64,000 nucleotides of DNA from Candidatus Woesearchaeota archaeon. GTDB lineage: Archaea > Nanobdellota > Nanobdellia > Pacearchaeales > GW2011-AR1. Below the pieces are notes generated by a model. It saw only the letters and a program-made list of their open reading frames with translations. It made no database searches and was not told where the DNA came from. The first letter of the stretch is position 1; the number at the start of each line of letters is the position of its first letter. This document shows, in pieces, positions 1-64,000 of the stretch. The translations under genes were made by a program, and so were the position numbers. The stretch spans positions 4,225-68,224 of the forward strand of contig CAZQLD010000003.1 in NCBI GenBank assembly GCA_964594115.1, read 5' to 3'.

Positions 1-1266
1 GCAGCAGTATGTACTAAAAAATGGGCTTGCGGAGATTGGGAAACATGCCGTAATGTAGAAGAGTCCCTAACAGAAGGAATCCTATCTGGAGAAGAATACA
101 GGGAAGCCAAAGAGAAATGTTTATTAAAGAAATGGGATGAAAAATTTTGCGGATTTCAAACTAGAATCTGTTTTGATGTTAATAGATGTGACCCAAGTGA
201 CAGAGAAAAAACAGAAATCCAAGAATGTTATTATACTGAAGACCCAAATTGCGACGATGGTATAAAAAATTGCCATGACGGAGCATGTGAATTATTAGTA
301 GATTGTGGAGGCCCTTGCCCACCATGCCCAACATGCTCTGATGGAATCCAAAATCAAGGAGAAAAAGGAATAGATTGTGGAGGCCCCTGTCCTTGGTCTT
401 GCCCTACTGAAAGTCCTATAACAGCCCAAACAAGAAGGCGACTCTTGTATTCCATACTAATCCTATTAATAATCCTATTAATATATATTCTTTATAAAAT
501 TTATAGAGTACTCAAGCTTAAGAGGAGGATCAAAAGACCAGAAATAAGAGCCAAAAAAATAAAACCAACACAGAAGTTCTTCATTATTCTTGGGATTCTT
601 CTTGTTATTATTATTCTAGGTTTAATCTTCTTTTACTTTTATTCACGATTTAATGTTGGAGATTTCGTTTATAAAAAAGATTTAAGGAATCTTATAGGGG
701 AAATCCAAAATACTTCTATACTCTTAAATCCTTTTATCCACTGGCAAGACGGCAGATATAGCAGAGAATCTTTATTTAGTATAGGAAAAGTTAATTATCT
801 AGATGAACAAGAAATCAGGAATATTCTTAAGGCAAATAATGAACAAGAACTCAGTCTTTATTCTTGGACTTCAAAAGGAGAGGCAACTGACCCCGAAATG
901 CCAATCAAAACTGTAGAAGATTTAAGAAAATACACTATAAAAACTACAGAAAAAGACTGCCTGCCTGGTTTTATTTGTGGATCTTGGAGTGATTGCGAAG
1001 TAAATTATAACTTTGATAATATAGCAACCGGAAAACTAACTTCTGGACAGCAGTATAGATATTGTAAAGACTATACTGAATGTATGTCTGATTTCATTTA
1101 CCTAAGAAAGTGTGAAATAGACGCTCCTATAACTATAAAGAGAGCTCAATCAGAAAGGAGAGAATATCTTGAGCTGTATAATACAGAAAATAAACTTATT
1201 GCACGTATAACTAAAGAAAAAATTAGAGGTGTGGATAGACTGGATATAACAATTATTATAGACTAA
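1..1266 (+). CDS. Cysteine-rich modular membrane/surface protein, 5' end outside window
   Basis: Frame 1 has no stop from nt 1 into tracked ORF 445..1266, whose tracked start is an internal TTG. Two DCGGPC modules (VDCGGPCPPC, IDCGGPCPWSC) and WACGDWETC precede two hydrophobic helices (LLYSILILLIILLIYILY, FFIILGILLVIIILGLIFFYFY). The C-terminal domain repeats the motif as FICGSWSDC. Confidence 0.6.
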   Translation, partial: AAVCTKKWACGDWETCRNVEESLTEGILSGEEYREAKEKCLLKKWDEKFCGFQTRICFDVNRCDPSDREKTEIQECYYTEDPNCDDGIKNCHDGACELLVDCGGPCPPCPTCSDGIQNQGEKGIDCGGPCPWSCPTESPITAQTRRRLLYSILILLIILLIYILYKIYRVLKLKRRIKRPEIRAKKIKPTQKFFIILGILLVIIILGLIFFYFYSRFNVGDFVYKKDLRNLIGEIQNTSILLNPFIHWQDGRYSRESLFSIGKVNYLDEQEIRNILKANNEQELSLYSWTSKGEATDPEMPIKTVEDLRKYTIKTTEKDCLPGFICGSWSDCEVNYNFDNIATGKLTSGQQYRYCKDYTECMSDFIYLRKCEIDAPITIKRAQSERREYLELYNTENKLIARITKEKIRGVDRLDITIIID

Positions 1267-1340
1267 TGCCTCTGACAGGATTCGAACCTGCGACCCCTTG
1301 CTTAGAAGGCAAGTGCTCTATCCAACTGAGCTACAGAGGC
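1267..1340 (-). tRNA. tRNA-Arg (anticodon TCT)
   Basis: The reverse complement folds as a cloverleaf: acceptor GCCTCTG/CAGAGGC, D arm GCTC..GAGC, anticodon stem CTTGC/GCAAG with loop CTTCTAA, T arm GCAGG-TTCGAAT-CCTGT, discriminator A. 74 nt. Confidence 0.9.
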
Positions 1341-1418
1341 ATAAAAATAAGAGAAAATAATTATATTTAAATCTTAGCAAAAAGAAAACCTTAAAACCCC
1401 TTTTCACCTTAAAAATCC

Positions 1419-2315
1419 ATGAAAATACCACTAATCTTCTTAGGAACAAGTCAAGCTATACCAACAGCCAAAAGAAACCATACAGCCATGCTTTTGCAAT
1501 ACAAAAATGAAAATATTTTAATAGATTGTGGCGAGGGCACACAAAGACAGTTCAGAAAAGCTAAAATTAATCCAGGAAAAGTTAATAGAATACTAATAAG
1601 CCACTGGCACGGAGATCATGTTCTCGGACTACCGGGTTTGTTTCAAACACTTGTACTTAGCAATTATAATAAAAAAATGTATATTTATGGCCCTAAAAAA
1701 ACAAAGATTTTCATTAAACAATTAATCAGACCATTTATTCCTGTACTTAAATTTAAGATAGAAGTTAGTAATGTTTCAGGAAAATTTCTTGAAACATCTG
1801 ATTTTTACATTGAAGCCTTTTCTCTAAAACACGGTCCTCCCTGCAATGCTTACTCTTTTGTAGAAAAAGATAAAATAAGAATTGATAAGAAAAAACTAAA
1901 AAAATTGAAAATTCCCCCCTCTCCTCTATTATCTAAGCTACAACAAGGAAAAAATATAAAATATAAAGGAAAGATAATCAAAGCAAAATACATAACTTAT
2001 AAAGAAAAAGGAAAGAAAATAACAATAATTCTAGATACAGCTTTAACTGAAAACTGTTACAAAGCAGCTAAAAATGCAGATTTACTTATAGCAGAAGCAA
2101 CCTATGCAAATGAAGAAAAACAACTCGCAAAAGAGTATAAACATCTTACTGCAGCACAAGCAGCAATAATTGCAAAAAAATCTAAAGTTAAAAAACTTAT
2201 CTTAACCCATATAAGCCAGAGATATCAAAAAAACGAAAAAATACTATTAAAACAAGCTAGAAAAATCTTTCCTAAAACAGAGATAGCAGAAGACTTAGAT
2301 AAAATAGAGGTTTAA
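1419..2315 (+). CDS. rnz: Ribonuclease Z (tRNA 3' endonuclease, metallo-beta-lactamase fold)
   Basis: HWHGDHVLGLPGL histidine motif. N-terminus FLGTSQAIPTAKRNHTAMLL..IDCGEGTQRQ. C-terminal LTHISQRY. About 300 aa, typical of short RNase Z. Confidence 0.85.
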   Translation: MKIPLIFLGTSQAIPTAKRNHTAMLLQYKNENILIDCGEGTQRQFRKAKINPGKVNRILISHWHGDHVLGLPGLFQTLVLSNYNKKMYIYGPKKTKIFIKQLIRPFIPVLKFKIEVSNVSGKFLETSDFYIEAFSLKHGPPCNAYSFVEKDKIRIDKKKLKKLKIPPSPLLSKLQQGKNIKYKGKIIKAKYITYKEKGKKITIILDTALTENCYKAAKNADLLIAEATYANEEKQLAKEYKHLTAAQAAIIAKKSKVKKLILTHISQRYQKNEKILLKQARKIFPKTEIAEDLDKIEV

Positions 2316-2337
2316 AATAACATTTTCTAAGAAAATC

Positions 2338-2625
2338 TTACTCTTTCTTCCCAATTTCCGTACTTTCTACTAGCCTCTTTTCTGTAGCTATTGTTGATGC
2401 TGGAGAAATAAATATTATTGTGTCTCCCCTTAAAAAAGTTAACCCTATATTTCTCTTAACGCTCCCTCCAGACATCTCTTTTGCATTATCCATCACTACA
2501 TTGATATGTATATCAAATGCTAAAAGTGTTCCAACTAACTGCCTATCGCTTTTCAATTGCACAAAAACTTCCTTTCCTTTTGAATTGTTCAAAAGGTCAA
2601 GAGGCCTTTCTATACCATTAACCAT
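2338..2625 (-). CDS. Sm-like archaeal protein (LSm/SmAP)
   Basis: Sm1/Sm2-like core RPLDLLNNSKGKEVFVQLKSDRQLVGTLLAFDIHINVVMDNAKE...RGDTIIFISP. ATG start confirmed at 2625. Confidence 0.8.
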   Translation of the reverse strand: MVNGIERPLDLLNNSKGKEVFVQLKSDRQLVGTLLAFDIHINVVMDNAKEMSGGSVKRNIGLTFLRGDTIIFISPASTIATEKRLVESTEIGKKE

Positions 2626-2706
2626 ATCAAAGCTTTGATAAATTAGTTTTTAAAGTTTTCTCTAGTAAAGAATATATTTTCTAAAAAGAAAAATTCATTA
2701 GAAAGG

Positions 2707-2714
2707 TTTAAATA
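2707..2714 (+). promoter_or_regulatory. TATA box (TTTAAATA) for the leaderless S8e gene
   Basis: The TATA centre lies about 25-26 nt upstream of the ATG at 2736. The same spacing is seen at L44e (14119..14126 vs 14148) and SRP54 (19782..19789 vs 19811). Confidence 0.5.
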
Positions 2715-2735
2715 GAAATTTTTCTCAAAAATTTC

Positions 2736-3122
2736 ATGAGAAAAGGAAGAAAAATATCTGGAGGAAGATATAAAAAACAGAGAAAGAAAAAGCTCTATGA
2801 GAAAAAAGGAAAAGTAAGAGTAGTGAAACTTAAACCTCTTAAAAGAAAAGAGATTAGAATGAGGGGAGGTAAAACAAAAATAGTCTTACTTTCTACAGAT
2901 GAAGCTAATATACTTAACCAAAAGGCAAAAAAAGCAAAAAAAACTAAGATAAAAAATGTTCTTGAAACTCCTTCAAACAGGTTCTTAGCCAGACAAAACA
3001 TTCTTCTAAAAGGAGCATTAATAGAAACAGAAGCAGGAAAAGCTAGAATAACCAACCGTCCAAGCCAAGAAGGCTGTGTACAAGCTGTTTTAATTGAAGA
3101 AAAAGAAGAAAAAACAGCTTAA
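2736..3122 (+). CDS. rps8e: 30S ribosomal protein S8e
   Basis: Basic N-terminus MRKGRKISGGRYKKQRKKK. Central MRGGKTKIVLL. C-terminal GKARITNRPSQEGCVQAVLIE. 128 aa. Confidence 0.8.
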   Translation: MRKGRKISGGRYKKQRKKKLYEKKGKVRVVKLKPLKRKEIRMRGGKTKIVLLSTDEANILNQKAKKAKKTKIKNVLETPSNRFLARQNILLKGALIETEAGKARITNRPSQEGCVQAVLIEEKEEKTA

Positions 3123-3622
3123 TTTGTTCTAGCATCTATATATTCCTTCATTTTAGGTCCCCATATTTTAACCATTCTTGCCCGTACTTGTTCATCATAA
3201 GGGTTTTCTCTAATCATCTGACTTAACTCACTTCTATCCCTTGCTAATTCTTCCAGCACCTTAAGAACATCTACATTATAATCTACTTTTTTTAAATTCT
3301 GAATGATTGAATTTGGATCTCTCAAAAAATCATTTTGCCATAAGCTCTTCCTCTGAACCCTAGAACACTGAAGGCTAGTTAAATACATTGTAGTTAAATA
3401 TTCTTCACAAGCACTATCAAAAATAAGTGCATTTTCAATTGTAGGATCTTCTCTAAATCTTCTATAAAGTTTAATAAAACCAGATTCCTTAGCAACAACT
3501 CCAGAAAGTTGACTAGGTGCTATATACTGATATACAAAAAGAAACGATGCAAAACCTATTGCAGTAACTCCACCCACCCTAACTAAAAGGGTTCTAAGTT
3601 TACTCTTTTTTTTCATACGCAT
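3119..3622 (-). CDS. Hypothetical N-terminally anchored protein
   Basis: ATG start. Single N-terminal hydrophobic segment VGGVTAIGFASFLFVY followed by a helical-looking soluble domain. No recognisable motif. Confidence 0.5.
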   Translation of the reverse strand: MRMKKKSKLRTLLVRVGGVTAIGFASFLFVYQYIAPSQLSGVVAKESGFIKLYRRFREDPTIENALIFDSACEEYLTTMYLTSLQCSRVQRKSLWQNDFLRDPNSIIQNLKKVDYNVDVLKVLEELARDRSELSQMIRENPYDEQVRARMVKIWGPKMKEYIDARTN

Positions 3623-3666
3623 AAAAGAACAACATAATTTATATAATTATCTCTTAAAGTCAACCG

Positions 3667-3684
3667 AAAGCTTTATAAAGCTTT
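3667..3684. promoter_or_regulatory. Perfect 18-nt palindrome AAAGCTTTATAAAGCTTT centred on a TATA element, between divergent genes
   Basis: Self-complementary by direct reading. Lies between the 3622 (-) and tfb 3721 (+) starts. A second TTTATAAA sits at 3698..3705. Confidence 0.4.
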
Positions 3685-3720
3685 CTCTACCATAAGATTT
3701 ATAAATTTATCTAAAATCAA

Positions 3721-4662
3721 ATGGCTTTTATAAAAAGATGTCCTGAATGTGGAAGTATAAACCTAGTTTATGATGAACAAAAAGGAGAAGTAATTTGTAA
3801 CGACTGTGGACTAGTAGTAGAAGAAAAAATGGTTGATACTGGCCAAGAAATGTACGGCAAATCAGAGTCAGGAGAGAAAAAAGGCAGGGGAGGTGCTCCA
3901 TTAAGTATGCAAAAATTTGACAAAGGTCTTACAACTAATGTTGGGGAGATTTCTGATATCTACAAACTAGAAAGCGGAGCAACAAGAAAATTCTTAAGAT
4001 TAAAGAAATGGCAGGAAAGAGTTTCCACAAGTATAGAAAGAAACCTAAGATTAGCAATGGCAGAGTTAAGGAGAGTTGCTTCATTCTTAAACCTGCCAAC
4101 AGTAGTCAGAGATGAAGCCTCTAGAATATACAATTTTGTATTGCAAAGAGGCCTTGTCCGTGGAAGAAGCATGGAATCTGTTATAGCTGCTTGTATTTAT
4201 TCAGCTTGCAGAAGTTACGATATCCCAAGAACTTTAGATGAAATTTCCAATGCCAGTGATGTAGAAAGAAAAGAAATTGGAAGGACATACCGTTTCATTA
4301 TAAGAAAACTAGGTATAAAAGTTACCCCAAGTTCGCCAAAAGACTACATAAGCAGATTTGGCAGTATTTTGCATCTGTCACCAAAAACACAAAACGATGC
4401 TTTAAAAATCTTAAAAAAAGCTGAAATTTCAGAATTAACATCTGGCAGAGGACCTGCAGGAATTGCTGCAGCTGCATTATATGTTGCTGCACTTCTTAAC
4501 AATGAGAAAAAAACACAAAGAGAAGTAGCAGATGTTGCAGGAATCACAGAAGTCACAATAAGAAACCGCTATAAAGAACTACTAGAAAAACTTCATCTAG
4601 AAGATAAAATTAAGATTAAAGAAGCAGAATCTAGGGTCCAAAAAGGCAAGAAAAAGAAATAA
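3721..4662 (+). CDS. tfb: Transcription initiation factor TFB (TFIIB homolog)
   Basis: N-terminal zinc ribbon CPECGS..CNDCG, two cyclin-like repeats (RGRSMESVIAACIYSACR, GRGPAGIAAAALYVAA), C-terminal VTEVTIRNRYKEL. Confidence 0.9.
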   Translation: MAFIKRCPECGSINLVYDEQKGEVICNDCGLVVEEKMVDTGQEMYGKSESGEKKGRGGAPLSMQKFDKGLTTNVGEISDIYKLESGATRKFLRLKKWQERVSTSIERNLRLAMAELRRVASFLNLPTVVRDEASRIYNFVLQRGLVRGRSMESVIAACIYSACRSYDIPRTLDEISNASDVERKEIGRTYRFIIRKLGIKVTPSSPKDYISRFGSILHLSPKTQNDALKILKKAEISELTSGRGPAGIAAAALYVAALLNNEKKTQREVADVAGITEVTIRNRYKELLEKLHLEDKIKIKEAESRVQKGKKKK

Positions 4663-4730
4663 ATTTTTTCTTTTATTATTATATAACCAACTACAATAAT
4701 TCTTTTAAGTAATTTAATAGAGATTAGTTA

Positions 4731-5276
4731 ATGAAAAAATGCAATTTATGTAAAGAAGCTTCTAATTTTAATTATGGTTTTAAAGGAGAAAATGCTGACC
4801 TAACTAAGCTCCTTATTGTTCTGCACCGCCCAGACATAAGAATTACAGAATATTTTGGAGGGAGCCTCGATGCACTTATGCACTCAGCTACAGGAAGAAT
4901 TTTAGATAAAATATTAGAACAAGCAGGACTTGATTTGCCAGATGTTTATATTACAAACTTTTTCAAATGCCTTCTCCTACAAGACCATAGACCAAGTCCT
5001 GAACAATACAGAAACTGCCTGAGTATTTTCAAACAGCAAGTTGAAGAATTTGAACCAAAAGCAATAGTCATATTTGGTGCAAGACCCTATAAATATATCT
5101 TCCCAGAAGAACGCAAGAAGCACAAAATAACAGAACTAAAAACTGTCCTTTTTTATAATGAAACTCCTTGTCTAGTTTCGATTCACCCAAGCCAGATATG
5201 GAAAAAATTAAATTCTGATTTAAAAAAACCACATATTAAAAGAATAGCTGAATTCATAAAAGAATACACTGGATAG
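4731..5276 (+). CDS. Uracil-DNA glycosylase superfamily protein (family 4/5-like, divergent)
   Basis: N-terminal CNLCK, LIVLHRPD in place of the GExPG motif, YITNFFKC, and C-terminal VSIHPSQ (HPS motif). Recall-based assignment. Confidence 0.5.
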   Translation: MKKCNLCKEASNFNYGFKGENADLTKLLIVLHRPDIRITEYFGGSLDALMHSATGRILDKILEQAGLDLPDVYITNFFKCLLLQDHRPSPEQYRNCLSIFKQQVEEFEPKAIVIFGARPYKYIFPEERKKHKITELKTVLFYNETPCLVSIHPSQIWKKLNSDLKKPHIKRIAEFIKEYTG

Positions 5277-5314
5277 TTAGTTTTTTATATCAATCTTACT
5301 TATTCCCTTAGTAT

Positions 5315-5398
5315 GCGGGGATGCCGGAGTGGACAAACGGAATGCGTTTAGGCCGCATTGGCTTAGTGCCTACGAAGGTTCGAATCCTTCTCCCCGCA
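5315..5398 (+). tRNA. tRNA-Leu (anticodon TAG), class II with long variable arm
   Basis: Acceptor GCGGGGA/TCCCCGC, anticodon stem ATGCG/CGCAT with loop TTTAGGC, variable arm GGCTTAGTGCCTAC, T arm GAAGG-TTCGAAT-CCTTC. Tracked ORF 5321..5506 is spurious. Confidence 0.9.
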
Positions 5399-5415
5399 TT
5401 TTTAGAACTAGAAAG

Positions 5416-8400
5416 TTATTTTTTTAGAATATTAAGAACTTTTTCAAGCATTTCTTTATCTGTATTGCCAATATTCATTATTGTTATTTTTTCTACTTTA
5501 ATATAACCTCCTAAAAAAGTAGTTAGTTCAACAAGTTTGCCTACCCCTTTTAGATAGCCCAGTTCCTTAAGGTCCCCTTCTTCAAGAATCCAACTTCCAT
5601 CTTGAGATCTATTATACCATTTCCCTTTTTCATATTTATAAAGAGACTCTGCATATGGATTTAATTTTTTCATAGAAATAACAACATCCTCTTCTAACAT
5701 ACTATCTGTCCATTCAGTTGTTCCTACTATAATTTTTTCTTCAGGTTTTTCAACAGGATTTTCTGCAGTTTCTGTTCCCCCTTCTGGCACTGGTTTTTCT
5801 GCAGCCCCCCCTCCAGAAGTTATAACTGCTCCTCTGTTGTCACTAGTTTCAGGCTTTATTATTTTAACAATCTCTCCGTATAATCTTCCTAATAACAGAA
5901 ATCCTCTTGCTCTGTGAGAACTACTTGGAGCCAAATAAGCTAATTCATCAAGCTCTTCAACAGTTGTTTTAATTTCATTTTCAATTACTTCTTTTCTAGT
6001 CTCTCCTTTTTTAATTTTCCCAGCTATGTTTTCAATAAACTCTTCAGCATCACTAGCAATCTCTCTGCTTCTTTTAGGAGTCAAATAATCCTTAGCTCCA
6101 ATAACACTTGTATCAACCTCATGAAGAACCTGTGTTTCAATTTCTTTATTTTGAATAACATTCTTAACAGAATCTGTATCTAACCAGCATTTTAATAAGG
6201 GGTCATCACAATAGCCTACCTCTTTCCATCTATCATATGTAGAGTTTGTAGTGTCATACTCCTCTTTTGCACTTACCTGCTTTCCAGGGTTATAAGTAGA
6301 ACACACTCTAACAATCCCCTGATTATACAATTCTGGCTCAGCAAACTCTTCTGCTCCTGCCTGCAAGTTAGGCTGAGCCAATGACAATAAAGAAGGAGTT
6401 CCTGCAACACACTCTCTACTTGTAGTTATCTGCTGCTCAGCTTGTTCTTTTGCATACTGGTCTGAAATATAATTAATTGCAAAGGAAGTTGAAACTTTTC
6501 CAAAATCACACTCATCCTGCCCGTTTATATTCAAACATAATTGCTTATAGCCAGAAGGGGCAATAAAGTCTCTTGCTTCATCTACATGTGCTCCTTTAGC
6601 AAGATATCCTCTATCAACAACATAAGTTTCAGAAGTATAAACATAAACAGAAGCTAGTTCATCAGGAATGTCTTTCAAATAAACAACATAATAAGCTCCT
6701 CTATCGTTTCCAGCATAAATATGGTAATAAACTTTATAATGGGAAGTCGGATAGGGGGTTGCAGTTGTCAAGACATTTTCATCAAACCAAGCATGATACT
6801 GCACTGGAGAATCTGGTTCTGTCAATAAGTCAAAATCAGTAGGATATGTTGTAGAGACAAAACTCTTACAAATTTCAGTTCCAGCTTCTTCAGTTGAACG
6901 GTGAGTAAAGGCCTCCATAGAATTGATGGCATAATCATTCTTAAAATAATCAATTGCACTTTGGGTATTGTCCCAGGCACTCTGGACAGTCAAATATTCT
7001 CCTCCTCCCCTAACACCTTGGCTAAAGAAACTCTCAATTAATCTCGGTATTATAATATCCGCGAAAGGAACTAGTTGCTTCCAAAAGAACTCACATAAGT
7101 AAATACTCTTTATTTCATCACAAATCCCAATATGTCTCCCTGTTTCCAGACTCTCATTTAAACAATCCCTGTGTGCTTTTAAAATAGAAAGATAAGAGTC
7201 AATTCCTGCATGCACTCCTGATAAACAAACAGGAATATAAATCCCTTCTTTAAAATTAGGCAAGCATAAAACCAGGCTTCCAATAATCCCTGTTTGTATT
7301 ACATTATCAACAGGAAACTCTCCTCCTAAATCACATCTTGAAGAAGGACAGATTACAGGATCACAAACATTAAACATTATATTACAATCTGATGGTGACA
7401 TAAAATCAGAACATCTTCCAGCTTCTCCACCAAAAGAAATCCCAGTACTGAATTTTCTGCCATTAATAATTGCATCTTCCTTTCCATAATATCTTGAAGC
7501 TTCTACAAGTGCCTGCTTAGCTCTTCCTACTAGTTCTCTTGATTTTCCTGCATCCATTCCAGGAAAACCTAATTCCTCACTTATTCCATTATAATATCTG
7601 CAAATATCATCTCCTTTTTGTTTAAACTCTATTACTCCATTTCCTCCTACATTACAAATATAATAATTAACTGCTCTTCCAGACTCATCATAAGGCTTGC
7701 CAAAGCCTGATAAAATATACTCCATTTTAACATACCATCCATTATTAACATCAAACGGAACCTCTGCAGGCAACCCTTTATAAGGCGCTCTATCAAAATA
7801 CTTGACTTGCAGTTTTCCAGGATTAGCCATCTTGTTCTCATATGCTTTAGCATTTGACTCTTTAAACTGGGTTGCTTTTTTCAACCCTAAATAGTCTTTA
7901 ACATCTTTATCAATTGCATTATTGGTTTTACCATCAATTGTATAAGCTTTTTCAAAACTGTAAATCCCCTTATCATCCTCTTTAAGTTTAACAATTGTGT
8001 ACGCATTTTTCACATCAGATATTGCTGTAAAACTTGTTGCCTGAAAAGATTCAGAAGCAGGTATAAACACCCTCATAACTTTATTTCCTGTCTTAAGTAT
8101 ATCATCTTCGCTCCCAAAAACAGAATACTTTGTAGAAATATCTGTATTAGTCAAGGTTTTTATATTTGCAAGAGTTATTCTATCTCCATCTAAAAGTGTT
8201 GCCCTAACTCCTAAACCCTTATTTTTTGCTTCTTCTTCAGCAGCAACTCTAGCTTCTTCCCAGTCATGATAATTCTGAGCATTTAAAGCTGTTTTTGCTA
8301 AATCTGTTTTAGTTGCATCTTTTAAAACCTTGCTCGCCCCAGGATTATTTAAGGTGCTATATAAAGTGCTAATATCTTTCATATCTTCAAAACTTCCCCA

Positions 8401-11151
8401 TTCACAAAAATCTTTATTAAGATTACCCATAGATTCATCTCCTTTTTTTGGGAGCTCTATATTCCCCCAAGTATAACACTCTTTTCTAATCTCCTCTTTA
8501 AATCTTCTTTCCATTTCCAGTCTATCAGTAACCTGTCCTTCAAAATCCAAAATATTAGTATTATTTACTAGCCCTTGTCTTGCTTGCTCTAACTTATCAT
8601 TAGTTTCTTCAATATAATTAGCGTAAATTCCAATATCTTTCTCAATATTAGAATTATGGCCAAGTAAACACTTTTGGACGCTACTATAAACCTCTCCATT
8701 CATAGCCTGCTCTCCACTTGAAACAATTTTCTCACAATAATCATTCCACCCTCCAGCTTTGGTCATAATCTCCTTTCTTGCCAGAGATTTTCCACTAAAT
8801 CCTTCAAACATATTTTTAGCCATTAGAATTGCAGAAGTTGCAAAACAAGCTCCTTTCAGACCTTTTACAACTTTTCCAAGCTTTTCATTGACCTCTCCCC
8901 ACTGCTCTATACTCTCCTGAATATTCACCATCATTTCTTCTGTTTTCTCTGGACTTAACTTTATACCTCTTTTTTCTATACCTATTTTAAAGCTAAAATT
9001 AGCATATGCTCTAGGTCCTCTTACTTCAGAATCTAAAACTAGTTTAGCCTGCTTTTTCATATTAATATTCACAAGCCTGACAGTAATATCTTCAAAAACT
9101 GTTTGTTGATTTTTATCTAAATCTAAGGTAGTAGAGCGGGAAATAAAACCAGCTGTCCCAGAACTAGGTTTTGTAAAGCTTAACTTAACATCATTATCAT
9201 CAATCTCAAGCACTTGTAATGAAGCTTTATCTTTTAAATCTAAAATACCATCTAATCCAACTCTCTCACTTTTTCCATCTATCAACAAATCAACACTCAA
9301 CTCCTCTTCTGTTGGCTTTTTAAAATCAAGCAAGTCAATAAAATGCCCCCTGTCTCTTAAATTAACTACAGCTTTTGCCTCACTCGAATCATATTTCAAA
9401 AGCCTCTGTTTATCACTTTCAGCTTTTCTTGTCCATGCAGAATCAGGATATTCCTTATAAAGCCTACTCAAAAACTCTTCTCTGTCTTCAGACATATTAA
9501 ACTCTTTTGCCAAACTTGCAGCCAGATATAAGGCTTCAGCAGCATACGGCTCAAAATAATCATCATCTATTCTTTTATCATAAGGATAAAAATCAACCAA
9601 ATCCCTATAATTTTTAATTGCCTCTTTATAATATTCATAAGATGGTTCATCTTCTTCCCATTCTTTATTTTTAATCACAGTTACTTCTGATAATTTAATT
9701 TTATAAGTTTTACTTGCCTTAACATCGTTATTATTTATAATATAGCTCCCAATACTGCCCTCTGAATTTCCCTCAATCACTGAAATATACTCTTTTGTCA
9801 TCTTTCTTCCACTATCCCTAACTCTCATTGAATACTCTCTGAGGATTTTATCTTTAATTTTATCTTGTAAAGCACTAAATTCTGAATCAGCGTTTTCTTT
9901 AGTAATAACCTCCTCAACAATAGAATAAACCCCCCTATAAGCAAAGCCTGATTCGCTTCCAGCCCAAGGATCAGAAACAAAAACAGCAAATTCTTTTTTC
10001 TTATCTTCTTTTCCCCAAGTTCCAACATAACCAAGATAAATATTTTCTCCTTCTATAATCTCCTCCCCAATCCTATAATCTACCTGATTGCCATCTATCT
10101 CCAAAGTAATTTTTCCAGGATTTAATCTTAAATCAAACCTGCCATCTTGAACAGAACAGCTTACACTAACTTTCCCACCTCCAGCATAAGCATCAACATC
10201 TTCTATAAGACACTTATTATCTAATATTCTGTCTCCTTTAGCAACCCAAATCTGCTGGTCATCAACTTGTAACAAAGCAGCCTCAACAGGAGCCATAATA
10301 TCCTCTACTTTAACTTTTAATCCTGCTGCACAATAAAAACCTCCCAAATAAATAGGGCTAGAAGTTTCTCCTTTTTTCAGTGTAACAGAAGACATCTTAG
10401 AATCAAAATCCCTATAAACAGAAACACTAACCCTATCACTCTCAATAGATTCTGTCTTAATGTAACCTTTTCCATTCCAAAAACTATATTGTTTATAGTA
10501 TCTTAACCAGTCCTCACTGCTTAATTCAGAAACATAAAAGCTTGTTCTTCCAATTCCTAATGCCCCTTCAACATCATAATCAATCACAGCTGTTAAGTTT
10601 CCACCCACCCAGTCAGGCATATCATCTTCAGAATCTTGTCTTTTTAAATTAACGACAAAATAGCCCATATTATCATCTATAGGTGTATCTGCTAAATCTC
10701 TAGTCTGTCTCAGATCAAATCTTGGAGGAAAGTAGGTTATTCCCGCAACCCCTTCAGGTCTTTCTCCTGGAAATGTAATTGACTTGACTCTTGAAACATC
10801 AATTAAAGGATTTGTCTGTATAAGCATTATTTTACAAAAAACAGGGACATTTCGCTCTTCTAACAAATCAGACCTTACAACAGCTGGCTCACATCCTCCA
10901 GGAGCTACTTGAACAATAAAATCTTGTCTTTCCCTGCAAACCTCTTTATCAAATCCAGGCCAATAAATACTCGGAGAAGTATAATCTACTCCACTAAAAG
11001 AACCTGGGCTATAATATTGTGTATTAATAGAATTTCCTATAACCTGATAATCTCCCACCTGGGCATCTGCAATTGAAAGACTCATAAATATCAAACCCAC
11101 CACTAATACAAAAAACAAACTCTCTGTTTCTATATTTTTATTTAGCGCCAT
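5416..11151 (-). CDS. Giant secreted cysteine-rich protein (1911 aa from the first ATG), function unknown
   Basis: Uninterrupted 5.7-kb ORF. The tracked start 11160 is TTG; the first ATG at 11151 gives MALNKNIETESLFFVLVVGLIFMSLSIADA (signal-like). It starts 1 nt after the stop of the upstream 647-aa ORF. No domain recognised. Confidence 0.75.
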   Translation of the reverse strand: MALNKNIETESLFFVLVVGLIFMSLSIADAQVGDYQVIGNSINTQYYSPGSFSGVDYTSPSIYWPGFDKEVCRERQDFIVQVAPGGCEPAVVRSDLLEERNVPVFCKIMLIQTNPLIDVSRVKSITFPGERPEGVAGITYFPPRFDLRQTRDLADTPIDDNMGYFVVNLKRQDSEDDMPDWVGGNLTAVIDYDVEGALGIGRTSFYVSELSSEDWLRYYKQYSFWNGKGYIKTESIESDRVSVSVYRDFDSKMSSVTLKKGETSSPIYLGGFYCAAGLKVKVEDIMAPVEAALLQVDDQQIWVAKGDRILDNKCLIEDVDAYAGGGKVSVSCSVQDGRFDLRLNPGKITLEIDGNQVDYRIGEEIIEGENIYLGYVGTWGKEDKKKEFAVFVSDPWAGSESGFAYRGVYSIVEEVITKENADSEFSALQDKIKDKILREYSMRVRDSGRKMTKEYISVIEGNSEGSIGSYIINNNDVKASKTYKIKLSEVTVIKNKEWEEDEPSYEYYKEAIKNYRDLVDFYPYDKRIDDDYFEPYAAEALYLAASLAKEFNMSEDREEFLSRLYKEYPDSAWTRKAESDKQRLLKYDSSEAKAVVNLRDRGHFIDLLDFKKPTEEELSVDLLIDGKSERVGLDGILDLKDKASLQVLEIDDNDVKLSFTKPSSGTAGFISRSTTLDLDKNQQTVFEDITVRLVNINMKKQAKLVLDSEVRGPRAYANFSFKIGIEKRGIKLSPEKTEEMMVNIQESIEQWGEVNEKLGKVVKGLKGACFATSAILMAKNMFEGFSGKSLARKEIMTKAGGWNDYCEKIVSSGEQAMNGEVYSSVQKCLLGHNSNIEKDIGIYANYIEETNDKLEQARQGLVNNTNILDFEGQVTDRLEMERRFKEEIRKECYTWGNIELPKKGDESMGNLNKDFCEWGSFEDMKDISTLYSTLNNPGASKVLKDATKTDLAKTALNAQNYHDWEEARVAAEEEAKNKGLGVRATLLDGDRITLANIKTLTNTDISTKYSVFGSEDDILKTGNKVMRVFIPASESFQATSFTAISDVKNAYTIVKLKEDDKGIYSFEKAYTIDGKTNNAIDKDVKDYLGLKKATQFKESNAKAYENKMANPGKLQVKYFDRAPYKGLPAEVPFDVNNGWYVKMEYILSGFGKPYDESGRAVNYYICNVGGNGVIEFKQKGDDICRYYNGISEELGFPGMDAGKSRELVGRAKQALVEASRYYGKEDAIINGRKFSTGISFGGEAGRCSDFMSPSDCNIMFNVCDPVICPSSRCDLGGEFPVDNVIQTGIIGSLVLCLPNFKEGIYIPVCLSGVHAGIDSYLSILKAHRDCLNESLETGRHIGICDEIKSIYLCEFFWKQLVPFADIIIPRLIESFFSQGVRGGGEYLTVQSAWDNTQSAIDYFKNDYAINSMEAFTHRSTEEAGTEICKSFVSTTYPTDFDLLTEPDSPVQYHAWFDENVLTTATPYPTSHYKVYYHIYAGNDRGAYYVVYLKDIPDELASVYVYTSETYVVDRGYLAKGAHVDEARDFIAPSGYKQLCLNINGQDECDFGKVSTSFAINYISDQYAKEQAEQQITTSRECVAGTPSLLSLAQPNLQAGAEEFAEPELYNQGIVRVCSTYNPGKQVSAKEEYDTTNSTYDRWKEVGYCDDPLLKCWLDTDSVKNVIQNKEIETQVLHEVDTSVIGAKDYLTPKRSREIASDAEEFIENIAGKIKKGETRKEVIENEIKTTVEELDELAYLAPSSSHRARGFLLLGRLYGEIVKIIKPETSDNRGAVITSGGGAAEKPVPEGGTETAENPVEKPEEKIIVGTTEWTDSMLEEDVVISMKKLNPYAESLYKYEKGKWYNRSQDGSWILEEGDLKELGYLKGVGKLVELTTFLGGYIKVEKITIMNIGNTDKEMLEKVLNILKK

Positions 11152-11152
11152 T

Positions 11153-13096
11153 TTATCCAAATTCTACGCCCAACTGATTTATTTCAACATTATTATAATT
11201 AATTTGCAAGTCTTCTACATTGTTAGGAACCCCAAAATTTTCTGAATTAATAATTAAATTTCCTGTTTGCAATTCAGATTCAGTAACATAGTGCTTTTGA
11301 GTTCCTCCTCCTGAAACCGCAAAGCTCACAATCTGGTCAGGAATCTCTAATGTGAAACACTTTTTCTCACTCGCTCCAAAAATTCCAAAAATTCCAGATT
11401 TAGGAACATCAACACACTTTTCAGTTAAACTTCCTTGGAGATTAATAATTGAATCAGTATAAACATAAACCTTGATTTCATACTCCCCTTCAGTTAGTTC
11501 AACTTCTTGTTGTTCTGGATAAACTACAGTAACTGTTTCTTCATCTTTGACAAAAGTAAGAACTGCATAGTCTTCTGTCAACTTTTTATATGCTTTCTGA
11601 ACCTCTAAATTAAGTTTATATTTTTTATCTAAAACTATAAATGCTGTACCATTTCTAAGGGTTGAAATTAGATATTTCTGAGATTTATAGCCTTCAGAAC
11701 TTGCTAATATAAATCCATTAACACACTGCGGAAACTCAGAAGTTAAAACAGCATCTCCTCCAAAAATCTCTGTATTTCCAATATAACAGGTTGTGTCAAA
11801 GCACTTAAATTTAATCTGAGCTTCAAGCGGATCTAATTTACTATCATAAGTATAAACACTCATTTCTGTTAGCTTATGCTGACATAATTCTGGAACAACA
11901 TTAGGCAAACCCTCAACATCCAAAGCCTCTCTTGGCTTGTTTTTATCTATAACAACCCCTATTGGAAACTGAAACATCTCTTCAGAATCATAAATCTGTA
12001 TAAGAACAGGATAAGCAACATCATAAACAAAATGATATGGAACATAGCAAAAACCTAAAACACCAAGACCTTCTTGCAAACCAACAGGCTCTGCTAACAA
12101 AATCCCTTCTTCAGAAGGCCAAACCTCTATTTTCATAGGCCAATCTCTTAAATATAAAAAGTTAACACTCTCTCCTTCTCCACCTACATCTTCCCCAATA
12201 TCTTGGACAAAATACTTCCCATCTTTTCCAAGAAAATAATAATTACCTTTAACTTTCATTGCAGGAACATTTGCCTCCAAAGCAGTGACTAAATCTTCTC
12301 TAACATCTTCAACAAGCCAAACTTTTGGAGAGCATCCAATTTCACTTCCATCAACCGGGGCATAAAGCCTTAAAAAATCAACAGCATAATTTTCTAAAAA
12401 CAATTTCTTTTCTTCTTCCTCATAAATCTTCTTTGCAATATCATAAAACCTGCCCAATCTTGAGCTAACAGAAAGCTTATGGCTTGTTTGCCTTCCTGTT
12501 GTCTCACCATAAGAGACTATCAAAGGCATTTCCAAATCTACTTTAATTTCTCTGTCTTTAATCTCTACTTCTGCCTCTGGTTCTCCTGCCTCAACAACAA
12601 ATCCCTGCAGCTCAAAATCTCTAAAACTACACTCTTTTATCCTATCCTCAAGATAGTCTGCCATTTGAACCTGCATTTTTTCCTTACTAGGAACTCGCTC
12701 TTTTGCAATACCATTTCCAGAAACATAATACCAGTAAGGAATACCAAATCCTAAAAAGTCAAGCTGTGAAGAAAAAGGCATATAGTCCGAGCCAGGTTCA
12801 AACTCTGGAAGTTCTAAATAACCTGCCTGACTGCCCATTAACGAAGCTGCAATTTTTGTCTCATCCTCTATACAAGATAAAAAATAATTATAAACAGGAG
12901 CGACCTCACGAGGCAAAACACTAGGCACAATCCTGTCTTTCAGTAAAACATATGCTACAACAGAAGCAACAATTAAGATTGCTATAATTACAAAAACTGT
13001 AACCTGTGAGCGCTTTGATTCAACAACTGTTTTATAATTATTAAAAATAGAAACGCGAGTTCTTCTTTTATTTTTAATTTCAAAATTATTTGCCAT
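11153..13096 (-). CDS. N-terminally anchored 647-aa protein, function unknown, co-transcribed with the giant ORF
   Basis: ATG at 13096. Single TM segment VTVFVIIAILIVASVVAYVLL followed by a large non-hydrophobic domain. Tightly packed between a 45-aa ORF and the giant ORF. Confidence 0.7.
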   Translation of the reverse strand: MANNFEIKNKRRTRVSIFNNYKTVVESKRSQVTVFVIIAILIVASVVAYVLLKDRIVPSVLPREVAPVYNYFLSCIEDETKIAASLMGSQAGYLELPEFEPGSDYMPFSSQLDFLGFGIPYWYYVSGNGIAKERVPSKEKMQVQMADYLEDRIKECSFRDFELQGFVVEAGEPEAEVEIKDREIKVDLEMPLIVSYGETTGRQTSHKLSVSSRLGRFYDIAKKIYEEEEKKLFLENYAVDFLRLYAPVDGSEIGCSPKVWLVEDVREDLVTALEANVPAMKVKGNYYFLGKDGKYFVQDIGEDVGGEGESVNFLYLRDWPMKIEVWPSEEGILLAEPVGLQEGLGVLGFCYVPYHFVYDVAYPVLIQIYDSEEMFQFPIGVVIDKNKPREALDVEGLPNVVPELCQHKLTEMSVYTYDSKLDPLEAQIKFKCFDTTCYIGNTEIFGGDAVLTSEFPQCVNGFILASSEGYKSQKYLISTLRNGTAFIVLDKKYKLNLEVQKAYKKLTEDYAVLTFVKDEETVTVVYPEQQEVELTEGEYEIKVYVYTDSIINLQGSLTEKCVDVPKSGIFGIFGASEKKCFTLEIPDQIVSFAVSGGGTQKHYVTESELQTGNLIINSENFGVPNNVEDLQINYNNVEINQLGVEFG

Positions 13097-13223
13097 TTTT
13101 CTTCTCTTTTTTAATTCTCTTTTTTATTAGATCCATAATCTCTGTATTAATATCTTTCTCTAATAATTCTTTAAATTTCCCCCACATTTCTTCATCTTCT
13201 ATTAAAAGTAAGTATTTTTTCAT
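13086..13223 (-). CDS. Candidate 45-aa ribbon-helix-helix-like protein (below ORF-track cutoff)
   Basis: Hand translation: MKKYLLLIEDEEMWGKFKELLEKDINTEIMDLIKKRIKKEKKNGK. Beta-strand then two short helices, basic tail. Overlaps the 647-aa ORF start by 11 nt. TATA about 26 nt upstream of its ATG. Confidence 0.35.
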   Translation of the reverse strand: MKKYLLLIEDEEMWGKFKELLEKDINTEIMDLIKKRIKKEKKNGK

Positions 13224-13244
13224 TTTTCTCTTTTTTCGTTGTAA

Positions 13245-13254
13245 TTTTATATAA
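13245..13254 (-). promoter_or_regulatory. TATA box (sense TTATATAAAA) for the 45-aa ORF / giant-gene operon
   Basis: The centre lies about 26 nt upstream of the ATG at 13223, matching the leaderless spacing seen elsewhere in the window. Confidence 0.45.
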
Positions 13255-13274
13255 TACAATGTTTTTAAATCTTT

Positions 13275-13303
13275 CTTAGTAACTTAGTAACTAAGTTACT
13301 AAG
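13275..13303. promoter_or_regulatory. Perfect 29-nt palindrome (14-bp arms, 1-nt centre): CTTAGTAACTTAGT-A-ACTAAGTTACTAAG
   Basis: All 14 arm pairs verified base by base. Sits about 20 nt upstream of the operon TATA box. Contains tandem TTAGTAAC units. Confidence 0.5.
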
Positions 13304-13352
13304 TAAATTTCATTGTAGAAAGCGTATGGAAATTTTTTGAAAAAGATAAAAT

Positions 13353-13602
13353 TTAATCTTTCACTCTAAAAGTTACCTTAAACTTATCATCAAATGAAAC
13401 CTTACCTAACATATTAAACTGATTCTTAGTAACAGGCAATTCAAAATCAGGAAAAATAGCAATATATGTTATTCCAGAATCTTTTTTTGCATACTATAAG
13501 ATATGCTTTCTTCTAAAAGTTTCCTTCTTCCACTAAGTGTTATTTCACCTTCAGCTAATTGGCCTATATTTTTGGTTTTTGATGATGTCAAATAAACATT
13601 AA
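13353..13602 (-). pseudogene. Possible decayed gene fragment (two frames joined at an A7/T7 run)
   Basis: Minus-strand frames read ..LTSSKTKNIGQLAEGEITLSGRRKLLEESISYSM and then AKKDSGITYIAIFPDFELPVTKNQFNMLGKVSFDDKFKVTFRVKD*. The frame changes at the T7 run 13482..13488. No ATG start. The region is otherwise ORF-free. Confidence 0.2.
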
Positions 13603-13693
13603 CTTAGTTAAAAATACATTATAAATTTTTATATACTCTAAAACATAACTAAAAAGATAAAATTTATAACCTCTTTTAGTTATCTCTGTGTAA

Positions 13694-13826
13694 GGTCCTG
13701 TGGTCTAGTGGTTATGACACTTCCTTGACGATGTAAGGAACCTAGGTTCCTTGACAATCATCTTCATAAGATTGTCATAATACATCAAAATGGAAGAGAT
13801 CCCAAGTTCGATTCTTGGCAGGACCA
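13694..13826 (+). tRNA. tRNA-Val (anticodon GAC) with 60-nt intron at 37/38 (intron 13731..13790)
   Basis: Exons give a 73-nt cloverleaf: acceptor GGTCCTG/CAGGACC, anticodon stem CTTCC/GGAAG, T arm CCAAG-TTCGATT-CTTGG. A bulge-helix-bulge is readable: outer TGTA/TACA, bulge CGA, central TTGA/TCAA, bulge AAT. Confidence 0.85.
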
Positions 13827-13873
13827 TTTTACCTAAATAAATAAATTTATAAATTCCAAATCTCTATAGTAAT

Positions 13874-14116
13874 ATGGTTATTAAAAAAAGAGGGAAATAT
13901 TGCCCAAAATGTGGAGCAAAATTAAAACAAAAAGACCAATACTGCACTGCTTGTGGCTATAGCTTTAAAAAAAGAAAAAAAGAACTTAACATAAGAAATT
14001 TAATAATTCTGATAATAATTATCATCGTAGCCTGGTTATTAATAAGGCTTATCAGCGGAAACCCGCTAATTCCCCAGCCATTACTTGATATTTTTACAAA
14101 TAATACTTCAGGATAA
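13874..14116 (+). CDS. Zinc-ribbon membrane protein
   Basis: CPKCGAKL..CTACGYSF zinc ribbon followed by one TM segment LIILIIIIIVAWLLIRLI. Confidence 0.55.
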   Translation: MVIKKRGKYCPKCGAKLKQKDQYCTACGYSFKKRKKELNIRNLIILIIIIIVAWLLIRLISGNPLIPQPLLDIFTNNTSG

Positions 14117-14147
14117 TGTTTAAAAAGCCTTTTCTTTTCTGATTTTT

Positions 14148-14477
14148 ATGAAATTACCTAAAACAATAAAGCGGCACTGCCCTTTTTGCAAGAAACATAC
14201 AGAACATAAAATTAGCCAGGTCTCTACAGGGCACAAAAGAGGTTCTTTAAAAAAAGGCTCTAAAGAAAGAGCAAGAAAAAGAGGAAGAGCAAGAGGATAT
14301 GGAAATTTGGGCAAATGGAATAAACCAGCTGTAACAAAATTCAAAAGAAAGACAAAATCAACTAAAAAAACCAACCTCTTATATACCTGCCAGGTCTGTA
14401 AAAAGGCTCACGGTCAAAAAAAAGGAAAAAGAGCAGGAAAAGTCCAAATAGAAGCAAAGGAGGAAAAGAAAAAATAA
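14148..14477 (+). CDS. rpl44e: 50S ribosomal protein L44e
   Basis: KTIKRHCPFCKKHTEHK...YTCQVCKKAH four-Cys pattern and a highly basic sequence. TATA at 14119..14126. Confidence 0.9.
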   Translation: MKLPKTIKRHCPFCKKHTEHKISQVSTGHKRGSLKKGSKERARKRGRARGYGNLGKWNKPAVTKFKRKTKSTKKTNLLYTCQVCKKAHGQKKGKRAGKVQIEAKEEKKK

Positions 14478-14478
14478 A

Positions 14479-15159
14479 ATGCCCCAAAAGAAAAAATTCT
14501 TCAAAGTTGAAATTCCTTTGACAAATTCAACAGTAGAACTACTTGCATATTCTATAGAATCCCTAAATAAAAGAACAATAAAACTAGATTTAACAAGACA
14601 GCTAAGAGGTAAAAGTATGGAGGTTGTTTTTCAGGTAAAAGTAGAAAACAACAAAGCTACTGCAAACCCTATAAAGCTAACCCTACTACCTTTTTTTATT
14701 AGAAGAATGTTAAGGAAAAATATAAGTTATGTGGAGGATTCTTTTTCTGCAGAGTGCCAAGATGCTCAAATAAGAATAAAACCTTTTCTTATTGCAAGAA
14801 AAAAAGTATCAAGAGCAGTAAGAAAAACTTTAAGACAAGAAGCAAAAAACTGGTTGGGAGATTATGTTAAAAATAAACCCCACAAAGATGTTTTCTCAGA
14901 TATCATAGGAAACAGACTTCAAAAACCCCTCTCTTTAAAACTCAAAAAAATTTATCCTCTTGCACTTTGCGAAATAAGAATGCTAAAAATTGAAAAATTA
15001 AAAGAGCAAGAGAAATTAAAAGTCACACTAGAAAAAGTGAAGAAAAAAGAAGAAAAAGTTGAAGAAACTAAAAAAGCAGAAGAAAAGCCAAAGGAAAAAG
15101 TTGAGAAAGCAGAAGAAAAGCCTAAAGAAGAAAATAAAGAAGAGGAAAAGAAAAAGTAA
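14479..15159 (+). CDS. rps3ae: 30S ribosomal protein S3Ae with Lys/Glu-rich C-terminal tail
   Basis: KKFFKVEIP.., FIRRMLRKNISYVED and KKIYPLALCEIRMLKIEK align by eye with archaeal S3Ae (..KKIYPLRKAEIRKTKV..). Confidence 0.75.
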   Translation: MPQKKKFFKVEIPLTNSTVELLAYSIESLNKRTIKLDLTRQLRGKSMEVVFQVKVENNKATANPIKLTLLPFFIRRMLRKNISYVEDSFSAECQDAQIRIKPFLIARKKVSRAVRKTLRQEAKNWLGDYVKNKPHKDVFSDIIGNRLQKPLSLKLKKIYPLALCEIRMLKIEKLKEQEKLKVTLEKVKKKEEKVEETKKAEEKPKEKVEKAEEKPKEENKEEEKKK

Positions 15160-15160
15160 A

Positions 15161-15649
15161 ATGATTCAGCAAACACTAGTTCTAATTAAACCAGATGGAG
15201 TTCAGAGAGGACTTATTGGAGAGATTATTAAAAGGTTTGAACAAAGAGGGCTAAAAATGGTTGCAATGAAAATGGCCAATGTAGAAAAAAGCCTTGCAGA
15301 AAAGCATTATACAGAGAGTATAACAAAAAAACACGGGGAAAGAGTAAGAGATTATCTCATAAATTACTTAACTTCAGATCCTGTAATCGCAATAATAATC
15401 CAAGGTAGCAGTGCAATAGAAACAGTAAGAAAAATTGTTGGTTCTACATATCCTGGAGAAGCAGCCATAGGAACAATTAGGGGGGATTTTGCCCACGCAA
15501 GCAAGCAGTATGTTAAAAAATTCCAAAAAGGAAAAAATCTTGTCCATGCTTCTGAAAATGAAGAAGCTGCAAAAAAGGAAATTGCGCTATGGTTCTCAGT
15601 GGATGAAATTCATGACTATAAGTTAAGTTATGATGAGCATATTATTTAA
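15161..15649 (+). CDS. ndk: Nucleoside diphosphate kinase
   Basis: MIQQTLVLIKPDGVQRGLIGEIIKRFEQRGLK, TIRGDFA, NLVHASEN (catalytic His). The tracked N-terminal extension from 15059 overlaps the S3Ae tail and is rejected. Confidence 0.9.
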   Translation: MIQQTLVLIKPDGVQRGLIGEIIKRFEQRGLKMVAMKMANVEKSLAEKHYTESITKKHGERVRDYLINYLTSDPVIAIIIQGSSAIETVRKIVGSTYPGEAAIGTIRGDFAHASKQYVKKFQKGKNLVHASENEEAAKKEIALWFSVDEIHDYKLSYDEHII

Positions 15650-15657
15650 ACAAAATC

Positions 15658-16074
15658 TTAGAAATCAATTTCTTTTAAACTAAAATCAGCCCCTCGTAGG
15701 GAATCATGATATTGAATAACTTTAAAATGGCATGCCCCAGAATTCCTTGCCCCATCTATATCTTTATCAGAATCTCCTATAACTAACAATTCTTCTGCAT
15801 TTATTTTATAATCTTTTATTATTTTTGAAAAATCTTTAGGAGTTTGTTTTAACTCATAAAATCTGTCAAACGCCTCCACATTAACCCCAGACTCTTTTAA
15901 ATCTATTTTTAAGTTTATCAAATCTGCATCAGATGCTCCAACTACTTTAATTCTTTTATCTCCACATTTGCGAAAAAATCCTTCCAAGCCCTTTCTTGGA
16001 GGCAACAAATTCTCAGCATCCTCGCTAGCTAAAACTGTTCCATAAATATCTAAAGCGATAACTTTAATTACCAT
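15658..16074 (-). CDS. HAD-superfamily hydrolase-like protein
   Basis: IALDIYGTV (motif I with the second Asp replaced by Tyr) and GDSDKDIDGA (motif IV). First ATG at 16074; the tracked start 16086 is GTG. Confidence 0.55.
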   Translation of the reverse strand: MVIKVIALDIYGTVLASEDAENLLPPRKGLEGFFRKCGDKRIKVVGASDADLINLKIDLKESGVNVEAFDRFYELKQTPKDFSKIIKDYKINAEELLVIGDSDKDIDGARNSGACHFKVIQYHDSLRGADFSLKEIDF

Positions 16075-16125
16075 ACTAACACACACCCAAAATACTTTTA
16101 AACCTTTTATTATTCTAATTCTTAG

Positions 16126-16200
16126 GCCTCAGTAGCTCAGTTGGTTTAGAGCAATTGCCTTGTAAGCAATAGGTCGCAGGTTCGAATCCTGCCTGAGGCT
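16126..16200 (+). tRNA. tRNA-Thr (anticodon TGT)
   Basis: Acceptor GCCTCAG/CTGAGGC, anticodon stem ATTGC/GCAAT with loop CTTGTAA, T arm GCAGG-TTCGAAT-CCTGC. Confidence 0.9.
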
Positions 16201-16210
16201 TTTCAAAGAA

Positions 16211-16768
16211 TCAGTCATCATTAACAGTGTCTGCTTTAGTATCTGCAATAAGGATATTAGCAATCTCAACTGGCAAATTTACAATATCTCCTTTTTTAAA
16301 TGGTCCAAGCTTCTCGCCATCTAAACCTAAAAACTCTTCTGTATCCAATAAAAATGTTATTAATTTATTTTTCTTTTTTTCCTCTTCCTGGCCATTAAGT
16401 AATTTTGTCAAATTTTTATCACCTTCTCCCATGCTCTCCATTATTTTATCAAACACCTCTTTCTCAAAAGCCAGCATATTCTCATAATCTCTTTTTGAAA
16501 TTCCAGTCTCAGCAGCAACAAAAGCTAAATTAAGTAATTTCTTTTTCCTTCTTAGTATCAGTTCTTTAAACATAGAAATAGCATTTTCAAACTGTTTTTT
16601 TGTTTTTGAAATAGCCTCAGAGAATATATCCGGAGATTTTTCAGAGATAGTCTTTTTTTCCTTCAGATAAGTAGCAACCTCTTGAACAAAATTCTTATTT
16701 AATTGCTGTAATTGCTCTGAATATCTTTCTTTTCTCAAAGCTTCATAAATATCATTATAAGTTATCAT
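16211..16768 (-). CDS. GINS subunit-like protein (Gins51/Gins15 type)
   Basis: The N-terminus ITYNDIYEALRKERYSEQLQQLNKNFVQEVATYL resembles the archaeal GINS A-domain opening. 185 aa. Recall-based. Confidence 0.5.
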   Translation of the reverse strand: MITYNDIYEALRKERYSEQLQQLNKNFVQEVATYLKEKKTISEKSPDIFSEAISKTKKQFENAISMFKELILRRKKKLLNLAFVAAETGISKRDYENMLAFEKEVFDKIMESMGEGDKNLTKLLNGQEEEKKKNKLITFLLDTEEFLGLDGEKLGPFKKGDIVNLPVEIANILIADTKADTVNDD

Positions 16769-16862
16769 ATGCCTAGTATCTTCTTTTTTCCAAAATTAAA
16801 AAGAAAATTTGGTTTTTAATAATTATTGTAATACAAAATAAATTAATTTAAATGTATTTAAA

Positions 16863-18119
16863 TTAAGCAAATCCAATCTTCTTTAAAAACTCTTTCCCAT
16901 AAATTTTGCCAAGCTTGCCTTTCTTCGCCTGAACCTCATTAAAAGCAACACATCCATCTTTCTCAACCTTTTCCTTGCCTTGCCCTCCAAAAAGCAAAAC
17001 AGGAACCGGATCCGCAGAATGGCTTTTTAAATTACAAGGAGTAGAATGATCTGCGGTTACTGCCACCCTTACCTTGTTTTTTATGGCAAATTTCTTTAAA
17101 AATGAGAAAAATTTCCTATCAATCAGCTCAATCATTGCTTTTTTTTGATGGGGTTTATTATCGTGCCCAGCAGAATCTGTTTCTTTAAAATACACTAAAA
17201 AATAATCAAACTGTTTTCTCTTTTTCTTAATTATACTTATTGATTTTTTAATCTCTAAAGCTAAATTTTTTCTAAAGTTTTTGTATGCATCATGACCTTT
17301 AAATTCTATTGCTTTGAAGTCAAACAAATTAATCCCTAATGACTTACAAACCCCCTTCATAACTGGAACAGAAGTAGAACAGACCCATTGCCCATATTTT
17401 GTTATTTTTTTAACAGAGATTCCTGGAGATCTCAAAAGAAGAATATTTGCAGGATAAAAACCTCTTTTCCTTCTTAGCTCATTGAGGGGATGTTCATTTA
17501 GCTTTAAAAAAGATTGTTCCACAAATTCATTTAGCATATTAGTTGTATACTCACTATTCTCGTCTTCATCTAAAGGTTCAGAAAATCTAAACTTACCTTG
17601 CTCAGATTTATCTGTAGGTTGATGTGCAGGATCCATTTCTGTTATATTATCTGAAAAACCACCTCTTAAAACTAAAATGCCCCTATGCTGAAGTGTCGCC
17701 TTAAAAATATACTTACGGGGTAAAAAGATTTTATTTATATCTTTAGCTAAAACTTGAGCCTCTTTTGTAGTTAAGGTTCTTCCTGCTCTTCTATCTATTA
17801 CATTTTTATCTTTAAGATTATCAATTGTTGCAAAATTAGCTCTTAAAGCTAAATCTCCTCTATCTAATTTTATCCCTTCCCCCATAGCTTCTAACCAGCC
17901 TCTTGGATAATCTTGCCAGTTTTGGCCAAACATAGAAATAACAGCTTCATGAGTTCCAGGAACAAAATCCTCATGCACAGGATACAGCAAACCAAGTTGT
18001 CCTTGTTCTGCCATGTAATCTAAATTGGGTTTTTCTGCTACTTCTAAAGGAGTCCTTCCACCAAGTTGCCTGCAAGCCCTGTCCCCTAATCCATCAATTA
18101 TTATTAATATACCTTTCAT
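16863..18119 (-). CDS. apgM: Cofactor-independent phosphoglycerate mutase, archaeal type
   Basis: N-terminal ILIIIDGLGDR and C-terminal VTADHSTP..HSADPVPVLL, which are alkaline-phosphatase-superfamily metal ligands. 418 aa. Confidence 0.85.
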   Translation of the reverse strand: MKGILIIIDGLGDRACRQLGGRTPLEVAEKPNLDYMAEQGQLGLLYPVHEDFVPGTHEAVISMFGQNWQDYPRGWLEAMGEGIKLDRGDLALRANFATIDNLKDKNVIDRRAGRTLTTKEAQVLAKDINKIFLPRKYIFKATLQHRGILVLRGGFSDNITEMDPAHQPTDKSEQGKFRFSEPLDEDENSEYTTNMLNEFVEQSFLKLNEHPLNELRRKRGFYPANILLLRSPGISVKKITKYGQWVCSTSVPVMKGVCKSLGINLFDFKAIEFKGHDAYKNFRKNLALEIKKSISIIKKKRKQFDYFLVYFKETDSAGHDNKPHQKKAMIELIDRKFFSFLKKFAIKNKVRVAVTADHSTPCNLKSHSADPVPVLLFGGQGKEKVEKDGCVAFNEVQAKKGKLGKIYGKEFLKKIGFA

Positions 18120-18259
18120 ACAAAGATTAAGAAGTTCAAATTTATAAACTTAATTGTATTAGATTAGCTAAATTATTATTTTTATCGACGATAAAGAGAA
18201 TAAATTTGTCTTTCCAGAATATTAGTAAATATTATAAACCATTCTTGAGTATAATTCTT

Positions 18260-19435
18260 ATGTTTGAATTTTTTAAGAAAAAACTAAAGTCTTGGATTGG
18301 AAAAAGTAAAGAAGAGATAGAAGAAAAAGCAGAGGTAAAAGAAGAAGAAAAGCCAGAGATAAAAAAAATAGAAGAAGAAGTTGAAGAGATTGAAAAAGAG
18401 GTTGAAGAAGTTGAAGAAATAGGAGAAAAAGCAGAAGAAAAGCCAGAGATAAAAAAAATAGAAGAAGAAGTTGAAGAGATTGAAAAAGAGGTTGAAGAAG
18501 TTGAAGGAGAAAAAATAGAACTAATAAGCAGAGAAGCTCCAACAATAGAAGAACTTGGAAAAGAAAAAACAAGTATCTTTAAAAAAATAAAAGGAAAATT
18601 TTCTTACAAACTCTCAGAAGAAGATTTCGAAAATATATTTGAAAAATTAGAACTCCTCTTACTTGAAAATAACGTGGCTTTAGAAGCCACTGAAAGCATA
18701 AAAGAACAACTTAAAGAAGAACTCCTGGAAAAAGAAATAAAAAAAGAAAATCTAGAGCAAGAGATAAAACAAGCATTAAAAAAAGCAATAGAAAATATTT
18801 TGATTGAGCCTGATGATATTCTAAGTCTTGTAAAAGAAAAACAACCTTTTGTTATTGTATTTTTTGGTATTAATGGCACAGGAAAAACAACAACAATAGC
18901 TAAACTCGCCAATTTCTTTAAACAAAATAATATTTCCTGTGTTTTAGCAGCTTCTGATACATTTAGAGCAGCTTCAATAGAACAGCTTCAAGAACACAGT
19001 TCTAAACTAAATATTAAGCTAATTAAACATGATTATGGAGCAGATCCTGCAGCAGTAGCTTTTGATGCAATAAAGCATGCAAAAGCACATAACATACAAG
19101 TTGTTTTAATAGATACTGCTGGAAGAATGCATACAAAAGAAAATCTTCTAAATGAAATGGAAAAAATCTGCAGGGTTACAGATCCAGACTTAAAAATATT
19201 TGTGGCAGAAAGCATAGCTGGAAATGATGCAATTCAGCAAGCAAAAAACTTCGATGAATCAATAGGTATTGATGGAAGTATTCTAACAAAAGCAGATGTT
19301 GATGAAAAAGGTGGAACAGCCATTTCTATAAGCTATGTAACAAAAAAGCCGATTCTTTATCTAGGAATGGGCCAAAATTACGAAGATTTAGAACTCTTTA
19401 ATAAAGAAAAATTTATTGAAAAATTGGGATTGTGA
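18260..19435 (+). CDS. ftsY: Signal recognition particle receptor FtsY
   Basis: GINGTGKTTTIAKLA (G1), DTAGRMH (G3), TKADVDEKGG (G4). Acidic repetitive N-terminus. First ATG at 18260; the tracked start 18206 is TTG. Confidence 0.9.
   Translation: MFEFFKKKLKSWIGKSKEEIEEKAEVKEEEKPEIKKIEEEVEEIEKEVEEVEEIGEKAEEKPEIKKIEEEVEEIEKEVEEVEGEKIELISREAPTIEELGKEKTSIFKKIKGKFSYKLSEEDFENIFEKLELLLLENNVALEATESIKEQLKEELLEKEIKKENLEQEIKQALKKAIENILIEPDDILSLVKEKQPFVIVFFGINGTGKTTTIAKLANFFKQNNISCVLAASDTFRAASIEQLQEHSSKLNIKLIKHDYGADPAAVAFDAIKHAKAHNIQVVLIDTAGRMHTKENLLNEMEKICRVTDPDLKIFVAESIAGNDAIQQAKNFDESIGIDGSILTKADVDEKGGTAISISYVTKKPILYLGMGQNYEDLELFNKEKFIEKLGL
18344..18506 (+). repeat. In-frame tandem duplication (73 identical nt, 90-nt period) inside ftsY
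   Basis: Copies 18344..18416 and 18434..18506 both encode EEKPEIKKIEEEVEEIEKEVEEVE. Confidence 0.9.
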
Positions 19436-19520
19436 ATTTCTGGAACTAAAAAACAGAAAAGGAAGCATTTATAAAAGGGACTAATCTGTTTTTAGATAAT
19501 AAAATTTAATAAACTATAAA

Positions 19521-19721
19521 ATGAAAGGAAAAGTAAAATTTTTTAATGAAACAAAAGGATTTGGCTTTATCACATGTGAAGACGGAAAAGAGTATTTTGT
19601 ACACCAGACAGGACTAAAAGAAGGTGTTACTATACATGAAAATGATGAAGTAGTATTTGATGTAGAAGAAGGAGACAGAGGCCCAAAAGCTGTTAATGTT
19701 GCGTTAGAGGGTTCTGAATAA
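19521..19721 (+). CDS. Cold-shock domain protein (CspA family)
   Basis: KGKVKFFNETKGFGFI (RNP1) and YFVHQT (RNP2). 66 aa. Confidence 0.85.
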   Translation: MKGKVKFFNETKGFGFITCEDGKEYFVHQTGLKEGVTIHENDEVVFDVEEGDRGPKAVNVALEGSE

Positions 19722-19810
19722 TCATATTCAGAAACTCTTTGACTAGAATTTTTTCTTATTTTGTTTAACATATACACTTAATTTATAAACATCTCTTTTT
19801 TATTATATTT

Positions 19811-21190
19811 ATGTTATCATCATTAGGCTCGGCATTAAAGAAAACATTTGACAAGTTAGCTGGAAGCATTTTCCTAGATAAAAAAACTATTGATGCTGTT
19901 GTTAAAAATCTTCAAAGAGCACTAATAGAAGCAGATGTTAATGTTGCTTTGGTTGCAGAACTAAGTGAAAAAATAAGAAAAGCAGCTTCTGAAGAGAAAA
20001 TCAAAGGGAAAAACATAGATAGAAAAGAACATCTCGTAAAACTTTTGCATGATGAGATTCTATATATGCTTGGAGGTGAGAAAAAAGAATTAGATATTAA
20101 AGGTAAAAAAAGAATTATGATGTTGGGGTTGTATGGTGCAGGAAAAACAACATCAGTTGCAAAATTAGCCCTTTATTACAGTAAAAGAGGAAAAAAACCA
20201 TGCCTTCTTGGATTAGATGTACACCGCCCAGCAGCACCTGACCAGCTTGAACAACTAGCTAAAAAAATCAAAATTCCTGTTTTTATTGATAAAAAAGAAA
20301 AAGATCCTCTAAAAATTTACAAGAATTTTCAAAAACAACTTGAAGCATATGACTTAATCTTAATTGATACTGCAGGTAGGCACTCTCTTGATAAAGAACT
20401 TATTAAAGAAATAGAAGAACTGGAAAAAGAAATCAATCCAGATTACCTGTTGTTAGTAATGCCTGCTGACATTGGCCAGGCTGCAAAAAAACAAGCTTCT
20501 GAATTTCAAAAAGCATGCAAAATTAATGGAGTCATAATAACAAGAATGGATTCTTCTGCTAAAGGCGGAGGAGCTCTCACAGCTTGTGCAGAAACACAAG
20601 CCCCTGTTTTTTTCATAGGAACAGGTGAAAAAATGCCAGACATAGAAACATTTGTACCTTCTGCTTTTATTTCTAGAATTTTGGGGTTAGGAGATTTAGA
20701 AAGTTTAATAGAAAAAGTCAAAACAGCCACAGAATTCGATGGAAAAAAACAGAAAAAATTAAAAAAGAAACTTGAAGAGGGAAAATTTAATTTAAGAGAT
20801 TTACAAGAACAACTAAAATCAGTAAAATCTCTTGGCAGTCTATCAAAAATAACAGAGATGATCCCTGGTTTAGGAAAAGCAAAGATTCCAGAAAATCTTT
20901 TAGGCGCACAAGAAGATAAAATTAAAAAATGGAGCCATATAATAGACTCAATGACAGAAGAAGAAATTGAAAACCCGGAAATACTAGAAAAACAAACTTC
21001 TCGACTTAAAAGAATAGCTAAAGGCTCTGGAACCTCCACTACAGACATAAGACAACTCCTCAAACAACATAAGCTTTTAAAAGATATCGCCTCAGGAGGA
21101 GATATTGCAGATATAGACCCTTCTCAAGGATTAAGCCAAAAACAACTTCAAAAACTTGCAAAGAAGTTTGGGAAGAAGATTAGGCTTTAA
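19811..21190 (+). CDS. srp54: Signal recognition particle protein SRP54
   Basis: GLYGAGKTTSVAKLA, DTAGRHS, TRMDSSAKGG, and an M domain. TATA TTTATAAA at 19782..19789. Confidence 0.92.
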   Translation: MLSSLGSALKKTFDKLAGSIFLDKKTIDAVVKNLQRALIEADVNVALVAELSEKIRKAASEEKIKGKNIDRKEHLVKLLHDEILYMLGGEKKELDIKGKKRIMMLGLYGAGKTTSVAKLALYYSKRGKKPCLLGLDVHRPAAPDQLEQLAKKIKIPVFIDKKEKDPLKIYKNFQKQLEAYDLILIDTAGRHSLDKELIKEIEELEKEINPDYLLLVMPADIGQAAKKQASEFQKACKINGVIITRMDSSAKGGGALTACAETQAPVFFIGTGEKMPDIETFVPSAFISRILGLGDLESLIEKVKTATEFDGKKQKKLKKKLEEGKFNLRDLQEQLKSVKSLGSLSKITEMIPGLGKAKIPENLLGAQEDKIKKWSHIIDSMTEEEIENPEILEKQTSRLKRIAKGSGTSTTDIRQLLKQHKLLKDIASGGDIADIDPSQGLSQKQLQKLAKKFGKKIRL

Positions 21191-21419
21191 AATTAATATG
21201 CCAACCTTTTTTGTCTCTTCTGATAATAGCCAAATAATTCAAATTATTTTCACTAAAAATTTCGTTTTTAACAACATAGGCCTCAAAAATTTCTTCGTCA
21301 TCATTCTTTTTAATTATTTTCAGATACAAAGCTTTCTCTCCAGGAAGCCTTGCTTCACTAAGTATATGAATAACATTTTCATTGTTGATTAATTTCTCTA
21401 TAGGGATATATTTTTTCAT
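21180..21419 (-). CDS. Hypothetical 79-aa protein
   Basis: ATG-started ORF convergent with srp54 (11-nt 3' overlap). No motif recognised. Confidence 0.35.
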   Translation of the reverse strand: MKKYIPIEKLINNENVIHILSEARLPGEKALYLKIIKKNDDEEIFEAYVVKNEIFSENNLNYLAIIRRDKKGWHINFKA

Positions 21420-21468
21420 AATTTTTTAGATTACTTAGTTTTTTAAATAATATTATAGTTAACTATAC

Positions 21469-22068
21469 ATGAAACCCAAAATAATCCAGCAAGGAGCAGA
21501 AGCTATCTTAATTAAAAAAAAAGGGTATTTAATAAAAGATAGGATCAAAAAAGGCTACCGCCTGCCTGTCTTGGATGAAAAGCTGCGTAAACAAAGAACA
21601 AGAAAAGAAGCCAAGCTCCTTGACAAAACCTCTTCTCTGATTTCTGTTCCTGAGGTTATTGAAACAAATAACAAGGATAAAATAAAAATGCAGTTCATCA
21701 AAGGAAAAAAATTATCTGAACATCTAGACAATATGAAAAATTCCATAAAAATATGTGAAGAAATTGGCAAACAAGTATCTATTTTACATGATAATGATGT
21801 TATACACGGAGATTTAACAACCTCAAATATGATTTACAATAAAAAAGTTTATTTTATAGATTTTGGTCTGGGAGTTCATAGCCACAGGATTGAAGACAAA
21901 GCTGTAGACTTGCATCTTTTGAGGAAAGCGTTAGAAGCCAAACACTTCTTGCACTGGAAAGAATTTTTCTCTTCTGTCTTAAAAGGATATAATAGCAAAG
22001 ATAAAGAAAAAGTCTTAAAACAGTTAAAAAGAGTAGAATCAAGAGGAAGATATAAGAAAGGCTTTTAA
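21469..22068 (+). CDS. bud32: Kae1-associated kinase Bud32 (KEOPS subunit)
   Basis: Small atypical kinase: GAEAIL, VIHGDLTTSNMIY, IDFGL, C-terminal VESRGRY. 199 aa. Confidence 0.8.
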   Translation: MKPKIIQQGAEAILIKKKGYLIKDRIKKGYRLPVLDEKLRKQRTRKEAKLLDKTSSLISVPEVIETNNKDKIKMQFIKGKKLSEHLDNMKNSIKICEEIGKQVSILHDNDVIHGDLTTSNMIYNKKVYFIDFGLGVHSHRIEDKAVDLHLLRKALEAKHFLHWKEFFSSVLKGYNSKDKEKVLKQLKRVESRGRYKKGF

Positions 22069-22092
22069 ATTAAGTTTATCTATTTCTTACAT

Positions 22093-22194
22093 AGCCCCGT
22101 AGTCTAGCGGTCAAGGATGCTGCCCTTTGGTCCAAATCATAAGATTTGCTAAGGCAGAAAGGCAGTGACCCGGGTTCGAATCCTGGCGGGGCTA
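22093..22194 (+). tRNA. tRNA-Gln (anticodon TTG) with ~29-nt intron (about 22131..22159)
   Basis: A1-U72 acceptor AGCCCCG/CGGGGCT (archaeal tRNA-Gln hallmark), anticodon stem CTGCC with loop CTTTGG, 3' strand GGCAG present twice, T arm CCGGG-TTCGAAT-CCTGG. Exact splice sites could not be resolved by eye. Confidence 0.75.
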
Positions 22195-22251
22195 TTTTGC
22201 TACTCTCCAATTCACAATAAGATTTTTAAATGCAAAAAACAAAGATTTAAA

Positions 22252-22626
22252 ATGACTAAAGGAAAAACAAGGGATAAAAAGGCAGACAGCTTAGAGAAAG
22301 AAAAACCAGTATGGTTCAAATTCAGTAATGAAGATGTAGAAGCAATTGTTTTAAAACTCGCAAAACAGGGTTTAACATCAGAGAAAATTGGCCTTGCCCT
22401 AAGAGATACTTATGGTATCCCAACAACAAAACTTTCTGGGAAAAAAATCAGCCAGATTTTAAAAGAAAATAAACTGTACAAAGATGCGGAGTTTGAAAAT
22501 CTTGAAAAAAAACAGCAAACAATTAAAGAACACCTAGCAAAAAATAAGCAGGATGAAAAATCAAAAAGAGCCTTAACAATAATAACTGCAAGAATTTCTA
22601 AACTTAAAAAATATAAAAAGAGGTAA
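22252..22626 (+). CDS. rps15: 30S ribosomal protein S15 (S13e type)
   Basis: PVWFKFSNEDVEAIVLKLAKQGLTSEKIGLALRDTYGIP and C-terminal RALTIITARISKL. The tracked GTG start 22165 lies inside tRNA-Gln, so ATG 22252 is used. Confidence 0.85.
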   Translation: MTKGKTRDKKADSLEKEKPVWFKFSNEDVEAIVLKLAKQGLTSEKIGLALRDTYGIPTTKLSGKKISQILKENKLYKDAEFENLEKKQQTIKEHLAKNKQDEKSKRALTIITARISKLKKYKKR

Positions 22627-22674
22627 ACCTACATAAACTTTGAAAATCTTTGATTTTCACTGTTAAAAAACAAA

Positions 22675-23994
22675 ATGCTTGAACAAATTAAGAATTTAGT
22701 GGAAAAATTTTCGCAACATAATGAAGACCAAAAAATTCAGATAGTGAGCCATCATGATACTGATGGAATCTGTTCTGCGGCAATAATGGCAACAGCCCTC
22801 CAAAGACTAGATAAAAAGTTTTCTGTAAGAATTGTAAAACAGCTTGAAAAAGAGATTATAGAAGAACTGCCCAAAGATAGTGTTATAATATTTTTAGATT
22901 TAGCTTCAGGAAGTTTAGAAGAAATAAACAGATTAAAAACAGATGTTTATATCCTAGACCACCACGAAATTAATAAGAACGCTAAAATAGGGGAAAATGT
23001 AAATTTAGTAAATCCGAATCTTCAAGATAAAGAAAATTTATGCGGAGCTTGTCTGACATATCTCTTTGCTAAAGAATTAAACAATAATAATAAAGATTTG
23101 GCAAATCTCGCAGTTATAGGAATGGTTGGCGACATGCTTGAAAAAAATATTGGAAAAATAGGAAATAACATAATAAACGACGCTGAAATAATAATCAAAA
23201 AGGGTCTGTTGCTTTACCCTGCTACTCGCCCGCTAAATAAAACCTTAGAATTTAATTCTAGTGTATTTATTCCCGGTGTAACTGGCTCTTTTTCAGGAGC
23301 ACAAAATCTTTTAAGAGAAGCAGGAATAGGAAAAAAAGATGGCAAGTACAAAAATTTAATAGAATTAAACGAAGATGAAATGTCTAAATTAATTACTTCA
23401 ATATTATTAAGAACGAACAAACAAAAAACTGAAGATCTCATTGGAAATATTTATTTGATAAAAATTTTTAATAAATTAGAGGACACAAGAGAACTATCTG
23501 CTATGATAAATGCATGCTCAAGACTAGAACAAAGCCACATAGCCCTATCATTGTGCATGGGGAAAAAAGAAGCAAGGAAAAAAGCTGAAAAAATATACGC
23601 TAATTATAAACAACACCTAATTTCCGGTTTAAATTTTGTGTCAAACTCGAAGAAAATAGAAGGAGATAATTATATTATAATAAATGCAAAAAACAATATA
23701 AAAGATACAGTAACAGGAACAATAGCTTCTATTCTTTCTATGTCTTCTATCTACAAAGAAGGAACAGCAATAATAACAATGGCTCGCAGTGGGGATAAAA
23801 TTAAAGTTTCTGGAAGAATTGCAGGAAGGAATGGTAGGAATATTCATGAAATTTTATCTTCAGTTATCCAAGAAATAGGAGGGGAAGTAGGAGGCCACGC
23901 TCTCGCTGCAGGTTGTCTAATAGAAAAAGAAAAAGAAAAAGCATTTATCGAGGTGCTGAAAAAAAAGCTGGAAGTTGAATTAGTAAAGATTTAA
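22675..23994 (+). CDS. DHH/DHHA1 phosphoesterase, RecJ-like (possible GINS-associated nuclease)
   Basis: VSHHDTDGICSAAIM, ILDHHE (DHH), GGEVGGHALAAG (DHHA1 GGH). Confidence 0.7.
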   Translation: MLEQIKNLVEKFSQHNEDQKIQIVSHHDTDGICSAAIMATALQRLDKKFSVRIVKQLEKEIIEELPKDSVIIFLDLASGSLEEINRLKTDVYILDHHEINKNAKIGENVNLVNPNLQDKENLCGACLTYLFAKELNNNNKDLANLAVIGMVGDMLEKNIGKIGNNIINDAEIIIKKGLLLYPATRPLNKTLEFNSSVFIPGVTGSFSGAQNLLREAGIGKKDGKYKNLIELNEDEMSKLITSILLRTNKQKTEDLIGNIYLIKIFNKLEDTRELSAMINACSRLEQSHIALSLCMGKKEARKKAEKIYANYKQHLISGLNFVSNSKKIEGDNYIIINAKNNIKDTVTGTIASILSMSSIYKEGTAIITMARSGDKIKVSGRIAGRNGRNIHEILSSVIQEIGGEVGGHALAAGCLIEKEKEKAFIEVLKKKLEVELVKI

Positions 23995-24251
23995 AAATCC
24001 TCTTTCTTAGACATGTGAACACTTTTAAAAACCAACTTCTCTAATTTTTTAAAATCTTCTGGATTATGCTCCTTAAATTCAGAGATAAATATCTCTCCTG
24101 TTTCCTCGTTTTCCAGGATAGCTACATATTTATCTTTTTTGTTAAAGATGCACTTTGGAAATAAATAATGCTCGTGCCACTTAATATTTTTTTCTGTTAG
24201 TTCTTCAGCTATTTTCATCCATTCTGAGAATGATATTTTTTTAGATTTCAT
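23991..24251 (-). CDS. Hypothetical 86-aa protein
   Basis: ATG-started ORF with a 4-nt convergent overlap with the RecJ-like gene. No motif recognised. Confidence 0.35.
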   Translation of the reverse strand: MKSKKISFSEWMKIAEELTEKNIKWHEHYLFPKCIFNKKDKYVAILENEETGEIFISEFKEHNPEDFKKLEKLVFKSVHMSKKEDF

Positions 24252-24347
24252 AATCTAATTATTGCTCTAAGGTTTAATAAATTTTTGGTGAATTAAAGAA
24301 AATCCCTAAAACAAAAGTTTTATAATGCTTCTTTTAATGATTTCTCT

Positions 24348-24515
24348 ATGAAAAGCAGATTTGTTAGAGTTAGATGTCAAAAATGTAAGAACGAACAAAT
24401 AGTATTTGGAAAAGCCTCTTCCACAGTAAAATGTTTGATATGTGACTCAGATCTTACAGAATCAAGTGGTGGAAAAACAAAAATCAAAGCAAGAGTTATT
24501 GAGGTGCTAAATTAA
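24348..24515 (+). CDS. rps27e: 30S ribosomal protein S27e (below ORF-track cutoff)
   Basis: Hand translation: MKSRFVRVRCQKCKNEQIVFGKASSTVKCLICDSDLTESSGGKTKIKARVIEVLN (CxxC...CxxC zinc knuckle). 56 codons verified in frame. Confidence 0.85.
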   Translation: MKSRFVRVRCQKCKNEQIVFGKASSTVKCLICDSDLTESSGGKTKIKARVIEVLN

Positions 24516-24524
24516 TTTAGAAAA

Positions 24525-25220
24525 ATGCAAAAGAAATTAGAAGAAGGCCAAATCGTTTTATGTACTGTAACCAAAGTAGTTGGAACAACAGTTTTTATAA
24601 AAATTGAAGGTTATGATAAAGAAGGAACAATAATGACATCTGAAATCGCACCAGGAAGAATAAGAAACCTAAGAGACTACGTCGTTCCAAATAAAAAAAT
24701 TGTCTGCAAAATATTAAGAATAGACAAAAGCCATACAGATTTAAGTTTAAGGAGGGTAGCAGCAAAAGAAAAAAGGGAAATCCTTGAAAATTATAAAAAA
24801 GAAAAAAGTTTAATCGCCACACTAAAAACCATCTTAAAAGATGCCGAGCTAATAATCAAGAAAATTAAAGAAGAATCTTTTTTAACAGAATTTTTTGAAA
24901 AAGCAAAAGAAAATCCAGAATTATTAAAGGATTTGATGAGTAAAGAAGAAGCCACAAAACTTCTTAAAATCTTGAAAGAAAAAAAAGAAAAGGAAATATC
25001 TGTCAAGAAAAAATTCTCTCTAACTAGTCAGGCAGAAGATGGGATGACAAAAATAAAAAAGATTCTGCCCCTAGAAACAACATATATTGCAGCAGGAAAA
25101 TTCTTAATTACAGTTAAGGATAAGAACTATAAAGAGGCTAACATAAAAATTAATAATCTTTTAGGGGATATAGAAAAAAAAGCAAAACAAGAAAACTGTG
25201 TTTTTTCTGTTGAAAAATGA
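24525..25220 (+). CDS. eif2a: Translation initiation factor aIF2 alpha subunit
   Basis: S1 domain EGQIVLCTVTKVVGTTVFIKIEGYDKEGTIMTSEIAPGRIRNLRDYV..DLSLRRV. Conserved position after rps27e. Confidence 0.8.
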   Translation: MQKKLEEGQIVLCTVTKVVGTTVFIKIEGYDKEGTIMTSEIAPGRIRNLRDYVVPNKKIVCKILRIDKSHTDLSLRRVAAKEKREILENYKKEKSLIATLKTILKDAELIIKKIKEESFLTEFFEKAKENPELLKDLMSKEEATKLLKILKEKKEKEISVKKKFSLTSQAEDGMTKIKKILPLETTYIAAGKFLITVKDKNYKEANIKINNLLGDIEKKAKQENCVFSVEK

Positions 25221-26164
25221 AAATTGATTCTGTTTTATTCGCAAAAGTCAAAACTTTTGAAGAATTTCAAGAGTTCATCAATAAACTAGACATAAAGGGA
25301 AAGAATTTTATTATCAAACCTAATTGGGTAGAACCCACTAAAGGACAATATACAGAGCCAAAACCTTTGCGCTGGCTTTTTGATTGTTTAAAAGGCAAAA
25401 AAGTAATTATCGAAAGCCATACAGTTTGGAGAAATAAAATTTTAATGGAGACCGGAGAAGTAGTTGTCAATGAAAAAAATGTAAATGAGAAAAAAGATTT
25501 TTTAAGAGAACAGGAAAAATGGTTTCTTGAATCTACTGGTATAAATAATTTATTAAAAGAGTATAATGTTGAATATATTAATGTTACTGAAGAAGTATGG
25601 AAAGGAAAAACTGTTGAGCCAAAAATAATCCAACAAATTGTTGAAAAAAAATTTCCACCAATAAGGCACAAAGAGCTTTATGGTATTATACCCAAGAAAA
25701 TCTTTGAATTAAAAGATGCTGTTTTTATTGACTTTGCTAAACTTAAAACAAACAGAGGTTTTGCAATGACACTCTCTACTAAAAACCTATTTGGATTAAT
25801 TCCTGACCCAAAACGCTCCCCAAAATATCATGATCATGAGGCAAAAATAATCCCTTATGCAGTCCTAGATATAAACAAAATTTACCGTGCATTATTTAAC
25901 TGTATCTTTATTAATGAAGGAATATTTACTGCAGTAGACGGCCCTTCTCCTGAAGAAAGCAGATTAAAAGAAAATGTTAATTTAATTGTTGGAGGGAAAA
26001 ACTCAATTGATGTTGATTTAGTAACTGCAAAACTAGTTGGAATCAGCCCAGAAATCTTATTAAAAAAATTACTTAATCCAACTAAAGAAATCTTTAAGTT
26101 TAACTCTGGAATATTAAATAAAGTTCCAGAGAATTTTACTGATAAATTTACTTATGATAAATAA
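25217..26164 (+). CDS. DUF362-like protein
   Basis: FIIKPNWVEP..GQYTEP resembles the DUF362 opening (KPN motif). ATGA overlap with the eif2a stop. Confidence 0.45.
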   Translation: MKIDSVLFAKVKTFEEFQEFINKLDIKGKNFIIKPNWVEPTKGQYTEPKPLRWLFDCLKGKKVIIESHTVWRNKILMETGEVVVNEKNVNEKKDFLREQEKWFLESTGINNLLKEYNVEYINVTEEVWKGKTVEPKIIQQIVEKKFPPIRHKELYGIIPKKIFELKDAVFIDFAKLKTNRGFAMTLSTKNLFGLIPDPKRSPKYHDHEAKIIPYAVLDINKIYRALFNCIFINEGIFTAVDGPSPEESRLKENVNLIVGGKNSIDVDLVTAKLVGISPEILLKKLLNPTKEIFKFNSGILNKVPENFTDKFTYDK

Positions 26165-26166
26165 AG

Positions 26167-26283
26167 ATGAAACTCAAAAAGTGCCCCGAATGCAAAACAT
26201 ACACACTAAATTCGCTGTGTAAAAAGTGTAAAAAGAAAACAAAACAAGCAGGATATAAATTCAAACACTATACTTTTAAATAA
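26167..26283 (+). CDS. nop10: Nop10-like H/ACA RNP protein (38 aa, below cutoff)
   Basis: Hand translation: MKLKKCPECKTYTLNSLCKKCKKKTKQAGYKFKHYTFK. Zinc-ribbon CPEC..CKKC with the YTL signature. Expected neighbourhood (S27e-aIF2alpha-Nop10). Confidence 0.6.
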   Translation: MKLKKCPECKTYTLNSLCKKCKKKTKQAGYKFKHYTFK

Positions 26284-26331
26284 ATATTAGACAATAATAA
26301 TTAATTTAAATAAAAGAAAAAATACAGAACC

Positions 26332-26640
26332 ATGATTATAGACTATAATGGTAGTGTCCAATTATGGGAGCATAAATATTATGAAGGAGAGAAAAATGGA
26401 GACAGAATTGAGAAAAAAATTAAAAAAATTTCCCATATAGAGTTAAGTGATGGAAAATTAGCATTTAATAAAAATAAAAGCCTCACTGTTGTCAGGATTT
26501 CTAAAGCTTATATTTACAAAGGTAAAGAGAAAACAAAACAATACAGAAGACTAGTCAGAATAGAAACAACTGGAAATGGAAAACCTCCAAAAAACCTAAC
26601 AGGCTTATTAAAAACAGAGGATTTTGAAAAAAAGGTCTAA
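26332..26640 (+). CDS. Hypothetical 102-aa protein
   Basis: ORF only. No motif recognised. Confidence 0.35.
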   Translation: MIIDYNGSVQLWEHKYYEGEKNGDRIEKKIKKISHIELSDGKLAFNKNKSLTVVRISKAYIYKGKEKTKQYRRLVRIETTGNGKPPKNLTGLLKTEDFEKKV

Positions 26641-27872
26641 AATAATTTTGCCTGTTTTTCAGGAAGTATGGCTTGTCCATAAACCCCATCATAACCTGGC
26701 TTAACTTTTATCCTGCCCTGCCTATTTAAAATTATCAATTCAACTAATAACTCATTTTTCAAAACTTTAGCTAACTCAATTTTTTCCACATTTAATAAAA
26801 TATTAAACTCATTTTTAAAATGCTCAATTAACTCATTATAAACTCTCCAGCAGGATTTTGAATTCATTCCAGAACCTAAAGCTAAAGAAATCAGTTCATG
26901 CAAAGGAAGAAGAGTGTAATATTTTTTCTTATTTTTATAATCTGCCGGTCCTTGTTTTCCAGATAACTCATCAACCCTATATTCAACACCAACAATCAAA
27001 TTACTGCCACATTTAGGACATCTTCCCTCCAGTCTTCTTGTTTCTTCAAAACTACAAGAAAAATCACAATTCCTATGGCCATCATAATGATATTTTCCAT
27101 AAGCAGGGTCCACTTCAATAGTTCCAATAAATCTATTGGTTCTTATTTGATTTAATATAACCTCATAAGAAAGTTTTTCATTTTCTTCTAATTTAAATAT
27201 AGTTGATTCTCTTCCAATTCTCCAAGGCCAAAACGAATGAGAATCAGAAAAACTTACAATAGAAATGTTATCTAATTCTTTTATTTTCCAGTTCATCTCA
27301 GGATCTGAAGAAAGCCCTGTCTCAATCGCATGAATTCTGTCAACCTTATCTCCAAAAGCCTCCTTTAAACTATCAAACCCTCCCTTGCTTCCAAAAATTC
27401 CAAACCAGGGTGTCCAGATATGTGCAGGAATAACCTCAATTCTCTCATCAATCTCCTGCATTTTTGCAACAAAGTCTCTGCAAGTTATTCCAAAAATAGG
27501 TCTCCCATCATAATCTCTTCTTCCTTTTGTATCTAAATACTCATTAATCTTGTCTACTACTTCTAAACTTGGGGCTAAATAAACTAAATGAACTCTCCTG
27601 CCTTTTTCATCTTGACTATAAATTAAACTTATTTCAGAACTTAAAATAAATGGAAACTTTCCTTCTTCATCCTCATACCACAAAATCCCATTTTCTTCTC
27701 TTAATTCTTCTAATTCAATGAGCCACTGAGGATGTGTAAAATCTCCTGTCCCTAATAAACCCAAACCTTTTACACGGGCCCATTTAACCAAATTCAGTAT
27801 ATTTAGCTGACTGCTACAAGCCCTTGAAAATCTAGAGTGTATATGCAAATCTCCAATAATTTCTCTAACCAT
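26637..27872 (-). CDS. PHP-domain nuclease, endonuclease Q-like
   Basis: N-terminal GDLHIHSRFSRA, GTGDFTHPQW, HAIETGLSSD, and zinc ribbon RCPKCGSNLIVGVEYRVDEL. About 411 aa. First ATG at 27872; the tracked start 27878 is GTG. Confidence 0.65.
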   Translation of the reverse strand: MVREIIGDLHIHSRFSRACSSQLNILNLVKWARVKGLGLLGTGDFTHPQWLIELEELREENGILWYEDEEGKFPFILSSEISLIYSQDEKGRRVHLVYLAPSLEVVDKINEYLDTKGRRDYDGRPIFGITCRDFVAKMQEIDERIEVIPAHIWTPWFGIFGSKGGFDSLKEAFGDKVDRIHAIETGLSSDPEMNWKIKELDNISIVSFSDSHSFWPWRIGRESTIFKLEENEKLSYEVILNQIRTNRFIGTIEVDPAYGKYHYDGHRNCDFSCSFEETRRLEGRCPKCGSNLIVGVEYRVDELSGKQGPADYKNKKKYYTLLPLHELISLALGSGMNSKSCWRVYNELIEHFKNEFNILLNVEKIELAKVLKNELLVELIILNRQGRIKVKPGYDGVYGQAILPEKQAKLF

Positions 27873-27909
27873 AAACACAAAAGAAAAAATTAGTTTTTAT
27901 AGATTATTG

Positions 27910-27933
27910 TTCTTAGCTTAAACTCTTAAAAAT
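27910..27933 (+). repeat. 24-bp direct repeat, copy 1 (TTCTTAGCTTAAACTCTTAAAAAT), upstream of the SDR gene
   Basis: Identical to 28780..28803. The flanks are also similar (GATTATTG/GATTAATT before, TAACC after). Confidence 0.9.
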
Positions 27934-27983
27934 ATATAACCTATCACAAGAATTCTTAAAAATACTATTTCTATGGGTTTTTC

Positions 27984-28778
27984 ATGGACTCGGGATTAAA
28001 AAATAAAATAGCTATTGTAACAGGCGGTGCAGCAGGAATTGGAAAAGCCACAGTAGAACTATTAGCAGAAGAAGGTGCAGTCCCAGTATTTATTGATAAT
28101 AATAAAAGGGCAGGGGAAAGACTAAGCAAAAACCTTAATAAAGAAAACAAATTTATATGTGGTGATTTAAGAGATGAAAAATTCTGCAAACAAGCTGTAG
28201 AGAAAACAATAAAAGATTATAAAAGATTAAATATTTTGATAAACAATGCTGGAAGAAATGACTTCCTTGAAATAGATAATACTTCTCCTCAAAAATTTAG
28301 AGAATCTTTAGAAGAAAATTTAGTTCAATATTATTCTATGACCTATTATAGCTGGCCCCATTTAAAGAAAAGTAAAGGAAATATTGTCTTTGTTGGATCA
28401 AAGGTAGCAGTAGTTGGAGAGGGAAAAACCATAGCTTATGCAGCAGCAAAAGGAGCAATAAATAGTTTAACAAGAGAACTAGCAACAAAAGCAGTTAATG
28501 AAAAACTTGGAATAAGGGTAAATTGTGTACTTCCGGGAGTTGTTGCAACCCCACAACATCAAGCCTATATAAAAAAAACATATGGTGATCTTAAAAGAGG
28601 GAATCAAATATTTGGGCAAAGAATTCCACTAGGCAATAGACCAACAACACCTAGAGAAGTAGCTAATGAAATTATATTTTTAGCTTCAAAACTTGCATCA
28701 CATACAACAGGACAATTAAGATTTCCAGAAGGGGGATATGTTCATCTAGATAGGCAGGTTACAGGAAAATATGATTAA
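27984..28778 (+). CDS. Short-chain dehydrogenase/reductase (SDR)
   Basis: VTGGAAGIGKAT (TGxxxGxG), LINNAGR, YAAAKGA (YxxxK), PGVVATP. Confidence 0.85.
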   Translation: MDSGLKNKIAIVTGGAAGIGKATVELLAEEGAVPVFIDNNKRAGERLSKNLNKENKFICGDLRDEKFCKQAVEKTIKDYKRLNILINNAGRNDFLEIDNTSPQKFRESLEENLVQYYSMTYYSWPHLKKSKGNIVFVGSKVAVVGEGKTIAYAAAKGAINSLTRELATKAVNEKLGIRVNCVLPGVVATPQHQAYIKKTYGDLKRGNQIFGQRIPLGNRPTTPREVANEIIFLASKLASHTTGQLRFPEGGYVHLDRQVTGKYD

Positions 28779-28779
28779 T

Positions 28780-28803
28780 TTCTTAGCTTAAACTCTTAAA
28801 AAT
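28780..28803 (+). repeat. 24-bp direct repeat, copy 2, spanning the stop codon and last codons of ORF 28788..29312
   Basis: Identical to 27910..27933. Overlaps the 3' end (..FLRV*) of the minus-strand membrane-protein gene. Confidence 0.9.
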
Positions 28804-29312
28804 CTAACCAATTGATAAATATCTCCTGGAAGGTAAGTTACATTTGCAAGAGTTATTTGAACTAAAGCAATCAGCCACATAAATAATATCCAGTTAACAG
28901 CTAATACCCATGTTAAATTCACGCTCTTACCAAATCTTATTTTATAAAAAAGATACACATTAGAAATAGTTAAATAAATTGCAATTAAAAATAGAAATTT
29001 TAAATCAGAAACTATACCTGCAATATTAACCTCTGTCCTCTGATATTTATCCAGTTTTTTGTACTCAGTAAGACTAAATCTTGTAACCCCTAATTTATCA
29101 TTTTGCGGATTAAAAAAATTAGGTATTGTTGACAATAAATCAATCTCATAATAACTCTCAACACCATATTTTTCTAAAGTATTAAAATGCCCTCTTTCAT
29201 GAAAATAAGTAGATATTTGCACAAGATATGGAAGAATAAAAAATATGCTCACAAACAGAAAAAAAGCTACTTTAAGTACCTTCGCTGCCTCTTTTTTAAA
29301 CTCCTCATTCAT
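28788..29312 (-). CDS. Polytopic membrane protein with HExxH motif (putative metalloprotease)
   Basis: FHERGHF (HExxH) after the first TM, then four to five hydrophobic segments. Confidence 0.45.
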   Translation of the reverse strand: MNEEFKKEAAKVLKVAFFLFVSIFFILPYLVQISTYFHERGHFNTLEKYGVESYYEIDLLSTIPNFFNPQNDKLGVTRFSLTEYKKLDKYQRTEVNIAGIVSDLKFLFLIAIYLTISNVYLFYKIRFGKSVNLTWVLAVNWILFMWLIALVQITLANVTYLPGDIYQLVRFLRV

Positions 29313-29364
29313 AGTAAATAAACAGAAATAAAGTTAATAAATGTTACCTTCATTTTACAATAAT

Positions 29365-29465
29365 GTCCCTATAGTTCAATTGGATAGAACGCGACCTTGC
29401 GGTTGGAAAGAGAAAACTAGGTTTGCAAAAAGGTTGTAATCGGGGTTCAAGTCCTCGTGGGGACA
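29365..29465 (+). tRNA. tRNA-Arg (anticodon GCG) with 28-nt intron at 37/38 (29403..29430)
   Basis: Acceptor GTCCCTA/TGGGGAC, anticodon stem CGACC/GGTTG with loop TTGCGG|..|A. Central helix TTGC/GCAA flanked by 3-nt bulges GGT and AAA. T arm CGGGG-TTCAAGT-CCTCG. Confidence 0.85.
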
Positions 29466-29470
29466 TTCTT

Positions 29471-30457
29471 TCAAACCTCATCCCTTAAGCCATCTGCTGT
29501 AATAAAAAAAACAGTCTCATTTTCCGGCAGATTGGGACTATCAATCATCTTTGCGACTCTGCTGTCTTTCTTGCCTCTTCTTAAATACATCCTGTAAGTT
29601 GAAGCATGCCCTACTATATGCCCTCCTATAGCTGTTGTAGGATCTCCAAACATCAGTGCAGGATTTGCCATAACCTGATTCGTAACATAAATAGCAAGAT
29701 TATACTGTTCTGCCAGTCTCATTAGTGTATGCAAATACCTGTTTAACTTTTGTTGTCTGTCTGCTAACTGCCCTCTTCCAGAAAATTCTGCCCTAAAATG
29801 TGCAGTTAAACTATCAATAACTACTAATTTTATTGGCTCCCCATCTTTAATCATTTCTCCTATCCTATCTATTAATAAAATCTGATGATCTGAGTTTAAA
29901 GCCCTGGCAACAAGTATATTCTTAAGTATTTTTTCAGGATTTGCGCCCATTGCTTCTGCAATCTGCTTTACTCTTTCAGGCCTAAATGTTCCTTCTGTAT
30001 CAATATAAACCGCCTTCCCATTTGCACCACCCATATCTAAAGGCAACTGAACATTTACAGCCAAGCTTAATCCAAGCTGTGTTTTTCCACTGCCATAAGC
30101 TCCAAAACTTTCTGTCATTGACTTTGTTTCTACACCCCTCCCCCCCAGAAGATTGTCTAGATTTTTACTTCCAGTTGTAATATAAAGAACCTCTTCTCTT
30201 TTCTTAGCAAAATCCGTGCCTGTCTGAAATCCAAGTTTCATCATTTTTCTTGCTGCCTGTATAGACTTTCTTGCTACAGCTTCACCAACCCCTGCTAACT
30301 CAGATAATCCAGGAGGAGTCATTACTGCAAGCCCCATCAAATCATAAACTCCAGCAGCTTCCAGCTTTGCAATAGAGCTCGGACCAATTCCAGGCAGGTC
30401 ACTTAACTTATATTCTTTCTCTTCTTTTCCCTCAGCTTTCCCTTTTTTTTCAGCCAT
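29471..30457 (-). CDS. radA: DNA repair and recombination protein RadA
   Basis: N-terminal HhH LSDLPGIGPSSIAKLEAAGV, Walker A FGAYGSGKTQ, Walker B KLVVIDSL, C-terminal GGHIVGHAS. Confidence 0.92.
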   Translation of the reverse strand: MAEKKGKAEGKEEKEYKLSDLPGIGPSSIAKLEAAGVYDLMGLAVMTPPGLSELAGVGEAVARKSIQAARKMMKLGFQTGTDFAKKREEVLYITTGSKNLDNLLGGRGVETKSMTESFGAYGSGKTQLGLSLAVNVQLPLDMGGANGKAVYIDTEGTFRPERVKQIAEAMGANPEKILKNILVARALNSDHQILLIDRIGEMIKDGEPIKLVVIDSLTAHFRAEFSGRGQLADRQQKLNRYLHTLMRLAEQYNLAIYVTNQVMANPALMFGDPTTAIGGHIVGHASTYRMYLRRGKKDSRVAKMIDSPNLPENETVFFITADGLRDEV

Positions 30458-30482
30458 TTTTAGTTCTTTTTTTCCAACTTAA

Positions 30483-30522
30483 TTTCTTTCTTCCTAAGTT
30501 CTTTCTTTTTTAAAGAAAGAAG
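30483..30522 (-). promoter_or_regulatory. Cassette A: 40-nt conserved promoter-like element upstream of radA
   Basis: Sense strand CTTCTTTCTTTAAAAAAGAAAGAACTTAGGAAGAAAGAAA. Inverted repeat TTCTTTC/GAAAGAA around TTTAAAAAA. 39/40 identical to 54865..54904 and 38/40 to 37117..37156. Confidence 0.6.
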
Positions 30523-30599
30523 CTATTTCTAAGAAAAGAAAGCTGTTTTATAAGTTTTACCTTGATTTATTATATATTTCAAAACATATTATAAATTTA

Positions 30600-31049
30600 T
30601 CAGAAAAACATAAAAACCACTAAAGTAATATCTATCAAAACAAAAGCAAGAAAAATGCTTGTTTCTACTAAGCTTCCTGTCTTTAATCTCCAGTTACTCT
30701 TCTTTTTATAAGGCCAAAAAGGTATTATTCCTTCCATTGTAAAACTATCTACAAATAAATGTATACCATAACCCATAAAAAAAGCTAAACTTGCAGAAGG
30801 TAAGAAAAAAGCTAATAAAAAAGAAACAATAATACAAAAAGTAAAACTATGGAAGGGGCCTCTATGCTTTACAAAAAACTGTAAAAAACTAAAGCCTTTA
30901 AATTTTCCAATAGTTGAAAATCCTGTGTCAATATCTGGCAATAATGTAGCAATAAGGGTCACAAAAATAAACAATAATTGATTATTGACATGTTTCACAA
31001 ATAAGATTATTGCAAAGATTACCAAAGCCAAATGTGTTCTTAACAGCAT
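30600..31049 (-). CDS. Membrane-bound metal-dependent hydrolase, YdjM/DUF457-like
   Basis: THLALV.., LLPDIDT, HRGPFHS, and four to five TM segments. Confidence 0.55.
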   Translation of the reverse strand: MLLRTHLALVIFAIILFVKHVNNQLLFIFVTLIATLLPDIDTGFSTIGKFKGFSFLQFFVKHRGPFHSFTFCIIVSFLLAFFLPSASLAFFMGYGIHLFVDSFTMEGIIPFWPYKKKSNWRLKTGSLVETSIFLAFVLIDITLVVFMFF

Positions 31050-31063
31050 TTTAAATTCCTCTT

Positions 31064-31480
31064 TTAAATAATATCCCCTTTTTCAATTAAAAACTTTATG
31101 TTAGGAGCAACATTATGCTTTCCCTGCTTAATTTCCTTAATTGGCAACCACTTAATCTTTTTTATTGGAGGGATTGGCCTTACTTCTTCTTTATTTTTTA
31201 ATTTAGCTAAATAATGAATAAGAAGAATCACCATTTTTTCTTTTGTCTGTGGGTTTTCCCACAAAACCATCGGATGCAATGGCTTAATTATCTCAATTTC
31301 AGCATTATTTTCTTCTTTTGTCTCCCTATGGCAGGCTTCTTCTAAACTCTCTACTTCTTCTTCAATTGTACCTCCAGGCAACTTGTAAAAATCATCCCTG
31401 TCATCCATATTCACCATCAACCTATTGTCTTCAATAATTACAGGCCCTGAAGCAATAATAAATTTCCCTTCCATTTTCAA
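31064..31480 (-). CDS. NUDIX hydrolase
   Basis: Nudix box GGTIEEEVESLEEACHRETKEENNAEI. Confidence 0.7.
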   Translation of the reverse strand: MKMEGKFIIASGPVIIEDNRLMVNMDDRDDFYKLPGGTIEEEVESLEEACHRETKEENNAEIEIIKPLHPMVLWENPQTKEKMVILLIHYLAKLKNKEEVRPIPPIKKIKWLPIKEIKQGKHNVAPNIKFLIEKGDII

Positions 31481-31504
31481 AAAAAAACTAAGAAATATAT
31501 AAAC

Positions 31505-32434
31505 CTATCCTTTCTCTAGCTCCTCTATTAACTTATCAATATCTACCTCTCTTGTATCCTGGACAAAAAACTCCAAATTACCATAAAGTTTATTCTGTCT
31601 TGCCTGTCCTGAAAAAAATATTTCTTTCCCAAAAAGTTCTGCCCTTTTTTTCAGAAAATTAGCTTCTAATTCCCCACTGCCTGTTAGCTTGCTTATTTGT
31701 TCTGAAAACAAAACAGCTCTTATTGTCTCTGTGCCATCATCTAAAACTAAACTTAAAAGAGACCGTCTTTCCCCTGTAACCTTCCCATGTTCCTGGCACT
31801 CATTTGTTTCACTTACTTTCTTTCCACAAGCAGGACATACAGTAAAAAAACGCGGTTCAAATATCTGAACAATAACTGCTCTGACTTCTGCATTATCTCC
31901 CTGCCCAAGATTTTGAATCTTTTTTTCCTGCAATACTCTTTTTACCTGGACATTTTCCAAAACCTCATTTGACAACTTAATATCTGAAAATCCGGTTAAA
32001 TGTAATTCCATATTTCTCACAGCAGCATTGGTTATCTCTATAACATCCTCTCGTTTAATCCTACCCTGTTCAATTAAAGCAATATGATTAGTATCCCATA
32101 AAACAGTTCTTATATTACTTGTATCATCAGCAATAACAAAGCTGCCTATTTTACCCTGTCTTCCATCTTTATTATAAGACCTTACAGGAAACATCTCTAC
32201 AATTTTTCCGAAAACATTAACTCTTTTCATTCCAGAAACCAGTTCAGAAACCTTCATTTTTTCTTTATCAAATGAAATACCAAGTTCTGAAGCCACAACT
32301 TGTGCTGCTCCTTCCTTGCTTATTAATCCAGAAAGTTTTGCTCTCTTAGCTTCAATTCTCCTTTCTATATCTTCCATAGAAAGACCAGAGCTTCTTGATA
32401 TTCTTTCAACAAGCTGATTATAATTCTGCAACAT
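31505..32434 (-). CDS. Replication protein A-like ssDNA-binding protein (OB folds plus zinc ribbon)
   Basis: Two OB-like segments (VNVFGKIVEMFPVRSY.., AEVRAVIVQIFEPRFF) and CPACGKKVSETNECQEHG. Confidence 0.65.
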   Translation of the reverse strand: MLQNYNQLVERISRSSGLSMEDIERRIEAKRAKLSGLISKEGAAQVVASELGISFDKEKMKVSELVSGMKRVNVFGKIVEMFPVRSYNKDGRQGKIGSFVIADDTSNIRTVLWDTNHIALIEQGRIKREDVIEITNAAVRNMELHLTGFSDIKLSNEVLENVQVKRVLQEKKIQNLGQGDNAEVRAVIVQIFEPRFFTVCPACGKKVSETNECQEHGKVTGERRSLLSLVLDDGTETIRAVLFSEQISKLTGSGELEANFLKKRAELFGKEIFFSGQARQNKLYGNLEFFVQDTREVDIDKLIEELEKG

Positions 32435-32549
32435 TTTACCTTTTTTTACATTTAATAATATCTCAAAAAATTACCTCTATTTAAAAATTGTTGTTTAGCA
32501 ACATAATCATCATAAAAAGATTTATAAACAAAGTAAATAAAAAAATGAT

Positions 32550-32819
32550 ATGGCAGGAACAAATGCTGTTACAGTTCAGGTAATGCCCAAATCTCCAGAA
32601 ACTAATCTAGAGAAAATAAAGAATAAAATACAGGAAAAGCTAAAAAAAGCTAAAAATATCCAGTCAGAAGAAAAAGATATTGCCTTTGGCCTTAAAGCCC
32701 TGCAAGTTATAGTAGCATGGCCAGAAGATTCTGAAACAGATGAAATAGAAAACATAATTTCAAAAATTGAAGGGGTTTCTTCTTGTAAAATTGAAGATAT
32801 TAGACGAGCTTTTGGTTAA
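32550..32819 (+). CDS. Elongation factor aEF-1 beta
   Basis: 89 aa. VMPKSPETNLEKIK.., DIAFGLKALQV, VSSCKIEDIRRAFG. Confidence 0.75.
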   Translation: MAGTNAVTVQVMPKSPETNLEKIKNKIQEKLKKAKNIQSEEKDIAFGLKALQVIVAWPEDSETDEIENIISKIEGVSSCKIEDIRRAFG

Positions 32820-32861
32820 AATTTCAGATAAATATAAAAACTGTCTTGCTCTTTCTTTATT

Positions 32862-33452
32862 ATGTTAACAGAAGAACAGGTTAAAGATATAAAAGGACAA
32901 TTACTTAAACAAGTAGAAAATTTTCCCCCAGAACAAAAAGATACAGCTAAACAGCAAATTGAAGCTATGGATGCTGCTCAGCTTGAGACATTTTTAGAGA
33001 AAAATAAACTTATAAAAGATTCTGGATGTATTTTTTGTTCTATAGCTAAAGGAGATACTGCCAGTTATAAAATAAATGAAAACCAAGAGGCCATAGCTGT
33101 TCTTGACATAAATCCTGTTTCTAAAGGACAAGCATTAGTTCTTCCAAAAGAACATAAACCAACTGAAGAAACTAATTCTCTCCAGCTTGCACAAGAAACA
33201 GCAAAAAACTTGAAAGCAAAATTAGGAGCAGAAGATGTAAAAATAGAAACAGCTAATGTTCAGGGACACGGAATAATAAATATAATTCCCCTTTACAAAG
33301 ACAAAAAACTTGAAAGAAAAAAAGCAAATGACAAAGAACTATATGAATTACAGCAAAAACTAAAAGAAGAACCAAAACCAGTTGAAGAAAAAAAGCCAAA
33401 AAAGAAAATAAAAGTGACAGACCTACCAAAAGCCCCAGTAAGAATGCCTTAA
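32862..33452 (+). CDS. HIT-family-like protein with degenerate histidine triad
   Basis: CIFCSIAKGD..AIAVLDINPVSKGQALVLPKEH is HIT-like. The triad position reads GHGIINIIP instead of HxHxHxx. Extra N-terminal about 50 aa and a Lys-rich tail. Confidence 0.55.
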   Translation: MLTEEQVKDIKGQLLKQVENFPPEQKDTAKQQIEAMDAAQLETFLEKNKLIKDSGCIFCSIAKGDTASYKINENQEAIAVLDINPVSKGQALVLPKEHKPTEETNSLQLAQETAKNLKAKLGAEDVKIETANVQGHGIINIIPLYKDKKLERKKANDKELYELQQKLKEEPKPVEEKKPKKKIKVTDLPKAPVRMP

Positions 33453-34201
33453 ACCTTTTTACATTCCCTCCACATCTCTAAAAATTGATTTCTTAACATA
33501 TTAACTAAAGGTTTAGAATCTGTAAAAATAGTAATATAATCCTTGCCCTCTTTAATTTCTGGCTTTCCTAAAGTAATTCTGGCATACTTATTATCAAAAA
33601 TACTAAACCTTAATGGGTAGTCTCCAAATTTCTTGTTATAATCCTTAATCTTACACCCCACTTCTTTCCATTTCTCAACCTTCCCCATAGTTTTCTCATT
33701 AACAATACCAATAAACTTAACATTAACACCCTTTCTAATTGCCTCTTCAACACCCCTAATCCCTTCACCCCAGTATTTCCAGTTTCTTTGCACTCCTAAA
33801 ATTTCTCTTTCCACATTTTTATTAACTTCAACTAGCTTATTCATAATAGCTTTTTGTCCTTTAATTAAAGAAAAAACAAACTGCTCTTCATTAAGCTTTG
33901 TTTCTTCTAAATTATCAACAGCTTTTTTCAACTCCTTTAACTTTTCTTGTTTTTCCCTAATCTTACAATTAACAAAACTATCTAAATTAATTAATTGATA
34001 TTTTTTTGGTTCAATAGAAACAAGACTAACCATCCCCTGATTTTCAAATCCTCTTAATATAGAATAAATTTTATTTTGAGGGACACTAGAATCAACACTC
34101 AATTCTTTAGGAGAAGCTGTTCTTAACTTAACAAACGAGCTTAACAACCTCGCCTCATAATCTGAGAATCCTAGCTCTTTAAAAAAATCAAATCTTTTCA
34201 T
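33449..34201 (-). CDS. TrmB-family transcriptional regulator
   Basis: N-terminal wHTH LGFSDYEARLLSSFVKLRTASPKELSVDSSVPQNKIYSILRGFENQGMV plus a C-terminal effector-like domain. Confidence 0.7.
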   Translation of the reverse strand: MKRFDFFKELGFSDYEARLLSSFVKLRTASPKELSVDSSVPQNKIYSILRGFENQGMVSLVSIEPKKYQLINLDSFVNCKIREKQEKLKELKKAVDNLEETKLNEEQFVFSLIKGQKAIMNKLVEVNKNVEREILGVQRNWKYWGEGIRGVEEAIRKGVNVKFIGIVNEKTMGKVEKWKEVGCKIKDYNKKFGDYPLRFSIFDNKYARITLGKPEIKEGKDYITIFTDSKPLVNMLRNQFLEMWRECKKV

Positions 34202-34221
34202 TCCCTCCCTACTATTTCCAA

Positions 34222-34260
34222 TTTTTTAAGTACTATTGTACTCTAAAAGTACTTAAAAAA
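34222..34260. promoter_or_regulatory. 13-bp perfect inverted repeat TTTTTTAAGTACT-N13-AGTACTTAAAAAA in a divergent promoter region
   Basis: Arms 34222..34234 and 34248..34260 are exact reverse complements, with a third GTACT in the spacer. The right arm abuts TATATATAA (34261..34269). Confidence 0.55.
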
Positions 34261-34273
34261 TATATATAATCAA

Positions 34274-34624
34274 ATGAGAAAAATAAATATGGAATTCGAA
34301 AATGTTGATTTAATATATTTGAATTTAAGAAAAGGAAAAGATGATTTAGTAATAATGGCTTTAAAAGAGCTTCCAATAAAAGCAGGCATTGAAACTCACC
34401 CCCTTGCTCAACCTAAAGAATCCCATAAAATAATGGCGCGCCTTGGCCGGAGTCTTCATTTAACACATTCTGAGAGGATTAAATACAGTAGATTAGAAAA
34501 ACTTTCTCCGAGAAGATATTCATTAAGACTACTAGTTCAATTTGACTTAAAAACTGAATTAGAGGTTTATGATAAAAAAAGGGGTGTGAAATTCAGAATA
34601 TATGGAAGAAAAGAAGAAAAATGA
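34274..34624 (+). CDS. Hypothetical protein (start may be 34289)
   Basis: ORF only. The internal ATG at 34289 sits about 24 nt from the TATA centre, which fits the leaderless spacing better. ATGA overlap with the next gene. Confidence 0.4.
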   Translation: MRKINMEFENVDLIYLNLRKGKDDLVIMALKELPIKAGIETHPLAQPKESHKIMARLGRSLHLTHSERIKYSRLEKLSPRRYSLRLLVQFDLKTELEVYDKKRGVKFRIYGRKEEK

Positions 34625-35037
34625 AAACCCCAAATTTCAGACTGGCTGTCAAGGCTTTTATTGTAAACAAAGGGAAACTATTTCTTATAAGAAGAACAAA
34701 GGATGATGTTCAAAAACCAAATATATGGGAAATTCCAGGAGGAAGGCTAGAATTAGGAGAGGACCCAATTCTAGGGCTCATGAGAGAAATAAGAGAAGAA
34801 ACAGGAATGTACATACGCCCACTCTGCCCACTTAGCATTAGACATTTTGAAAGAGATGACAAACAAATCATAACTATGATTGTATTTTTCTGCAAACCAA
34901 TGAACGGCTATCTTAAACTAAGTGAAGAGCATTCTGAATTTTCCTGGATTGACTTAAAAAAATGCAAAGATAAACTGACAGATTTCTTTCACAAAGAAGT
35001 TGATATATTCCACAGACTTGGACTAGATAAAATTTAG
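34621..35037 (+). CDS. NUDIX hydrolase
   Basis: Nudix box GGRLELGEDPILGLMREIREETGM. Confidence 0.8.
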   Translation: MKTPNFRLAVKAFIVNKGKLFLIRRTKDDVQKPNIWEIPGGRLELGEDPILGLMREIREETGMYIRPLCPLSIRHFERDDKQIITMIVFFCKPMNGYLKLSEEHSEFSWIDLKKCKDKLTDFFHKEVDIFHRLGLDKI

Positions 35038-35043
35038 CTTAAA

Positions 35044-35736
35044 ATGCCTGGAAAAACAATTTCTGATTATGTGATTGCCTTAAGAGAAAAAGGCTTAGAA
35101 AACCTTGCAGCAGACCTGGATACAATAAAAGCAAAAGATTACCAAAGACTAAAAAACTCAGGACTCCCTGTATATGCTGATTTTTCCCTTCAATCAACAG
35201 AATTCTCAGAAAAAAACAAAAAACTAATGAAATTTTTATCTCAATATCCAAGAGTTACAATTAGGGCACTTCCTAAAACATCTGCCTTACCAAGAAGGTA
35301 TAAAATATGTGTAAGAGGTTATAAAGAGTGCTCAGAATTTTTAGAACAGGAAGTTCCTAAAAACAAAAGAGAAAAATACTCTATGCTTTTAACAGAATAT
35401 AAACCAAGTAATAGTTCAGGAATTATAATTATAAAAAAAGATATTGCAATTGCAGAAGTTGCAGAAGCAGGCCTAGCTGCTTTTTCTCATGATGAAACTC
35501 TATGTTATACAGGGATTTTCGGAATTTTTAATTATCACAAATTTAGAAAAATAAAATTCATATCTCCTAGAAAAGGAAGAATAAAAAACAAAGTAAAACA
35601 AGCAATGCACAAATCACTAATGTACATAACAAAAGCAGGACTTCCAGAACCAGAAGGGTATTTTGAATTTATTATAACTGAAGATGGAGAAATCAAATTC
35701 CTAGACTATAAAACAGCTCCATCATACCTTTCTTAA
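35044..35736 (+). CDS. Hypothetical 230-aa protein
   Basis: ORF only. Third gene of the operon divergent from the TrmB-like gene. 44-nt convergent overlap with the peptidase gene. Confidence 0.4.
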   Translation: MPGKTISDYVIALREKGLENLAADLDTIKAKDYQRLKNSGLPVYADFSLQSTEFSEKNKKLMKFLSQYPRVTIRALPKTSALPRRYKICVRGYKECSEFLEQEVPKNKREKYSMLLTEYKPSNSSGIIIIKKDIAIAEVAEAGLAAFSHDETLCYTGIFGIFNYHKFRKIKFISPRKGRIKNKVKQAMHKSLMYITKAGLPEPEGYFEFIITEDGEIKFLDYKTAPSYLS

Positions 35737-36553
35737 GAAACCACACCAAAATCAAAAAAGCTAATAAAAAACTTGGAGTAAAAGGAATCCCTTCTTTAAC
35801 CAAGACTTTCCTTCTTACTTTTTTTAGTATTTTTAACTCTTTATCAGACAAACCTTCCCAATTCGGCTTTATCCTCTTTTTCCCTACTTTAACAGGCTTA
35901 TACAACCAGTCTCCTAAAGTTAGCTCTCTTGTATGCTTGCTCCTAACCATACAACTCTCTTCTATAGCCTTAGCATAAATATAAAGAAAAGGAAAAATCA
36001 AAACTATTAAAGAAAACCATACAAATAAATACATTTCCATAAACAAAACAAAGATTAAAACCAAGGCAGCAAGAAAAATAAAAATTTTGAAAACTTTTTT
36101 GTTTTTATCAAACTGTTTAAAAAACTCTTTAATAAATTTTTTTCTGTTCTTATAAGACAGTACAAAGCTATAAGTTAATCCATAAATACTTCCAGTAAAT
36201 AGTAGTAGAATAATAAAATAAAGAAAAATCTGCAGATTTTCATACAGGAAAAAAGAAAAAGGAAGTACAGCTCCTAGCCCCATCAATAATTTAGCATCTC
36301 CTCCAGCAAAAACTCTTCCATAATAAAACAAGTTAGCAAGCAGGAAAAAAATTGCAAATCCTAATAAGCCATTAATAAAATAAAGATAATTTTCAAAAAA
36401 TACAGAAACAAAAGCCCTATAAGCTAAAGCAATAGCAATAAGTGAAAAATTCAGCCAGTTAGCAACCTCTCTTTTTCTAAAATCCTGAATAATAGCTATA
36501 ATAATCCAGATTACAGCTAAAACAATCAAAAAATAACTTTCAGCATTTATCAT
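35693..36553 (-). CDS. Prepilin/preflagellin peptidase (A24 family, PibD/FlaK-like)
   Basis: Polytopic. IIQDFRKREVANWLN (first Asp context) and FAGGDAKLLMGLG (second Asp, GxGDxK-like). Confidence 0.8.
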   Translation of the reverse strand: MINAESYFLIVLAVIWIIIAIIQDFRKREVANWLNFSLIAIALAYRAFVSVFFENYLYFINGLLGFAIFFLLANLFYYGRVFAGGDAKLLMGLGAVLPFSFFLYENLQIFLYFIILLLFTGSIYGLTYSFVLSYKNRKKFIKEFFKQFDKNKKVFKIFIFLAALVLIFVLFMEMYLFVWFSLIVLIFPFLYIYAKAIEESCMVRSKHTRELTLGDWLYKPVKVGKKRIKPNWEGLSDKELKILKKVRRKVLVKEGIPFTPSFLLAFLILVWFLKKGMMELFYSLGI

Positions 36554-36726
36554 CTTTAGGTCCCTGTTTTAGTCCTCCCTCTTCCGCCTCTTTTATAAAC
36601 TCTCTGTTTTCTCTTCCTTTTCTTGTCTTTTCTTGTCTTCCTTTTCTCAGGCATACCATACTCCATTTTCTAAGCTAAAACTCCAAGTATAAAAAAACAG
36701 GAAAAGAATTATTTAAATGTTGCTTA

Positions 36727-37080
36727 TCACTGAGGTCCAATTGGACTGCATCCCTCGAAGATATCACAAGGTTCAAGCCCCACGTCTAGTCTCTCTAGAG
36801 CTTTACAATTATATTTTGCATCTGTTTTCGGACTTTCTTCACCAAACTTCACTGGCCTCATTCTCTCACAATAATCATTCTTCATGTTTGTTGTACATGC
36901 TACCTGGCATGCCTGAACAACACTATCAATATTACTTCCGCCACCAAAGAAACCAGATATTCGCCCCCATAAATTACCCCAGCCACCTGTAAATCCCAGT
37001 ATAAGCACAACTAAAACCACTAAAGCCAACACTATAATAACAATTGTTCCTATTGTTAATTCAGCACCTTTTTTATTCAT
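36727..37080 (-). CDS. Type IV pilin-like protein, 117 aa, 6-Cys C-terminal domain (major pilin candidate)
   Basis: MNKKG|AELTIGTIVIIVLALVVLVVLILGF class III signal peptide pattern. Own cassette B promoter plus AAAGAGG Shine-Dalgarno. Paralog of 42712..43089. Confidence 0.7.
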   Translation of the reverse strand: MNKKGAELTIGTIVIIVLALVVLVVLILGFTGGWGNLWGRISGFFGGGSNIDSVVQACQVACTTNMKNDYCERMRPVKFGEESPKTDAKYNCKALERLDVGLEPCDIFEGCSPIGPQ

Positions 37081-37116
37081 TTTTTATTTACCTCTTTTAA
37101 TTTATTATAAACTTAG

Positions 37117-37156
37117 TTTCTTTATTCCTAAGTTCTTTCTTTTTTAAGGAAAGAAG
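37117..37156 (-). promoter_or_regulatory. Cassette B upstream of the 117-aa pilin gene
   Basis: 38/40 identical to cassette A. Lies in the 94-nt gap between 37175 and 37080. Confidence 0.6.
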
Positions 37157-37174
37157 CTATGTTTTTAAAGGTTT

Positions 37175-37639
37175 CTAAATCTGCTTTTCAAATTGCTCAT
37201 TATAAGTGTAAACAGCATTAAAAGTATCTGTTCTTGTGTTTAATGTAATTTTGAACTCTGCTGTCACAATATTATTTTCTGTGTCATATTCTATATGCTC
37301 CTCATCAATCTGTTGCTCTATCTGGGAAAGTTCTGAAGTAACAAACTTATTATTTATTTTATATTCAATTAAACCTTCTGAAAAATTAGCAATAAAATCT
37401 TGTTTAAAATCTTGGCTGTTTCTTGTTTTTACAACAGCCTTATTCATAATTTCATTAATATAAAAATCAAGCTTTCCTTTTGTCAAATAAACCCCATCTA
37501 TAAATCTGGAATCCACTAAATTAGCTTTTATTTTTCCCGAACTTATAATAAAGATGATGGATGCTGCTCCTGCCACTACTATCGCCATAAGAACTAATAA
37601 TGTTGCTGCAAGATCTGCTTTTTTATTTTTCATTAACAT
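37175..37639 (-). CDS. Pilin-like protein (154 aa)
   Basis: M(LM)KNKKA|DLAATLLVLMAIVVAGAASIIFII. The start overlaps the upstream stop. Confidence 0.6.
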   Translation of the reverse strand: MLMKNKKADLAATLLVLMAIVVAGAASIIFIISSGKIKANLVDSRFIDGVYLTKGKLDFYINEIMNKAVVKTRNSQDFKQDFIANFSEGLIEYKINNKFVTSELSQIEQQIDEEHIEYDTENNIVTAEFKITLNTRTDTFNAVYTYNEQFEKQI

Positions 37640-38289
37640 TCTTTTAACTGTCTATATTTAATTTCAAAAATTCTATTTTTATAAGGAATACTTATATCTG
37701 CTGTTGGAGTCCATTTCATCAACCTTTCTTCACTATTATCGAAAATATCATATCCTATAGATTTCTTAGTGTATAATCCTCCAGGCCTTATGACTCCTTG
37801 AGAAATCTGCAGATAATAATCAGGACAAAAAGAATCTAATTTTTTAGCAAGTTCTTTAGCAAACTCCCTATCCCTTCTGCCCGCCTCTACAAGTTCGTCT
37901 CTGTCAAACAGGGCTGACTCAGCCTGATTAAAGTCAATCTTCTCAAGCGAATCTGCAGAAAGATAGGTTTTAAATGCCCAATCTATTAAACTTTGGCCAT
38001 TTGGATTTTTTATTTCAAAATAATAATCTAATGAAGAAGAAATACTATCTAAAACCCTCAGTTCTTCTCCATCAACTTTCATAGGACTATTTAAATAATC
38101 TATCAAATCCCTCTGTGCATCAAAAACTTTTGAATCATACTTTAGAGGTTTTAAAACCTCAATTCCTTTTGTTTCTGCAAGAATAATTGTAGAAGATAAA
38201 AACAAAATCATGACAAAAAATATAATTAAAAATGCAATAACCCATGTGAGGGTAGCTGGTATTTGCGCTTTTTTATTCTTGTAGTTCAT
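37633..38289 (-). CDS. Pilin-like protein (218 aa)
   Basis: MNYKNKKA|QIPATLTWVIAFLIIFFVMILF. Confidence 0.6.
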   Translation of the reverse strand: MNYKNKKAQIPATLTWVIAFLIIFFVMILFLSSTIILAETKGIEVLKPLKYDSKVFDAQRDLIDYLNSPMKVDGEELRVLDSISSSLDYYFEIKNPNGQSLIDWAFKTYLSADSLEKIDFNQAESALFDRDELVEAGRRDREFAKELAKKLDSFCPDYYLQISQGVIRPGGLYTKKSIGYDIFDNSEERLMKWTPTADISIPYKNRIFEIKYRQLKEC

Positions 38290-38300
38290 TTTTTAACAAA

Positions 38301-38795
38301 TTAAACTTTATTTATTTCCTGATCAGATCCAGCTAAAATATTTAATTCAGCTTCTTTAACTTCTCCATTATCATAATACAAAACTCTTTCATTTTTTTCA
38401 GAACATCTTGGATAGTGTCTTGCCTTTATTGCTCCACTTATTTCACAATCTTTTTCAAAAGAAACAGCTCCTCCTATGACTTCCTCTCTCAGAAGATTGT
38501 CTCCATTATAAGCAGAGATTTTAAAATGAAAATTACTTGTTCCTTGAAAAACTTCTTTTTTCAAATTGCATTTCTCAAAAATATCAAACTCTCCATCTAA
38601 AAAATCCTGTCTTAAGTAACTATTATCAACCAAACATCTAACAATTCTTTCTGATAAAATATCTGCTTCAAACTCCTTAATATTAACATCCGCATTAAAA
38701 TAAATTAAAACCCCTATAACTACTGCCCCTCCGATGACTACTAATACAAAAATCCACCATACAGATAGTATTTTTTCTCCACCTTTTTTATTCAT
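38301..38795 (-). CDS. Pilin-like protein (164 aa)
   Basis: MNKKG|GEKILSVWWIFVLVVIGGAVVIGVLIYF. 8-nt overlap with the upstream gene. Confidence 0.55.
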   Translation of the reverse strand: MNKKGGEKILSVWWIFVLVVIGGAVVIGVLIYFNADVNIKEFEADILSERIVRCLVDNSYLRQDFLDGEFDIFEKCNLKKEVFQGTSNFHFKISAYNGDNLLREEVIGGAVSFEKDCEISGAIKARHYPRCSEKNERVLYYDNGEVKEAELNILAGSDQEINKV

Positions 38796-39189
38796 TTTTC
38801 TCCTTAATTTTTATTTCTAAATTCTCCTGAATAAATTTTACAGAAACATCATAATCTGAAAAATACTGAAAACCATGCCCTCCTTTATTAGACAAACTAA
38901 CAATAACCCTATTTTCCTCTTTATCTAAAGAAACAATATTATCTATTGCTTTTCCGTTTTCTTCTGCAAGCTCTACTGCCTTCCCCATATCTAAACCAAT
39001 AACCATATCTGGTTCTGCATTATCTATTAACAAAACAATTTGTTTTGCATACATTTCTTCATAAATAAAAGCTCCTTTTCCTGAAGTATACACAAATACT
39101 AATAAAAGAAAAATAAATACTAAATTCAAAACTATGAATATAGTTGTTTCAAGAACAATCTGATCTGCTTTTTTACATCTAATTTTCAT
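38788..39189 (-). CDS. Pilin-like protein (133 aa)
   Basis: MKIRCKKA|DQIVLETTIFIVLNLVFIFLLLVFVY. Confidence 0.6.
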   Translation of the reverse strand: MKIRCKKADQIVLETTIFIVLNLVFIFLLLVFVYTSGKGAFIYEEMYAKQIVLLIDNAEPDMVIGLDMGKAVELAEENGKAIDNIVSLDKEENRVIVSLSNKGGHGFQYFSDYDVSVKFIQENLEIKIKEKNE

Positions 39190-39197
39190 TTTTTATA

Positions 39198-40373
39198 TTA
39201 ATCTATACTCTCAATAACAGAACAATAATGTAAAATTTCATCCTTATTATAATTAATTGTTCTTACAACAGAACATCCCTCTTTTGCCTCACTTCCATAA
39301 CTCACATCCCCGCAATAGCCTGCAGTAACAGCCCGATTTAAAGCTATATTTCCTTGTTGAACACCTAAACCAATTATAGCTGCAGCTATTACAAATTTAG
39401 CAAATGGTGTGATTGTCTTTTTTGAAACTATTTTACCTGAACCTGTTATATATTGTCCTAAAGCATTTCTCATTACAGGCATTTTAACTGTTTGTGTTGC
39501 TACAAAAGCTCCTGGTTTGTATGCTAACCCCAATCCCAAAAATGCTGCCCCTGCTTTCAATGTATCTATAAATACCTCTCCATGTCCTGGAGAACTAATT
39601 TGCATAAAAATGACAGCAAGTTCATCTCCTTGTTTATTTAACTCTATAGGATTCTCAATCTCTCTTAGTTCAAAGTCTCCTAATTGAAAATCTCCTATTT
39701 TTTCTTCCCCTTGTTCTTTTATTTCTTCTATTGTTTGTTTTGCCTCATCCTCTGTTGTTTCCTCAAACAAATCTCCTACACTAATCTTTCCTCCTTCTCC
39801 TATTAAATAATCATAATAAGTAATATCCCTATCAGCAATTTTATATCGCATCATATAATCCATAACATCAACATCTTCTAAATTAATCCCTTTTTCCCCT
39901 AAACTCTCTTTATCAAATGCTATTCTTGAGCAGATAACACAACTTGGATACACATTATCAATCCCATAATCTTCAGCAAGCCACTGGGAAAAAATACTCA
40001 CCTTTCCCTCACCCATAGTGCTCCAACAATCAATAATCTCCTGAGCAATAGCCCTATTTATTTGCTGCACATCTTTTACTTTGATTTTTGTGACACCTCC
40101 TGATTCTCCAAACTCTTCTTCACACCTTCCACCAATAAGTCCCGTAGTAATGCAAATTTTTTGTGTCTTGCATTTTAAAGGAACATAATCTTTCAAACCT
40201 CCAAAAGCAGGCAGAGTCGCCCTATAAATAACACTCTGATGACAAACCTCTCTATCAACCCTTCCTGTCCAATCTAGTCCAAAATAAACAGCTAAAAGAA
40301 TTATGACAAAACTTATTATTAGTATGACTAAAACAACTATTGTTTTTGAAGTAAGTTCAGCTCTTTTTTCCAT
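39198..40373 (-). CDS. Large pilin-like protein (391 aa)
   Basis: MEKRA|ELTSKTIVVLVILIISFVIILLAVYF. Cys-containing globular part and a late hydrophobic stretch FAKFVIAAAIIGLGV. Confidence 0.6.
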   Translation of the reverse strand: MEKRAELTSKTIVVLVILIISFVIILLAVYFGLDWTGRVDREVCHQSVIYRATLPAFGGLKDYVPLKCKTQKICITTGLIGGRCEEEFGESGGVTKIKVKDVQQINRAIAQEIIDCWSTMGEGKVSIFSQWLAEDYGIDNVYPSCVICSRIAFDKESLGEKGINLEDVDVMDYMMRYKIADRDITYYDYLIGEGGKISVGDLFEETTEDEAKQTIEEIKEQGEEKIGDFQLGDFELREIENPIELNKQGDELAVIFMQISSPGHGEVFIDTLKAGAAFLGLGLAYKPGAFVATQTVKMPVMRNALGQYITGSGKIVSKKTITPFAKFVIAAAIIGLGVQQGNIALNRAVTAGYCGDVSYGSEAKEGCSVVRTINYNKDEILHYCSVIESID

Positions 40374-40410
40374 TTTAAATTATATTCTTTGATGTTTTTT
40401 AAGTTATTGT

Positions 40411-40503
40411 TTAGGAGGTAAGGGTTTTTATTATAAAATAAACTGCCACTAAAAGCAAAACAAACAATGTTATCCACAATAATTTCTTTATTAAGTCTTC
40501 CAT
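40411..40503 (-). CDS. Doubtful 30-aa hydrophobic ORF
   Basis: MEDLIKKLLWITLFVLLLVAVYFIIKTLTS. GGAG lies only 2 nt from the ATG, which is poor spacing. Confidence 0.2.
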   Translation of the reverse strand: MEDLIKKLLWITLFVLLLVAVYFIIKTLTS

Positions 40504-40538
40504 CACTCCTTTTTTAGTTTTAAAAATTTTTCTTAATA

Positions 40539-41345
40539 TCATTTTTCCTTATATTTTAAAATAATTTCATACTGTCCTTTTCCCTGTCCACTAAGAACAG
40601 CAAGTTCATAACGCAATTCTTTCGCCTCTTCCAATGCTCTAAAACCCTCTGTTGAACGGTAGTTTCCTGCATTAAAAACATCTTGATTAGTAAGTTTTGA
40701 TTCTATTTTTAAGCTATACCACATTCTTTTTTCCTCAAAAAAAGCATCAAATATAGTTTCCAGTTCTTCTCTGTCTGTTCCAAAAACTCCAGAGGGTTTA
40801 ATCTTTGATTTAATTAATTCCAAAAATGTTTGCTCTCCTTCTTTACGCTCTAAAAGCTCTTTTAAAATTCCGGTAGGCTTATTAGCAATAATATTCACAT
40901 TTTCTCCTAACTTGCTAAAATAAATATAAAGGGGGAGATTCTCAAGATAAATGCAATCTGAATAAATCTTTTGAGAAATCACACAAACATCTTCTACTTT
41001 TACAGTTTTAACAGATTCAGAAATACCGCTCTGACAACACTTCTCGCTACTTTCTTTCAAGTAATTTTTATCACACATACATAAATTATCTTCATATGAA
41101 ATTAAAACCCAATCCTTAGGACTATTAATTAGTTCGCTACTTTCCTCATCATTTAGACTATTGACTCTAGCAACAATCTTCTCTAGAGTAGACCTTGCCT
41201 GTGCAAGTTCTGATTTTACTATAAATAAACTATAAAGGCTAACAGCTAGATAAACTAAAGCAATTATGCATAAAACAGCAATTATAAATTTCAAAGTTGT
41301 TTCTGGTAGTAATGTTATTCCTCCCTTCTTGCTTTTATTTTTCAT
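40539..41345 (-). CDS. Pilin-like protein (268 aa)
   Basis: MKNKSKKG|GITLLPETTLKFIIAVLCIIALVYLAV. 11-nt overlap with the upstream gene. Confidence 0.55.
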   Translation of the reverse strand: MKNKSKKGGITLLPETTLKFIIAVLCIIALVYLAVSLYSLFIVKSELAQARSTLEKIVARVNSLNDEESSELINSPKDWVLISYEDNLCMCDKNYLKESSEKCCQSGISESVKTVKVEDVCVISQKIYSDCIYLENLPLYIYFSKLGENVNIIANKPTGILKELLERKEGEQTFLELIKSKIKPSGVFGTDREELETIFDAFFEEKRMWYSLKIESKLTNQDVFNAGNYRSTEGFRALEEAKELRYELAVLSGQGKGQYEIILKYKEK

Positions 41346-42558
41346 TTTGACAAGCCTCTATTAAATCTTGCTTTATTTTAGACCTTTGTTTCATATGCTC
41401 CCAATAAGAATCATCAACATACAAATATTTATGTTCTGGCTGCTCATACTTCTGCCATGTTTTACTTAAAGTAAAAGGTGATTTATAGAGATTATAAAAC
41501 TGATCTATTGAATAACAAGAAACTGGAGTATAAAGAGGGGAAGCTGTCCCATATAATCGATATGTTCCTCCAGAATAGTCAAGATCTAAAGATTGTTCCA
41601 ATAAAGCATCTTGAAAAGCTTTCATTAAATCCTGTTCCAAATCAGAAGCTAAATCAATATAATCTCCTTCATAAGTGTACTTTATAACTCTTACTAAGGC
41701 CCTATCTTTAGTCAATAAATATCTCTCAGCTCCTGAAAAATAAAAATAAAGCCCTTTTTCTGAGTCAAGTTTGACTTCTGAATCTTTATTTCCATAATTA
41801 ATTTTTAGTCCATTTAAACTATCAACTAACTCATCCCTCTTCTCCCTTAATCCTATCTGCACTTCATCAGGAATCTCATTATCTACATTCCTCCAAGCTC
41901 CGTCCTCAAAATACTCTAATTTCTCGTCTTTTAATCCATAACTTCCAAAATCCAATTTGACAATACATCTTCCCTCTCCATCATCTAAAAGAACATCAAC
42001 TTCCTTGTCTAAAATAACCTTCCTTATTGGAATCTCCCCAACCTCTTCTTTTGTCTTGCACAAAAGCCTTCCGAAAAGACGAGAACCCTCTAACAATCTT
42101 AAGTCTTCTAAAGAAACATACTTATTAACATCATGAGAATCATAATTTTCAATTACATCTTTATCTATTGTCAATAATTCATCTTTTATCTTTCCAACAC
42201 CTATATTCTTCTCAGCAACGCTAATTAAAAAATCCATTTTCTCTGTATTTTCATAAAGAACATACAAACTTATCTTCCTATTTCCAGGGAGCATAAACAA
42301 CTCTCTAACATCGCCCCAGATTTTAACATCATGCTTTCCAATTTCTGCAATCTTCTCATCGCATCCTAATAGCGCTAGTTTATCAGGAGAAAGTGAAGTA
42401 TAATCTACCTCTTTATCTCCTTCATATGCATAATCAGGCAAGCCTCTCAACCACTCTAAAATATCTACCTTAAATATAAATATTAAAAGAGCAGCTAAAA
42501 TGAGAATGGCTATTATAATCAAGACTAATTTATTTATAGTAAGATCCGCCCTTCTCAT
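41335..42558 (-). CDS. Large pilin-like protein (407 aa)
   Basis: MRRA|DLTINKLVLIIIAILILAALLIFIF. ATGA-type overlap with the upstream small ORF. Confidence 0.6.
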   Translation of the reverse strand: MRRADLTINKLVLIIIAILILAALLIFIFKVDILEWLRGLPDYAYEGDKEVDYTSLSPDKLALLGCDEKIAEIGKHDVKIWGDVRELFMLPGNRKISLYVLYENTEKMDFLISVAEKNIGVGKIKDELLTIDKDVIENYDSHDVNKYVSLEDLRLLEGSRLFGRLLCKTKEEVGEIPIRKVILDKEVDVLLDDGEGRCIVKLDFGSYGLKDEKLEYFEDGAWRNVDNEIPDEVQIGLREKRDELVDSLNGLKINYGNKDSEVKLDSEKGLYFYFSGAERYLLTKDRALVRVIKYTYEGDYIDLASDLEQDLMKAFQDALLEQSLDLDYSGGTYRLYGTASPLYTPVSCYSIDQFYNLYKSPFTLSKTWQKYEQPEHKYLYVDDSYWEHMKQRSKIKQDLIEACQNEK

Positions 42559-42710
42559 TTTCCTCTGAATCTAAACAAGTTTTTGATGAGCTCTAGTAGA
42601 GATATATTCTTAGCTCTCAGAATAATTAATCCACCAACAACCACAATCAAAATAACAGCAGCAACAATCCACCACACAAGAACCTCCATTTCAATAGCTT
42701 TTTTATTCAT
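42555..42710 (-). CDS. Small pilin-like protein (51 aa, below cutoff)
   Basis: Hand translation: MNKKA|IEMEVLVWWIVAAVILIVVVGGLIILRAKNISLLELIKNLFRFRGK. Starts 2 nt after the upstream stop and its stop overlaps the next ATG. Confidence 0.4.
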   Translation of the reverse strand: MNKKAIEMEVLVWWIVAAVILIVVVGGLIILRAKNISLLELIKNLFRFRGK

Positions 42711-42711
42711 T

Positions 42712-43089
42712 TTAACAGCCTGCATTTCCACAATCTAATTTATCTATTCTGTTTCCGAAAGGTTTCTCAGAGAGCTCATTACAAGTTAGTTTTTGTTCCA
42801 TCATCTTTCCATCTTCTTTATATCTAACCTTTTTTTCTGAACAACAATAATCATAAACCGCATTTTGAGTTGCTAATGTATTGCAACTAGCCACTACAGC
42901 GTCCACATTCGTCTCAACAAACAAACTATTTATAAACTCAGAAAATTTTCCTGTTTGCAACTCCCAAAATACTAATAAGGTTATTAAAACCAATATAGCT
43001 AAAACAATTACAACAAAAGTTCCAATCATTAATTCCGTGTCTTTCTTATCTTTAATAAAAAAACTACTTTTTCTTTTTTTATCATTCAT
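42712..43089 (-). CDS. Type IV pilin-like protein, 125 aa, 6-Cys C-terminal domain (paralog of 36727..37080)
   Basis: ..KDKKDT|ELMIGTFVVIVLAILVLITLLVF. TNVDAVVASCNTLATQNAVYDYCC aligns with SNIDSVVQACQVACTTNMKNDYC of the 117-aa pilin. Confidence 0.65.
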   Translation of the reverse strand: MNDKKRKSSFFIKDKKDTELMIGTFVVIVLAILVLITLLVFWELQTGKFSEFINSLFVETNVDAVVASCNTLATQNAVYDYCCSEKKVRYKEDGKMMEQKLTCNELSEKPFGNRIDKLDCGNAGC

Positions 43090-43104
43090 TTTACCCCTTT
43101 TATT

Positions 43105-43164
43105 AATTTTCTTTCTTAGTTTTTTCTTTCTAAATGTTTCTTTTTCCTAAAAAAGAAAGTTTGC
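43105..43164 (-). promoter_or_regulatory. Cassette E1: 60-nt conserved element upstream of the 125-aa pilin gene
   Basis: Relative to 55498..55558: 36 identical nt, a 7-8 nt variable block, then 17 identical nt. Shares the TTTCTTTCTTAG / TAAAAAAGAAAG themes with cassettes A-D. Confidence 0.55.
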
Positions 43165-43216
43165 CTCTTTTATATAAAATAAACAAAGAAAATCACTTAA
43201 TAAATATTCTGCTAAT
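43164..43216 (-). repeat. 53-nt repeat, copy 1 (52/53 identical to 48596..48648)
   Basis: CCTCTTTTATATAAAATAAACAAAGAAAATCACTTAATAAATATTCTG(C/T)TAAT. The sense strand carries TTTTATATAAAAGAGG (TATA plus SD-like). Confidence 0.85.
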
Positions 43217-43302
43217 TATAAAAAATTAAACCCATCATATATATTAACTCCCTAGTAACAACAAATACAAAGATTTAAATACTTGCATTTTCTACAAAAC
43301 AT

Positions 43303-43875
43303 ATGAAAAACAGACAGTCTGGAGCTAAAACAGGACTAATAGGCTTAGTTGGGGGAGCAATTTTAGCTGTTGGAATCGCCGGACTAGTAGGAGGATGTAA
43401 TAGTTCTAATAGTTCTCAAAAACCTACTAAAAAAGATTATAATGAAACAAGTATTATTGAAAGTGAGTATGAAAAACTAGAAAAAAACATTCTTACAAAA
43501 GTTAAAAAAATAGCCACTTTAGATCCAAATGAACTTGAACTTGGATTTTTTGGAAAAAAGATAGGTGAAAAAGGTTATACTGTTCATTATGAAGGAAAAG
43601 ATAAAGAGGGTAATGAATTTGATATATTTGTGACAAGACCAGAATACGCTCCAAAAACCTTAGGAGTAGGAGTACTTTTTTACAATCCACAAACAAATAG
43701 CTCTTGTAAGTTTGAAAGCCAACTAGATGAAACTAATGTGGAAAATATATTAAAAGTTAGTTTAGGGAAAAAAGAAAGATTGTATAATAAAGATAATTCA
43801 CCTAAAGAAATGAAAAAATTAATAGCTCTAATAAAACAATTTGAATCAAAATATGCTCCTAATAAAGACAATTAA
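43303..43875 (+). CDS. Putative lipoprotein (190 aa), the only plus-strand gene inside the pilus locus
   Basis: Signal plus lipobox-like GIAGLVGG|CNSSNSSQKP. Confidence 0.5.
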   Translation: MKNRQSGAKTGLIGLVGGAILAVGIAGLVGGCNSSNSSQKPTKKDYNETSIIESEYEKLEKNILTKVKKIATLDPNELELGFFGKKIGEKGYTVHYEGKDKEGNEFDIFVTRPEYAPKTLGVGVLFYNPQTNSSCKFESQLDETNVENILKVSLGKKERLYNKDNSPKEMKKLIALIKQFESKYAPNKDN

Positions 43876-44720
43876 TCTTCTAGCCAATTATCAATAACAT
43901 TAAAAACTTGTTTCATCTCTGCTTCTTCATTATAATATTTATCCATAAAATCAAGAATCTCTTCTGAATCAATTTCCATGTCATAATTTACATCTGCCTT
44001 ACTATATACTTCTGTAGCCTCACAACCAGTAACAACAACACAATCTCCTGTAAAACTTTCATAATAATTTACAGTGTTCTTTACTGAATCAATTACTTTT
44101 ACAGTATCATTAGGATTTGCTCCTGCAATTATGATTTTAATAAAACCTTCTTCTACAATAAATTGAAAAAGAGTCTTCTTAGAATCATTCCATTCTCCAA
44201 CTAAATCATAAGTTAAGTCACTTGAATAAGAATTTCCTATTATAATCATATTCTGCTTTATATCTTGAGCAGAAACTGAATAATCAGACTCATTTTTTAT
44301 ATTGTTTATTTGTAAAAATTGTGCTAATGAATCAGCAGAAACTCTTTCAGTTTCTGTCAATTTTTCTCCGAGAACAAAATGAATATTATCAGAATTATTT
44401 CTAATAAACTTAATCAAATGATAAAAACTATAACTCCCACAATCTAACTCTAACATTGTCATACTAAAATCAAACTGCTCTACATCAGGATTTACATCAA
44501 GGCCTGCTAAACAAGAACCTAAATCTGTTTCATCATATCTAAAAAATACATCTACATCTCCAGAACCTGTAACTTCTAAAATTTCTATTTCATCAAAATC
44601 ATTTAATTCATATGTCAGAATTTTTAATGCATTCACAATTCCAACCAACAACAAAAAAGCAACTGCTAATAAAAAAATCCATATTATGCTCCTTTTCCTT
44701 TTTATTTTTTGCATTTCCAT
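43872..44720 (-). CDS. Secreted/anchored protein with C-terminal dockerin- or EF-hand-like loop
   Basis: Start chosen at MEMQKIKRKRSIIWIFLLAVAFLLLVGIVNA, because the tracked start 44789 would overlap the upstream ORF by 49 nt. C-terminal DVNYDMEIDSEEILDFMDKYY. Confidence 0.5.
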   Translation of the reverse strand: MEMQKIKRKRSIIWIFLLAVAFLLLVGIVNALKILTYELNDFDEIEILEVTGSGDVDVFFRYDETDLGSCLAGLDVNPDVEQFDFSMTMLELDCGSYSFYHLIKFIRNNSDNIHFVLGEKLTETERVSADSLAQFLQINNIKNESDYSVSAQDIKQNMIIIGNSYSSDLTYDLVGEWNDSKKTLFQFIVEEGFIKIIIAGANPNDTVKVIDSVKNTVNYYESFTGDCVVVTGCEATEVYSKADVNYDMEIDSEEILDFMDKYYNEEAEMKQVFNVIDNWLED

Positions 44721-44740
44721 ATTAAATTTATTTTTTATAA

Positions 44741-46393
44741 TTACCCACACCCTTTTGGAGGATCTTTTTTCCATTTCCAGATTGAACACTGTTTATATAA
44801 TTCTACATTAACATCTGCAACCCATCTAATTCTTCTCTTTGTTTTTTCACCAGCACATTTTGCAGTAAAAGGAATTATTATCGTAGCTTCAAAATATTGC
44901 CCTCTTGTTGTCACATTTTTTGTGATTCTTGTTCTAGCCTCAGAAATATTTATTTCTCTAACGCAGCCATCTCCACAATTTAAACCCTTAAGTTGTTCTT
45001 TAAGAGCTCTTTCAGCCTTTCCTCCTGCTTTTTTTAAAGCATCTATATAAGCGAACTCCCATATAACTCCAATTTTAGTTATATGATATCCTTTAGTTAT
45101 TCCAGATAAGGAACCTGAACATGTTCCAGATAATTCTCTTTCAGGATAAATTTTAGCATCCACAACACTTACAAGATTATTTCCCTTACAACATGCTTCA
45201 GCTTGTTCTTTAGCACATGAATATTCTAAACCAAATTTTGGATTTTCATTGCATAAATCATTTGCAGCTGATGAGGCTTTCTGAACTGCCTCTCCATAAA
45301 GCTTAAACTGAGAACTGCCTTTTTTAGACATAGAAACATTTGCCGAACACTCATTATCACAAGGATCTTCTTGCTTTTTAGGAGGATAATATTCTGAGCC
45401 ATTAGTAGGGGTTATAGGCTCATCAGGAGTAATAGGTTCATAGGGTTCAGGTGTTACAGGCTCATCAGGGGTATAATCATCTGAGCCATTAGTAAGAACT
45501 GGTTCTGGAAGGGTAGGTTCTGGAAGAGTTGGTTCTGGAAGAGTAGGCTCAGGAGTATAATCATCTGAGCTGTCAGGAGGGGTTGGTTCAGGAGGAGTTG
45601 GTTCTGGAAGAGTTGGTTCTGGAAGAGTAGGCTCAGGAGTATAATCATCTGAGCTGTCAGGAGGGGTTGGTTCCGGTTCTGGCTCATTAGCTGTACAATA
45701 CGGGTTACAACGGCAACTGCAAGTATAAGCTGGACTCCCATAACTACTTGCACAATACGGGTTGCAAGTATAATCACTAGGAGTACTGCCCTGACAATTC
45801 GGTACACAAGTAAAGTACTCACAAATATAAGCTGGACTGCCTCCTCCGCAGCTTCCGCAATTTGGCACACAAGTATAATCCTCATCTGAGCTTCCAAAAA
45901 TGCCAATACTTGCCAACTCTTCATCTGAATCACTTCTTATATCCCCTATTAATGTAACATTATTATCAGGATTTTTTGCTACCCAATCTCCATCAAAAAT
46001 ATCATTATCATTTGTCTTTTTAACTACATAAGTAATGACAGCATCCTCAGCCTTTAATTCTGTAAACTCACTTCCAAGCCACTCAATAACTCCTTTATCT
46101 AACCTTGAACTAGTATTATAAACCCCTCCATGACTTACATTCTGAACTTCCCAACCCTTAGGATAGTACTCAGTAATAACAAAAGCATTTATTCTTTTGT
46201 CTTTATTAACATCCAGATTAAGGGTTATAGCGTACAGCTCTCCCTGATTATCAATACTTCTCTTGATCTCTACTATTTCTTCTCTTTTCCCTTCGATAAT
46301 TGTATTAAAAATATTATTAAGAGTTAGAACAATAATCAAAATTACTAAAACAAATAGGATTTTCGCATTAAAATCCTTCTTTTTTTCTTCCAT
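44741..46393 (-). CDS. 550-aa anchored surface protein: beta-rich domain, Cys-repeat block, PEPT-repeat linker, Cys-rich C-terminal domain
   Basis: N-terminal TM ILFVLVILIIVLTL. Repeats YTCVPNC/FTCVPNC/YTCNPYC/CRCNPYC. PEPTLPEPTLPEPTPPEPTPPDSSDDYT occurs twice. C-terminal domain with at least 12 Cys. Confidence 0.65.
   Translation of the reverse strand: MEEKKKDFNAKILFVLVILIIVLTLNNIFNTIIEGKREEIVEIKRSIDNQGELYAITLNLDVNKDKRINAFVITEYYPKGWEVQNVSHGGVYNTSSRLDKGVIEWLGSEFTELKAEDAVITYVVKKTNDNDIFDGDWVAKNPDNNVTLIGDIRSDSDEELASIGIFGSSDEDYTCVPNCGSCGGGSPAYICEYFTCVPNCQGSTPSDYTCNPYCASSYGSPAYTCSCRCNPYCTANEPEPEPTPPDSSDDYTPEPTLPEPTLPEPTPPEPTPPDSSDDYTPEPTLPEPTLPEPTLPEPVLTNGSDDYTPDEPVTPEPYEPITPDEPITPTNGSEYYPPKKQEDPCDNECSANVSMSKKGSSQFKLYGEAVQKASSAANDLCNENPKFGLEYSCAKEQAEACCKGNNLVSVVDAKIYPERELSGTCSGSLSGITKGYHITKIGVIWEFAYIDALKKAGGKAERALKEQLKGLNCGDGCVREINISEARTRITKNVTTRGQYFEATIIIPFTAKCAGEKTKRRIRWVADVNVELYKQCSIWKWKKDPPKGCG
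45521..45673 (-). repeat. In-frame tandem repeat (69 identical nt, 84-nt period) encoding the Pro/Glu/Thr linker
   Basis: 45521..45589 equals 45605..45673 by direct comparison. Shorter GGTTCTGGAAGAGT(T/A)GG sub-repeats surround it. Confidence 0.9.
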
Positions 46394-46437
46394 TCTTTTC
46401 TTTTTTTCAGAGATTAATTAATTTTTATTCAATAACT

Positions 46438-48591
46438 TTAACCTGCAACTCCTGCAAGCGCTACTGCTGCAAGGATAGATAAGACAATTGTAGAAATCAA
46501 AGCTGTTACTAAATAAAGTAAAGAGCCAAACTTTAGATAGTTTGCTGTGTCATACTTCTTCTTTAATTTATCTTCTCCTGCATCTACTGTTACTAGAGTT
46601 CCTGTTAAAATAAAGATTATTTCTATAATATAAATGCCAATAGCTACCTGCAAAAAGTAAGGGGAAATCATTTTTGTAACATCAAAAATTTGAGTTATTG
46701 AAGATATGCTGCCTATGCCAATATCTGTATCTGTTCCAAGAGAAGATAGTATCTGCAGCTTGTTAAGAATAAGGGTTATCATACTAGCCAATCCGACAAC
46801 AATTCCTGCTAAAAGTGGAGCTAAAAATGTCATGTTGCTCTTCATATCTGAAACAACTTCTGCCAATAAGTCTCTCAGTCTCTCATTTATCTTATGAATA
46901 TTTTTTATATACTCTGATATAGACATTAAACTTCTTGCTGCTACCTGTAACCCTCTTTTAACACTTTCAACTAAAATTCTCATGCTCATCCTTATTAAAT
47001 CAGAGGGATAATAAATAATAGCCCCTCTTTTTTCATTAAATATAGAATCTTCCAGCGACATTCCTGCCTGATGCAAATTTGTATTTACAATCCTGAAAAA
47101 ATCTTCTGTAGATGTGCCTTTTGAAGAGCCTGCAACTTTTGAAAAAGCAACTTCTGCTGGCAAACCATCCCCTATTCTGTTTCCAAGCTGAAATAACGAG
47201 CTAGTAAACTCACCCTCAAGTTTCTTGGTATTTTCCCTTGCCTTAATCAAATCTTTTGTTTTCAATGAAAAAGCTACAGAAAAAAACAAAGCTATACTTA
47301 TTGGAATAAACAAACTAAGCAACACTGCAATAGGTCCAAAAGGCCCAACCACCCCCGCACTTGTAGTTTGAAAATCAAAAATCTTTAAATTTCCAAAATA
47401 CTCTAAACCAAGCTCAGAAAAAGTATAATCTCTTTGCAAATTAAAGATTGAAGGAAAAGCAGTATACTGAAATATAAAAGGAAGGGTTCCAAGTAAAAAC
47501 AAAGGTAAGCAAATAAGAAATGCAGTAAAATAAGGCTTCTTGCTTTTATATTTATCATAAAGAGGATTTAATTCTAAGATGTTTGTTTCACCATAACCTC
47601 CTGGCCTTTTTAACATAATCTGGGTTGTTAAATAAAAAACAAGAAAAGGAATAAGCAGATTAAACAAAACAACAACATGATACCACTGAATAAGTCCTTT
47701 TAATAAAGTAGAAGCAAGAGGCAGTAATGCAAGACCAAGAGTTGGAAGGATAATTCCTAACATATATAAATTAGTTAAAGGACTCCTGATTTTTCTGCTG
47801 TATTTTAACATTCTCTCATAAACCCCGTCAAGAATTACCTGTAAAGCCCTTTCCAGAGTAGCAATTCTTCTTGCCTCATTTGGTTCATATAAACTACTCT
47901 CTATTAAGTGAAAACTCTCTATAAACTCTATACTGCTTCCTCTCCAGGTCTCAAGATACGAATCTAAACTTTCTTTAATGCTACTATACTTACCTGTCTC
48001 TACATCCCAAAAAATCTTCTTGAAATCTAAAGATAAAGGCATCTGTAGATGTTGAGAGGCAAACCTTATAGCCCTCTCTAAATTACTTGTGTGTTTCATA
48101 TAAACAACCACATAAAGTACGCAAGGCACCATCTGGCTACTAGCCTTTAATCTCCATTTATTAGCCAAGCGAGAAGGCATACTATAAAAATAATAAAATA
48201 AGAATAAAGCTACGAATAAAACTAAAAATAAGAAAAGGACTGGAAAACTCCCTGCTATAAAATAAATCCCTAAAGACAAGAATACTCCTACAAAAAAACT
48301 CAGTAATAAAGCAGCCAAAGCAAGAGTCATAACCTGGCTTGGGTTAACATCAAGATGCGCCACATCTAGCTGTTTTTGTATCTTAACCTCATCTTTTTTT
48401 GCAAGCTTTATTTTTATTAGATTTCCTAAACTAGCACACCATTTTTCATATCTTGAAAGCTCAGGCGCCATCTCTCTTTTAAATTGGAGATACTCTCTAC
48501 TAAAATCCTTTTGTTTTCCTAAAAAAGGGTCTGTATGAATCTCATTTTCTATTTTTCTAGAATATTTTTTAAAAATATCATCAACCTTCAT
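46438..48591 (-). CDS. Polytopic membrane protein, candidate pilus assembly platform (FlaJ/TadC/PilC-like by context)
   Basis: Many TM segments alternating with two soluble regions. Immediately downstream of the secretion ATPase. The ATG at 48591 is preceded by AAAGAGGTAAA; the tracked start 48618 is TTG. Confidence 0.55.
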   Translation of the reverse strand: MKVDDIFKKYSRKIENEIHTDPFLGKQKDFSREYLQFKREMAPELSRYEKWCASLGNLIKIKLAKKDEVKIQKQLDVAHLDVNPSQVMTLALAALLLSFFVGVFLSLGIYFIAGSFPVLFLFLVLFVALFLFYYFYSMPSRLANKWRLKASSQMVPCVLYVVVYMKHTSNLERAIRFASQHLQMPLSLDFKKIFWDVETGKYSSIKESLDSYLETWRGSSIEFIESFHLIESSLYEPNEARRIATLERALQVILDGVYERMLKYSRKIRSPLTNLYMLGIILPTLGLALLPLASTLLKGLIQWYHVVVLFNLLIPFLVFYLTTQIMLKRPGGYGETNILELNPLYDKYKSKKPYFTAFLICLPLFLLGTLPFIFQYTAFPSIFNLQRDYTFSELGLEYFGNLKIFDFQTTSAGVVGPFGPIAVLLSLFIPISIALFFSVAFSLKTKDLIKARENTKKLEGEFTSSLFQLGNRIGDGLPAEVAFSKVAGSSKGTSTEDFFRIVNTNLHQAGMSLEDSIFNEKRGAIIYYPSDLIRMSMRILVESVKRGLQVAARSLMSISEYIKNIHKINERLRDLLAEVVSDMKSNMTFLAPLLAGIVVGLASMITLILNKLQILSSLGTDTDIGIGSISSITQIFDVTKMISPYFLQVAIGIYIIEIIFILTGTLVTVDAGEDKLKKKYDTANYLKFGSLLYLVTALISTIVLSILAAVALAGVAG

Positions 48592-48595
48592 TTTA

Positions 48596-48648
48596 CCTCT
48601 TTTATATAAAATAAACAAAGAAAATCACTTAATAAATATTCTGTTAAT
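48596..48648 (-). repeat. 53-nt repeat, copy 2, directly abutting the platform gene start
   Basis: 52/53 identical to 43164..43216. Supplies the TATA-like TTTTATATAAAAGAGG and SD for ATG 48591. Confidence 0.85.
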
Positions 48649-48683
48649 CCTCAATACTAAATTTTTACTTTACCTTAAAACCC

Positions 48684-50960
48684 TTACATCTTCTTAATGT
48701 AATTTTTCATCCAGTCCTGGAATTCAGGGAAAACTCTTTCTGAAGTTGGCAGGCCAACTTCTTCTCGGATTTTATCAGAAATCTCATGAAAAGCATTATT
48801 AGACAGAGAGTTAAATTTAGCCTCTAATAAAATAGGAATTTTAAGCTTTTCTGATATATTGACAATTTCTTGTTTTATTCTAGCCCTTAGCATAATATTA
48901 TCATAAACAGCATCCCAATCTCCTGCCCAGCCTTTAACATTAGCTGCTATAGCTTTTATAACTTCAGAATCTCCATTAATAAGTTCAGGGGTAGCTTCTA
49001 GCTCATCTTTTTCTACATTATATCTTAATAAATCCACAAAACCCTTTTCTTCTAAAGGATCCTTGGTCCAGTGTTTTCTTACTTCTGAAAGCTGAACAGC
49101 TCTTTTCCAGGAATGTAACCCATCAGGACTTTTAACAGGATTTGTTATTAAAATTATATCTGTTGCTTTAAAACTTGTTACTGGCACTTCTAAATCATTT
49201 ACAACTCTGTCAAAAATAGCATAAGGAGAGGCTCCATGAATTGTTCCCGCTACAACATTAGCTAGCGCTCCAATCCTCATTGCCTCATAAAGTGCTTTTG
49301 CTTCTAAACTTCTGACTTCCCCAACAATCAAACAACTATCTCCTAATCTTAAACTTACTCTAATACCTTCATCTGCTGCTATTTCAGTTGTAGTTTTTAA
49401 TAAAGCAGCCCTCACCTTCATTCTCAGTATATCATAGTTTAGTTTTCTTAATGTATCTACTGGCAACTCTAAAACATCTTCTAATACAATTGTTCTGTAT
49501 TTAGGAAGAATTTCTAACATTAAAGCCCCCAACATTGAACTCTTTCCACTAGACCTTGTCCCCCCTATCAAGAGCGTTCTGCTTCCACTTATTAAAAAGG
49601 ATAATAAACCTGCAGTCAGACTATTAATCATCCTATTTTTGATAAAAAGAGGCAGTGTCCAGGGTTCTTCTCTGTGTCTTCTAAAAGCATAAGCCAAGCC
49701 TGTAGGAGAAAGAGGCTGTTGAATTATAGCAACTCTCGCCCTTATATGCCCTAACAATAAATCAGTATCAAGAACAGGGTTTGCTTCATCTAAAGGCCTT
49801 CCTGACAACATCCTGAATTTAGCAGCCCATGAATCTGCATCTTCCTGACTTGGCATAATGTTAGTGGTACACTCATCAAATTCCTGATGCCTTACAAAAA
49901 CTGGATTAAGAGTTATTGGTGAATTAAGAACAATATCCTGTATATTCTTGTCCTGTAGCAATACTTCAATTAAACCAAAACCAATTGTATGCCTAACCAA
50001 GATTGTAGCTAGCTTGTTTAACTCAGAATAAGATAATTTTATTCTCTTGTTTTTAGCTAATTCTTGCAGCAAGTCTCTGGAAACATTGAAAAATACGCTT
50101 CTTGTTCTTTCTGGATCTGTAAATTCCTCTGACTTTGGCTCATGCTCAATTAAAACATTCCTTGCTAGATTAAGAAGCAAGTGAAAATCTTCGTCTAAAG
50201 TATATTCAGGAGGCATTAAATGATAAATATACTTAGAATCATTTTTTTTCTTTAGTATTGTGACACTGCTCTTATCATAACCTGAAGCAATTTCATACTG
50301 GCTCATAATTTCTGTATCTTCTGGAAGGGTTGCTACAAGTCTTGTAAAAGTAAAATTAGGAATTGTATCAGGCCTGAAAAACTGAACATAAATTTCCCTG
50401 TCTCCTACTTTATATCCCCCAAGGTAAGGAATGGCTTGCTTTACAAGCTGAATAGCCCCTAATAACGCTAAAAATTTCTCAAGTAAACGAATAAAACTCA
50501 TCTGGTCTGCTTTTAATTGTAAGGTTATCCTATCAAAAGCAATTCTCTCATCTCTGAGAGTTCTTTTTAATTCTATATAACAAGCAATAGGATCTCTTTT
50601 CAAAAGGTCAAGAAGGTAATTCACAATACTATATCTCTTACCTACCGCCTGATTAAACATGGTTAATTTTTCTGGAGCTAAAATCCTCTCTTGTTTTGTC
50701 AGATAAGTATATAACTGAGCCACTTCCTGCAATAAAGAAATTTCAGAAAAATCATAGCAATAATTTCTCTGCTGAACAAAAACTATCTTAGCTATTTGCG
50801 GGTTTTGCATTAACAAATCAACAGTTCTTGCCATGACCTCTGGATTTTCAGCTAAATTTGGCACGCTTGGAGAACCAAGATAATTCACGTATAAAATATC
50901 CTGCCCAGCCTCTCTCTGAACCTCAAAAGCATACAAAGGAGTTCCTTTTTTAAATAACAT
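48684..50960 (-). CDS. Type II/IV secretion-family ATPase (FlaI/PilB/VirB11 superfamily), 758 aa
   Basis: Walker A GGTRSSGKSS, Asp box IVLEDVLEL, Walker B CLIVGEVRSLEA, His box AGTIHGASP. Long N-terminal domain. Confidence 0.85.
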   Translation of the reverse strand: MLFKKGTPLYAFEVQREAGQDILYVNYLGSPSVPNLAENPEVMARTVDLLMQNPQIAKIVFVQQRNYCYDFSEISLLQEVAQLYTYLTKQERILAPEKLTMFNQAVGKRYSIVNYLLDLLKRDPIACYIELKRTLRDERIAFDRITLQLKADQMSFIRLLEKFLALLGAIQLVKQAIPYLGGYKVGDREIYVQFFRPDTIPNFTFTRLVATLPEDTEIMSQYEIASGYDKSSVTILKKKNDSKYIYHLMPPEYTLDEDFHLLLNLARNVLIEHEPKSEEFTDPERTRSVFFNVSRDLLQELAKNKRIKLSYSELNKLATILVRHTIGFGLIEVLLQDKNIQDIVLNSPITLNPVFVRHQEFDECTTNIMPSQEDADSWAAKFRMLSGRPLDEANPVLDTDLLLGHIRARVAIIQQPLSPTGLAYAFRRHREEPWTLPLFIKNRMINSLTAGLLSFLISGSRTLLIGGTRSSGKSSMLGALMLEILPKYRTIVLEDVLELPVDTLRKLNYDILRMKVRAALLKTTTEIAADEGIRVSLRLGDSCLIVGEVRSLEAKALYEAMRIGALANVVAGTIHGASPYAIFDRVVNDLEVPVTSFKATDIILITNPVKSPDGLHSWKRAVQLSEVRKHWTKDPLEEKGFVDLLRYNVEKDELEATPELINGDSEVIKAIAANVKGWAGDWDAVYDNIMLRARIKQEIVNISEKLKIPILLEAKFNSLSNNAFHEISDKIREEVGLPTSERVFPEFQDWMKNYIKKM

Positions 50961-50981
50961 TTTCTCTTTTTCAAAAGTTAG

Positions 50982-51022
50982 TTTCTTTCTTCTTAATGTT
51001 CTTTCTTTTCTAAAGAAAGAAG
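50982..51022 (-). promoter_or_regulatory. Cassette C upstream of the pilus ATPase gene
   Basis: Same architecture as cassette A, with one indel and a few substitutions (TTTCTTTCTTCTTAATGTTCTTTCTTTTCTAAAGAAAGAAG). Confidence 0.55.
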
Positions 51023-51128
51023 TTAGGATATTAAAATCTTGCTATTAACTAAAATCCATAGATAACCTCATTCTCATACAAACAATTTTAAACCCTTGTT
51101 TCTTTATTTTTTTATAAAAAAGAGAAAA

Positions 51129-51455
51129 ATGCCAGAGCAAATTTCCCCAACAGAATCCCCTATAACCTCTTTATTATCAGAGTTTAATACTAAACTTAGG
51201 GACATAGAAGAAAGACAGAGACTTATTAAAGATAGAGTCTTGCTTATAGGAGAAAATCTTGTAAATAGAAAAGAAGAATCAATAAAAGAAATGTCTGAAT
51301 TGAAAGTCAAAACAGAAAATTTAGAAAAAGAAATAGAAAGACTAAAAGAGACTATAACAAGCTTAATAGAAGAAACCAAAAATCTGGCTAGGAAATCTGA
51401 ACTAGAAATCTTACAAAGACAGTTTAAAATATTCCAACCATTAATTAAAAAATAG
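51129..51455 (+). CDS. Coiled-coil protein (108 aa from ATG 51129)
   Basis: MPEQISPTESP..LRDIEERQRLIKDRVLLIGENL..LEKEIERLKE. Divergent from the ATPase gene. Confidence 0.45.
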   Translation: MPEQISPTESPITSLLSEFNTKLRDIEERQRLIKDRVLLIGENLVNRKEESIKEMSELKVKTENLEKEIERLKETITSLIEETKNLARKSELEILQRQFKIFQPLIKK

Positions 51456-51500
51456 CTTTCAGAAAAATATTAAAAAAATTAAACATTAAAAAAGCAAAAA

Positions 51501-52394
51501 ATGCCTCTGGTTGAAAAAATAAGTCAAATGCAAAAACAGGGTTTAAAAGAAGGTGAAATAATGCAAAAATTGCGAGAAGAGGGGATTTCTCCACGTGAGA
51601 TAAATGAAGCTTTAGAACAAAGTAAAGTAAAATCAGCTGTTTCTAATTCAGATGACATTCCTAGTTTAATAGAATCTTCTCCTAGAAGAAATAGACCTGG
51701 AGAATTTTTTGGACAAGAAATAAGTGGACAGCTTATGCCTGAAATGCAAGTTAAAGAAACAAGATTCCCAACAAATGCCCCGCCAATGCAACAACAAATG
51801 CCTCCATCTACCCAAGAGACAATGCCCCCTCCAATACAAGAAGTGCCTGAAGAGATGCCTGAAGAAATGCAGTTTGAACCACCTCCCCAAATACAAGAAG
51901 CAGGAACTGGAGAATTTAGAGAAGAAGCATACCCCCCTACATACCCAGAGTATGAATATCCTGAACAAGCAATAGACACAGACATAATGACAGAAGTTGC
52001 AGAGCAAATAATATATGAAAAAACAGAAAAACTGCAACAACAAATCTCTGAGCTATTAGGATTTAAAGTAGAGACAGAGGGAAGAGTCAGTAATATACAT
52101 GAAAGATTAAGAAGAATAGAAATGATGATAGACAAACTACAAACTTCTATTTTAGGAGAAATTGGAAATTATGGAAAAAACATTTCGGACTTAAAAGATG
52201 AAATGATAGCAACACAAGACTCATTTTCCAAAATTCTCACTCCACTGTCCGAAAACATGGAAAAATTAAAAAAAATAAGCAAGTCTTCTCCAAAAACAAC
52301 AAAAACCAAAACAGTCACAAAAGAAAAAAAGGAAAAGAAAAAACCAAAAAGAAAGACAAAAAAAGATACTTTTGAGAATTATTTAAGAAGTTAA
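51501..52394 (+). CDS. 297-aa protein: small N-terminal helical domain, Pro/Gln/Glu-rich linker, coiled-coil, Lys-rich tail
   Basis: N-terminus ISQMQKQGLKEGEIMQKLREEGISPREINEALEQ. Linker PPMQQQMPPSTQETMPPPIQEVPEEMPEEMQFEPPPQIQE. The C-terminal IHERLRRIEMMIDKLQTSILGEI resembles the 108-aa neighbour. Confidence 0.5.
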   Translation: MPLVEKISQMQKQGLKEGEIMQKLREEGISPREINEALEQSKVKSAVSNSDDIPSLIESSPRRNRPGEFFGQEISGQLMPEMQVKETRFPTNAPPMQQQMPPSTQETMPPPIQEVPEEMPEEMQFEPPPQIQEAGTGEFREEAYPPTYPEYEYPEQAIDTDIMTEVAEQIIYEKTEKLQQQISELLGFKVETEGRVSNIHERLRRIEMMIDKLQTSILGEIGNYGKNISDLKDEMIATQDSFSKILTPLSENMEKLKKISKSSPKTTKTKTVTKEKKEKKKPKRKTKKDTFENYLRS

Positions 52395-52396
52395 GT

Positions 52397-53611
52397 CTAA
52401 TTTTCTAATGCTTCTAATAATTTTTTTTCTGTTGTTGTTACATGTCCGACAAACTTGTCTGCTGCCCCATAAAAACCATGAACTATTCCTTCACTAGAAA
52501 TTGCATATCCTGTTGGAAAAACAACACTTCCAGCTACTAATCCTTCTCTTTCCCAAGGCTCTGTAGCTGAATAAAGAGGTTTTCTAGTTCTTGCTAAAAC
52601 TTTCTGAGGATTTTGACTATCTAATAAAACTGCCCCCCATTGATAGTTTCTCTTAGGAAACAAACTAGCTCCATGATAACTTAACAATACTCCTTGTTCT
52701 AATTTTAAAGGAGGCCCTCCCAAACCTATATGACTTTTCTCCCAATCATATTTTCTCTCTAATAAAATATATTTCTCCAACTTGCTCACTATATCTACCC
52801 AAAACTCATGTTTTGCTAAATCTTCAAAACTTTTAATATAAATAATCTGGATATCTGGAAGAAGCCTTATAACAATCCCATAATACTCAATTACTCCTTC
52901 TCCAATATCTGTCATTACTTTATTTGGCCATAAACAACAATCTTTCACACCCAAAATAGGAGTCTCTGGAAGATCCTGACGCCTAGATTTCTTTGCCTCT
53001 TCTAATGTCTGTCTGCCAAAACTAGCCTCCCAAATTTTCTTATAACGCTCTTGCCTAACAAGAGATATTGCTTCTTCTGCAATTATATTTGGGAAAAAAA
53101 TATTAAATTGCTCCCATTTAGAAAAATCTTTTGGGCTGTTCCTAAAAGTTCTAACATAAGAAGTTCTTGTATCAAATCCATTAAAATTAACAAGAAATCC
53201 GTGTAAAGGAGCTTCTTCAGATAATTTTATTGCTCTGAAATCTTCAACACCCATTCTTCCATGAGGAGCCTCTGCCTGAAAAACAGTCTGCTCTTCAGGA
53301 AATAATTTAACATCAAGGCCTTGCAAACGACCCTGTCTTTTTACAATACAAGACTTCTTAACATTAGCTTTTTTATAACACTCTCTATAAATAAGTCTTG
53401 GAAACAGAGTAATCTTATCTTTATCTTCAGTATCCTGAACAACAAGTGCATTTGTTATTCCTAATCTCTCAAACCCTCCCCCTGTTCTTAATCCTTGTGG
53501 AGGAATAAACTGATTTTCTTTAGGAGATAATAAAACTTTCTTTAAACCTAAACGAGTTTCACTCTCTTTTTTAGAATCTTGTCTCGGCGGTGGCTCATCT
53601 AAAGCTTCCAT
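52397..53611 (-). CDS. GH130-like glycoside phosphorylase/hydrolase
   Basis: GVEDFRAI, KDCCLWP, GLGGPPLKLEQGVLLSYHGAS, WGAVLLDSQNPQKVL, GSVVFPTGY, HGFYGAADKFVG match GH130 landmarks from memory. Confidence 0.6.
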   Translation of the reverse strand: MEALDEPPPRQDSKKESETRLGLKKVLLSPKENQFIPPQGLRTGGGFERLGITNALVVQDTEDKDKITLFPRLIYRECYKKANVKKSCIVKRQGRLQGLDVKLFPEEQTVFQAEAPHGRMGVEDFRAIKLSEEAPLHGFLVNFNGFDTRTSYVRTFRNSPKDFSKWEQFNIFFPNIIAEEAISLVRQERYKKIWEASFGRQTLEEAKKSRRQDLPETPILGVKDCCLWPNKVMTDIGEGVIEYYGIVIRLLPDIQIIYIKSFEDLAKHEFWVDIVSKLEKYILLERKYDWEKSHIGLGGPPLKLEQGVLLSYHGASLFPKRNYQWGAVLLDSQNPQKVLARTRKPLYSATEPWEREGLVAGSVVFPTGYAISSEGIVHGFYGAADKFVGHVTTTEKKLLEALEN

Positions 53612-53788
53612 GACCCTTTTACACTAAATTTTAAAGTATTTAAACATTGAGAAAAGCTTAAATACCTGAATAGATACCACTAATAAGTTACAATAAACAG
53701 AAAGATTTATAAATACTATTTACTAAATAAAAATAAGATTAAAGGAAATAAGGTTTTAGAAAAAGCTTAATCAAAAACAATAACTAAA

Positions 53789-54289
53789 ATGGCAATAGAT
53801 TTTTCATGGATAAGTGAAGGGCTACCTATTTTTGGCTTTGCCCTTATCTTTGTTTTAGTTTATGCTATACTTGCAAAAACAAAGATTTTTGGAAGTAAGT
53901 GGATTAATGCTATAATGGGATTTATTTTTGCTGTTATTTTCTTATCATTTTCTCACGTTAGAGATTATATTGTAAATGCAACTGTCTGGTTCACTGTTCT
54001 TATGACAATATTGTTTTTCTTTTTATTAATAATTGTATTTGTAATTAAAGAACCTGAATCTTTTATGAAACCCCTCACAATAGTCTTTATTGTCTTACTA
54101 GGTTTAATCTTGATTATAACACTTTTCTACTCTTTTCCAAGCACCCAAGCTTATCTTCCAGGGACAAGTGAAGCAGGAGCAAATGATTTTTTACTAAGAA
54201 TAAAACATTTTGTTCTTGGAACAAAATTTCTCAATGGAGCCTTGCTCTTAATAATTGCTATTATAGTAGGATTTCTCATAACAAGATAA
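53789..54289 (+). CDS. Small polytopic membrane protein, paralog family member 1
   Basis: LPIFGFALIFVLVYAILAKTKIFGSKWINAIMGFIFAV shares an N-terminal motif with 54304..54852 and 54946..55455. Confidence 0.55.
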   Translation: MAIDFSWISEGLPIFGFALIFVLVYAILAKTKIFGSKWINAIMGFIFAVIFLSFSHVRDYIVNATVWFTVLMTILFFFLLIIVFVIKEPESFMKPLTIVFIVLLGLILIITLFYSFPSTQAYLPGTSEAGANDFLLRIKHFVLGTKFLNGALLLIIAIIVGFLITR

Positions 54290-54303
54290 TTCTATAAGAA
54301 AAA

Positions 54304-54852
54304 TTAAGTAGTTTTGATTGTGTTCTGCTGACCTTTTGCTGCTAAAACTATCAAAACTATCAAACCTATAACAACTATTCCTACAATTATTGCATTAAGA
54401 TACTCACGCCACCACCAAGCTCCCCATAAAAAGGTTTCATAAGAAGATAAAGCAGATAAAACAACGATTACTGCTATTACCATAGCTATGCTAAAAAAAG
54501 TAATTCTCCACCATCTTTCCTGGCTTGTAAAAAATAGCCCCGTCAGTATTAAACCTACTAAAAGTATTGCTATGCCAATTCCTGCATAAGGAAAAAGGAC
54601 TCGGAAAAAACTACGAAAACCAGGAGAAGTTATAGATAACAAAGCTACAGCCAAAGCAATAACCATATTAATCCCCCTATACTCTCCTATAATCTGTGAT
54701 TTCACTAATATTCCAAAAACAACTGCAAAAACTAATAAAAAGGGAACAACAAACTCAAATACTCCCATATACTCCCAATCCTGCAGAATATCTGCTACAC
54801 TACTTCCTCCCCATGCATAAAATACTGTTAATAAGTTGGACATCACACTCAT
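54304..54852 (-). CDS. Small polytopic membrane protein, paralog family member 2
   Basis: VVPFLLVFAVVFGILVKSQIIGEYRGINMVIALAV. Cassette D promoter with AAAGAGG SD. Confidence 0.55.
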   Translation of the reverse strand: MSVMSNLLTVFYAWGGSSVADILQDWEYMGVFEFVVPFLLVFAVVFGILVKSQIIGEYRGINMVIALAVALLSITSPGFRSFFRVLFPYAGIGIAILLVGLILTGLFFTSQERWWRITFFSIAMVIAVIVVLSALSSYETFLWGAWWWREYLNAIIVGIVVIGLIVLIVLAAKGQQNTIKTT

Positions 54853-54864
54853 TTTTCCTCTTTA

Positions 54865-54904
54865 TTTCTTTCTTCCTAAGTTCTTTCTTTTTTAAAGAAA
54901 GAGG
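54865..54904 (-). promoter_or_regulatory. Cassette D upstream of membrane paralog 2
   Basis: 39/40 identical to cassette A (radA). Ends 12 nt before ATG 54852. Confidence 0.6.
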
Positions 54905-54945
54905 CTATGTTTAAATATGTTTTGGTTCTTTAGCTTTTCTCCCCC

Positions 54946-55455
54946 TTATTCGCTAGAACCCCCGCTTTTTTTCCCAGAAGTAAGAACAATTGCTATAGCT
55001 CCTCCAATTATAGCAATTACTAAAAAATTAATCAGGATTTTTCCAGCATAATCTCTCTCTACTACTGCATTATAGATATAATCCCATGCTCCTGTTATCC
55101 ACAAAACAGCCACTATAACTGCCAAACCAAAAATAATTCCTAAAGCAATTTTTAGTCCTTTATTTAAAACATCTCCTTCTTTTTTAGCACTTATAAAACC
55201 ATAAAGCAGCATAAAAACAAATAAAATAACAAGAGATACAACAAAAAAAGGTATAAGCTTTATGATAATATTTCTTGCAAAAGGAAATCCTATCAAAATT
55301 ATGCCAATAACAAAGCTCATTATAGCATTAATCTGCTTCTTTCCTTCTCCTAGTAGCTTTGTCTTATCAAGAATTGCAAAAACTAAAGTAAAAACTAGTA
55401 AAAACGGCAAGATAATATCAACAAATATTGGGTCTGAAAAGATAGTTTCAACCAT
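54946..55455 (-). CDS. Small polytopic membrane protein, paralog family member 3
   Basis: IILPFLLVFTLVFAILDKTKLLGEGKKQINAIMSFVIGI. Cassette E2 promoter. Confidence 0.55.
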   Translation of the reverse strand: MVETIFSDPIFVDIILPFLLVFTLVFAILDKTKLLGEGKKQINAIMSFVIGIILIGFPFARNIIIKLIPFFVVSLVILFVFMLLYGFISAKKEGDVLNKGLKIALGIIFGLAVIVAVLWITGAWDYIYNAVVERDYAGKILINFLVIAIIGGAIAIVLTSGKKSGGSSE

Positions 55456-55497
55456 TTTCTCTTTTTATTCTAAACTTAAAAGTTTACCTCTTTTATA

Positions 55498-55558
55498 AAT
55501 TTTCTTTCTTAGTTTTTTCTTTCTAAATGTTTCCTTGGTTCTAAAAAAGAAAGTTTGC
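55498..55558 (-). promoter_or_regulatory. Cassette E2 upstream of membrane paralog 3
   Basis: Near-identical to cassette E1 (43105..43164) apart from the central 7-8 nt. Confidence 0.55.
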
Positions 55559-55567
55559 ATCTTTTAT

Positions 55568-55867
55568 TTATAACTCAATTTCTTCTTCTTCTGAAATTTC
55601 TGCTTCTGCTAATTCATCTTGCATAGGAAGACTTGCTTTACTGACAATACAAACATCTCCAATTGCCTTAACAAATTGATGAGGAATCACAACTCCTCTT
55701 GCCCCTCCTAAAAAAGAACCTATGCCTCCTGCAACCTTAATTCTCCAGCTGTCTACTTTGTTCTCAACAAGATTCACTTCTTCTATTTCACCAAAATAAT
55801 CTCCTGAATCTGTATAAACTCTTTTACCTACGACTTCTGATATCTTTTTTATTTTGATTGGCATCAA
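55568..55867 (-). CDS. PRC-barrel domain protein
   Basis: ISEVVGKRVYTDSGDYFGEIEEVNLVENKVDSWRIKV. Acidic tail. Confidence 0.55.
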   Translation of the reverse strand: MMPIKIKKISEVVGKRVYTDSGDYFGEIEEVNLVENKVDSWRIKVAGGIGSFLGGARGVVIPHQFVKAIGDVCIVSKASLPMQDELAEAEISEEEEIEL

Positions 55868-55970
55868 TACAAAAAAAGAAAGTAGTTTATATATTTTTCT
55901 ATAGAGAAAAATATATTATTAAGAAGTTGCTAAGGGATAGATTTATAAAAATTCATTGGTTTAAATTCTT

Positions 55971-56612
55971 ATGTTTAAACTGAAAGAGCTAGGAAACATA
56001 ATAATTGTAATAATATTATTTGCATTCCTAATACGTTTTCTGCAAGATCTCAATGCATTCTTAACTGGCTTAATAATTGCTTTTGCGATAATAACTGTTA
56101 ATATTCTTACAAAAAAAATTATGGCCTCTTATCTTGAGGCAGAAATAGAACAGAAAATATGGCATTTTCAAAGATGGGGTTATTACACGAGAAGTCAGTT
56201 TAAAAAACCAAAACCAATAGGAGCTATCTTGCCGTTTATCCTTGTCTGGCTTTCTTATCCAACTGGCTTTCTCAAACTACTGACATTTTTACAGTTTGAT
56301 GTTAAACCTACTTCTGCAAGAGCAGCTAAAAGACACGGACTTCACAGATACATTGAAATGACAGAATGGCATATAGCCTTAATCGCAGGAATCGGAATTT
56401 TTGCAAATCTTGTGCTCGCAATAATTGCATATATAATTGGCAATCCAATTATGTTAGATATAGCTAAATATAGTATTTATTATGCCGCATGGAACATGCT
56501 TCCAATAAGTCAACTAGATGGAACAAAAATCTTTTTTGGAAGTAGGATATTGTATACCCTTTTAGCAATATTAACGCTAATTAGTTTAGGATATGCTTTG
56601 TTTTTAGTATAA
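55971..56612 (+). CDS. M50 (site-2 protease)-like membrane protein lacking HExxH
   Basis: AWNMLPISQLDGTKIF matches the NxxPxxxLDG motif. No HExxH anywhere in the 213 aa. Confidence 0.4.
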   Translation: MFKLKELGNIIIVIILFAFLIRFLQDLNAFLTGLIIAFAIITVNILTKKIMASYLEAEIEQKIWHFQRWGYYTRSQFKKPKPIGAILPFILVWLSYPTGFLKLLTFLQFDVKPTSARAAKRHGLHRYIEMTEWHIALIAGIGIFANLVLAIIAYIIGNPIMLDIAKYSIYYAAWNMLPISQLDGTKIFFGSRILYTLLAILTLISLGYALFLV

Positions 56613-56646
56613 TTAGTTATATAAACTATTCTTATCTTCAAATAAA

Positions 56647-58212
56647 ATGCCAGACAAGGTCCTAAAAACAATAAAGCCAAGAAAATACCAGCAGGAAATC
56701 TATGAAACTTGCAAAGATAAAAACTGTCTTGTAGTTCTTCCAACAGGAATTGGAAAAACCCTTGTTGCGTTAATGCTCTCTATTAACAGACAGAAAACCG
56801 TTCCTGGAACAAAAACTCTTTTTTTAGCCCCAACAAAGCCTTTAGCCGAACAACACGAATCTTATTTTAAAAAGCATCTTCCAGAATTATTTGCAACCAT
56901 GGAGCTTTTTACAGGAAAAGTAAAAGCAGAAAAAAGGAGAAAATTATGGCAAAACGCTGATATCATATTTTCAACACCCCAGTGTGTTGCAAATGACATA
57001 AAAAGCAATCTTTATGATTTAAAACTTGTCTCGCTCTTAATTGAAGATGAATGCCATCGCTGTCTTAAAAATTATGCTTATACTTTTGTAGCAAAAAAAT
57101 ACAAAGAACAGGCCGAACATCCAAGAATACTGGGACTAACCGCAAGCCCAGGAACAGAAAAAGAGAAAATTAGGAAGATAGCTGAAAATCTTGAAATTGA
57201 AACTATTGAATTAAGAACAAGAGAGAGCGAGGATGTTAAAGAGTATCTTCAGGAATTAGAGTTCAAAATTATAAAATTAGAGTTTCCAGAAGAATTCAGA
57301 GAAATAACAAAAATGATAAGAAAACTTTATGAAAAAAAAGTGCAAGAAATAAAAAACAGAAAACTTATTTTTAAACCCGCAAATAAAATAAGTCTTTTAG
57401 AAACCCAAAGTAAAATTATGAAAGCTATTTCATCAGGAAACCGGCATTTTAATTATTTAATGGGTGCAAGTGTTTGTGCCCAGGCAATTAAACTCTCTCA
57501 CCTAATAGAACTTTTAGAAACCCAAACCCTCCATACCTCTTTAAATTATATCAAATCAATTTTTGAACAGGCAAATCAAAACAAATCAAAAGCAGCAAAA
57601 CAAATAGCTAAAAATCCGGAATTTAATTCAGCATATGTTAAAGTGACTGATTTGATATCAAGAAAACTTGAACACCCAAAACTTTTTGAATTGCATTCAA
57701 TTATAGAAGAGTCAATTGAAAAAAATCCTAAAAGCAAGATTATTGTATTCTCCCAGTATAGGGACACTGTAATTAAAATCTGTAAAACCCTTAATCAAAT
57801 TCCAAATATAAATGCAAAGGTTTTTGTCGGACAGAGTAAAAAAAGAGAATCAGGACTTTCACAAAAAGAACAGCACGAGATTTTAAGTGAATTCAAACAG
57901 GGAAAAATCAATATAATCTGCTCAACATCAATAGGAGAAGAAGGGCTTGATATTCCAGAAGTTAATTCTGTTATTTTTTATGAGCCTATCCCTTCTGCAA
58001 TCAGAAAAATTCAGAGGGCAGGAAGAACAGCAAGATTAATGAAAGGAAAACTAGTCATCTTGCTAACAAAAGATACGCTTGACGAAATATTTTATTATGC
58101 ATCAAGAGCAAAAGAAAAAAGAATGTATAAGGCAATTGACAGTATAAAATCAGATTTGGATAATAAACCTATAAGAAAAGAACCTAAAAAAGCTCAAAAA
58201 ACCTTATTTTAA
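56647..58212 (+). CDS. hef: Hef-type SF2 helicase (stand-alone helicase half)
   Basis: LPTGIGKT (I), IEDECHRC (II, DExH), LGLTASPG (III), QRAGRTAR (VI). Inserted helical domain between the RecA lobes. Confidence 0.8.
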   Translation: MPDKVLKTIKPRKYQQEIYETCKDKNCLVVLPTGIGKTLVALMLSINRQKTVPGTKTLFLAPTKPLAEQHESYFKKHLPELFATMELFTGKVKAEKRRKLWQNADIIFSTPQCVANDIKSNLYDLKLVSLLIEDECHRCLKNYAYTFVAKKYKEQAEHPRILGLTASPGTEKEKIRKIAENLEIETIELRTRESEDVKEYLQELEFKIIKLEFPEEFREITKMIRKLYEKKVQEIKNRKLIFKPANKISLLETQSKIMKAISSGNRHFNYLMGASVCAQAIKLSHLIELLETQTLHTSLNYIKSIFEQANQNKSKAAKQIAKNPEFNSAYVKVTDLISRKLEHPKLFELHSIIEESIEKNPKSKIIVFSQYRDTVIKICKTLNQIPNINAKVFVGQSKKRESGLSQKEQHEILSEFKQGKINIICSTSIGEEGLDIPEVNSVIFYEPIPSAIRKIQRAGRTARLMKGKLVILLTKDTLDEIFYYASRAKEKRMYKAIDSIKSDLDNKPIRKEPKKAQKTLF

Positions 58213-58275
58213 CCAAAAACAGAGTATATATCCTATCTTAACAAAACTTATAAATCATTTTTAATCTAAAAACTA

Positions 58276-59340
58276 ATGCCAGAAATATATCAGTTTAAAG
58301 TACATAAGGCAACAGCAGAATATAATGGAGAATCCTTAATTATTAAACTTTGGTATCCTAAGAATCCTCAGATTATTAAGGAACGATTAGGAGCCAATCC
58401 AGAATGGGGTGTAAAAGTTCTTGAAACTCTCATAAGTAAAGGCTTTGCCAATTTAGCTAATAAAAATAATCCGGTTAAACCTCCAAGCGCAGGTTCTTTG
58501 ATTGTTCTAAACGATGAAGTATTTGTCTGCCACAGAAGAGACAGATACGCGCCAACACATAAATTATACCATAGTGCTTCTGCAGGCTTTCCTCAAAACA
58601 AACGAGCTCTTTTTACTAAAAAAGGACTTCTAGACCTTGCCTTAACAGAAACAGCAGAAGAAACTCTTTTAACAAGAGATAAAAAACCAAGATTAGTAGT
58701 AACTCCAGAACTAGAAAAATACATAATAGAATCGTCCAAAAGACTAGGATTTGACTTACAAACATATAAAGTAAAAGAAGAGCTTGCAACCGGTAAAGAC
58801 ACTTTAGAAGTTTATAACTATGCTGGAGAGCTTATTTTTTCTGCTAAAGGTTTTTTAAATATAATGTTTGATGCAGATACAAGCATAAGTTTTTTACAAC
58901 TAAGATATCTTGATATTTCTTCAAAAGAAGTTCTGCCAGTAGATGCTGAAGGAAAACTAGAGGGAACCTTTGAACATTATAATAGAGAATCTTTTTTAAT
59001 TCACACTAAAGAAATTGAAGGATTAAAATTTGCCTCTCCTTTAAAAAATCCAAGAGTTTTCCAAACAAAATTAGGAGGAAGATTTCCTAAAATATATACT
59101 CCCAAACTCTCTCCTGAAAACTACCTGGGCCCAGGAGCAACTCTTGTCACACAACCTTATCTTTTTGCTCCAGAAGATTTACTAACTGCTTGTTTAGATG
59201 GATTAGGAGTAAAAGGCTATAAAGGAAGAAAACTGTATCTAGAACTCTGGAAAGAAAAAACATTATTAAAAGACGCTGATGGAAAAATAGAGAATATAAA
59301 CGAATCCTGCTTAATCCCCAAAGAATTTTTGAGAAAATGA
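58276..59340 (+). CDS. Hypothetical 354-aa protein inside the split Hef operon
   Basis: ORF only. ATGA overlap with the downstream phosphatase gene. Possible Nudix-fold remnant (LALTETAEETLL), unconvincing. Confidence 0.45.
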   Translation: MPEIYQFKVHKATAEYNGESLIIKLWYPKNPQIIKERLGANPEWGVKVLETLISKGFANLANKNNPVKPPSAGSLIVLNDEVFVCHRRDRYAPTHKLYHSASAGFPQNKRALFTKKGLLDLALTETAEETLLTRDKKPRLVVTPELEKYIIESSKRLGFDLQTYKVKEELATGKDTLEVYNYAGELIFSAKGFLNIMFDADTSISFLQLRYLDISSKEVLPVDAEGKLEGTFEHYNRESFLIHTKEIEGLKFASPLKNPRVFQTKLGGRFPKIYTPKLSPENYLGPGATLVTQPYLFAPEDLLTACLDGLGVKGYKGRKLYLELWKEKTLLKDADGKIENINESCLIPKEFLRK

Positions 59341-59903
59341 AGGCTGTATTTTTAGACAGAGATGGGGTAGTTATTAAAGATACACATCATTTACACAGCA
59401 TAAAAGATGTGGAACTTCTTCCAAAAGCAGCAGAAGCTATAAGAAAATTAAATGAAAAGGATTATAAAGCTATTATAATTACAAACCAGCCAGTTGTTGC
59501 TCGGGGGCTTTGCACAGAAGAAGAAGCTATAGAAATAAATAATTATATAAAAGAATTATTACTAAAAGAAAACGCAAGAATTGATGCTGTTTATTACTGC
59601 CCTCATCACCCAACAGCAGGGGATAACCCAAAATATACAAAAGTATGCGAGTGCAGAAAACCAAAACCGGGAATGATATTACAAGCAGCTAGAGATTTCA
59701 AAATAAATAATCTTGAAGAGTGCTTTATAGTAGGAGATACAACAGGGGATATAAAAGCTGGAAAAGCAGCAGGATGCAAAACTATTCTAGTTAAAACAGG
59801 CTACGGGGGGAAGGATGGCTTTCAAGATGCTATTCCAGATTATACAACAGATAACCTTTATACTGCAGTTGCTTCAATAATACTAAAGGAAAATAATATA
59901 TAG
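59337..59903 (+). CDS. HAD-IIIA phosphatase (GmhB/HisB-N-like)
   Basis: VFLDRDGVV (DxDG), ITNQP, YYCPHHP..CECRKPKPGM (zinc site plus catalytic Lys), GDTTGDIKAGKAAG. Confidence 0.75.
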   Translation: MKAVFLDRDGVVIKDTHHLHSIKDVELLPKAAEAIRKLNEKDYKAIIITNQPVVARGLCTEEEAIEINNYIKELLLKENARIDAVYYCPHHPTAGDNPKYTKVCECRKPKPGMILQAARDFKINNLEECFIVGDTTGDIKAGKAAGCKTILVKTGYGGKDGFQDAIPDYTTDNLYTAVASIILKENNI

Positions 59904-59923
59904 GTTCATATTCTTTCTCTAAA

Positions 59924-60547
59924 ATGAAACTTATAGCTGACCTTCATGAAAAAAACTCATTAGTCGCATCAGAGCTTGTTAGTTTAGGTGTGAATGTTGA
60001 ATTCAAACATCTGAAAGTAGCAGATTATCTTATTGGGGAGGTTGCAGTAGAAAGAAAAACAATTTCTGATTTTATAAACAGTATGATAAATAAAAGACTT
60101 CTTCGTCAACTAGAGGAATTAAAACAATACGCAAAAAGACTCTTGATTATAGAAGGGATTGAAGAACAAGAGCTTTACAATGATGAGCCAGAAGGAATGC
60201 ACGGAAACTCAATAAGAGGCATGCTTCTCTACACTTCTTTAGAAGCAAACTGCCCAATAATTTTTTCAAAAGATTATAAAGATACTGCTAAATTCCTTTT
60301 TCTTATAGCAAGAAGAATGGAAAAAACAAAAACTCCAATCTCTTTACACGCAAAAAAAAGAAACCTCTCATTTAAAGAGCAAAAACAATATATTTTAGAA
60401 TCATTTCCAGGAATCGGCCCAGCAACAGCAAAAAAACTTCTTAAAAAATTTAAAACAATTAACAACATAATTAATGCTCCAGATGAAGAATTAGAAAAGA
60501 TTTTGAAGAGTAAGATGAAACATTTCAGGAAGCTTTTAGCCAGTTAA
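59924..60547 (+). CDS. ERCC4-type nuclease (XPF/Hef nuclease half) with C-terminal (HhH)2
   Basis: ADYLIGEVAVERKTISDF (GDx..ERKxxxD) and FPGIGPATAKKLLKKFKTINNIINA. Confidence 0.8.
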   Translation: MKLIADLHEKNSLVASELVSLGVNVEFKHLKVADYLIGEVAVERKTISDFINSMINKRLLRQLEELKQYAKRLLIIEGIEEQELYNDEPEGMHGNSIRGMLLYTSLEANCPIIFSKDYKDTAKFLFLIARRMEKTKTPISLHAKKRNLSFKEQKQYILESFPGIGPATAKKLLKKFKTINNIINAPDEELEKILKSKMKHFRKLLAS

Positions 60548-60879
60548 GGTTTTAAAAACTTGTTAGTATCAATAAAATATCTTTCCAAAAAAACACCTAC
60601 ATCAATCGTATAATCATCTTCTTCACCATGTCTCTCAGCTTTATAAGAAGGAATTATTGCAACTGGAATTGAATTATCTATATGCCACTGTGTATTGTAA
60701 AAAAGATTTTGCATATAACTAAAAATTGCAACACTATATTCTGGCTTTATTTTACAAGAGCTATGGAGAACAATTCTTTTTGGATTCAAACCTTTGGGAT
60801 TTAGGCTATTTTTTCCTTGAATATCTCTAACACTTTCACTAACTAATTCTTCAATTTTTTCTTTCAAATGTTTTCTCAT
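60544..60879 (-). CDS. Hypothetical 111-aa protein
   Basis: ORF only. Confidence 0.35.
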   Translation of the reverse strand: MRKHLKEKIEELVSESVRDIQGKNSLNPKGLNPKRIVLHSSCKIKPEYSVAIFSYMQNLFYNTQWHIDNSIPVAIIPSYKAERHGEEDDYTIDVGVFLERYFIDTNKFLKP

Positions 60880-60969
60880 TAAAATACAAAAAGCACACTC
60901 ATCTTTAAAAATAAATTTGCAATAGAAAATATGCTTTATAGTAAACTATTTAATATAGAAAGGGTTTAT

Positions 60970-61530
60970 TCATAGGGTATTTATTTTTTGTGTTAATTTA
61001 TACTCCCCTATATCACTATAAACAGGTCCTTCTGGAGATAACTCTGATTTTTTTAAAAAAAAGCTTTTTATTTTAAATCTGATTTTCTTAACCTTGATAT
61101 TTTTCAGATACCTAATTAAACCCTGTCTGTCTCCAACTTTTTTAACTCTTGCAATTGTTATATGTGACATAAACCTAAATTCTGGCTCAAATAAATCCTT
61201 TAATGCTTTATCGATTTGTTTTTGTAACTCAAAAACCCTCTTACCCTCTAACTTAACCCAAATAATTTTAATGAATTTTTTAGAAAAAGCTCCTGCCTCT
61301 CCAAGCCCAGCTTCAAAATTATCAAATTTTATTTCTCTTAACTTTTCTTTAATCTTCTCTATGGTTTCTTCATCAATCTCTCCAAGAAATTTGAGAGTTA
61401 GGTGTAAATTCTCAGGTTCTGTAAACTTTCCAGCAAAAAGATTCTGTCTTCCAATCTTTTCCTGGATTTTTTTTATTTCATTTATTGCTTCCCGAGGCAA
61501 ATCCAGAGCAATAAAACATCTTTTTGTCAT
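60970..61530 (-). CDS. 2'-5' RNA ligase / 2H phosphoesterase (LigT/ThpR-like)
   Basis: Two HxT motifs: HLTLKFLG and HITIARV. Confidence 0.8.
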   Translation of the reverse strand: MTKRCFIALDLPREAINEIKKIQEKIGRQNLFAGKFTEPENLHLTLKFLGEIDEETIEKIKEKLREIKFDNFEAGLGEAGAFSKKFIKIIWVKLEGKRVFELQKQIDKALKDLFEPEFRFMSHITIARVKKVGDRQGLIRYLKNIKVKKIRFKIKSFFLKKSELSPEGPVYSDIGEYKLTQKINTL

Positions 61531-61532
61531 TT

Positions 61533-62324
61533 TTAAACCATTTCAGCTAATAACTTAGCCCCAAGTTTAACTGTCCTGTTACTAATATCTTTATCAGGAT
61601 TAATTTCGACAATATCTGCAGCTTTAAAATTTTTCAATAATTTTAATCTCTGTAGAAAATAAATCATCTCTCTAGATGTTAAACCACCTGGCTCCGGATA
61701 ACCTGTTCCAGGGGCATAAGCTGGATCTACTGCATCAATATCAAGACTGATATAAAAAGCACCAGCTTCTTTTGCTCTTTCCATTAATAAATCACAAACA
61801 TCTTGCCTGTTTTCCTGAATCTGTTGCATGCTTATTATTTTGATTTTCTTTTCAGCAAGAAAAGCTCTTTCATCTGGCCATAAATTACGGGTTGTGACTA
61901 AGATAATATTCTCAACAGGAAATCCCTCTTCAATTATCTTTCTTAGCCACTCTTCATGTGTTGGTTCTCTCAAAGGCTTCATACAATCAGCATGAGCATC
62001 AAAAACAATCAAAAAGGGATTTTCAAAACACTCTTTAAAAGCCTTAACTAAGCTATAACTTATAAAATGATCTCCTCCAACAAACAAAACCTTATCTTGC
62101 TCTGAAAAAGCTTGTTTAGCACTTTTATAAATCAGCTCACTTGCTTCTTTAATATCATTATTATCAACATGTATCTCCTCTAAATCAAGAAGTTTTTTAT
62201 CTATAATTTTCCCTTTTTCATTTGTATAAATATCATCCAAAGATTTCAGAATCTCAACTGGTGCTTTTTCACAACCTTGTGTTTTCCCTAATCCATTTAT
62301 TCCTTTAACTCTTATAATCTGCAT
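61533..62324 (-). CDS. Agmatinase/arginase-family ureohydrolase
   Basis: GGDHFISY, VFDAHADC, SLDIDAVDPAYAPG, ADIVEINP. First ATG at 62324; the tracked start 62339 is TTG. Confidence 0.8.
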   Translation of the reverse strand: MQIIRVKGINGLGKTQGCEKAPVEILKSLDDIYTNEKGKIIDKKLLDLEEIHVDNNDIKEASELIYKSAKQAFSEQDKVLFVGGDHFISYSLVKAFKECFENPFLIVFDAHADCMKPLREPTHEEWLRKIIEEGFPVENIILVTTRNLWPDERAFLAEKKIKIISMQQIQENRQDVCDLLMERAKEAGAFYISLDIDAVDPAYAPGTGYPEPGGLTSREMIYFLQRLKLLKNFKAADIVEINPDKDISNRTVKLGAKLLAEMV

Positions 62325-62393
62325 TTTTCTCAAAAACAAAACATATTTAAATACCTTTTTCCTCGTAAAAATAATTAAAAAAGGAGGTTAAAA

Positions 62394-62738
62394 ATGGGTA
62401 ATGAAGTCATTGGAAAATGGGCTTTTTTAATTGGTCTAATCATTGCAGTAATCGCAGGCTTTATTTCAGGATATACAGAAATAATCCTTATAGTTTTATT
62501 TGTACTTGGACTAGTAGTGGGTTTCCTTAACATCATTGAAAAGAATGTTGTCAAATTCTTAGTGGCAATAGCTACATTGTTAATACTGGGAGTAGGAAGT
62601 TTAAGTGCTCTTGAGATACTTGGAATAGTTAACACATATCTTATTGCAATCTTAGGAAACTTCATAGCATTTGTAAGTGCTGCAGCTTTGGTTGTATCAA
62701 TAAAAGCCATCATAGAAACAAGCAAGATCCAAGCCTAA
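62394..62738 (+). CDS. Small membrane protein (114 aa)
   Basis: Three to four TM segments. AAGGAGGT SD 6 nt upstream. Preferred over the antisense ORF 62375..62725. Confidence 0.5.
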   Translation: MGNEVIGKWAFLIGLIIAVIAGFISGYTEIILIVLFVLGLVVGFLNIIEKNVVKFLVAIATLLILGVGSLSALEILGIVNTYLIAILGNFIAFVSAAALVVSIKAIIETSKIQA

Positions 62739-62825
62739 ATTTATTTTTTTAATTTTATATTTTTTGAATCATAAAGTATTTAAAGGATATTTTATTCCTA
62801 TAAATAATAAAAAAGGAGGTTAAAA

Positions 62826-62984
62826 ATGGATAAAATAGGTGCAATTTTAGTAACAATAATAGGAATCTTACTTGTACTGCCCTTAATTGGAGTTACTCAA
62901 TTAGGAGTGGCTGCTGATTGGATAATCGCCTTAGCAGTATTAGTAATTGGAGTCTTAGGGTTAATACAAACCCTTAAAAAATAA
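62826..62984 (+). CDS. Small membrane protein (52 aa, below cutoff)
   Basis: MDKIGAILVTIIGILLVLPLIGVTQLGVAADWIIALAVLVIGVLGLIQTLKK. Its 22-nt leader TAAAAAAGGAGGTTAAAAATGG is identical to that of 62394. Confidence 0.4.
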   Translation: MDKIGAILVTIIGILLVLPLIGVTQLGVAADWIIALAVLVIGVLGLIQTLKK

Positions 62985-63007
62985 ACACTTTTTCTTTTTT
63001 TATTTTT

Positions 63008-64000
63008 TTATTCAGGCACGAGAGCAATAAAGCTGTGTCCTTTTAATTTGCTAAGTTCTTTAACATCCACTAGTTTAACTGAATTAATTCTATCCTCATA
63101 CTTGTAATATTCTTCTGCATTTCCTGCGTTTTCTTCAGCTACTAAATTCATCATTACTTCCTCACTATTCTCGCTTCCAACATCCTTTAAGCCAATTAAC
63201 TGCTCCTTAGCCTCTTGAAAATCTTTTCTTTCAAGTTTTTGCATTTTCTTAATTTCTTTTGATATAAGCTCTCTAATCTCTTTAACTTTTTCTTTTACAG
63301 TTCCAACATAAATCATTTCATAACCATAGTTTTTATCTTGCTCTAAAACCCCTTTAATAGCATAAGCTAACCCTCTTTTTTCCCTTATTTCCTGAAATAA
63401 CCTTGAAGACATTCCTTCAGTTAAAATAGCATCTAAAATTTCCGCAGCATATCTGCTCTTATCTTGTAAAGTAGGAGCATGATAACCAAAAACTAAATTA
63501 GCCTGTTCAATTCCTTTTCTTTTTTCTATTAATTCAAAATTCCTCATTACAGGCGATTCTACCTTTATGTCTTTTTCTGTCTTAGGAAAAATTTTCATTC
63601 CTAACTCACAAATTTCCTCAAAATTCCCTTTTCCTACTACAGTTAAAATCATATTATTAGTAGAATAATTGCTATATGCTTGCAAAACATCCTGTCTTGA
63701 CATTTTGCTCATTGTGTCTATTGTACCAGCCCCAAACATGCCAAACGGCTTTTCATACAATAACTCTTTAATCTTGTTTAAAACATATAATCTAGGGTTA
63801 TCATTATACATTTTTATTTCTTCTAAAATAACACTCCTTTCTCTTTCTAAAGCCTCTTCTTCAAATAAAGGGTTTGATACTAAGTCAGAAGCAATATCTA
63901 TCCCTATACCAAGATATTTACTTGGTAGTTTATTCCAAAAAGAAGTGGTCTCTTCACTTGTAAATGCATTTAAAATGCCCCCTCTTTTCTCTACTTCCTC
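63008..64000 (-). CDS. M16 (pitrilysin/insulinase) family peptidase-like protein, 5' end outside window
   Basis: The frame stays open from 63811 to nt 64000 (63 codons checked). GGILNAFTSEETTSFW and ALERERSVILEEIK are M16 landmarks. The HxxEH region would lie beyond the window. Confidence 0.75.
   Translation of the reverse strand, partial: EEVEKRGGILNAFTSEETTSFWNKLPSKYLGIGIDIASDLVSNPLFEEEALERERSVILEEIKMYNDNPRLYVLNKIKELLYEKPFGMFGAGTIDTMSKMSRQDVLQAYSNYSTNNMILTVVGKGNFEEICELGMKIFPKTEKDIKVESPVMRNFELIEKRKGIEQANLVFGYHAPTLQDKSRYAAEILDAILTEGMSSRLFQEIREKRGLAYAIKGVLEQDKNYGYEMIYVGTVKEKVKEIRELISKEIKKMQKLERKDFQEAKEQLIGLKDVGSENSEEVMMNLVAEENAGNAEEYYKYEDRINSVKLVDVKELSKLKGHSFIALVPE

Follow-up and report, generated by a model that had tools for sequence, protein, structure and literature searches.

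A repeated cassette upstream of radA and pilus genes in a DPANN archaeon as a candidate purine-motif intrastrand triplex element

Cassette copies upstream of radA and pilus genes

The DNA stretch analysed here (64,000 nt, hereafter the window), which comes from a salt-marsh metagenome, carries on its minus strand a radA gene preceded by the 40-mer CTTCTTTCTTTAAAAAAGAAAGAACTTAGGAAGAAAGAAA at positions 30483-30522. The first-pass annotation had described this cassette as shared by radA, a pilin gene, the pilus ATPase gene and the gene for a membrane-protein paralogue. We confirmed this observation: the 40-mer matched again on the minus strand at 37117-37156 and at 54865-54904, with two mismatches and one mismatch respectively, the copy before the ATPase gene is a fourth near-identical one that is one base longer, and 100 dinucleotide-preserving shuffles of the window did not yield any match to the 40-mer. 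The cassette ends 25, 36, 21 and 12 nt before the ATG in the four near-identical copies, in agreement with the range of 12-36 nt given earlier. The count of four was correct for near-identical copies, but two more diverged copies on the same strand had been overlooked, which were detected with a covariance model built from the cassette copies. None of the six copies in the window lies inside a tRNA gene.

Pfam searches of the downstream genes upheld the identification of RadA (Rad51 family, E 1e-93) and of a T2SSE-type ATPase, whereas the 117-aa product appears to be pilin-like, judging only by its class-III-signal-like N-terminus. Small open reading frames between 37.1 and 43.1 kb have such N-termini too. 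A Peptidase_A24 prepilin peptidase (Pfam) is encoded close to the cassette-bearing pilus genes. Within the cassette, an inverted repeat and a third, direct GAAAGAA had been pointed out. The inverted repeat is indeed a hairpin, whereas the third block turned out to belong to a 10-nt stretch that mirrors the 3' arm of the hairpin. In what follows, Y and R denote the homopyrimidine 5' arm and the homopurine 3' arm of the hairpin, and R' denotes the mirror block. The features of the window are:

30483-30522, minus strand: radA-proximal cassette of the main class, with a C at 30522, the hairpin loop at 30511-30509 and a second loop (loop2) at 30498-30493
30512-30521, minus strand: Y arm of the radA cassette, TTCTTTCTTT, homopyrimidine, Watson-Crick partner of R
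30499-30508, minus strand: R arm of the radA cassette, AAAGAAAGAA, homopurine
30483-30492, minus strand: R' block of the radA cassette, AAGAAAGAAA, mirror of R and proposed third (reverse-Hoogsteen) strand
30523-30544, minus strand: stretch AGCTTTCTTTTCTTAGAAATAG, rich in pyrimidines, that separates the cassette from the ancestral radA TATA box, either a half-cassette or the old leader
30547-30554, minus strand: TATA-like box CTTATAAA conserved 5' of radA, in the window about 90 nt from the ATG
37117-37156, minus strand: cassette before the gene for the 117-aa pilin-like protein, with one C.A mismatch in Y and one G>T change in R'
37162-37169, minus strand: TATA-like box TTTAAAAA of the pilin copy, 6 nt 5' of the Y arm and 5 nt from the first base of the cassette
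43111-43169, minus strand: variant-class cassette before the gene for a 125-aa pilin paralogue, with blocks TTTCTTTTT, AAAAAGAAA and AAAGAAAAA at 43121-43158 and nine perfect triplets
50982-51022, minus strand: cassette before the T2SSE pilus ATPase gene, with ten perfect triplets and one additional base in loop2
51029-51036, minus strand: TATA-like box TTTTAATA of the ATPase copy, 7 nt 5' of the Y arm and kept in the ATPase orthologue loci L013 and L017
54865-54904, minus strand: cassette before the gene for a 182-aa membrane protein (paralogue 2), with nine perfect triplets
54908-54917, minus strand: TATA-like box TATTTAAACA of the paralogue 2 copy, immediately 5' of the cassette
55504-55563, minus strand: degenerate variant-class copy before the gene for a 169-aa membrane protein (paralogue 1), in which the R arm has decayed while Y and R' are intact

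We compared the radA site with four RadA orthologue loci (79-87% identity), fetched via the RadA protein so that their sampling is independent of the cassette. All four have kept the YdjM-radA neighbourhood and a plain radA promoter, whose conserved box, similar to CTTATAAA, precedes the ATG by about 21 nt, and none carries the cassette before radA. In the window, about 85 extra bases, including the cassette, separate the ancestral TATA box from the ATG. Since the orthologues keep the TATA box and lack the cassette, the radA copy is a lineage-specific gain or insertion. Among population contigs we found no empty-site or deletion variant of the radA site; assemblies break at the repeat. The proteins closest to the RadA of the window carry the annotation Pacearchaeota or Nanoarchaeota. 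Cassettes were nevertheless present elsewhere in the RadA-anchored loci: a main-class cassette precedes the pilin orthologue in L111, a variant cassette precedes a pilin-like gene in L112, and another variant resides inside a tRNA-Arg(GCG) intron in L114. The cassette lends no support to the role in DNA uptake or exchange on which the annotation had speculated, the only related fact being that relatives, too, have radA 4-5 kb away from the pilin cluster.

Mirror repeat and three-way covariation

The order of the blocks, read 5' to 3', is Y (homopyrimidine), a loop of 3-5 nt, R (homopurine), a second loop of 4-11 nt, and R'. In the main class this reads Y TTCTTTCTTT, a loop A-N-A, R AAAGAAAGAA, a C followed by a loop of 4-10 nt, and R' AAGAAAGAAA. 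A semi-conserved tail, (C/G)TAnAAnAG, comes after R'. This tail was also considered as a TATA box and rejected, the ATG being too close to it in several copies. R' is a mirror image of R, as opposed to a direct repeat, a distinction that can be drawn in the variant classes alone, the main class being nearly self-mirrored. Examples of variant classes are:

L053: Y TCTCTTTTCTT, R AAGAAAAGAGA, R' AGAGAAAAGAA
L062, first cassette: Y CTTCTTTTTC, R GAAAAAGAAG, R' GAAGAAAAAG
L062, second cassette: Y CTTTCTTTTC, R GAAAAGAAAG, R' GAAAGAAAAG
L044: Y TCTTCTTTC, R GAAAGAAGA, R' AGAAGAAAG
L114: Y TTTTCTTCTTT, R AAAGAAGAAAA, R' AAAAGAAGAAA
Window, 43121-43158: Y TTTCTTTTT, R AAAAAGAAA, R' AAAGAAAAA

In 11 sequence classes, Y and R are exact reverse complements of each other and R' mirrors R without a mismatch over 8-11 nt. 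The best direct-repeat score was below the mirror score in all 11 of them. When the same hairpins were read on the opposite strand as a control, mirror matches stayed at background, with at most 8 of 10 positions. Across classes Y, R and R' change together, and T-A*A and C-G*G triplets are kept; several classes coexist within one genome. In a model-based alignment 99.7% of hairpin positions were paired, a value to be read knowing that an exact hairpin pattern served to retrieve the main-class loci and makes their hairpin identity true by construction, and that the variant classes and protein-anchored loci are the only ones unbiased for this test. Eight of the nine pairs vary on both sides and none on one side only, although the copies are phylogenetically related and such counts overstate their independence. 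The pair changes are nearly all between U-A and C-G, the exceptions being two isolated A-U cells. G-U wobbles are absent and transversions almost so, which keeps each arm purely pyrimidine or purely purine. In the window, four perfect elements of at least eight triplets were counted, as against none in 100 shuffles.

Taken alone, the hairpin is thermodynamically ordinary as an RNA, with z-scores from -0.3 to -2.6. The connecting loop often reads C(UUCG)G. Additional pairings, in which loop2 would join either the 5' flank or the tail that follows R', were weakly significant in a permutation test (z about 2.6), and we do not claim them; examples are TGA/TCA, TAA/TTA and GAA/TTC, as well as CTTCGG/CCGAAG. 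We also searched for single-mismatch elements suitable for a wobble-asymmetry test of the folded strand, and none was found.

Distribution, orientation and tRNA introns

A first scan with the 23-nt hairpin core against one genome per prokaryotic species gave 20 loci. About 13 of them belong to DPANN archaea labelled Woese-, Pace-, Nano- and Micrarchaeota, and in these the hairpin is followed, at a variable distance, by the same purine box. The same hairpin-core pattern retrieved 90 further loci from metagenome contigs. After removal of duplicates, 82 distinct contexts with the full layout were obtained. Matches labelled as bacterial (L003, L005-L009, L012, L014, L021, L047, L049 and L081) lacked a proper R' and were discarded as chance or unrelated hits. 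Viral contigs gave no matches to the cassette, no Rfam family matched it at gathering or permissive thresholds, and a literature search returned no paper describing the DPANN element.

At least 20 of the 82 contexts lie inside intron-bearing tRNA genes, and in every case the cassette is on the sense strand of the tRNA. ARAGORN made 18 of these calls and Rfam 12, the latter overlapping the ARAGORN set and including variant-class cassettes. The introns interrupt the anticodon loop and, as judged by eye, the T-loop. In L015, a Micrarchaeota tRNA, two cassettes of different classes occupy one intron of about 230 nt. The pre-tRNA of L004 folds into a cloverleaf and a bulge-helix-bulge (BHB) intron, with two 3-nt bulges flanking a 4-bp helix, and the cassette makes up the distal part of this intron. 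The tRNA-Arg(GCG) intron, which carries a main-class cassette in L020 and another class in L114, contains in the window (29365-29465) only a remnant resembling R'. In a groundwater metatranscriptome, low-depth contigs include the whole cassette, Y included, beside the 3' half of a tRNA, although these may reflect DNA carry-over.

Outside tRNA genes, the start of an open reading frame lies within 120 nt downstream on the same strand in about 35 contexts, versus about three on the opposite strand. Downstream genes encode the pilus ATPase in six contexts (two paralogous types), a membrane protein in four and a pilin in three. The remaining ones look like genes for thermosome, SecD, pelota, NrdR, amidase, tRNA synthetases, ribosomal proteins and others, as read from N-terminal sequences alone. 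Other genomes likewise have the cassette before pilus ATPase, pilin and membrane-protein genes, and the cassette of the ATPase gene is retained at orthologous sites even though the proteins are only 65-69% identical. The check proposed in the annotation, a wider scan for the cassette with a list of the genes downstream, thus disagrees with a regulon linking radA to the pilus genes: besides pilus genes, the 82 contexts bring in unrelated housekeeping genes and tRNA introns. The replication strand is an unlikely cause of the orientation, given that about 90% of copies are co-oriented with the adjacent gene and that all tRNA-intron copies are in sense.

A TATA-like 8-mer ends 3-7 nt 5' of the hairpin in 24 of 52 usable non-tRNA contexts (53 rows minus L078, a slicing artefact with the cassette at the contig start), among them the pilin, ATPase and paralogue 2 copies of the window. 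Copies of the 'GCCT' and 'TGACT' types adjoin the stop codon of the preceding gene directly. The usual archaeal spacing between TATA box and transcription start would place the predicted start in the loop or the R arm of the TATA-adjacent copies. With the box 3-7 nt upstream and the start in the loop or R arm, RNAs made from those copies would lack Y. What had been called a promoter-like element is well described as far as it is non-random, proximal to the 5' end of genes, directed towards the downstream gene and adjacent to promoters, but not as the marker of a regulon. Genes for tRNAs, pilin, thermosome and ribosomal proteins are expected to be highly expressed. The association with such genes would fit an element that raises or buffers expression, and would equally fit insertion into highly transcribed DNA.

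Triplex model, competing explanations and known systems

Our preferred reading is that the cassette is probably one copy of an interspersed DPANN element of about 50 nt, able to form a class II purine-motif intrastrand triplex and acting in cis. A mirror repeat does not arise from templated copying, and in asymmetric classes R' is unable to pair antiparallel with Y; these two points suggest that R' serves as a third strand antiparallel to R. In such a structure the three columns have to change in concert, because the third strand makes T/U-A*A and C-G*G triplets. Y and R would pair as a hairpin, and R' would lie antiparallel to R in the major groove. Single strands on which the fold could form would be the RNA, nascent or processed, and the non-template DNA strand where it is displaced at the promoter or immediately beyond it. 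We infer that the fold may form in vivo and act on its own transcription unit, rather than serve as the operator of a regulator. It might stabilise an opened promoter (bubble) or an R-loop, cause the polymerase to pause ahead of the ribosome-binding site, or block exonucleases as a nuclease-resistant structure, and the outcome would be raised or buffered expression of the downstream cistron. The element can be gained at new sites, the radA copy being one such gain, and its niches are the position just 3' of a TATA box, the position right after a preceding stop codon and the interior of tRNA introns.

That copies are almost all in sense orientation suggests the transcript or else the non-template DNA strand as the folded molecule. 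The copies in tRNA introns and those adjoining stop codons are certainly transcribed whole, which speaks for RNA, and the frequent connecting loop C(UUCG)G, of a kind favoured in RNA, does so too. Against RNA, the predicted starts of the TATA-adjacent copies would leave Y outside the transcript. Where PMC4666352 cites Semerad & Maher, purine-motif triplexes are reported to exclude RNA strands, and a review (PMC7583470) presents the evidence on purine-motif triplexes with RNA as mixed. We put forward only tentatively that the sense transcript folds as Y-R-R'. It would then be a purine-motif (A*A-U / G*G-C) RNA triple helix formed within one molecule, the first such case that is natural and has phylogenetic support, and would be conserved in DPANN archaea in tRNA introns and mRNA leaders as a possible nuclease-resistant or pausing module.

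The main rival of the triplex reading, which we consider rather unlikely, is a miniature mobile repeat (REP/MITE/PATE-like) that is selfish, serves the host in no way and is kept where insertions are harmless. Gain of the radA copy in one lineage between TATA box and ATG is what such a repeat would produce, as are several copies per genome together with tandem and partial modules. Assemblies break at the cassette, xAG is often found at both ends (not significant, by inspection, as a target-site duplication), and E. coli BoxC, too, is a repeat to which no function has been assigned. However, we saw no terminal inverted repeats, no clear target duplication and, on non-systematic inspection, no transposase, and the viral contigs were without matches. 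Near-total sense bias, placement close to 5' ends and a fixed distance to the TATA box all speak against a selfish repeat, as does retention at orthologous sites of proteins with only 65-69% identity. The three-way compensatory changes, moreover, imply purifying selection on the fold.

It is improbable that the cassette is a strong core promoter, in which the loop TTTA(N)AAAA would be the TATA box and transcription would start near GAAAC|TA at the cassette end. The main-class loop is TATA-like, the cassette ends 12-36 nt from the ATGs with Shine-Dalgarno-like sequences in between, and GCCT-type copies adjoining a stop codon have no other TATA-like box nearby. But the central base of the loop varies freely (A/G/C/T), variant-class loops such as CACAG or GCA bear no such resemblance, and the flank 5' of the loop is pyrimidine where a purine-rich BRE would be expected. 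In addition, the distance from the loop to R' varies by 6-7 nt, 24 of the 52 usable contexts have a separate canonical TATA-like box 3-7 nt upstream, and a core promoter makes little sense inside tRNA introns, let alone twice in one L015 intron. The loop TTTAAAAAA, which had been read as a TATA-like box, is thus probably not one, its centre being variable, its variant-class counterparts being of the type CACAG and a better box lying upstream.

We regard as very doubtful a plain RNA hairpin that serves as a 5' or 3' stabiliser or processing site and happens to be followed by an unrelated purine-rich leader. Its perfect 10-bp stem with covariation, its intercistronic or leader position and its frequent C(UUCG)G connecting loop would all suit such a hairpin. 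This explanation nevertheless accounts neither for R' mirroring R in 11 classes nor for changes restricted to T-A and C-G, with no G-U and almost no transversions.

Folding of the antisense strand appears very unlikely. On that strand the order would be Hoogsteen-Y, Y, R, which could form a pyrimidine-motif (U*A-U, C+*G-C) triple helix with a MALAT1/ENE-like order. Every class, when reverse-complemented, gives a perfect class IV motif, which follows directly from the mirror and Watson-Crick relations; the coupling of the complementary strands has been noted (PMC4666352), and pyrimidine-motif RNA triple helices are well established (PMC7583470). With respect to all host tRNAs and about 90% of the adjacent genes, however, this strand is antisense, and an RNA made from it would need a promoter of its own, none of which is evident. 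Weak evidence in the same direction comes from flank G.T wobbles on the sense strand, which become A.C mismatches on the antisense strand.

The operator of a dimeric transcription factor, defining a regulon that couples RadA to the pilus machinery as the annotation had inferred, is extremely unlikely: an inverted repeat with an extra half-site overlaps the promoter or start region of four genes, the link with pilus ATPase, pilin and membrane protein is seen again in other genomes and radA is near the pilin cluster in relatives, but a protein could not read R and its mirror as equivalent sites because the backbone polarity is reversed, the 11 classes differ in G spacing while coexisting in one genome or even one intron, at least 20 copies lie within tRNA introns, unrelated housekeeping genes lie downstream, and radA orthologues are without the cassette. 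Blocks that co-vary by Watson-Crick and mirror rules, with several classes per genome, fit a nucleic-acid fold and not protein half-sites.

On sequence grounds, the element can be placed among the intrastrand-triplex repeats as an archaeal, deeply conserved variant, one that resides in tRNA introns among other places and whose three-way covariation is unusually clear. To our knowledge, neither a function nor evolutionary proof that the fold matters has emerged for bacterial intrastrand triplex repeats in the 25 years since they became known. The archaeal family supplies evolutionary evidence for an intrastrand triplex, in the form of three-column compensatory change in 11 classes, and the formation and action of such triplexes in vivo can now be tested directly. 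If the RNA is what folds, the view that purine-motif triple helices exclude RNA would be overturned; if it is the non-template DNA, a conserved non-B DNA element would be built into archaeal promoters. For annotation, the warning is that upstream motifs shared within DPANN genomes can be structural repeats instead of regulons.

The BoxC/PIT repeats of E. coli were reportedly described as intrastrand triplex repeats by Hoyne & Maher in 2000. The class II purine-motif layout and its type example, E. coli BoxC/PIT/TMECO, are given by Holder et al. 2015 (PMC4666352), with the BoxC consensus CCCTCNCCC-N3-6-GGGNGAGGG-N3-GGGNGAGGG; TMECO is always intergenic, shows no strand bias and has no known function (PMC4666352). 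By its block order, its mirror third block and its all-purine or all-pyrimidine arms, the DPANN element would belong to class II. Both have 5'-Y, loop, R, loop and a reverse-Hoogsteen R-3' on one strand, with stems of 9-11 nt and loops less conserved than the stems, and both are non-coding repeats of unknown function, interspersed in the genome in tens of copies. Their sequences differ: the DPANN element is rich in A/T (TTCTTTCTTT, compared with CCCTCNCCC in BoxC) and has no sequence similarity to BoxC, so that the relation is one of analogy and not of homology. Among archaea the DPANN element is found in several phylum-level groups; its copies are strongly co-oriented with transcription, where TMECO has no strand bias, and, unlike BoxC, it occupies fixed positions (after TATA boxes or stop codons and in tRNA introns) and documents three-way compensatory change by many classes.

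[quoted passage not shown] H-DNA, however, needs the R-R' mirror in a duplex only, whereas the DPANN element has its Y arm on the same strand, which would permit an intrastrand fold; its tracts are short (10 nt) and conserved, while H-DNA/GAA tracts are expandable. The MALAT1/PAN ENE (PMC7583470) also forms an intramolecular major-groove triple helix of about ten triplets, and a comparable protective role in cis is conceivable. The ENE uses the pyrimidine motif, two U-rich strands clamping an A-rich 3' tail (PMC7583470), whereas the sense strand of the DPANN element has one pyrimidine and two purine blocks and an ENE-like order exists on the antisense strand only.

A shared niche also connects the element with archaeal small RNAs, through BHB tRNA introns, intercistronic gaps, UTRs and co-transcription with the host. 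UTRs and tRNA introns harbour archaeal small RNA genes, one of them being that of the box C/D sRNA of the tRNA-Trp intron. The DPANN element, in contrast, has no C/D or H/ACA boxes and no Rfam match, and what is conserved in it is the Y-R-R' triplex code and not a guide. Polypurine reverse-Hoogsteen hairpins (PPRH) are synthetic mirror-repeat purine hairpins that clamp a polypyrimidine target by Watson-Crick pairing. The R-loop-R' part of the DPANN element corresponds to a hairpin of the PPRH type; PPRH are designed and act in trans, whereas the DPANN element is natural and has its target, Y, in cis.

Gene neighbourhoods of the cassettes

Between window positions 29471 and 43089, the gene order is YdjM-radA, an RPA-like OB-fold protein, EF-1beta, an HIT protein, a prepilin peptidase (Peptidase_A24) and then a series of pilin-like ORFs. 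This order, from YdjM-radA to the pilin-like ORFs, was kept in four related genomes (L111-L114), indicating that radA and the pilus cluster are 4-5 kb apart also where radA lacks the cassette. Seven larger ORFs with pilin-like N-termini are flanked in the window by two small paralogous proteins, whose genes each have a separate cassette, of different classes:

36727-37080, minus strand: small pilin-like protein, 117 aa, Cys-rich C-terminus, paralogue of the 125-aa protein
42712-43089, minus strand: small pilin-like protein, 125 aa, Cys-rich C-terminus, paralogue of the 117-aa protein

A cluster encoding a 99-aa protein, then three membrane-protein paralogues, all about 170 aa long, was conserved between the window (53789-55867) and L019, a locus from outside the window (5530-7525). 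The cassette precedes paralogue 2 in both, and no Pfam family was found for the three paralogues.

The ORF of the ATPase orthologue in locus L013 starts about 23 nt downstream of its cassette and encodes 1280 aa, about 520 aa more than the 758-aa protein of the window. Alignment of the two proteins gives two blocks, with 65% and 74% identity, suggesting that the extra length is an insertion, for instance an intein.

Elsewhere in the window, two very large overlapping ORFs together cover 7.7 kb:

5416-11160, minus strand: first ORF, 1914 aa
11153-13096, minus strand: second ORF, 647 aa

Cassettes in a tRNA intron

Rfam detected three intron-containing tRNA genes in the window, none of which (0/3) was called by a default ARAGORN run:

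13694-13826, plus strand: intron-containing tRNA gene
22093-22194, plus strand: intron-containing tRNA gene
29365-29465, plus strand: intron-containing tRNA-Arg(GCG) gene

The tRNA-Arg(GCG) intron contains GGAAAGAGAAAACTAGG, which looks like a cassette remnant made of R' (the mirror of the purine arm R) and the tail. Full cassettes were present in the orthologous intron of L020 and L114.

Assembly behaviour and structural variants

In four sequencing runs of the source community (X1-X3 and X9), contigs ended or changed flanks within the radA cassette (window 30468-30528), where summed depth was about 7x that of the flanks. Assemblies are fragmented by the cassette repeat.

The cassette's 23-nt hairpin was found on bacterial-labelled contigs (L008/L098, L009, L014, L081), followed directly by (C)AAAGAAA(G/A), with no proper loop or mirror block after it; these matches could be due to chance or represent a distant relative. 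In L023 and L057/L087/L102, the main hairpin is directly preceded by another, shorter pyrimidine-purine hairpin, of which GTTTCTTTTTCACAAAGAAC is an example, and a similar, degenerate hairpin lies upstream of the cassette in the Micrarchaeota copies L001, L015 and L016. Downstream of the main cassette, L026, L039, L044 and L060 carry additional tandem 'loop2 - R' - CTAAG' modules or, in L039, whole R-R' units, indicating that the third-strand block can be multiplied.

What the first reader, a model, noticed from the sequence alone, without database searches (positions are those of the whole stretch)
35693..50960. Fifteen co-oriented genes form a type IV filament locus with ten class-III-signal-peptide proteins and orphan C-terminal domains
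Seen: the minus-strand run from 50960 to 35693 encodes, in order, a secretion ATPase (GGTRSSGKSS, IVGEVR, GTIHG), a polytopic 717-aa platform candidate, two large secreted proteins, ten pilin-like ORFs and an A24 peptidase (GGDAKLL). Each of the ten N-termini reads basic stretch, then G/A, then about 20 hydrophobic residues. They are KKG|AELTIGTIV, KKA|DLAATLLV, KKA|QIPATLTW, KKG|GEKILSVWW, KKA|DQIVLETTIF, KRA|ELTSKTIVV, KKG|GITLLPETT, RRA|DLTINKLVL, KKA|IEMEVLVWW and KDT|ELMIGTFVV. Several junctions overlap by 4-11 nt. Established: such N-termini are class III signal peptides cut by PibD/FlaK/EppA-type peptidases. Inference: this is one dedicated filament machine with an unusually large and size-diverse pilin set (51 to 407 aa). 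I could not recognise any of the globular domains. In a probably host-dependent archaeon it is a candidate attachment or uptake organelle, and the best candidate here for an undescribed system.
Basis: partly seen in the sequence, partly recalled or inferred. Interest (0 to 1): 0.72.

Follow-up and report, generated by a model that had tools for sequence, protein, structure and literature searches.

The report
DPANN archaeal type IV pilus locus
This is a real, conserved gene cluster for a type IV pilus-like surface filament in a tiny Pacearchaeota-type archaeon; the kind of machine is known, but this version is largely invisible to standard annotation and recurs gene for gene in hundreds of uncultivated species.

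Summary
Window 35693-50960 (minus strand) encodes a PilB/FlaI-type ATPase, a 717-aa polytopic protein, eleven small-to-large proteins with a basic N-terminus followed by a hydrophobic helix, and an A24 aspartic peptidase.

- The ATPase and peptidase pass Pfam thresholds.
- The 717-aa protein has no direct HMM hit. It is a divergent two-domain T2SSF platform: 13 of 37 distant family members hit Pfam T2SSF, and its model matches EpsF/OutF cytoplasmic domains.
- Ten consecutive genes carry [KR][KR][GA] plus a hydrophobic helix. No other ORF in the window does.
- Across about 80 related species every ortholog group keeps N-K-K/R-G/A at that spot.
- The locus recurs gene for gene in at least 576 Pacearchaeota/Woesearchaeota species genomes.

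- A 43-aa eleventh member was missed.
- p125 has a non-canonical site.
- A plus-strand gene interrupts the run.
- The two "large secreted proteins" are a lineage-specific insert, not part of the conserved machine.

Most likely this is an adhesive type IV filament, with the p117 family as major pilin and about eight minor pilins. It is a distinct, poorly annotated variant of a known kind, not a new category. Function is inferred, not shown.

The parts
48684..50960 (-). Assembly ATPase (758 aa), PilB/FlaI/GspE superfamily. It has an extra N-terminal region of about 200-290 aa. Walker A GGTRSSGKSS is at residue 466, IVGEVR at 545 and GTIHG at 572.
   Evidence: Pfam T2SSE 32.4 bits, above the gathering score. 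NCBIfam FlaI 115 bits and TadA 108 bits, both far below their cutoffs. PDB hits: 2oap GspE2 1.4e-25, CpaF 1.9e-18, FlaI 2.8e-13. Orthologs have median 65% identity in 65 of 81 related loci.
46438..48591 (-). Membrane platform (717 aa from ATG; about 9 hydrophobic segments). It is a divergent two-domain T2SSF (PilC/TadC/FlaJ-like) protein.
   Evidence: No direct Pfam, NCBIfam or PDB sequence hit. 13 of 37 distant family members hit PF00482 T2SSF, two of them above the gathering score with two stretches each. The AF2 model has pLDDT 75.8. It matches EpsF, OutF and SpoIIIAB cytoplasmic domains with prob 0.97-1.0; TM(target) is 0.64-0.72 for EpsF/OutF and 0.50-0.56 for SpoIIIAB. More than 4655 close homologs were found, and 1085 clusters at 50% identity.
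44741..46393 (-). 550-aa N-terminally anchored protein, Cys-rich (24 Cys), with a PEPT-repeat linker. Lineage-specific insert, not a conserved part of the machine.
   Evidence: No family hit. Found only in the identical contigs L001 and L002; absent from 81 other loci and from close relatives. An 84-nt x2.5 tandem repeat lies at 45465-45673.
43872..44774 (-). 300-aa N-terminally anchored protein (..KRKRS|IIWIFLLAVAF..). Lineage-specific insert; possibly a further class-III-like substrate with Ser at -1.
   Evidence: Absent from all other loci.
43303..43875 (+). 190-aa lipoprotein-like gene on the opposite strand (..LVGGC NSS..). Part of the same lineage-specific insert.
   Evidence: Absent from other loci.
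42712..43089 (-). p125: divergent paralog of the p117 pilin family (6 Cys). In this genome the processing site is degenerate: KKD-T instead of KKG|F.
   Evidence: BLAST and alignment with the p117 family. Ortholog consensus is DKKG|FEMAINT. It fails the strict motif.
42555..42710 (-). p51: 51-aa pilin-like protein consisting only of the hydrophobic helix plus a short tail (NKKA|IEMEVLVWW..). Flp/EpdE-like in size.
   Evidence: Orthologs occupy the same position in at least 31 loci.
41335..42558 (-). p407: large pilin-like protein (RRA|DLTINKLVL..). Its size varies most across species (171-605 aa). Candidate adhesin or tip subunit.
   Evidence: No family hit.
40539..41345 (-). p268: pilin-like protein (SKKG|GITLLPETTLKFIIAV..). 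Orthologs often have Glu at +5.
   Evidence: (Glu at +5 in 16 of 33 orthologs).
It has the same NKK[GA] motif, but charged residues precede the helix. It may be a small pilin-like subunit or a membrane accessory protein.
   Evidence: called as a gene; ortholog consensus KKA|QMEEFIKILLWII.
39198..40373 (-). p391: the most widely retained large pilin-like protein (EKRA|ELTSKTIVV..). It has 10 Cys, all invariant among homologs, and an orphan alpha/beta domain.
   Evidence: 474 homologs, none with a Pfam domain. 10 Cys are invariant in the alignment. The AF2 model has pLDDT 68. There is no credible Foldseek match in the PDB. Orthologs are present in 64 of 81 loci.
38788..39189 (-). p133: pilin-like minor subunit candidate (CKKA|DQIVLETTIF..).
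   Evidence: (62 of 81 loci).
38301..38795 (-). p164: pilin-like minor subunit candidate (NKKG|GEKILSVWWIF..). The GEK.LS.WWF motif is conserved.
   Evidence: (58 of 81 loci).
37633..38289 (-). p218: pilin-like minor subunit candidate (NKKA|QIPATLTW..). Gln at +1 in most orthologs.
37175..37639 (-). p154: pilin-like minor subunit candidate (NKKA|DLAATLLV..).
36727..37080 (-). p117: best candidate for the major pilin (NKKG|AELTIGTIVIIVLALVVLVVLILGF..). The N-terminal ~70 residues are nearly invariant, Cys residues are conserved, the C-terminus is variable, the family is often duplicated, and it has its own 94-nt upstream spacer.
   Evidence: 99 homologs, none with a Pfam domain. Alignment A4. 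One or two copies occur in many loci. Gene spacing.
35693..36553 (-). Dedicated class III signal (prepilin) peptidase, A24 family, 286 aa, about 8 hydrophobic segments. Catalytic Asp motifs are IQDFRKRE (D24) and GGDAKLL (D86).
   Evidence: Pfam Peptidase_A24 48.3 bits, above the gathering score. NCBIfam FlaK 50.8 bits, below its cutoff of 330. PDB 3s0x FlaK hits at 2.5e-11 with both motifs aligned. It sits at the end of the locus in 47 of 81 loci.
51096..52394 (+). Two coiled-coil proteins (119 aa and 297 aa) transcribed divergently from the ATPase gene. Possible cytoplasmic accessory components; membership of the machine is unproven.
   Evidence: Present in 54 and 50 of 64 loci that hold the ATPase, within 1.5 kb in 51 and 47 of them, and always on the opposite strand. 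No significant family hit. Caveat: the whole region is syntenic. The HIT gene beside the peptidase is also conserved in 42 loci.

Best explanation
The locus encodes a complete archaeal type IV filament (type IV pilus-like) assembly system of a Pacearchaeota/Woesearchaeota-type DPANN archaeon.

Proposed mechanism:
1. Eleven proteins are made with a short basic leader ending in N-K-K/R-G/A.
2. The locus-encoded A24 aspartic peptidase (35693-36553) cuts after the G/A. This leaves a hydrophobic N-terminal helix of about 20-25 residues in the membrane.
3. The hexameric PilB/FlaI-type ATPase (48684-50960) drives the two-domain T2SSF platform (46438-48591). The platform lifts processed subunits out of the membrane and stacks them into a helical fibre.
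4. The small p117 family (36727-37080; paralog p125) is the major subunit. Its helix is extremely conserved and its Cys-stabilised head is variable.
5. The single-copy, order-conserved proteins p51, p407, p268, p391, p133, p164, p218 and p154 (and perhaps p43) are minor pilins. They prime assembly and form a tip or decoration complex. The large orphan domains of p391 and p407 are the likely adhesins.
6. The most likely role is attachment to a host cell or a surface.

What is shown: gene content, homology of the three core enzymes, the conserved processing motif, and gene-for-gene conservation. What is inferred: cleavage, filament formation, the major/minor roles, and the adhesion function.
For: **Core enzymes**
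- ATPase: Pfam T2SSE above the gathering score; PDB GspE2, CpaF and FlaI at 1e-25 to 1e-13.
- Peptidase: Pfam A24 above the gathering score; FlaK 3s0x aligned through both catalytic Asp motifs.
- Platform: 13 of 37 distant members of the same ~700-aa family hit Pfam T2SSF. P0169 scores 40.5 bits and P0242 30.4 bits, each with two stretches.
- Platform fold: the AF2 model matches EpsF, OutF and SpoIIIAB domains with prob 0.97-1.0; TM(target) is 0.64-0.72 for EpsF/OutF and 0.50-0.56 for SpoIIIAB.
- Platform duplication: the N- and C-halves align colinearly at E = 0.005.

**Substrates**
- 10 of 280 ORFs in the window carry [KR][KR][GA] plus a hydrophobic helix, and all 10 are adjacent.
- In about 80 species every one of the 11 ortholog groups keeps N-K-K/R-G/A immediately before the helix. 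This matches known archaeal sites such as KG|Q, KA|I and RA|L (PMC4371748).

**One unit**
- The order ATPase, platform, p51, p407, p268, p43, p391, p133, p164, p218, p154, p117, peptidase recurs in related loci.
- At least 576 GTDB species genomes carry the platform.

**Rates typical of machine versus surface parts** (median identity)
- ATPase 65%, platform 62%, peptidase 47%, pilin-like proteins 29-44%.

**Major pilin candidate**
- The p117 family has a nearly invariant N-terminal ~70 residues, invariant Cys residues and a variable C-terminus, and is often duplicated.
Against: - None of the 11 proteins matches any pilin or archaellin model in Pfam or NCBIfam, nor any solved pilin.
- FlaFind and PilFind could not be run. 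Several sites have Glu, Gly or Pro just after the predicted cut, which a strict rule-based predictor may reject.
- p125 has Asp/Thr where Gly is expected.
- p43 has charged residues before its helix.
- p391 has two further hydrophobic helices, so it could be a membrane component rather than a fibre subunit.
- The window's own platform gives no direct T2SSF hit.
- In 27 of 64 related loci the platform gene is inverted, so the locus is not always one operon.
- No filament has been tied to these lineages. One paper states that T4P components are missing in DPANN (bioRxiv 10.1101/2020.05.14.094862).
- The major/minor assignment and the adhesion role have no direct evidence.
Confidence: 0.75

Rival explanations
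1. The same core machine builds a short pseudopilus or surface-anchored assembly rather than a long adhesive pilus. This would resemble the Sulfolobus bindosome or a type II secretion piston. The large class-III proteins would then be displayed or pushed through the envelope for nutrient capture or protein export.
For: - Most of the 11 proteins are large, single-copy and order-conserved, like T2SS pseudopilins or bindosome subunits.
- The ATPase gives a weak BasE match of 60 bits.
- Bindosome-type use of TFF machines is proposed to be widespread in archaea (bioRxiv 10.64898/2026.04.22.720090).
- In this genome, lineage-specific anchored proteins (p550, p300) are inserted inside the locus.
Against: - No substrate-binding-protein domain or ABC transporter is a conserved part of the locus. 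The ABC genes in L003 are a one-off insert.
- BasE scores 60 bits against a cutoff of 1000.
- Foldseek hits of p391 to binding proteins have prob <=0.03.
- A p117-type small subunit with an invariant helix fits a polymerising major pilin.
Confidence: 0.13
2. The filament is a competence-type pilus used to capture extracellular DNA as a nucleotide source for a biosynthetically poor symbiont.
For: - Type IV filaments do this in bacteria, and it has been suggested for ultra-small cells (PMC9938205).
- The organism is a reduced DPANN archaeon: only housekeeping genes were seen in the window.
Against: - No ComEC-like channel, DNA-binding pilin or nuclease was found in or next to the locus among the ORFs scanned.
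- There is no second (retraction) ATPase in the locus.
- Nothing in the sequences points to DNA binding.
Confidence: 0.07
3. It is an archaellum (motility) locus, as the KEGG-style flaI/flaJ/flaK annotations of Woesearchaeota imply.
For: - The best NCBIfam names are FlaI (115 bits) and FlaK (50.8 bits).
- Published annotations list flaI/J/K as 'flagellar motility' genes (PMC11606122, PMC5994134).
Against: - Both scores are far below the equivalog cutoffs of 550 and 330.
- No protein in the locus hits the archaellin family, FlaH, FlaF or FlaG at E<=0.1.
- All seven archaellum components are required in known archaella (PMC4858521).
Confidence: 0.03
4. The small proteins are ordinary N-terminally anchored membrane proteins that happen to be syntenic with an ATPase and a peptidase. 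There is no common machine.
For: - The whole chromosomal region is syntenic in these lineages. Unrelated neighbours are also conserved: a HIT gene in 42 loci and the 4-TM paralogs in 36-45 loci.
Against: - An identical N-K-K/R-G/A site sits directly in front of the helix in all 11 groups across about 80 species.
- That motif occurs nowhere else in the window.
- The proteins are co-located between a T2SSF/ATPase pair and an A24 peptidase, whose only known substrates have exactly this signal.
Confidence: 0.02

Closest known systems
Epd pilus of Methanococcus maripaludis (archaeal T4P clade 1 / TFF 'system 1')
   Same: - A multi-gene locus with a dedicated prepilin peptidase and at least 5 minor pilin-like genes.
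- Very small pilins without a globular head (about 70 aa, compare p51).
- Gln at +1 in several substrates (p117, p218, p43).
- Complexity comparable to bacterial systems (PMC4858521, PMC4371748).
- System 1 is reported in some DPANN (bioRxiv 10.64898/2026.04.22.720090).
   Different: - There is one fused 717-aa platform gene instead of two tadC-like genes.
- ATPase and platform sit in the same locus as the pilins.
- No MinD/FleN gene is present.
- No hit to the Pfam class III signal/DUF361 family.
- +1 is not restricted to Gln.
- The peptidase's nearest model is FlaK rather than a recognisable EppA.
- ATPase clade membership could not be tested here.
Aap and Ups pili of Sulfolobales; PilA pili of Haloferax
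   Same: The same core: ATPase, T2SSF platform and class III pilins processed by an A24 peptidase. Sites are of the [KR][GA]| type (PMC4371748).
   Different: Those loci have only 1-2 pilin genes next to the ATPase/platform pair and use a general, unlinked peptidase (PibD). Here there are 11 linked substrates and a linked peptidase. No sequence similarity of the pilins was detected.
Bacterial T4aP and T2SS minor-pilin sets (FimU-PilVWXE, GspHIJK) and Tad/Flp pili
   Same: - Single-copy, order-conserved minor pilins beside one conserved major pilin.
- A disulfide-stabilised variable head (p117).
- The ATPase is as close to CpaF/TadA as to FlaI.
- p51 is Flp-like in size.
   Different: - No secretin, alignment complex or retraction ATPase.
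- Archaeal-type leader, without the G|F(T/S)L(I/L)E consensus.
- About twice as many minor-pilin candidates.
- TadA model scores 108 bits against a cutoff of 373.
Archaellum
   Same: The ATPase and peptidase are named FlaI and FlaK by the nearest NCBIfam models.
   Different: Scores are far below the cutoffs. No archaellin, FlaH, FlaF or FlaG is in the locus.
DPANN 'dark matter' T4P islands (Makarova, Wolf and Koonin 2019, PMC6393860, Fig. 2A) and nanoarchaeal clade 4F ATPases with unidentified pilins (PMC4858521)
   Same: A DPANN locus with a FlaI-like ATPase, TadC and neighbouring signal-peptide proteins that lack detectable similarity to known pilins. It was read as a T4P system.
   Different: That work gives one example figure and one sentence. 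I could not verify that it is this locus. It does not describe the conserved 11-member set, the shared NKK[GA] site, the linked peptidase, or the distribution across hundreds of Pace/Woesearchaeota species.

Membership tests
Type IV filament (TFF) superfamily | PilB/GspE/FlaI-type secretion ATPase with Walker A, Walker B (GE.R) and His box | tested here: met
   Pfam T2SSE 32.4 bits, above the 24.9 cutoff. PDB hits GspE2, CpaF and FlaI. Motifs at residues 466, 545 and 572.
Type IV filament (TFF) superfamily | Polytopic platform protein with T2SSF (PilC/GspF/TadC/FlaJ) domains encoded next to the ATPase | tested here: met
   The evidence is indirect. The window protein itself gives no hit.
- 13 of 37 members of the same full-length family hit PF00482. 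Two are above the gathering score, each with two stretches.
- The model matches EpsF and OutF domains with prob 0.97-0.99 and TM(target) 0.64-0.72.
- The gene is adjacent to the ATPase in 65 of 81 loci.
Type IV filament (TFF) superfamily | A24 aspartic prepilin/class III signal peptidase with two catalytic Asp residues | tested here: met
   Pfam A24 48.3 bits, above the 26.5 cutoff. Alignment to FlaK 3s0x covers the D...GxGD motifs.
Type IV filament (TFF) superfamily | Subunits with a class III signal: short basic leader, G/A at -1, then a hydrophobic helix of about 20 residues | tested here: met
   10 of 11 proteins pass a strict motif that no other ORF in the window passes. N-K-K/R-G/A is conserved in all 11 ortholog groups. 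p125 of this genome fails. FlaFind itself was not run.
Type IV filament (TFF) superfamily | Leader actually cleaved and subunits polymerised into a fibre | not testable with these tools
   This needs N-terminal proteomics, in vitro cleavage, or cryo-ET/cryo-EM.
Archaellum | FlaI equivalog, archaellins, and FlaH, FlaF, FlaG, FlaJ all present | tested here: not met
   FlaI model scores 115 bits against a cutoff of 550. No archaellin, FlaH, FlaF or FlaG hit in the locus at E<=0.1.
Epd pilus / clade 1 (system 1) | Two tadC-like platform genes | tested here: not met
   There is a single 717-aa gene with two T2SSF-type halves.
Epd pilus / clade 1 (system 1) | EppA-type substrates with conserved Gln at +1 and Glu at +5 (DUF361/class III signal family) | tested here: not met
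   No Pfam class III signal hit at E<=0.1. +1 is Q, E, D, G, F, I or A depending on the group. +5 Glu is frequent only in p268 and p133.
Epd pilus / clade 1 (system 1) | ATPase falls in clade 1 of the archaeal secretion ATPase tree; peptidase is the 9-TM EppA form (arCOG02300) | not testable with these tools
   No arCOG profiles or reference EpdL/EppA sequences were available. The peptidase has about 8 hydrophobic segments, and its nearest model is FlaK.
Bindosome (Bas) system | BasE/BasF core plus class III substrate-binding proteins linked to ABC transporters | tested here: not met
   BasE model scores 60 bits against a cutoff of 1000. No SBP domain in any of the 11 proteins. No conserved ABC transporter.
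Bacterial Tad/Flp pilus | TadA/CpaF ATPase, TadB + TadC, Flp pilin, TadV peptidase | tested here: not met
   TadA model scores 108 bits against a cutoff of 373. No Flp family hit. The platform is one fused archaeal-type protein.

The most novel reading that the evidence does not exclude
This locus is the near-universal host-contact organelle of the Pacearchaeota/Woesearchaeota radiation. It would be a heteropolymeric type IV filament built from about eleven dedicated class III subunits with structurally orphan heads (p391, p407 and others). Its fast-evolving tip proteins would set host specificity. Standard HMMs miss its platform and pilins, which would explain why these lineages have been described as lacking type IV pili.
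Probability: 0.3. Interest if true: 0.75.

Novelty: new variant of a known kind. Interest (0 to 1): 0.5.

Why it matters
Pacearchaeota and Woesearchaeota are among the most abundant uncultivated archaea in groundwater and sediments. They are thought to live attached to hosts, but nobody knows how they attach.

This locus gives a concrete, conserved candidate machine with defined parts:
- a processing motif, NKK[G/A]|;
- a likely major pilin, the p117 family;
- large orphan surface domains.

These parts can be searched for in metaproteomes, tagged in cryo-ET, or expressed heterologously.

It also corrects annotation. The 717-aa platform and all the pilin-like genes are 'hypothetical' in public records, and the core genes are mislabelled as flagellar. 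At least one paper used the supposed absence of type IV pili in DPANN to assign piliated ultra-small cells to CPR bacteria (bioRxiv 10.1101/2020.05.14.094862).

Tried and rejected
- **Direct HMM or sequence identification of the platform.** Pfam, NCBIfam, PDB phmmer, and PDB profile searches with A1 and A2 gave nothing significant. The best was EpsF at E = 0.92. The question was settled only through distant family members and fold.
- **Internal duplication of the platform.** The shallow alignment A1 showed none. The diverse alignment A2 gave only E = 0.005, which is weak support.
- **Family searches for the pilin-like proteins.** Pfam and NCBIfam were run on the pilin-like proteins (NCBIfam not on p51/p43-sized gaps only: all but none were covered by Pfam), and a PDB profile search was run on the p117 family. 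No hits.
- **Fold of p391.** The model has moderate confidence (pLDDT 68). Foldseek against the PDB gave only noise, with prob <=0.16. The fold remains orphan, and no function could be read from it.
- **The ~165-aa ORFs upstream of the ATPase in related loci.** My loose filter flagged them as class-III-like. Inspection showed they are 4-TM membrane proteins, not pilins.
- **Genomic context of the most distant platform relatives** (P0169, P0242, P0261). The contigs were too short to be informative.
- **Archaellum and bindosome readings.** Both were rejected on failed defining features.
- **Placement in the published archaeal TFF scheme** (clades 1-4, systems 1/2/4A-I). This could not be done: no arCOG profiles or reference sequences were available.
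- **FlaFind and PilFind** were not available.
- **The sigma-70 promoter/terminator scan** was not used because it does not apply to archaea.

Full report

Yes. The ORF list shows, on the minus strand:
- a 758-aa ORF at 48684-50960;
- a 726/717-aa ORF at 46438-48618 (ATG start at 48591);
- ORFs of 550 aa and 305/300 aa;
- ORFs of 125, 58/51, 407, 268, 43, 391, 133, 164, 218, 154 and 117 aa;
- a 286-aa ORF at 35693-36553.

The same gene calls appear on identical public metagenome contigs. The quoted motifs sit at residues 466, 545 and 572 of the ATPase and at residues 22 and 84 of the peptidase. Neighbouring genes overlap by 4-11 nt or are a few bases apart.

A strict scan gives a clean statistic. 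Of 280 six-frame ORFs of at least 35 aa in the 64-kb window, exactly ten have [KR][KR][GA] in the first 20 residues followed by a strongly hydrophobic 16-mer. All ten are consecutive genes at 36727-42731. Chance does not produce that.

Four corrections apply:
- p125 reads KKD-T-E where its orthologs read KKG|FE, so its site is degenerate.
- A plus-strand 190-aa lipoprotein-like gene at 43303-43875 interrupts the run.
- With p43 there are 16 co-oriented ORFs.

**2. The three core enzymes**

*ATPase.* It passes Pfam T2SSE (32.4 bits against 24.9). It matches the solved GspE2 of Archaeoglobus (1.4e-25), CpaF and FlaI. The NCBIfam models for FlaI, TadA and BasE match only far below their cutoffs. 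It is therefore a secretion ATPase of this superfamily but not an equivalog of any named one. It is about 250 aa longer than FlaI, mostly at the N-terminus.

*Peptidase.* It passes Pfam Peptidase_A24 (48.3 bits against 26.5). It aligns to the FlaK structure 3s0x through both catalytic aspartate motifs.

It has no hit in Pfam, NCBIfam or PDB sequences, even as a profile. Three lines of evidence resolve it:
- It belongs to a very large family of proteins of about 700 aa: more than 4655 close homologs and 1085 clusters at 50% identity. Of 37 diverse members, 13 hit Pfam T2SSF. P0169 (40.5 bits) and P0242 (30.4 bits) are above the gathering score with two stretches each.
- Its AlphaFold model (pLDDT 75.8, pTM 0.72) retrieves the cytoplasmic domains of EpsF and OutF and the GspF-like SpoIIIAB with Foldseek probabilities of 0.97-1.0. 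Target TM-scores are 0.64-0.72 for EpsF/OutF and 0.50-0.56 for SpoIIIAB. The E-values themselves are weak because a 717-aa query was compared with 110-aa domains.
- Its two halves align colinearly at E = 0.005, as expected for a two-domain T2SSF protein. This is weak support.

It is a divergent PilC/TadC/FlaJ-type platform whose Pacearchaeal branch has drifted below Pfam's reach.

**3. The pilin-like set**

BLAST mapping of all ORFs shows one gene order recurring: ATPase, platform, [p125], p51, [p407], p268, p43, p391, p133, p164, p218, p154, p117 (one or two copies), A24 peptidase.

A relative whose platform is 68% identical matches gene for gene.

Median identities to the window proteins are:

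| Protein | Median identity |
|---|---|
| ATPase | 65% |
| Platform | 62% |
| Peptidase | 47% |
| Pilin-like proteins | 29-44% |

This is the usual contrast between cytoplasmic or membrane motor parts and exposed subunits.

I aligned the N-termini of each ortholog group on the last [KR][GAS] before the helix. All eleven groups, including p43 and p268, show the same N-K-K/R-G/A site directly in front of the hydrophobic segment. This fits experimentally supported archaeal processing sites such as KG|Q, KA|I and RA|L (PMC4371748). A shared, conserved site next to a locus-encoded A24 peptidase is stronger evidence for class III processing than a predictor score. Even so, FlaFind was not run and cleavage is not shown.

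**4. Which subunit does what (inference)**

*p117 family.* There are 99 homologs and none has a Pfam domain. The N-terminal ~70 residues are nearly invariant: MNKKG|AEMTIGTIVIIVLALIVLVVLVVGFTGGWGNLWGRIS.FFGGG.NVDSVVQAC.VAC. Five Cys are invariant and a sixth nearly so, the C-terminus is variable and sometimes extended, and the gene is often duplicated. It also has its own upstream spacer. That is the signature of a major pilin. p125 is a divergent paralog.

*The other members.* They are single-copy and order-conserved, like bacterial minor pilins that prime assembly and cap the fibre.
- p51 is just a helix with a short tail, comparable in size to Flp or EpdE. It is an alternative major-subunit candidate.
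- p391 is the most widely retained large member (64 of 81 loci) and all 10 of its Cys are invariant among homologs. Its model shows the N-terminal helix plus an alpha/beta domain, with moderate confidence. It has no credible PDB neighbour.
- p391 also has two internal hydrophobic helices, so a membrane-embedded role cannot be excluded.

**5. What is not part of the machine**

The 550-aa and 300-aa anchored proteins and the plus-strand 190-aa gene occur only on contigs identical to the window. They are missing from relatives whose platform is 79-81% identical and from all 81 other loci. They are a recent insert between the platform gene and p125. They may be lineage-specific surface proteins. 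p300 has a KRKRS|IIW... start that could be a class-III-like site.

**6. Surroundings**

The window is chromosomal archaeal DNA. It carries intron-containing tRNAs and genes for TFIIB, S3Ae, eIF2alpha, RadA, SRP54 and FtsY. GC content is about 32%.

Two coiled-coil genes (51096-52394, plus strand) lie divergent to the ATPase in about 50 of 64 loci. Three paralogous 4-TM proteins (53789-55455) are also usually nearby. They could be accessory parts. However, an unrelated HIT gene beside the peptidase is equally conserved, so synteny alone proves nothing.

In 27 of 64 loci the platform gene alone is inverted in place. The locus is therefore not always a single operon.

**7. Comparison with known systems**

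The defining features of the type IV filament superfamily are met: ATPase, T2SSF platform, A24 peptidase and class III subunits.

- *Archaellum.* It is not one. The FlaI model scores 115 bits against 550, and there is no archaellin, FlaH, FlaF or FlaG.
- *Bindosome.* It is not one. BasE scores 60 bits against 1000, and there are no binding-protein domains.
- *Epd/clade 1 pilus.* In architecture this is the closest system: a dedicated peptidase, at least 5 minor pilins and tiny head-less pilins (PMC4858521). The window locus differs in having one fused platform gene, no MinD, no DUF361-type signal and a variable +1 residue. Whether the ATPase belongs to clade 1, 4F or a new clade could not be tested here.

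**8. Novelty**

The kind is known. Parts of this system have been noticed before:
- Woesearchaeotal flaI/flaJ/flaK have been annotated as motility or adhesion genes (PMC5994134, PMC11606122).
- A DPANN 'dark matter' island with FlaI/TadC and signal-peptide proteins was interpreted as pilins (PMC6393860).
- A 2026 census of archaeal TFF systems mentions DPANN only in passing (bioRxiv 10.64898/2026.04.22.720090).

In the searchable library I found no description of this conserved eleven-member set, its shared site, its linked peptidase or its breadth. One paper even states that T4P components are missing in DPANN (bioRxiv 10.1101/2020.05.14.094862).

I therefore rate it a new variant of a known kind, of moderate interest (0.5). 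It is solid, widespread, poorly annotated, and a good handle on how these archaea might contact hosts. It would not be a surprise to a specialist, and its function remains inferred.

Noticed in passing
window 43303-46393: A lineage-specific insert lies inside the locus. It holds a 550-aa Cys-rich anchored protein with an 84-nt x2.5 tandem repeat (45465-45673) encoding PEPT-rich linkers, a 300-aa anchored protein, and an opposite-strand 190-aa lipoprotein-like gene. All three are absent from relatives whose platform is 79-81% identical.
   Followed up: partly
L010, L011, L015, L023 and about 23 other related loci (platform at 10001-12150 of each): In 27 of 64 related species the platform gene alone is inverted in place between the ATPase gene and the pilin genes. 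Gene order is otherwise unchanged. By the record titles these loci are mostly named Woesearchaeota.
   Followed up: partly
window 53789-54289 (+), 54304-54852 (-), 54946-55455 (-): Three paralogous membrane proteins of about 165-180 aa with 4 TM segments and no family hit. They share an N-terminal motif (..FxxFLLVFxxVFAIL.KTK.LGE..). They are conserved near the ATPase gene in 36-45 related loci. My loose filter first mistook them for pilins.
   Followed up: partly
window 51096-51455 (+) and 51501-52394 (+): A pair of coiled-coil protein genes (119 aa and 297 aa; the second has a P/E/Q-rich linker and a Lys-rich tail). They are always divergent from the ATPase gene and within 1.5 kb of it in about 50 of 64 loci. 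No family hit. They are possible cytoplasmic accessory parts.
   Followed up: partly
window 5416-13096 (-): Two large ORFs without any Pfam hit. One is a 1914-aa protein with a Sec-type signal and 30 Cys. The other, just upstream, is a 647-aa protein whose N-terminus (..ESKRS|QVTVFVIIAILIVASVVAYVLL) looks like a class III signal with a long leader. It could be a further substrate of the peptidase, encoded 24 kb from the locus.
   Followed up: no
window 13694-13826, 22093-22194, 29365-29465: Three tRNA genes found by the Rfam scan but not by ARAGORN. Each is 100-133 nt long, consistent with archaeal tRNA introns.
   Followed up: no
window 52397-53611 (-): A 404-aa protein whose C-terminal third matches GH130 (mannooligosaccharide phosphorylase) and whose N-terminal ~280 aa has no hit. 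It sits between the coiled-coil pair and the 4-TM paralogs. It was found at that position in only one other locus.
   Followed up: no
L066 (DATJPO010000041.1) and L069 (JAUUWR010000013.1): Contigs carrying this archaeal locus (platform 59-64% identical) are filed in public MAGs named 'Candidatus Omnitrophota bacterium' and 'bacterium'. They are probably mis-binned DPANN contigs.
   Followed up: no
L003 7378-9826: In one relative an ABC transporter pair (ATPase plus ABC-2 permease) and a 58-aa gene are inserted between the ATPase and platform genes. This shows that the ATPase-platform junction also tolerates insertions.
   Followed up: no
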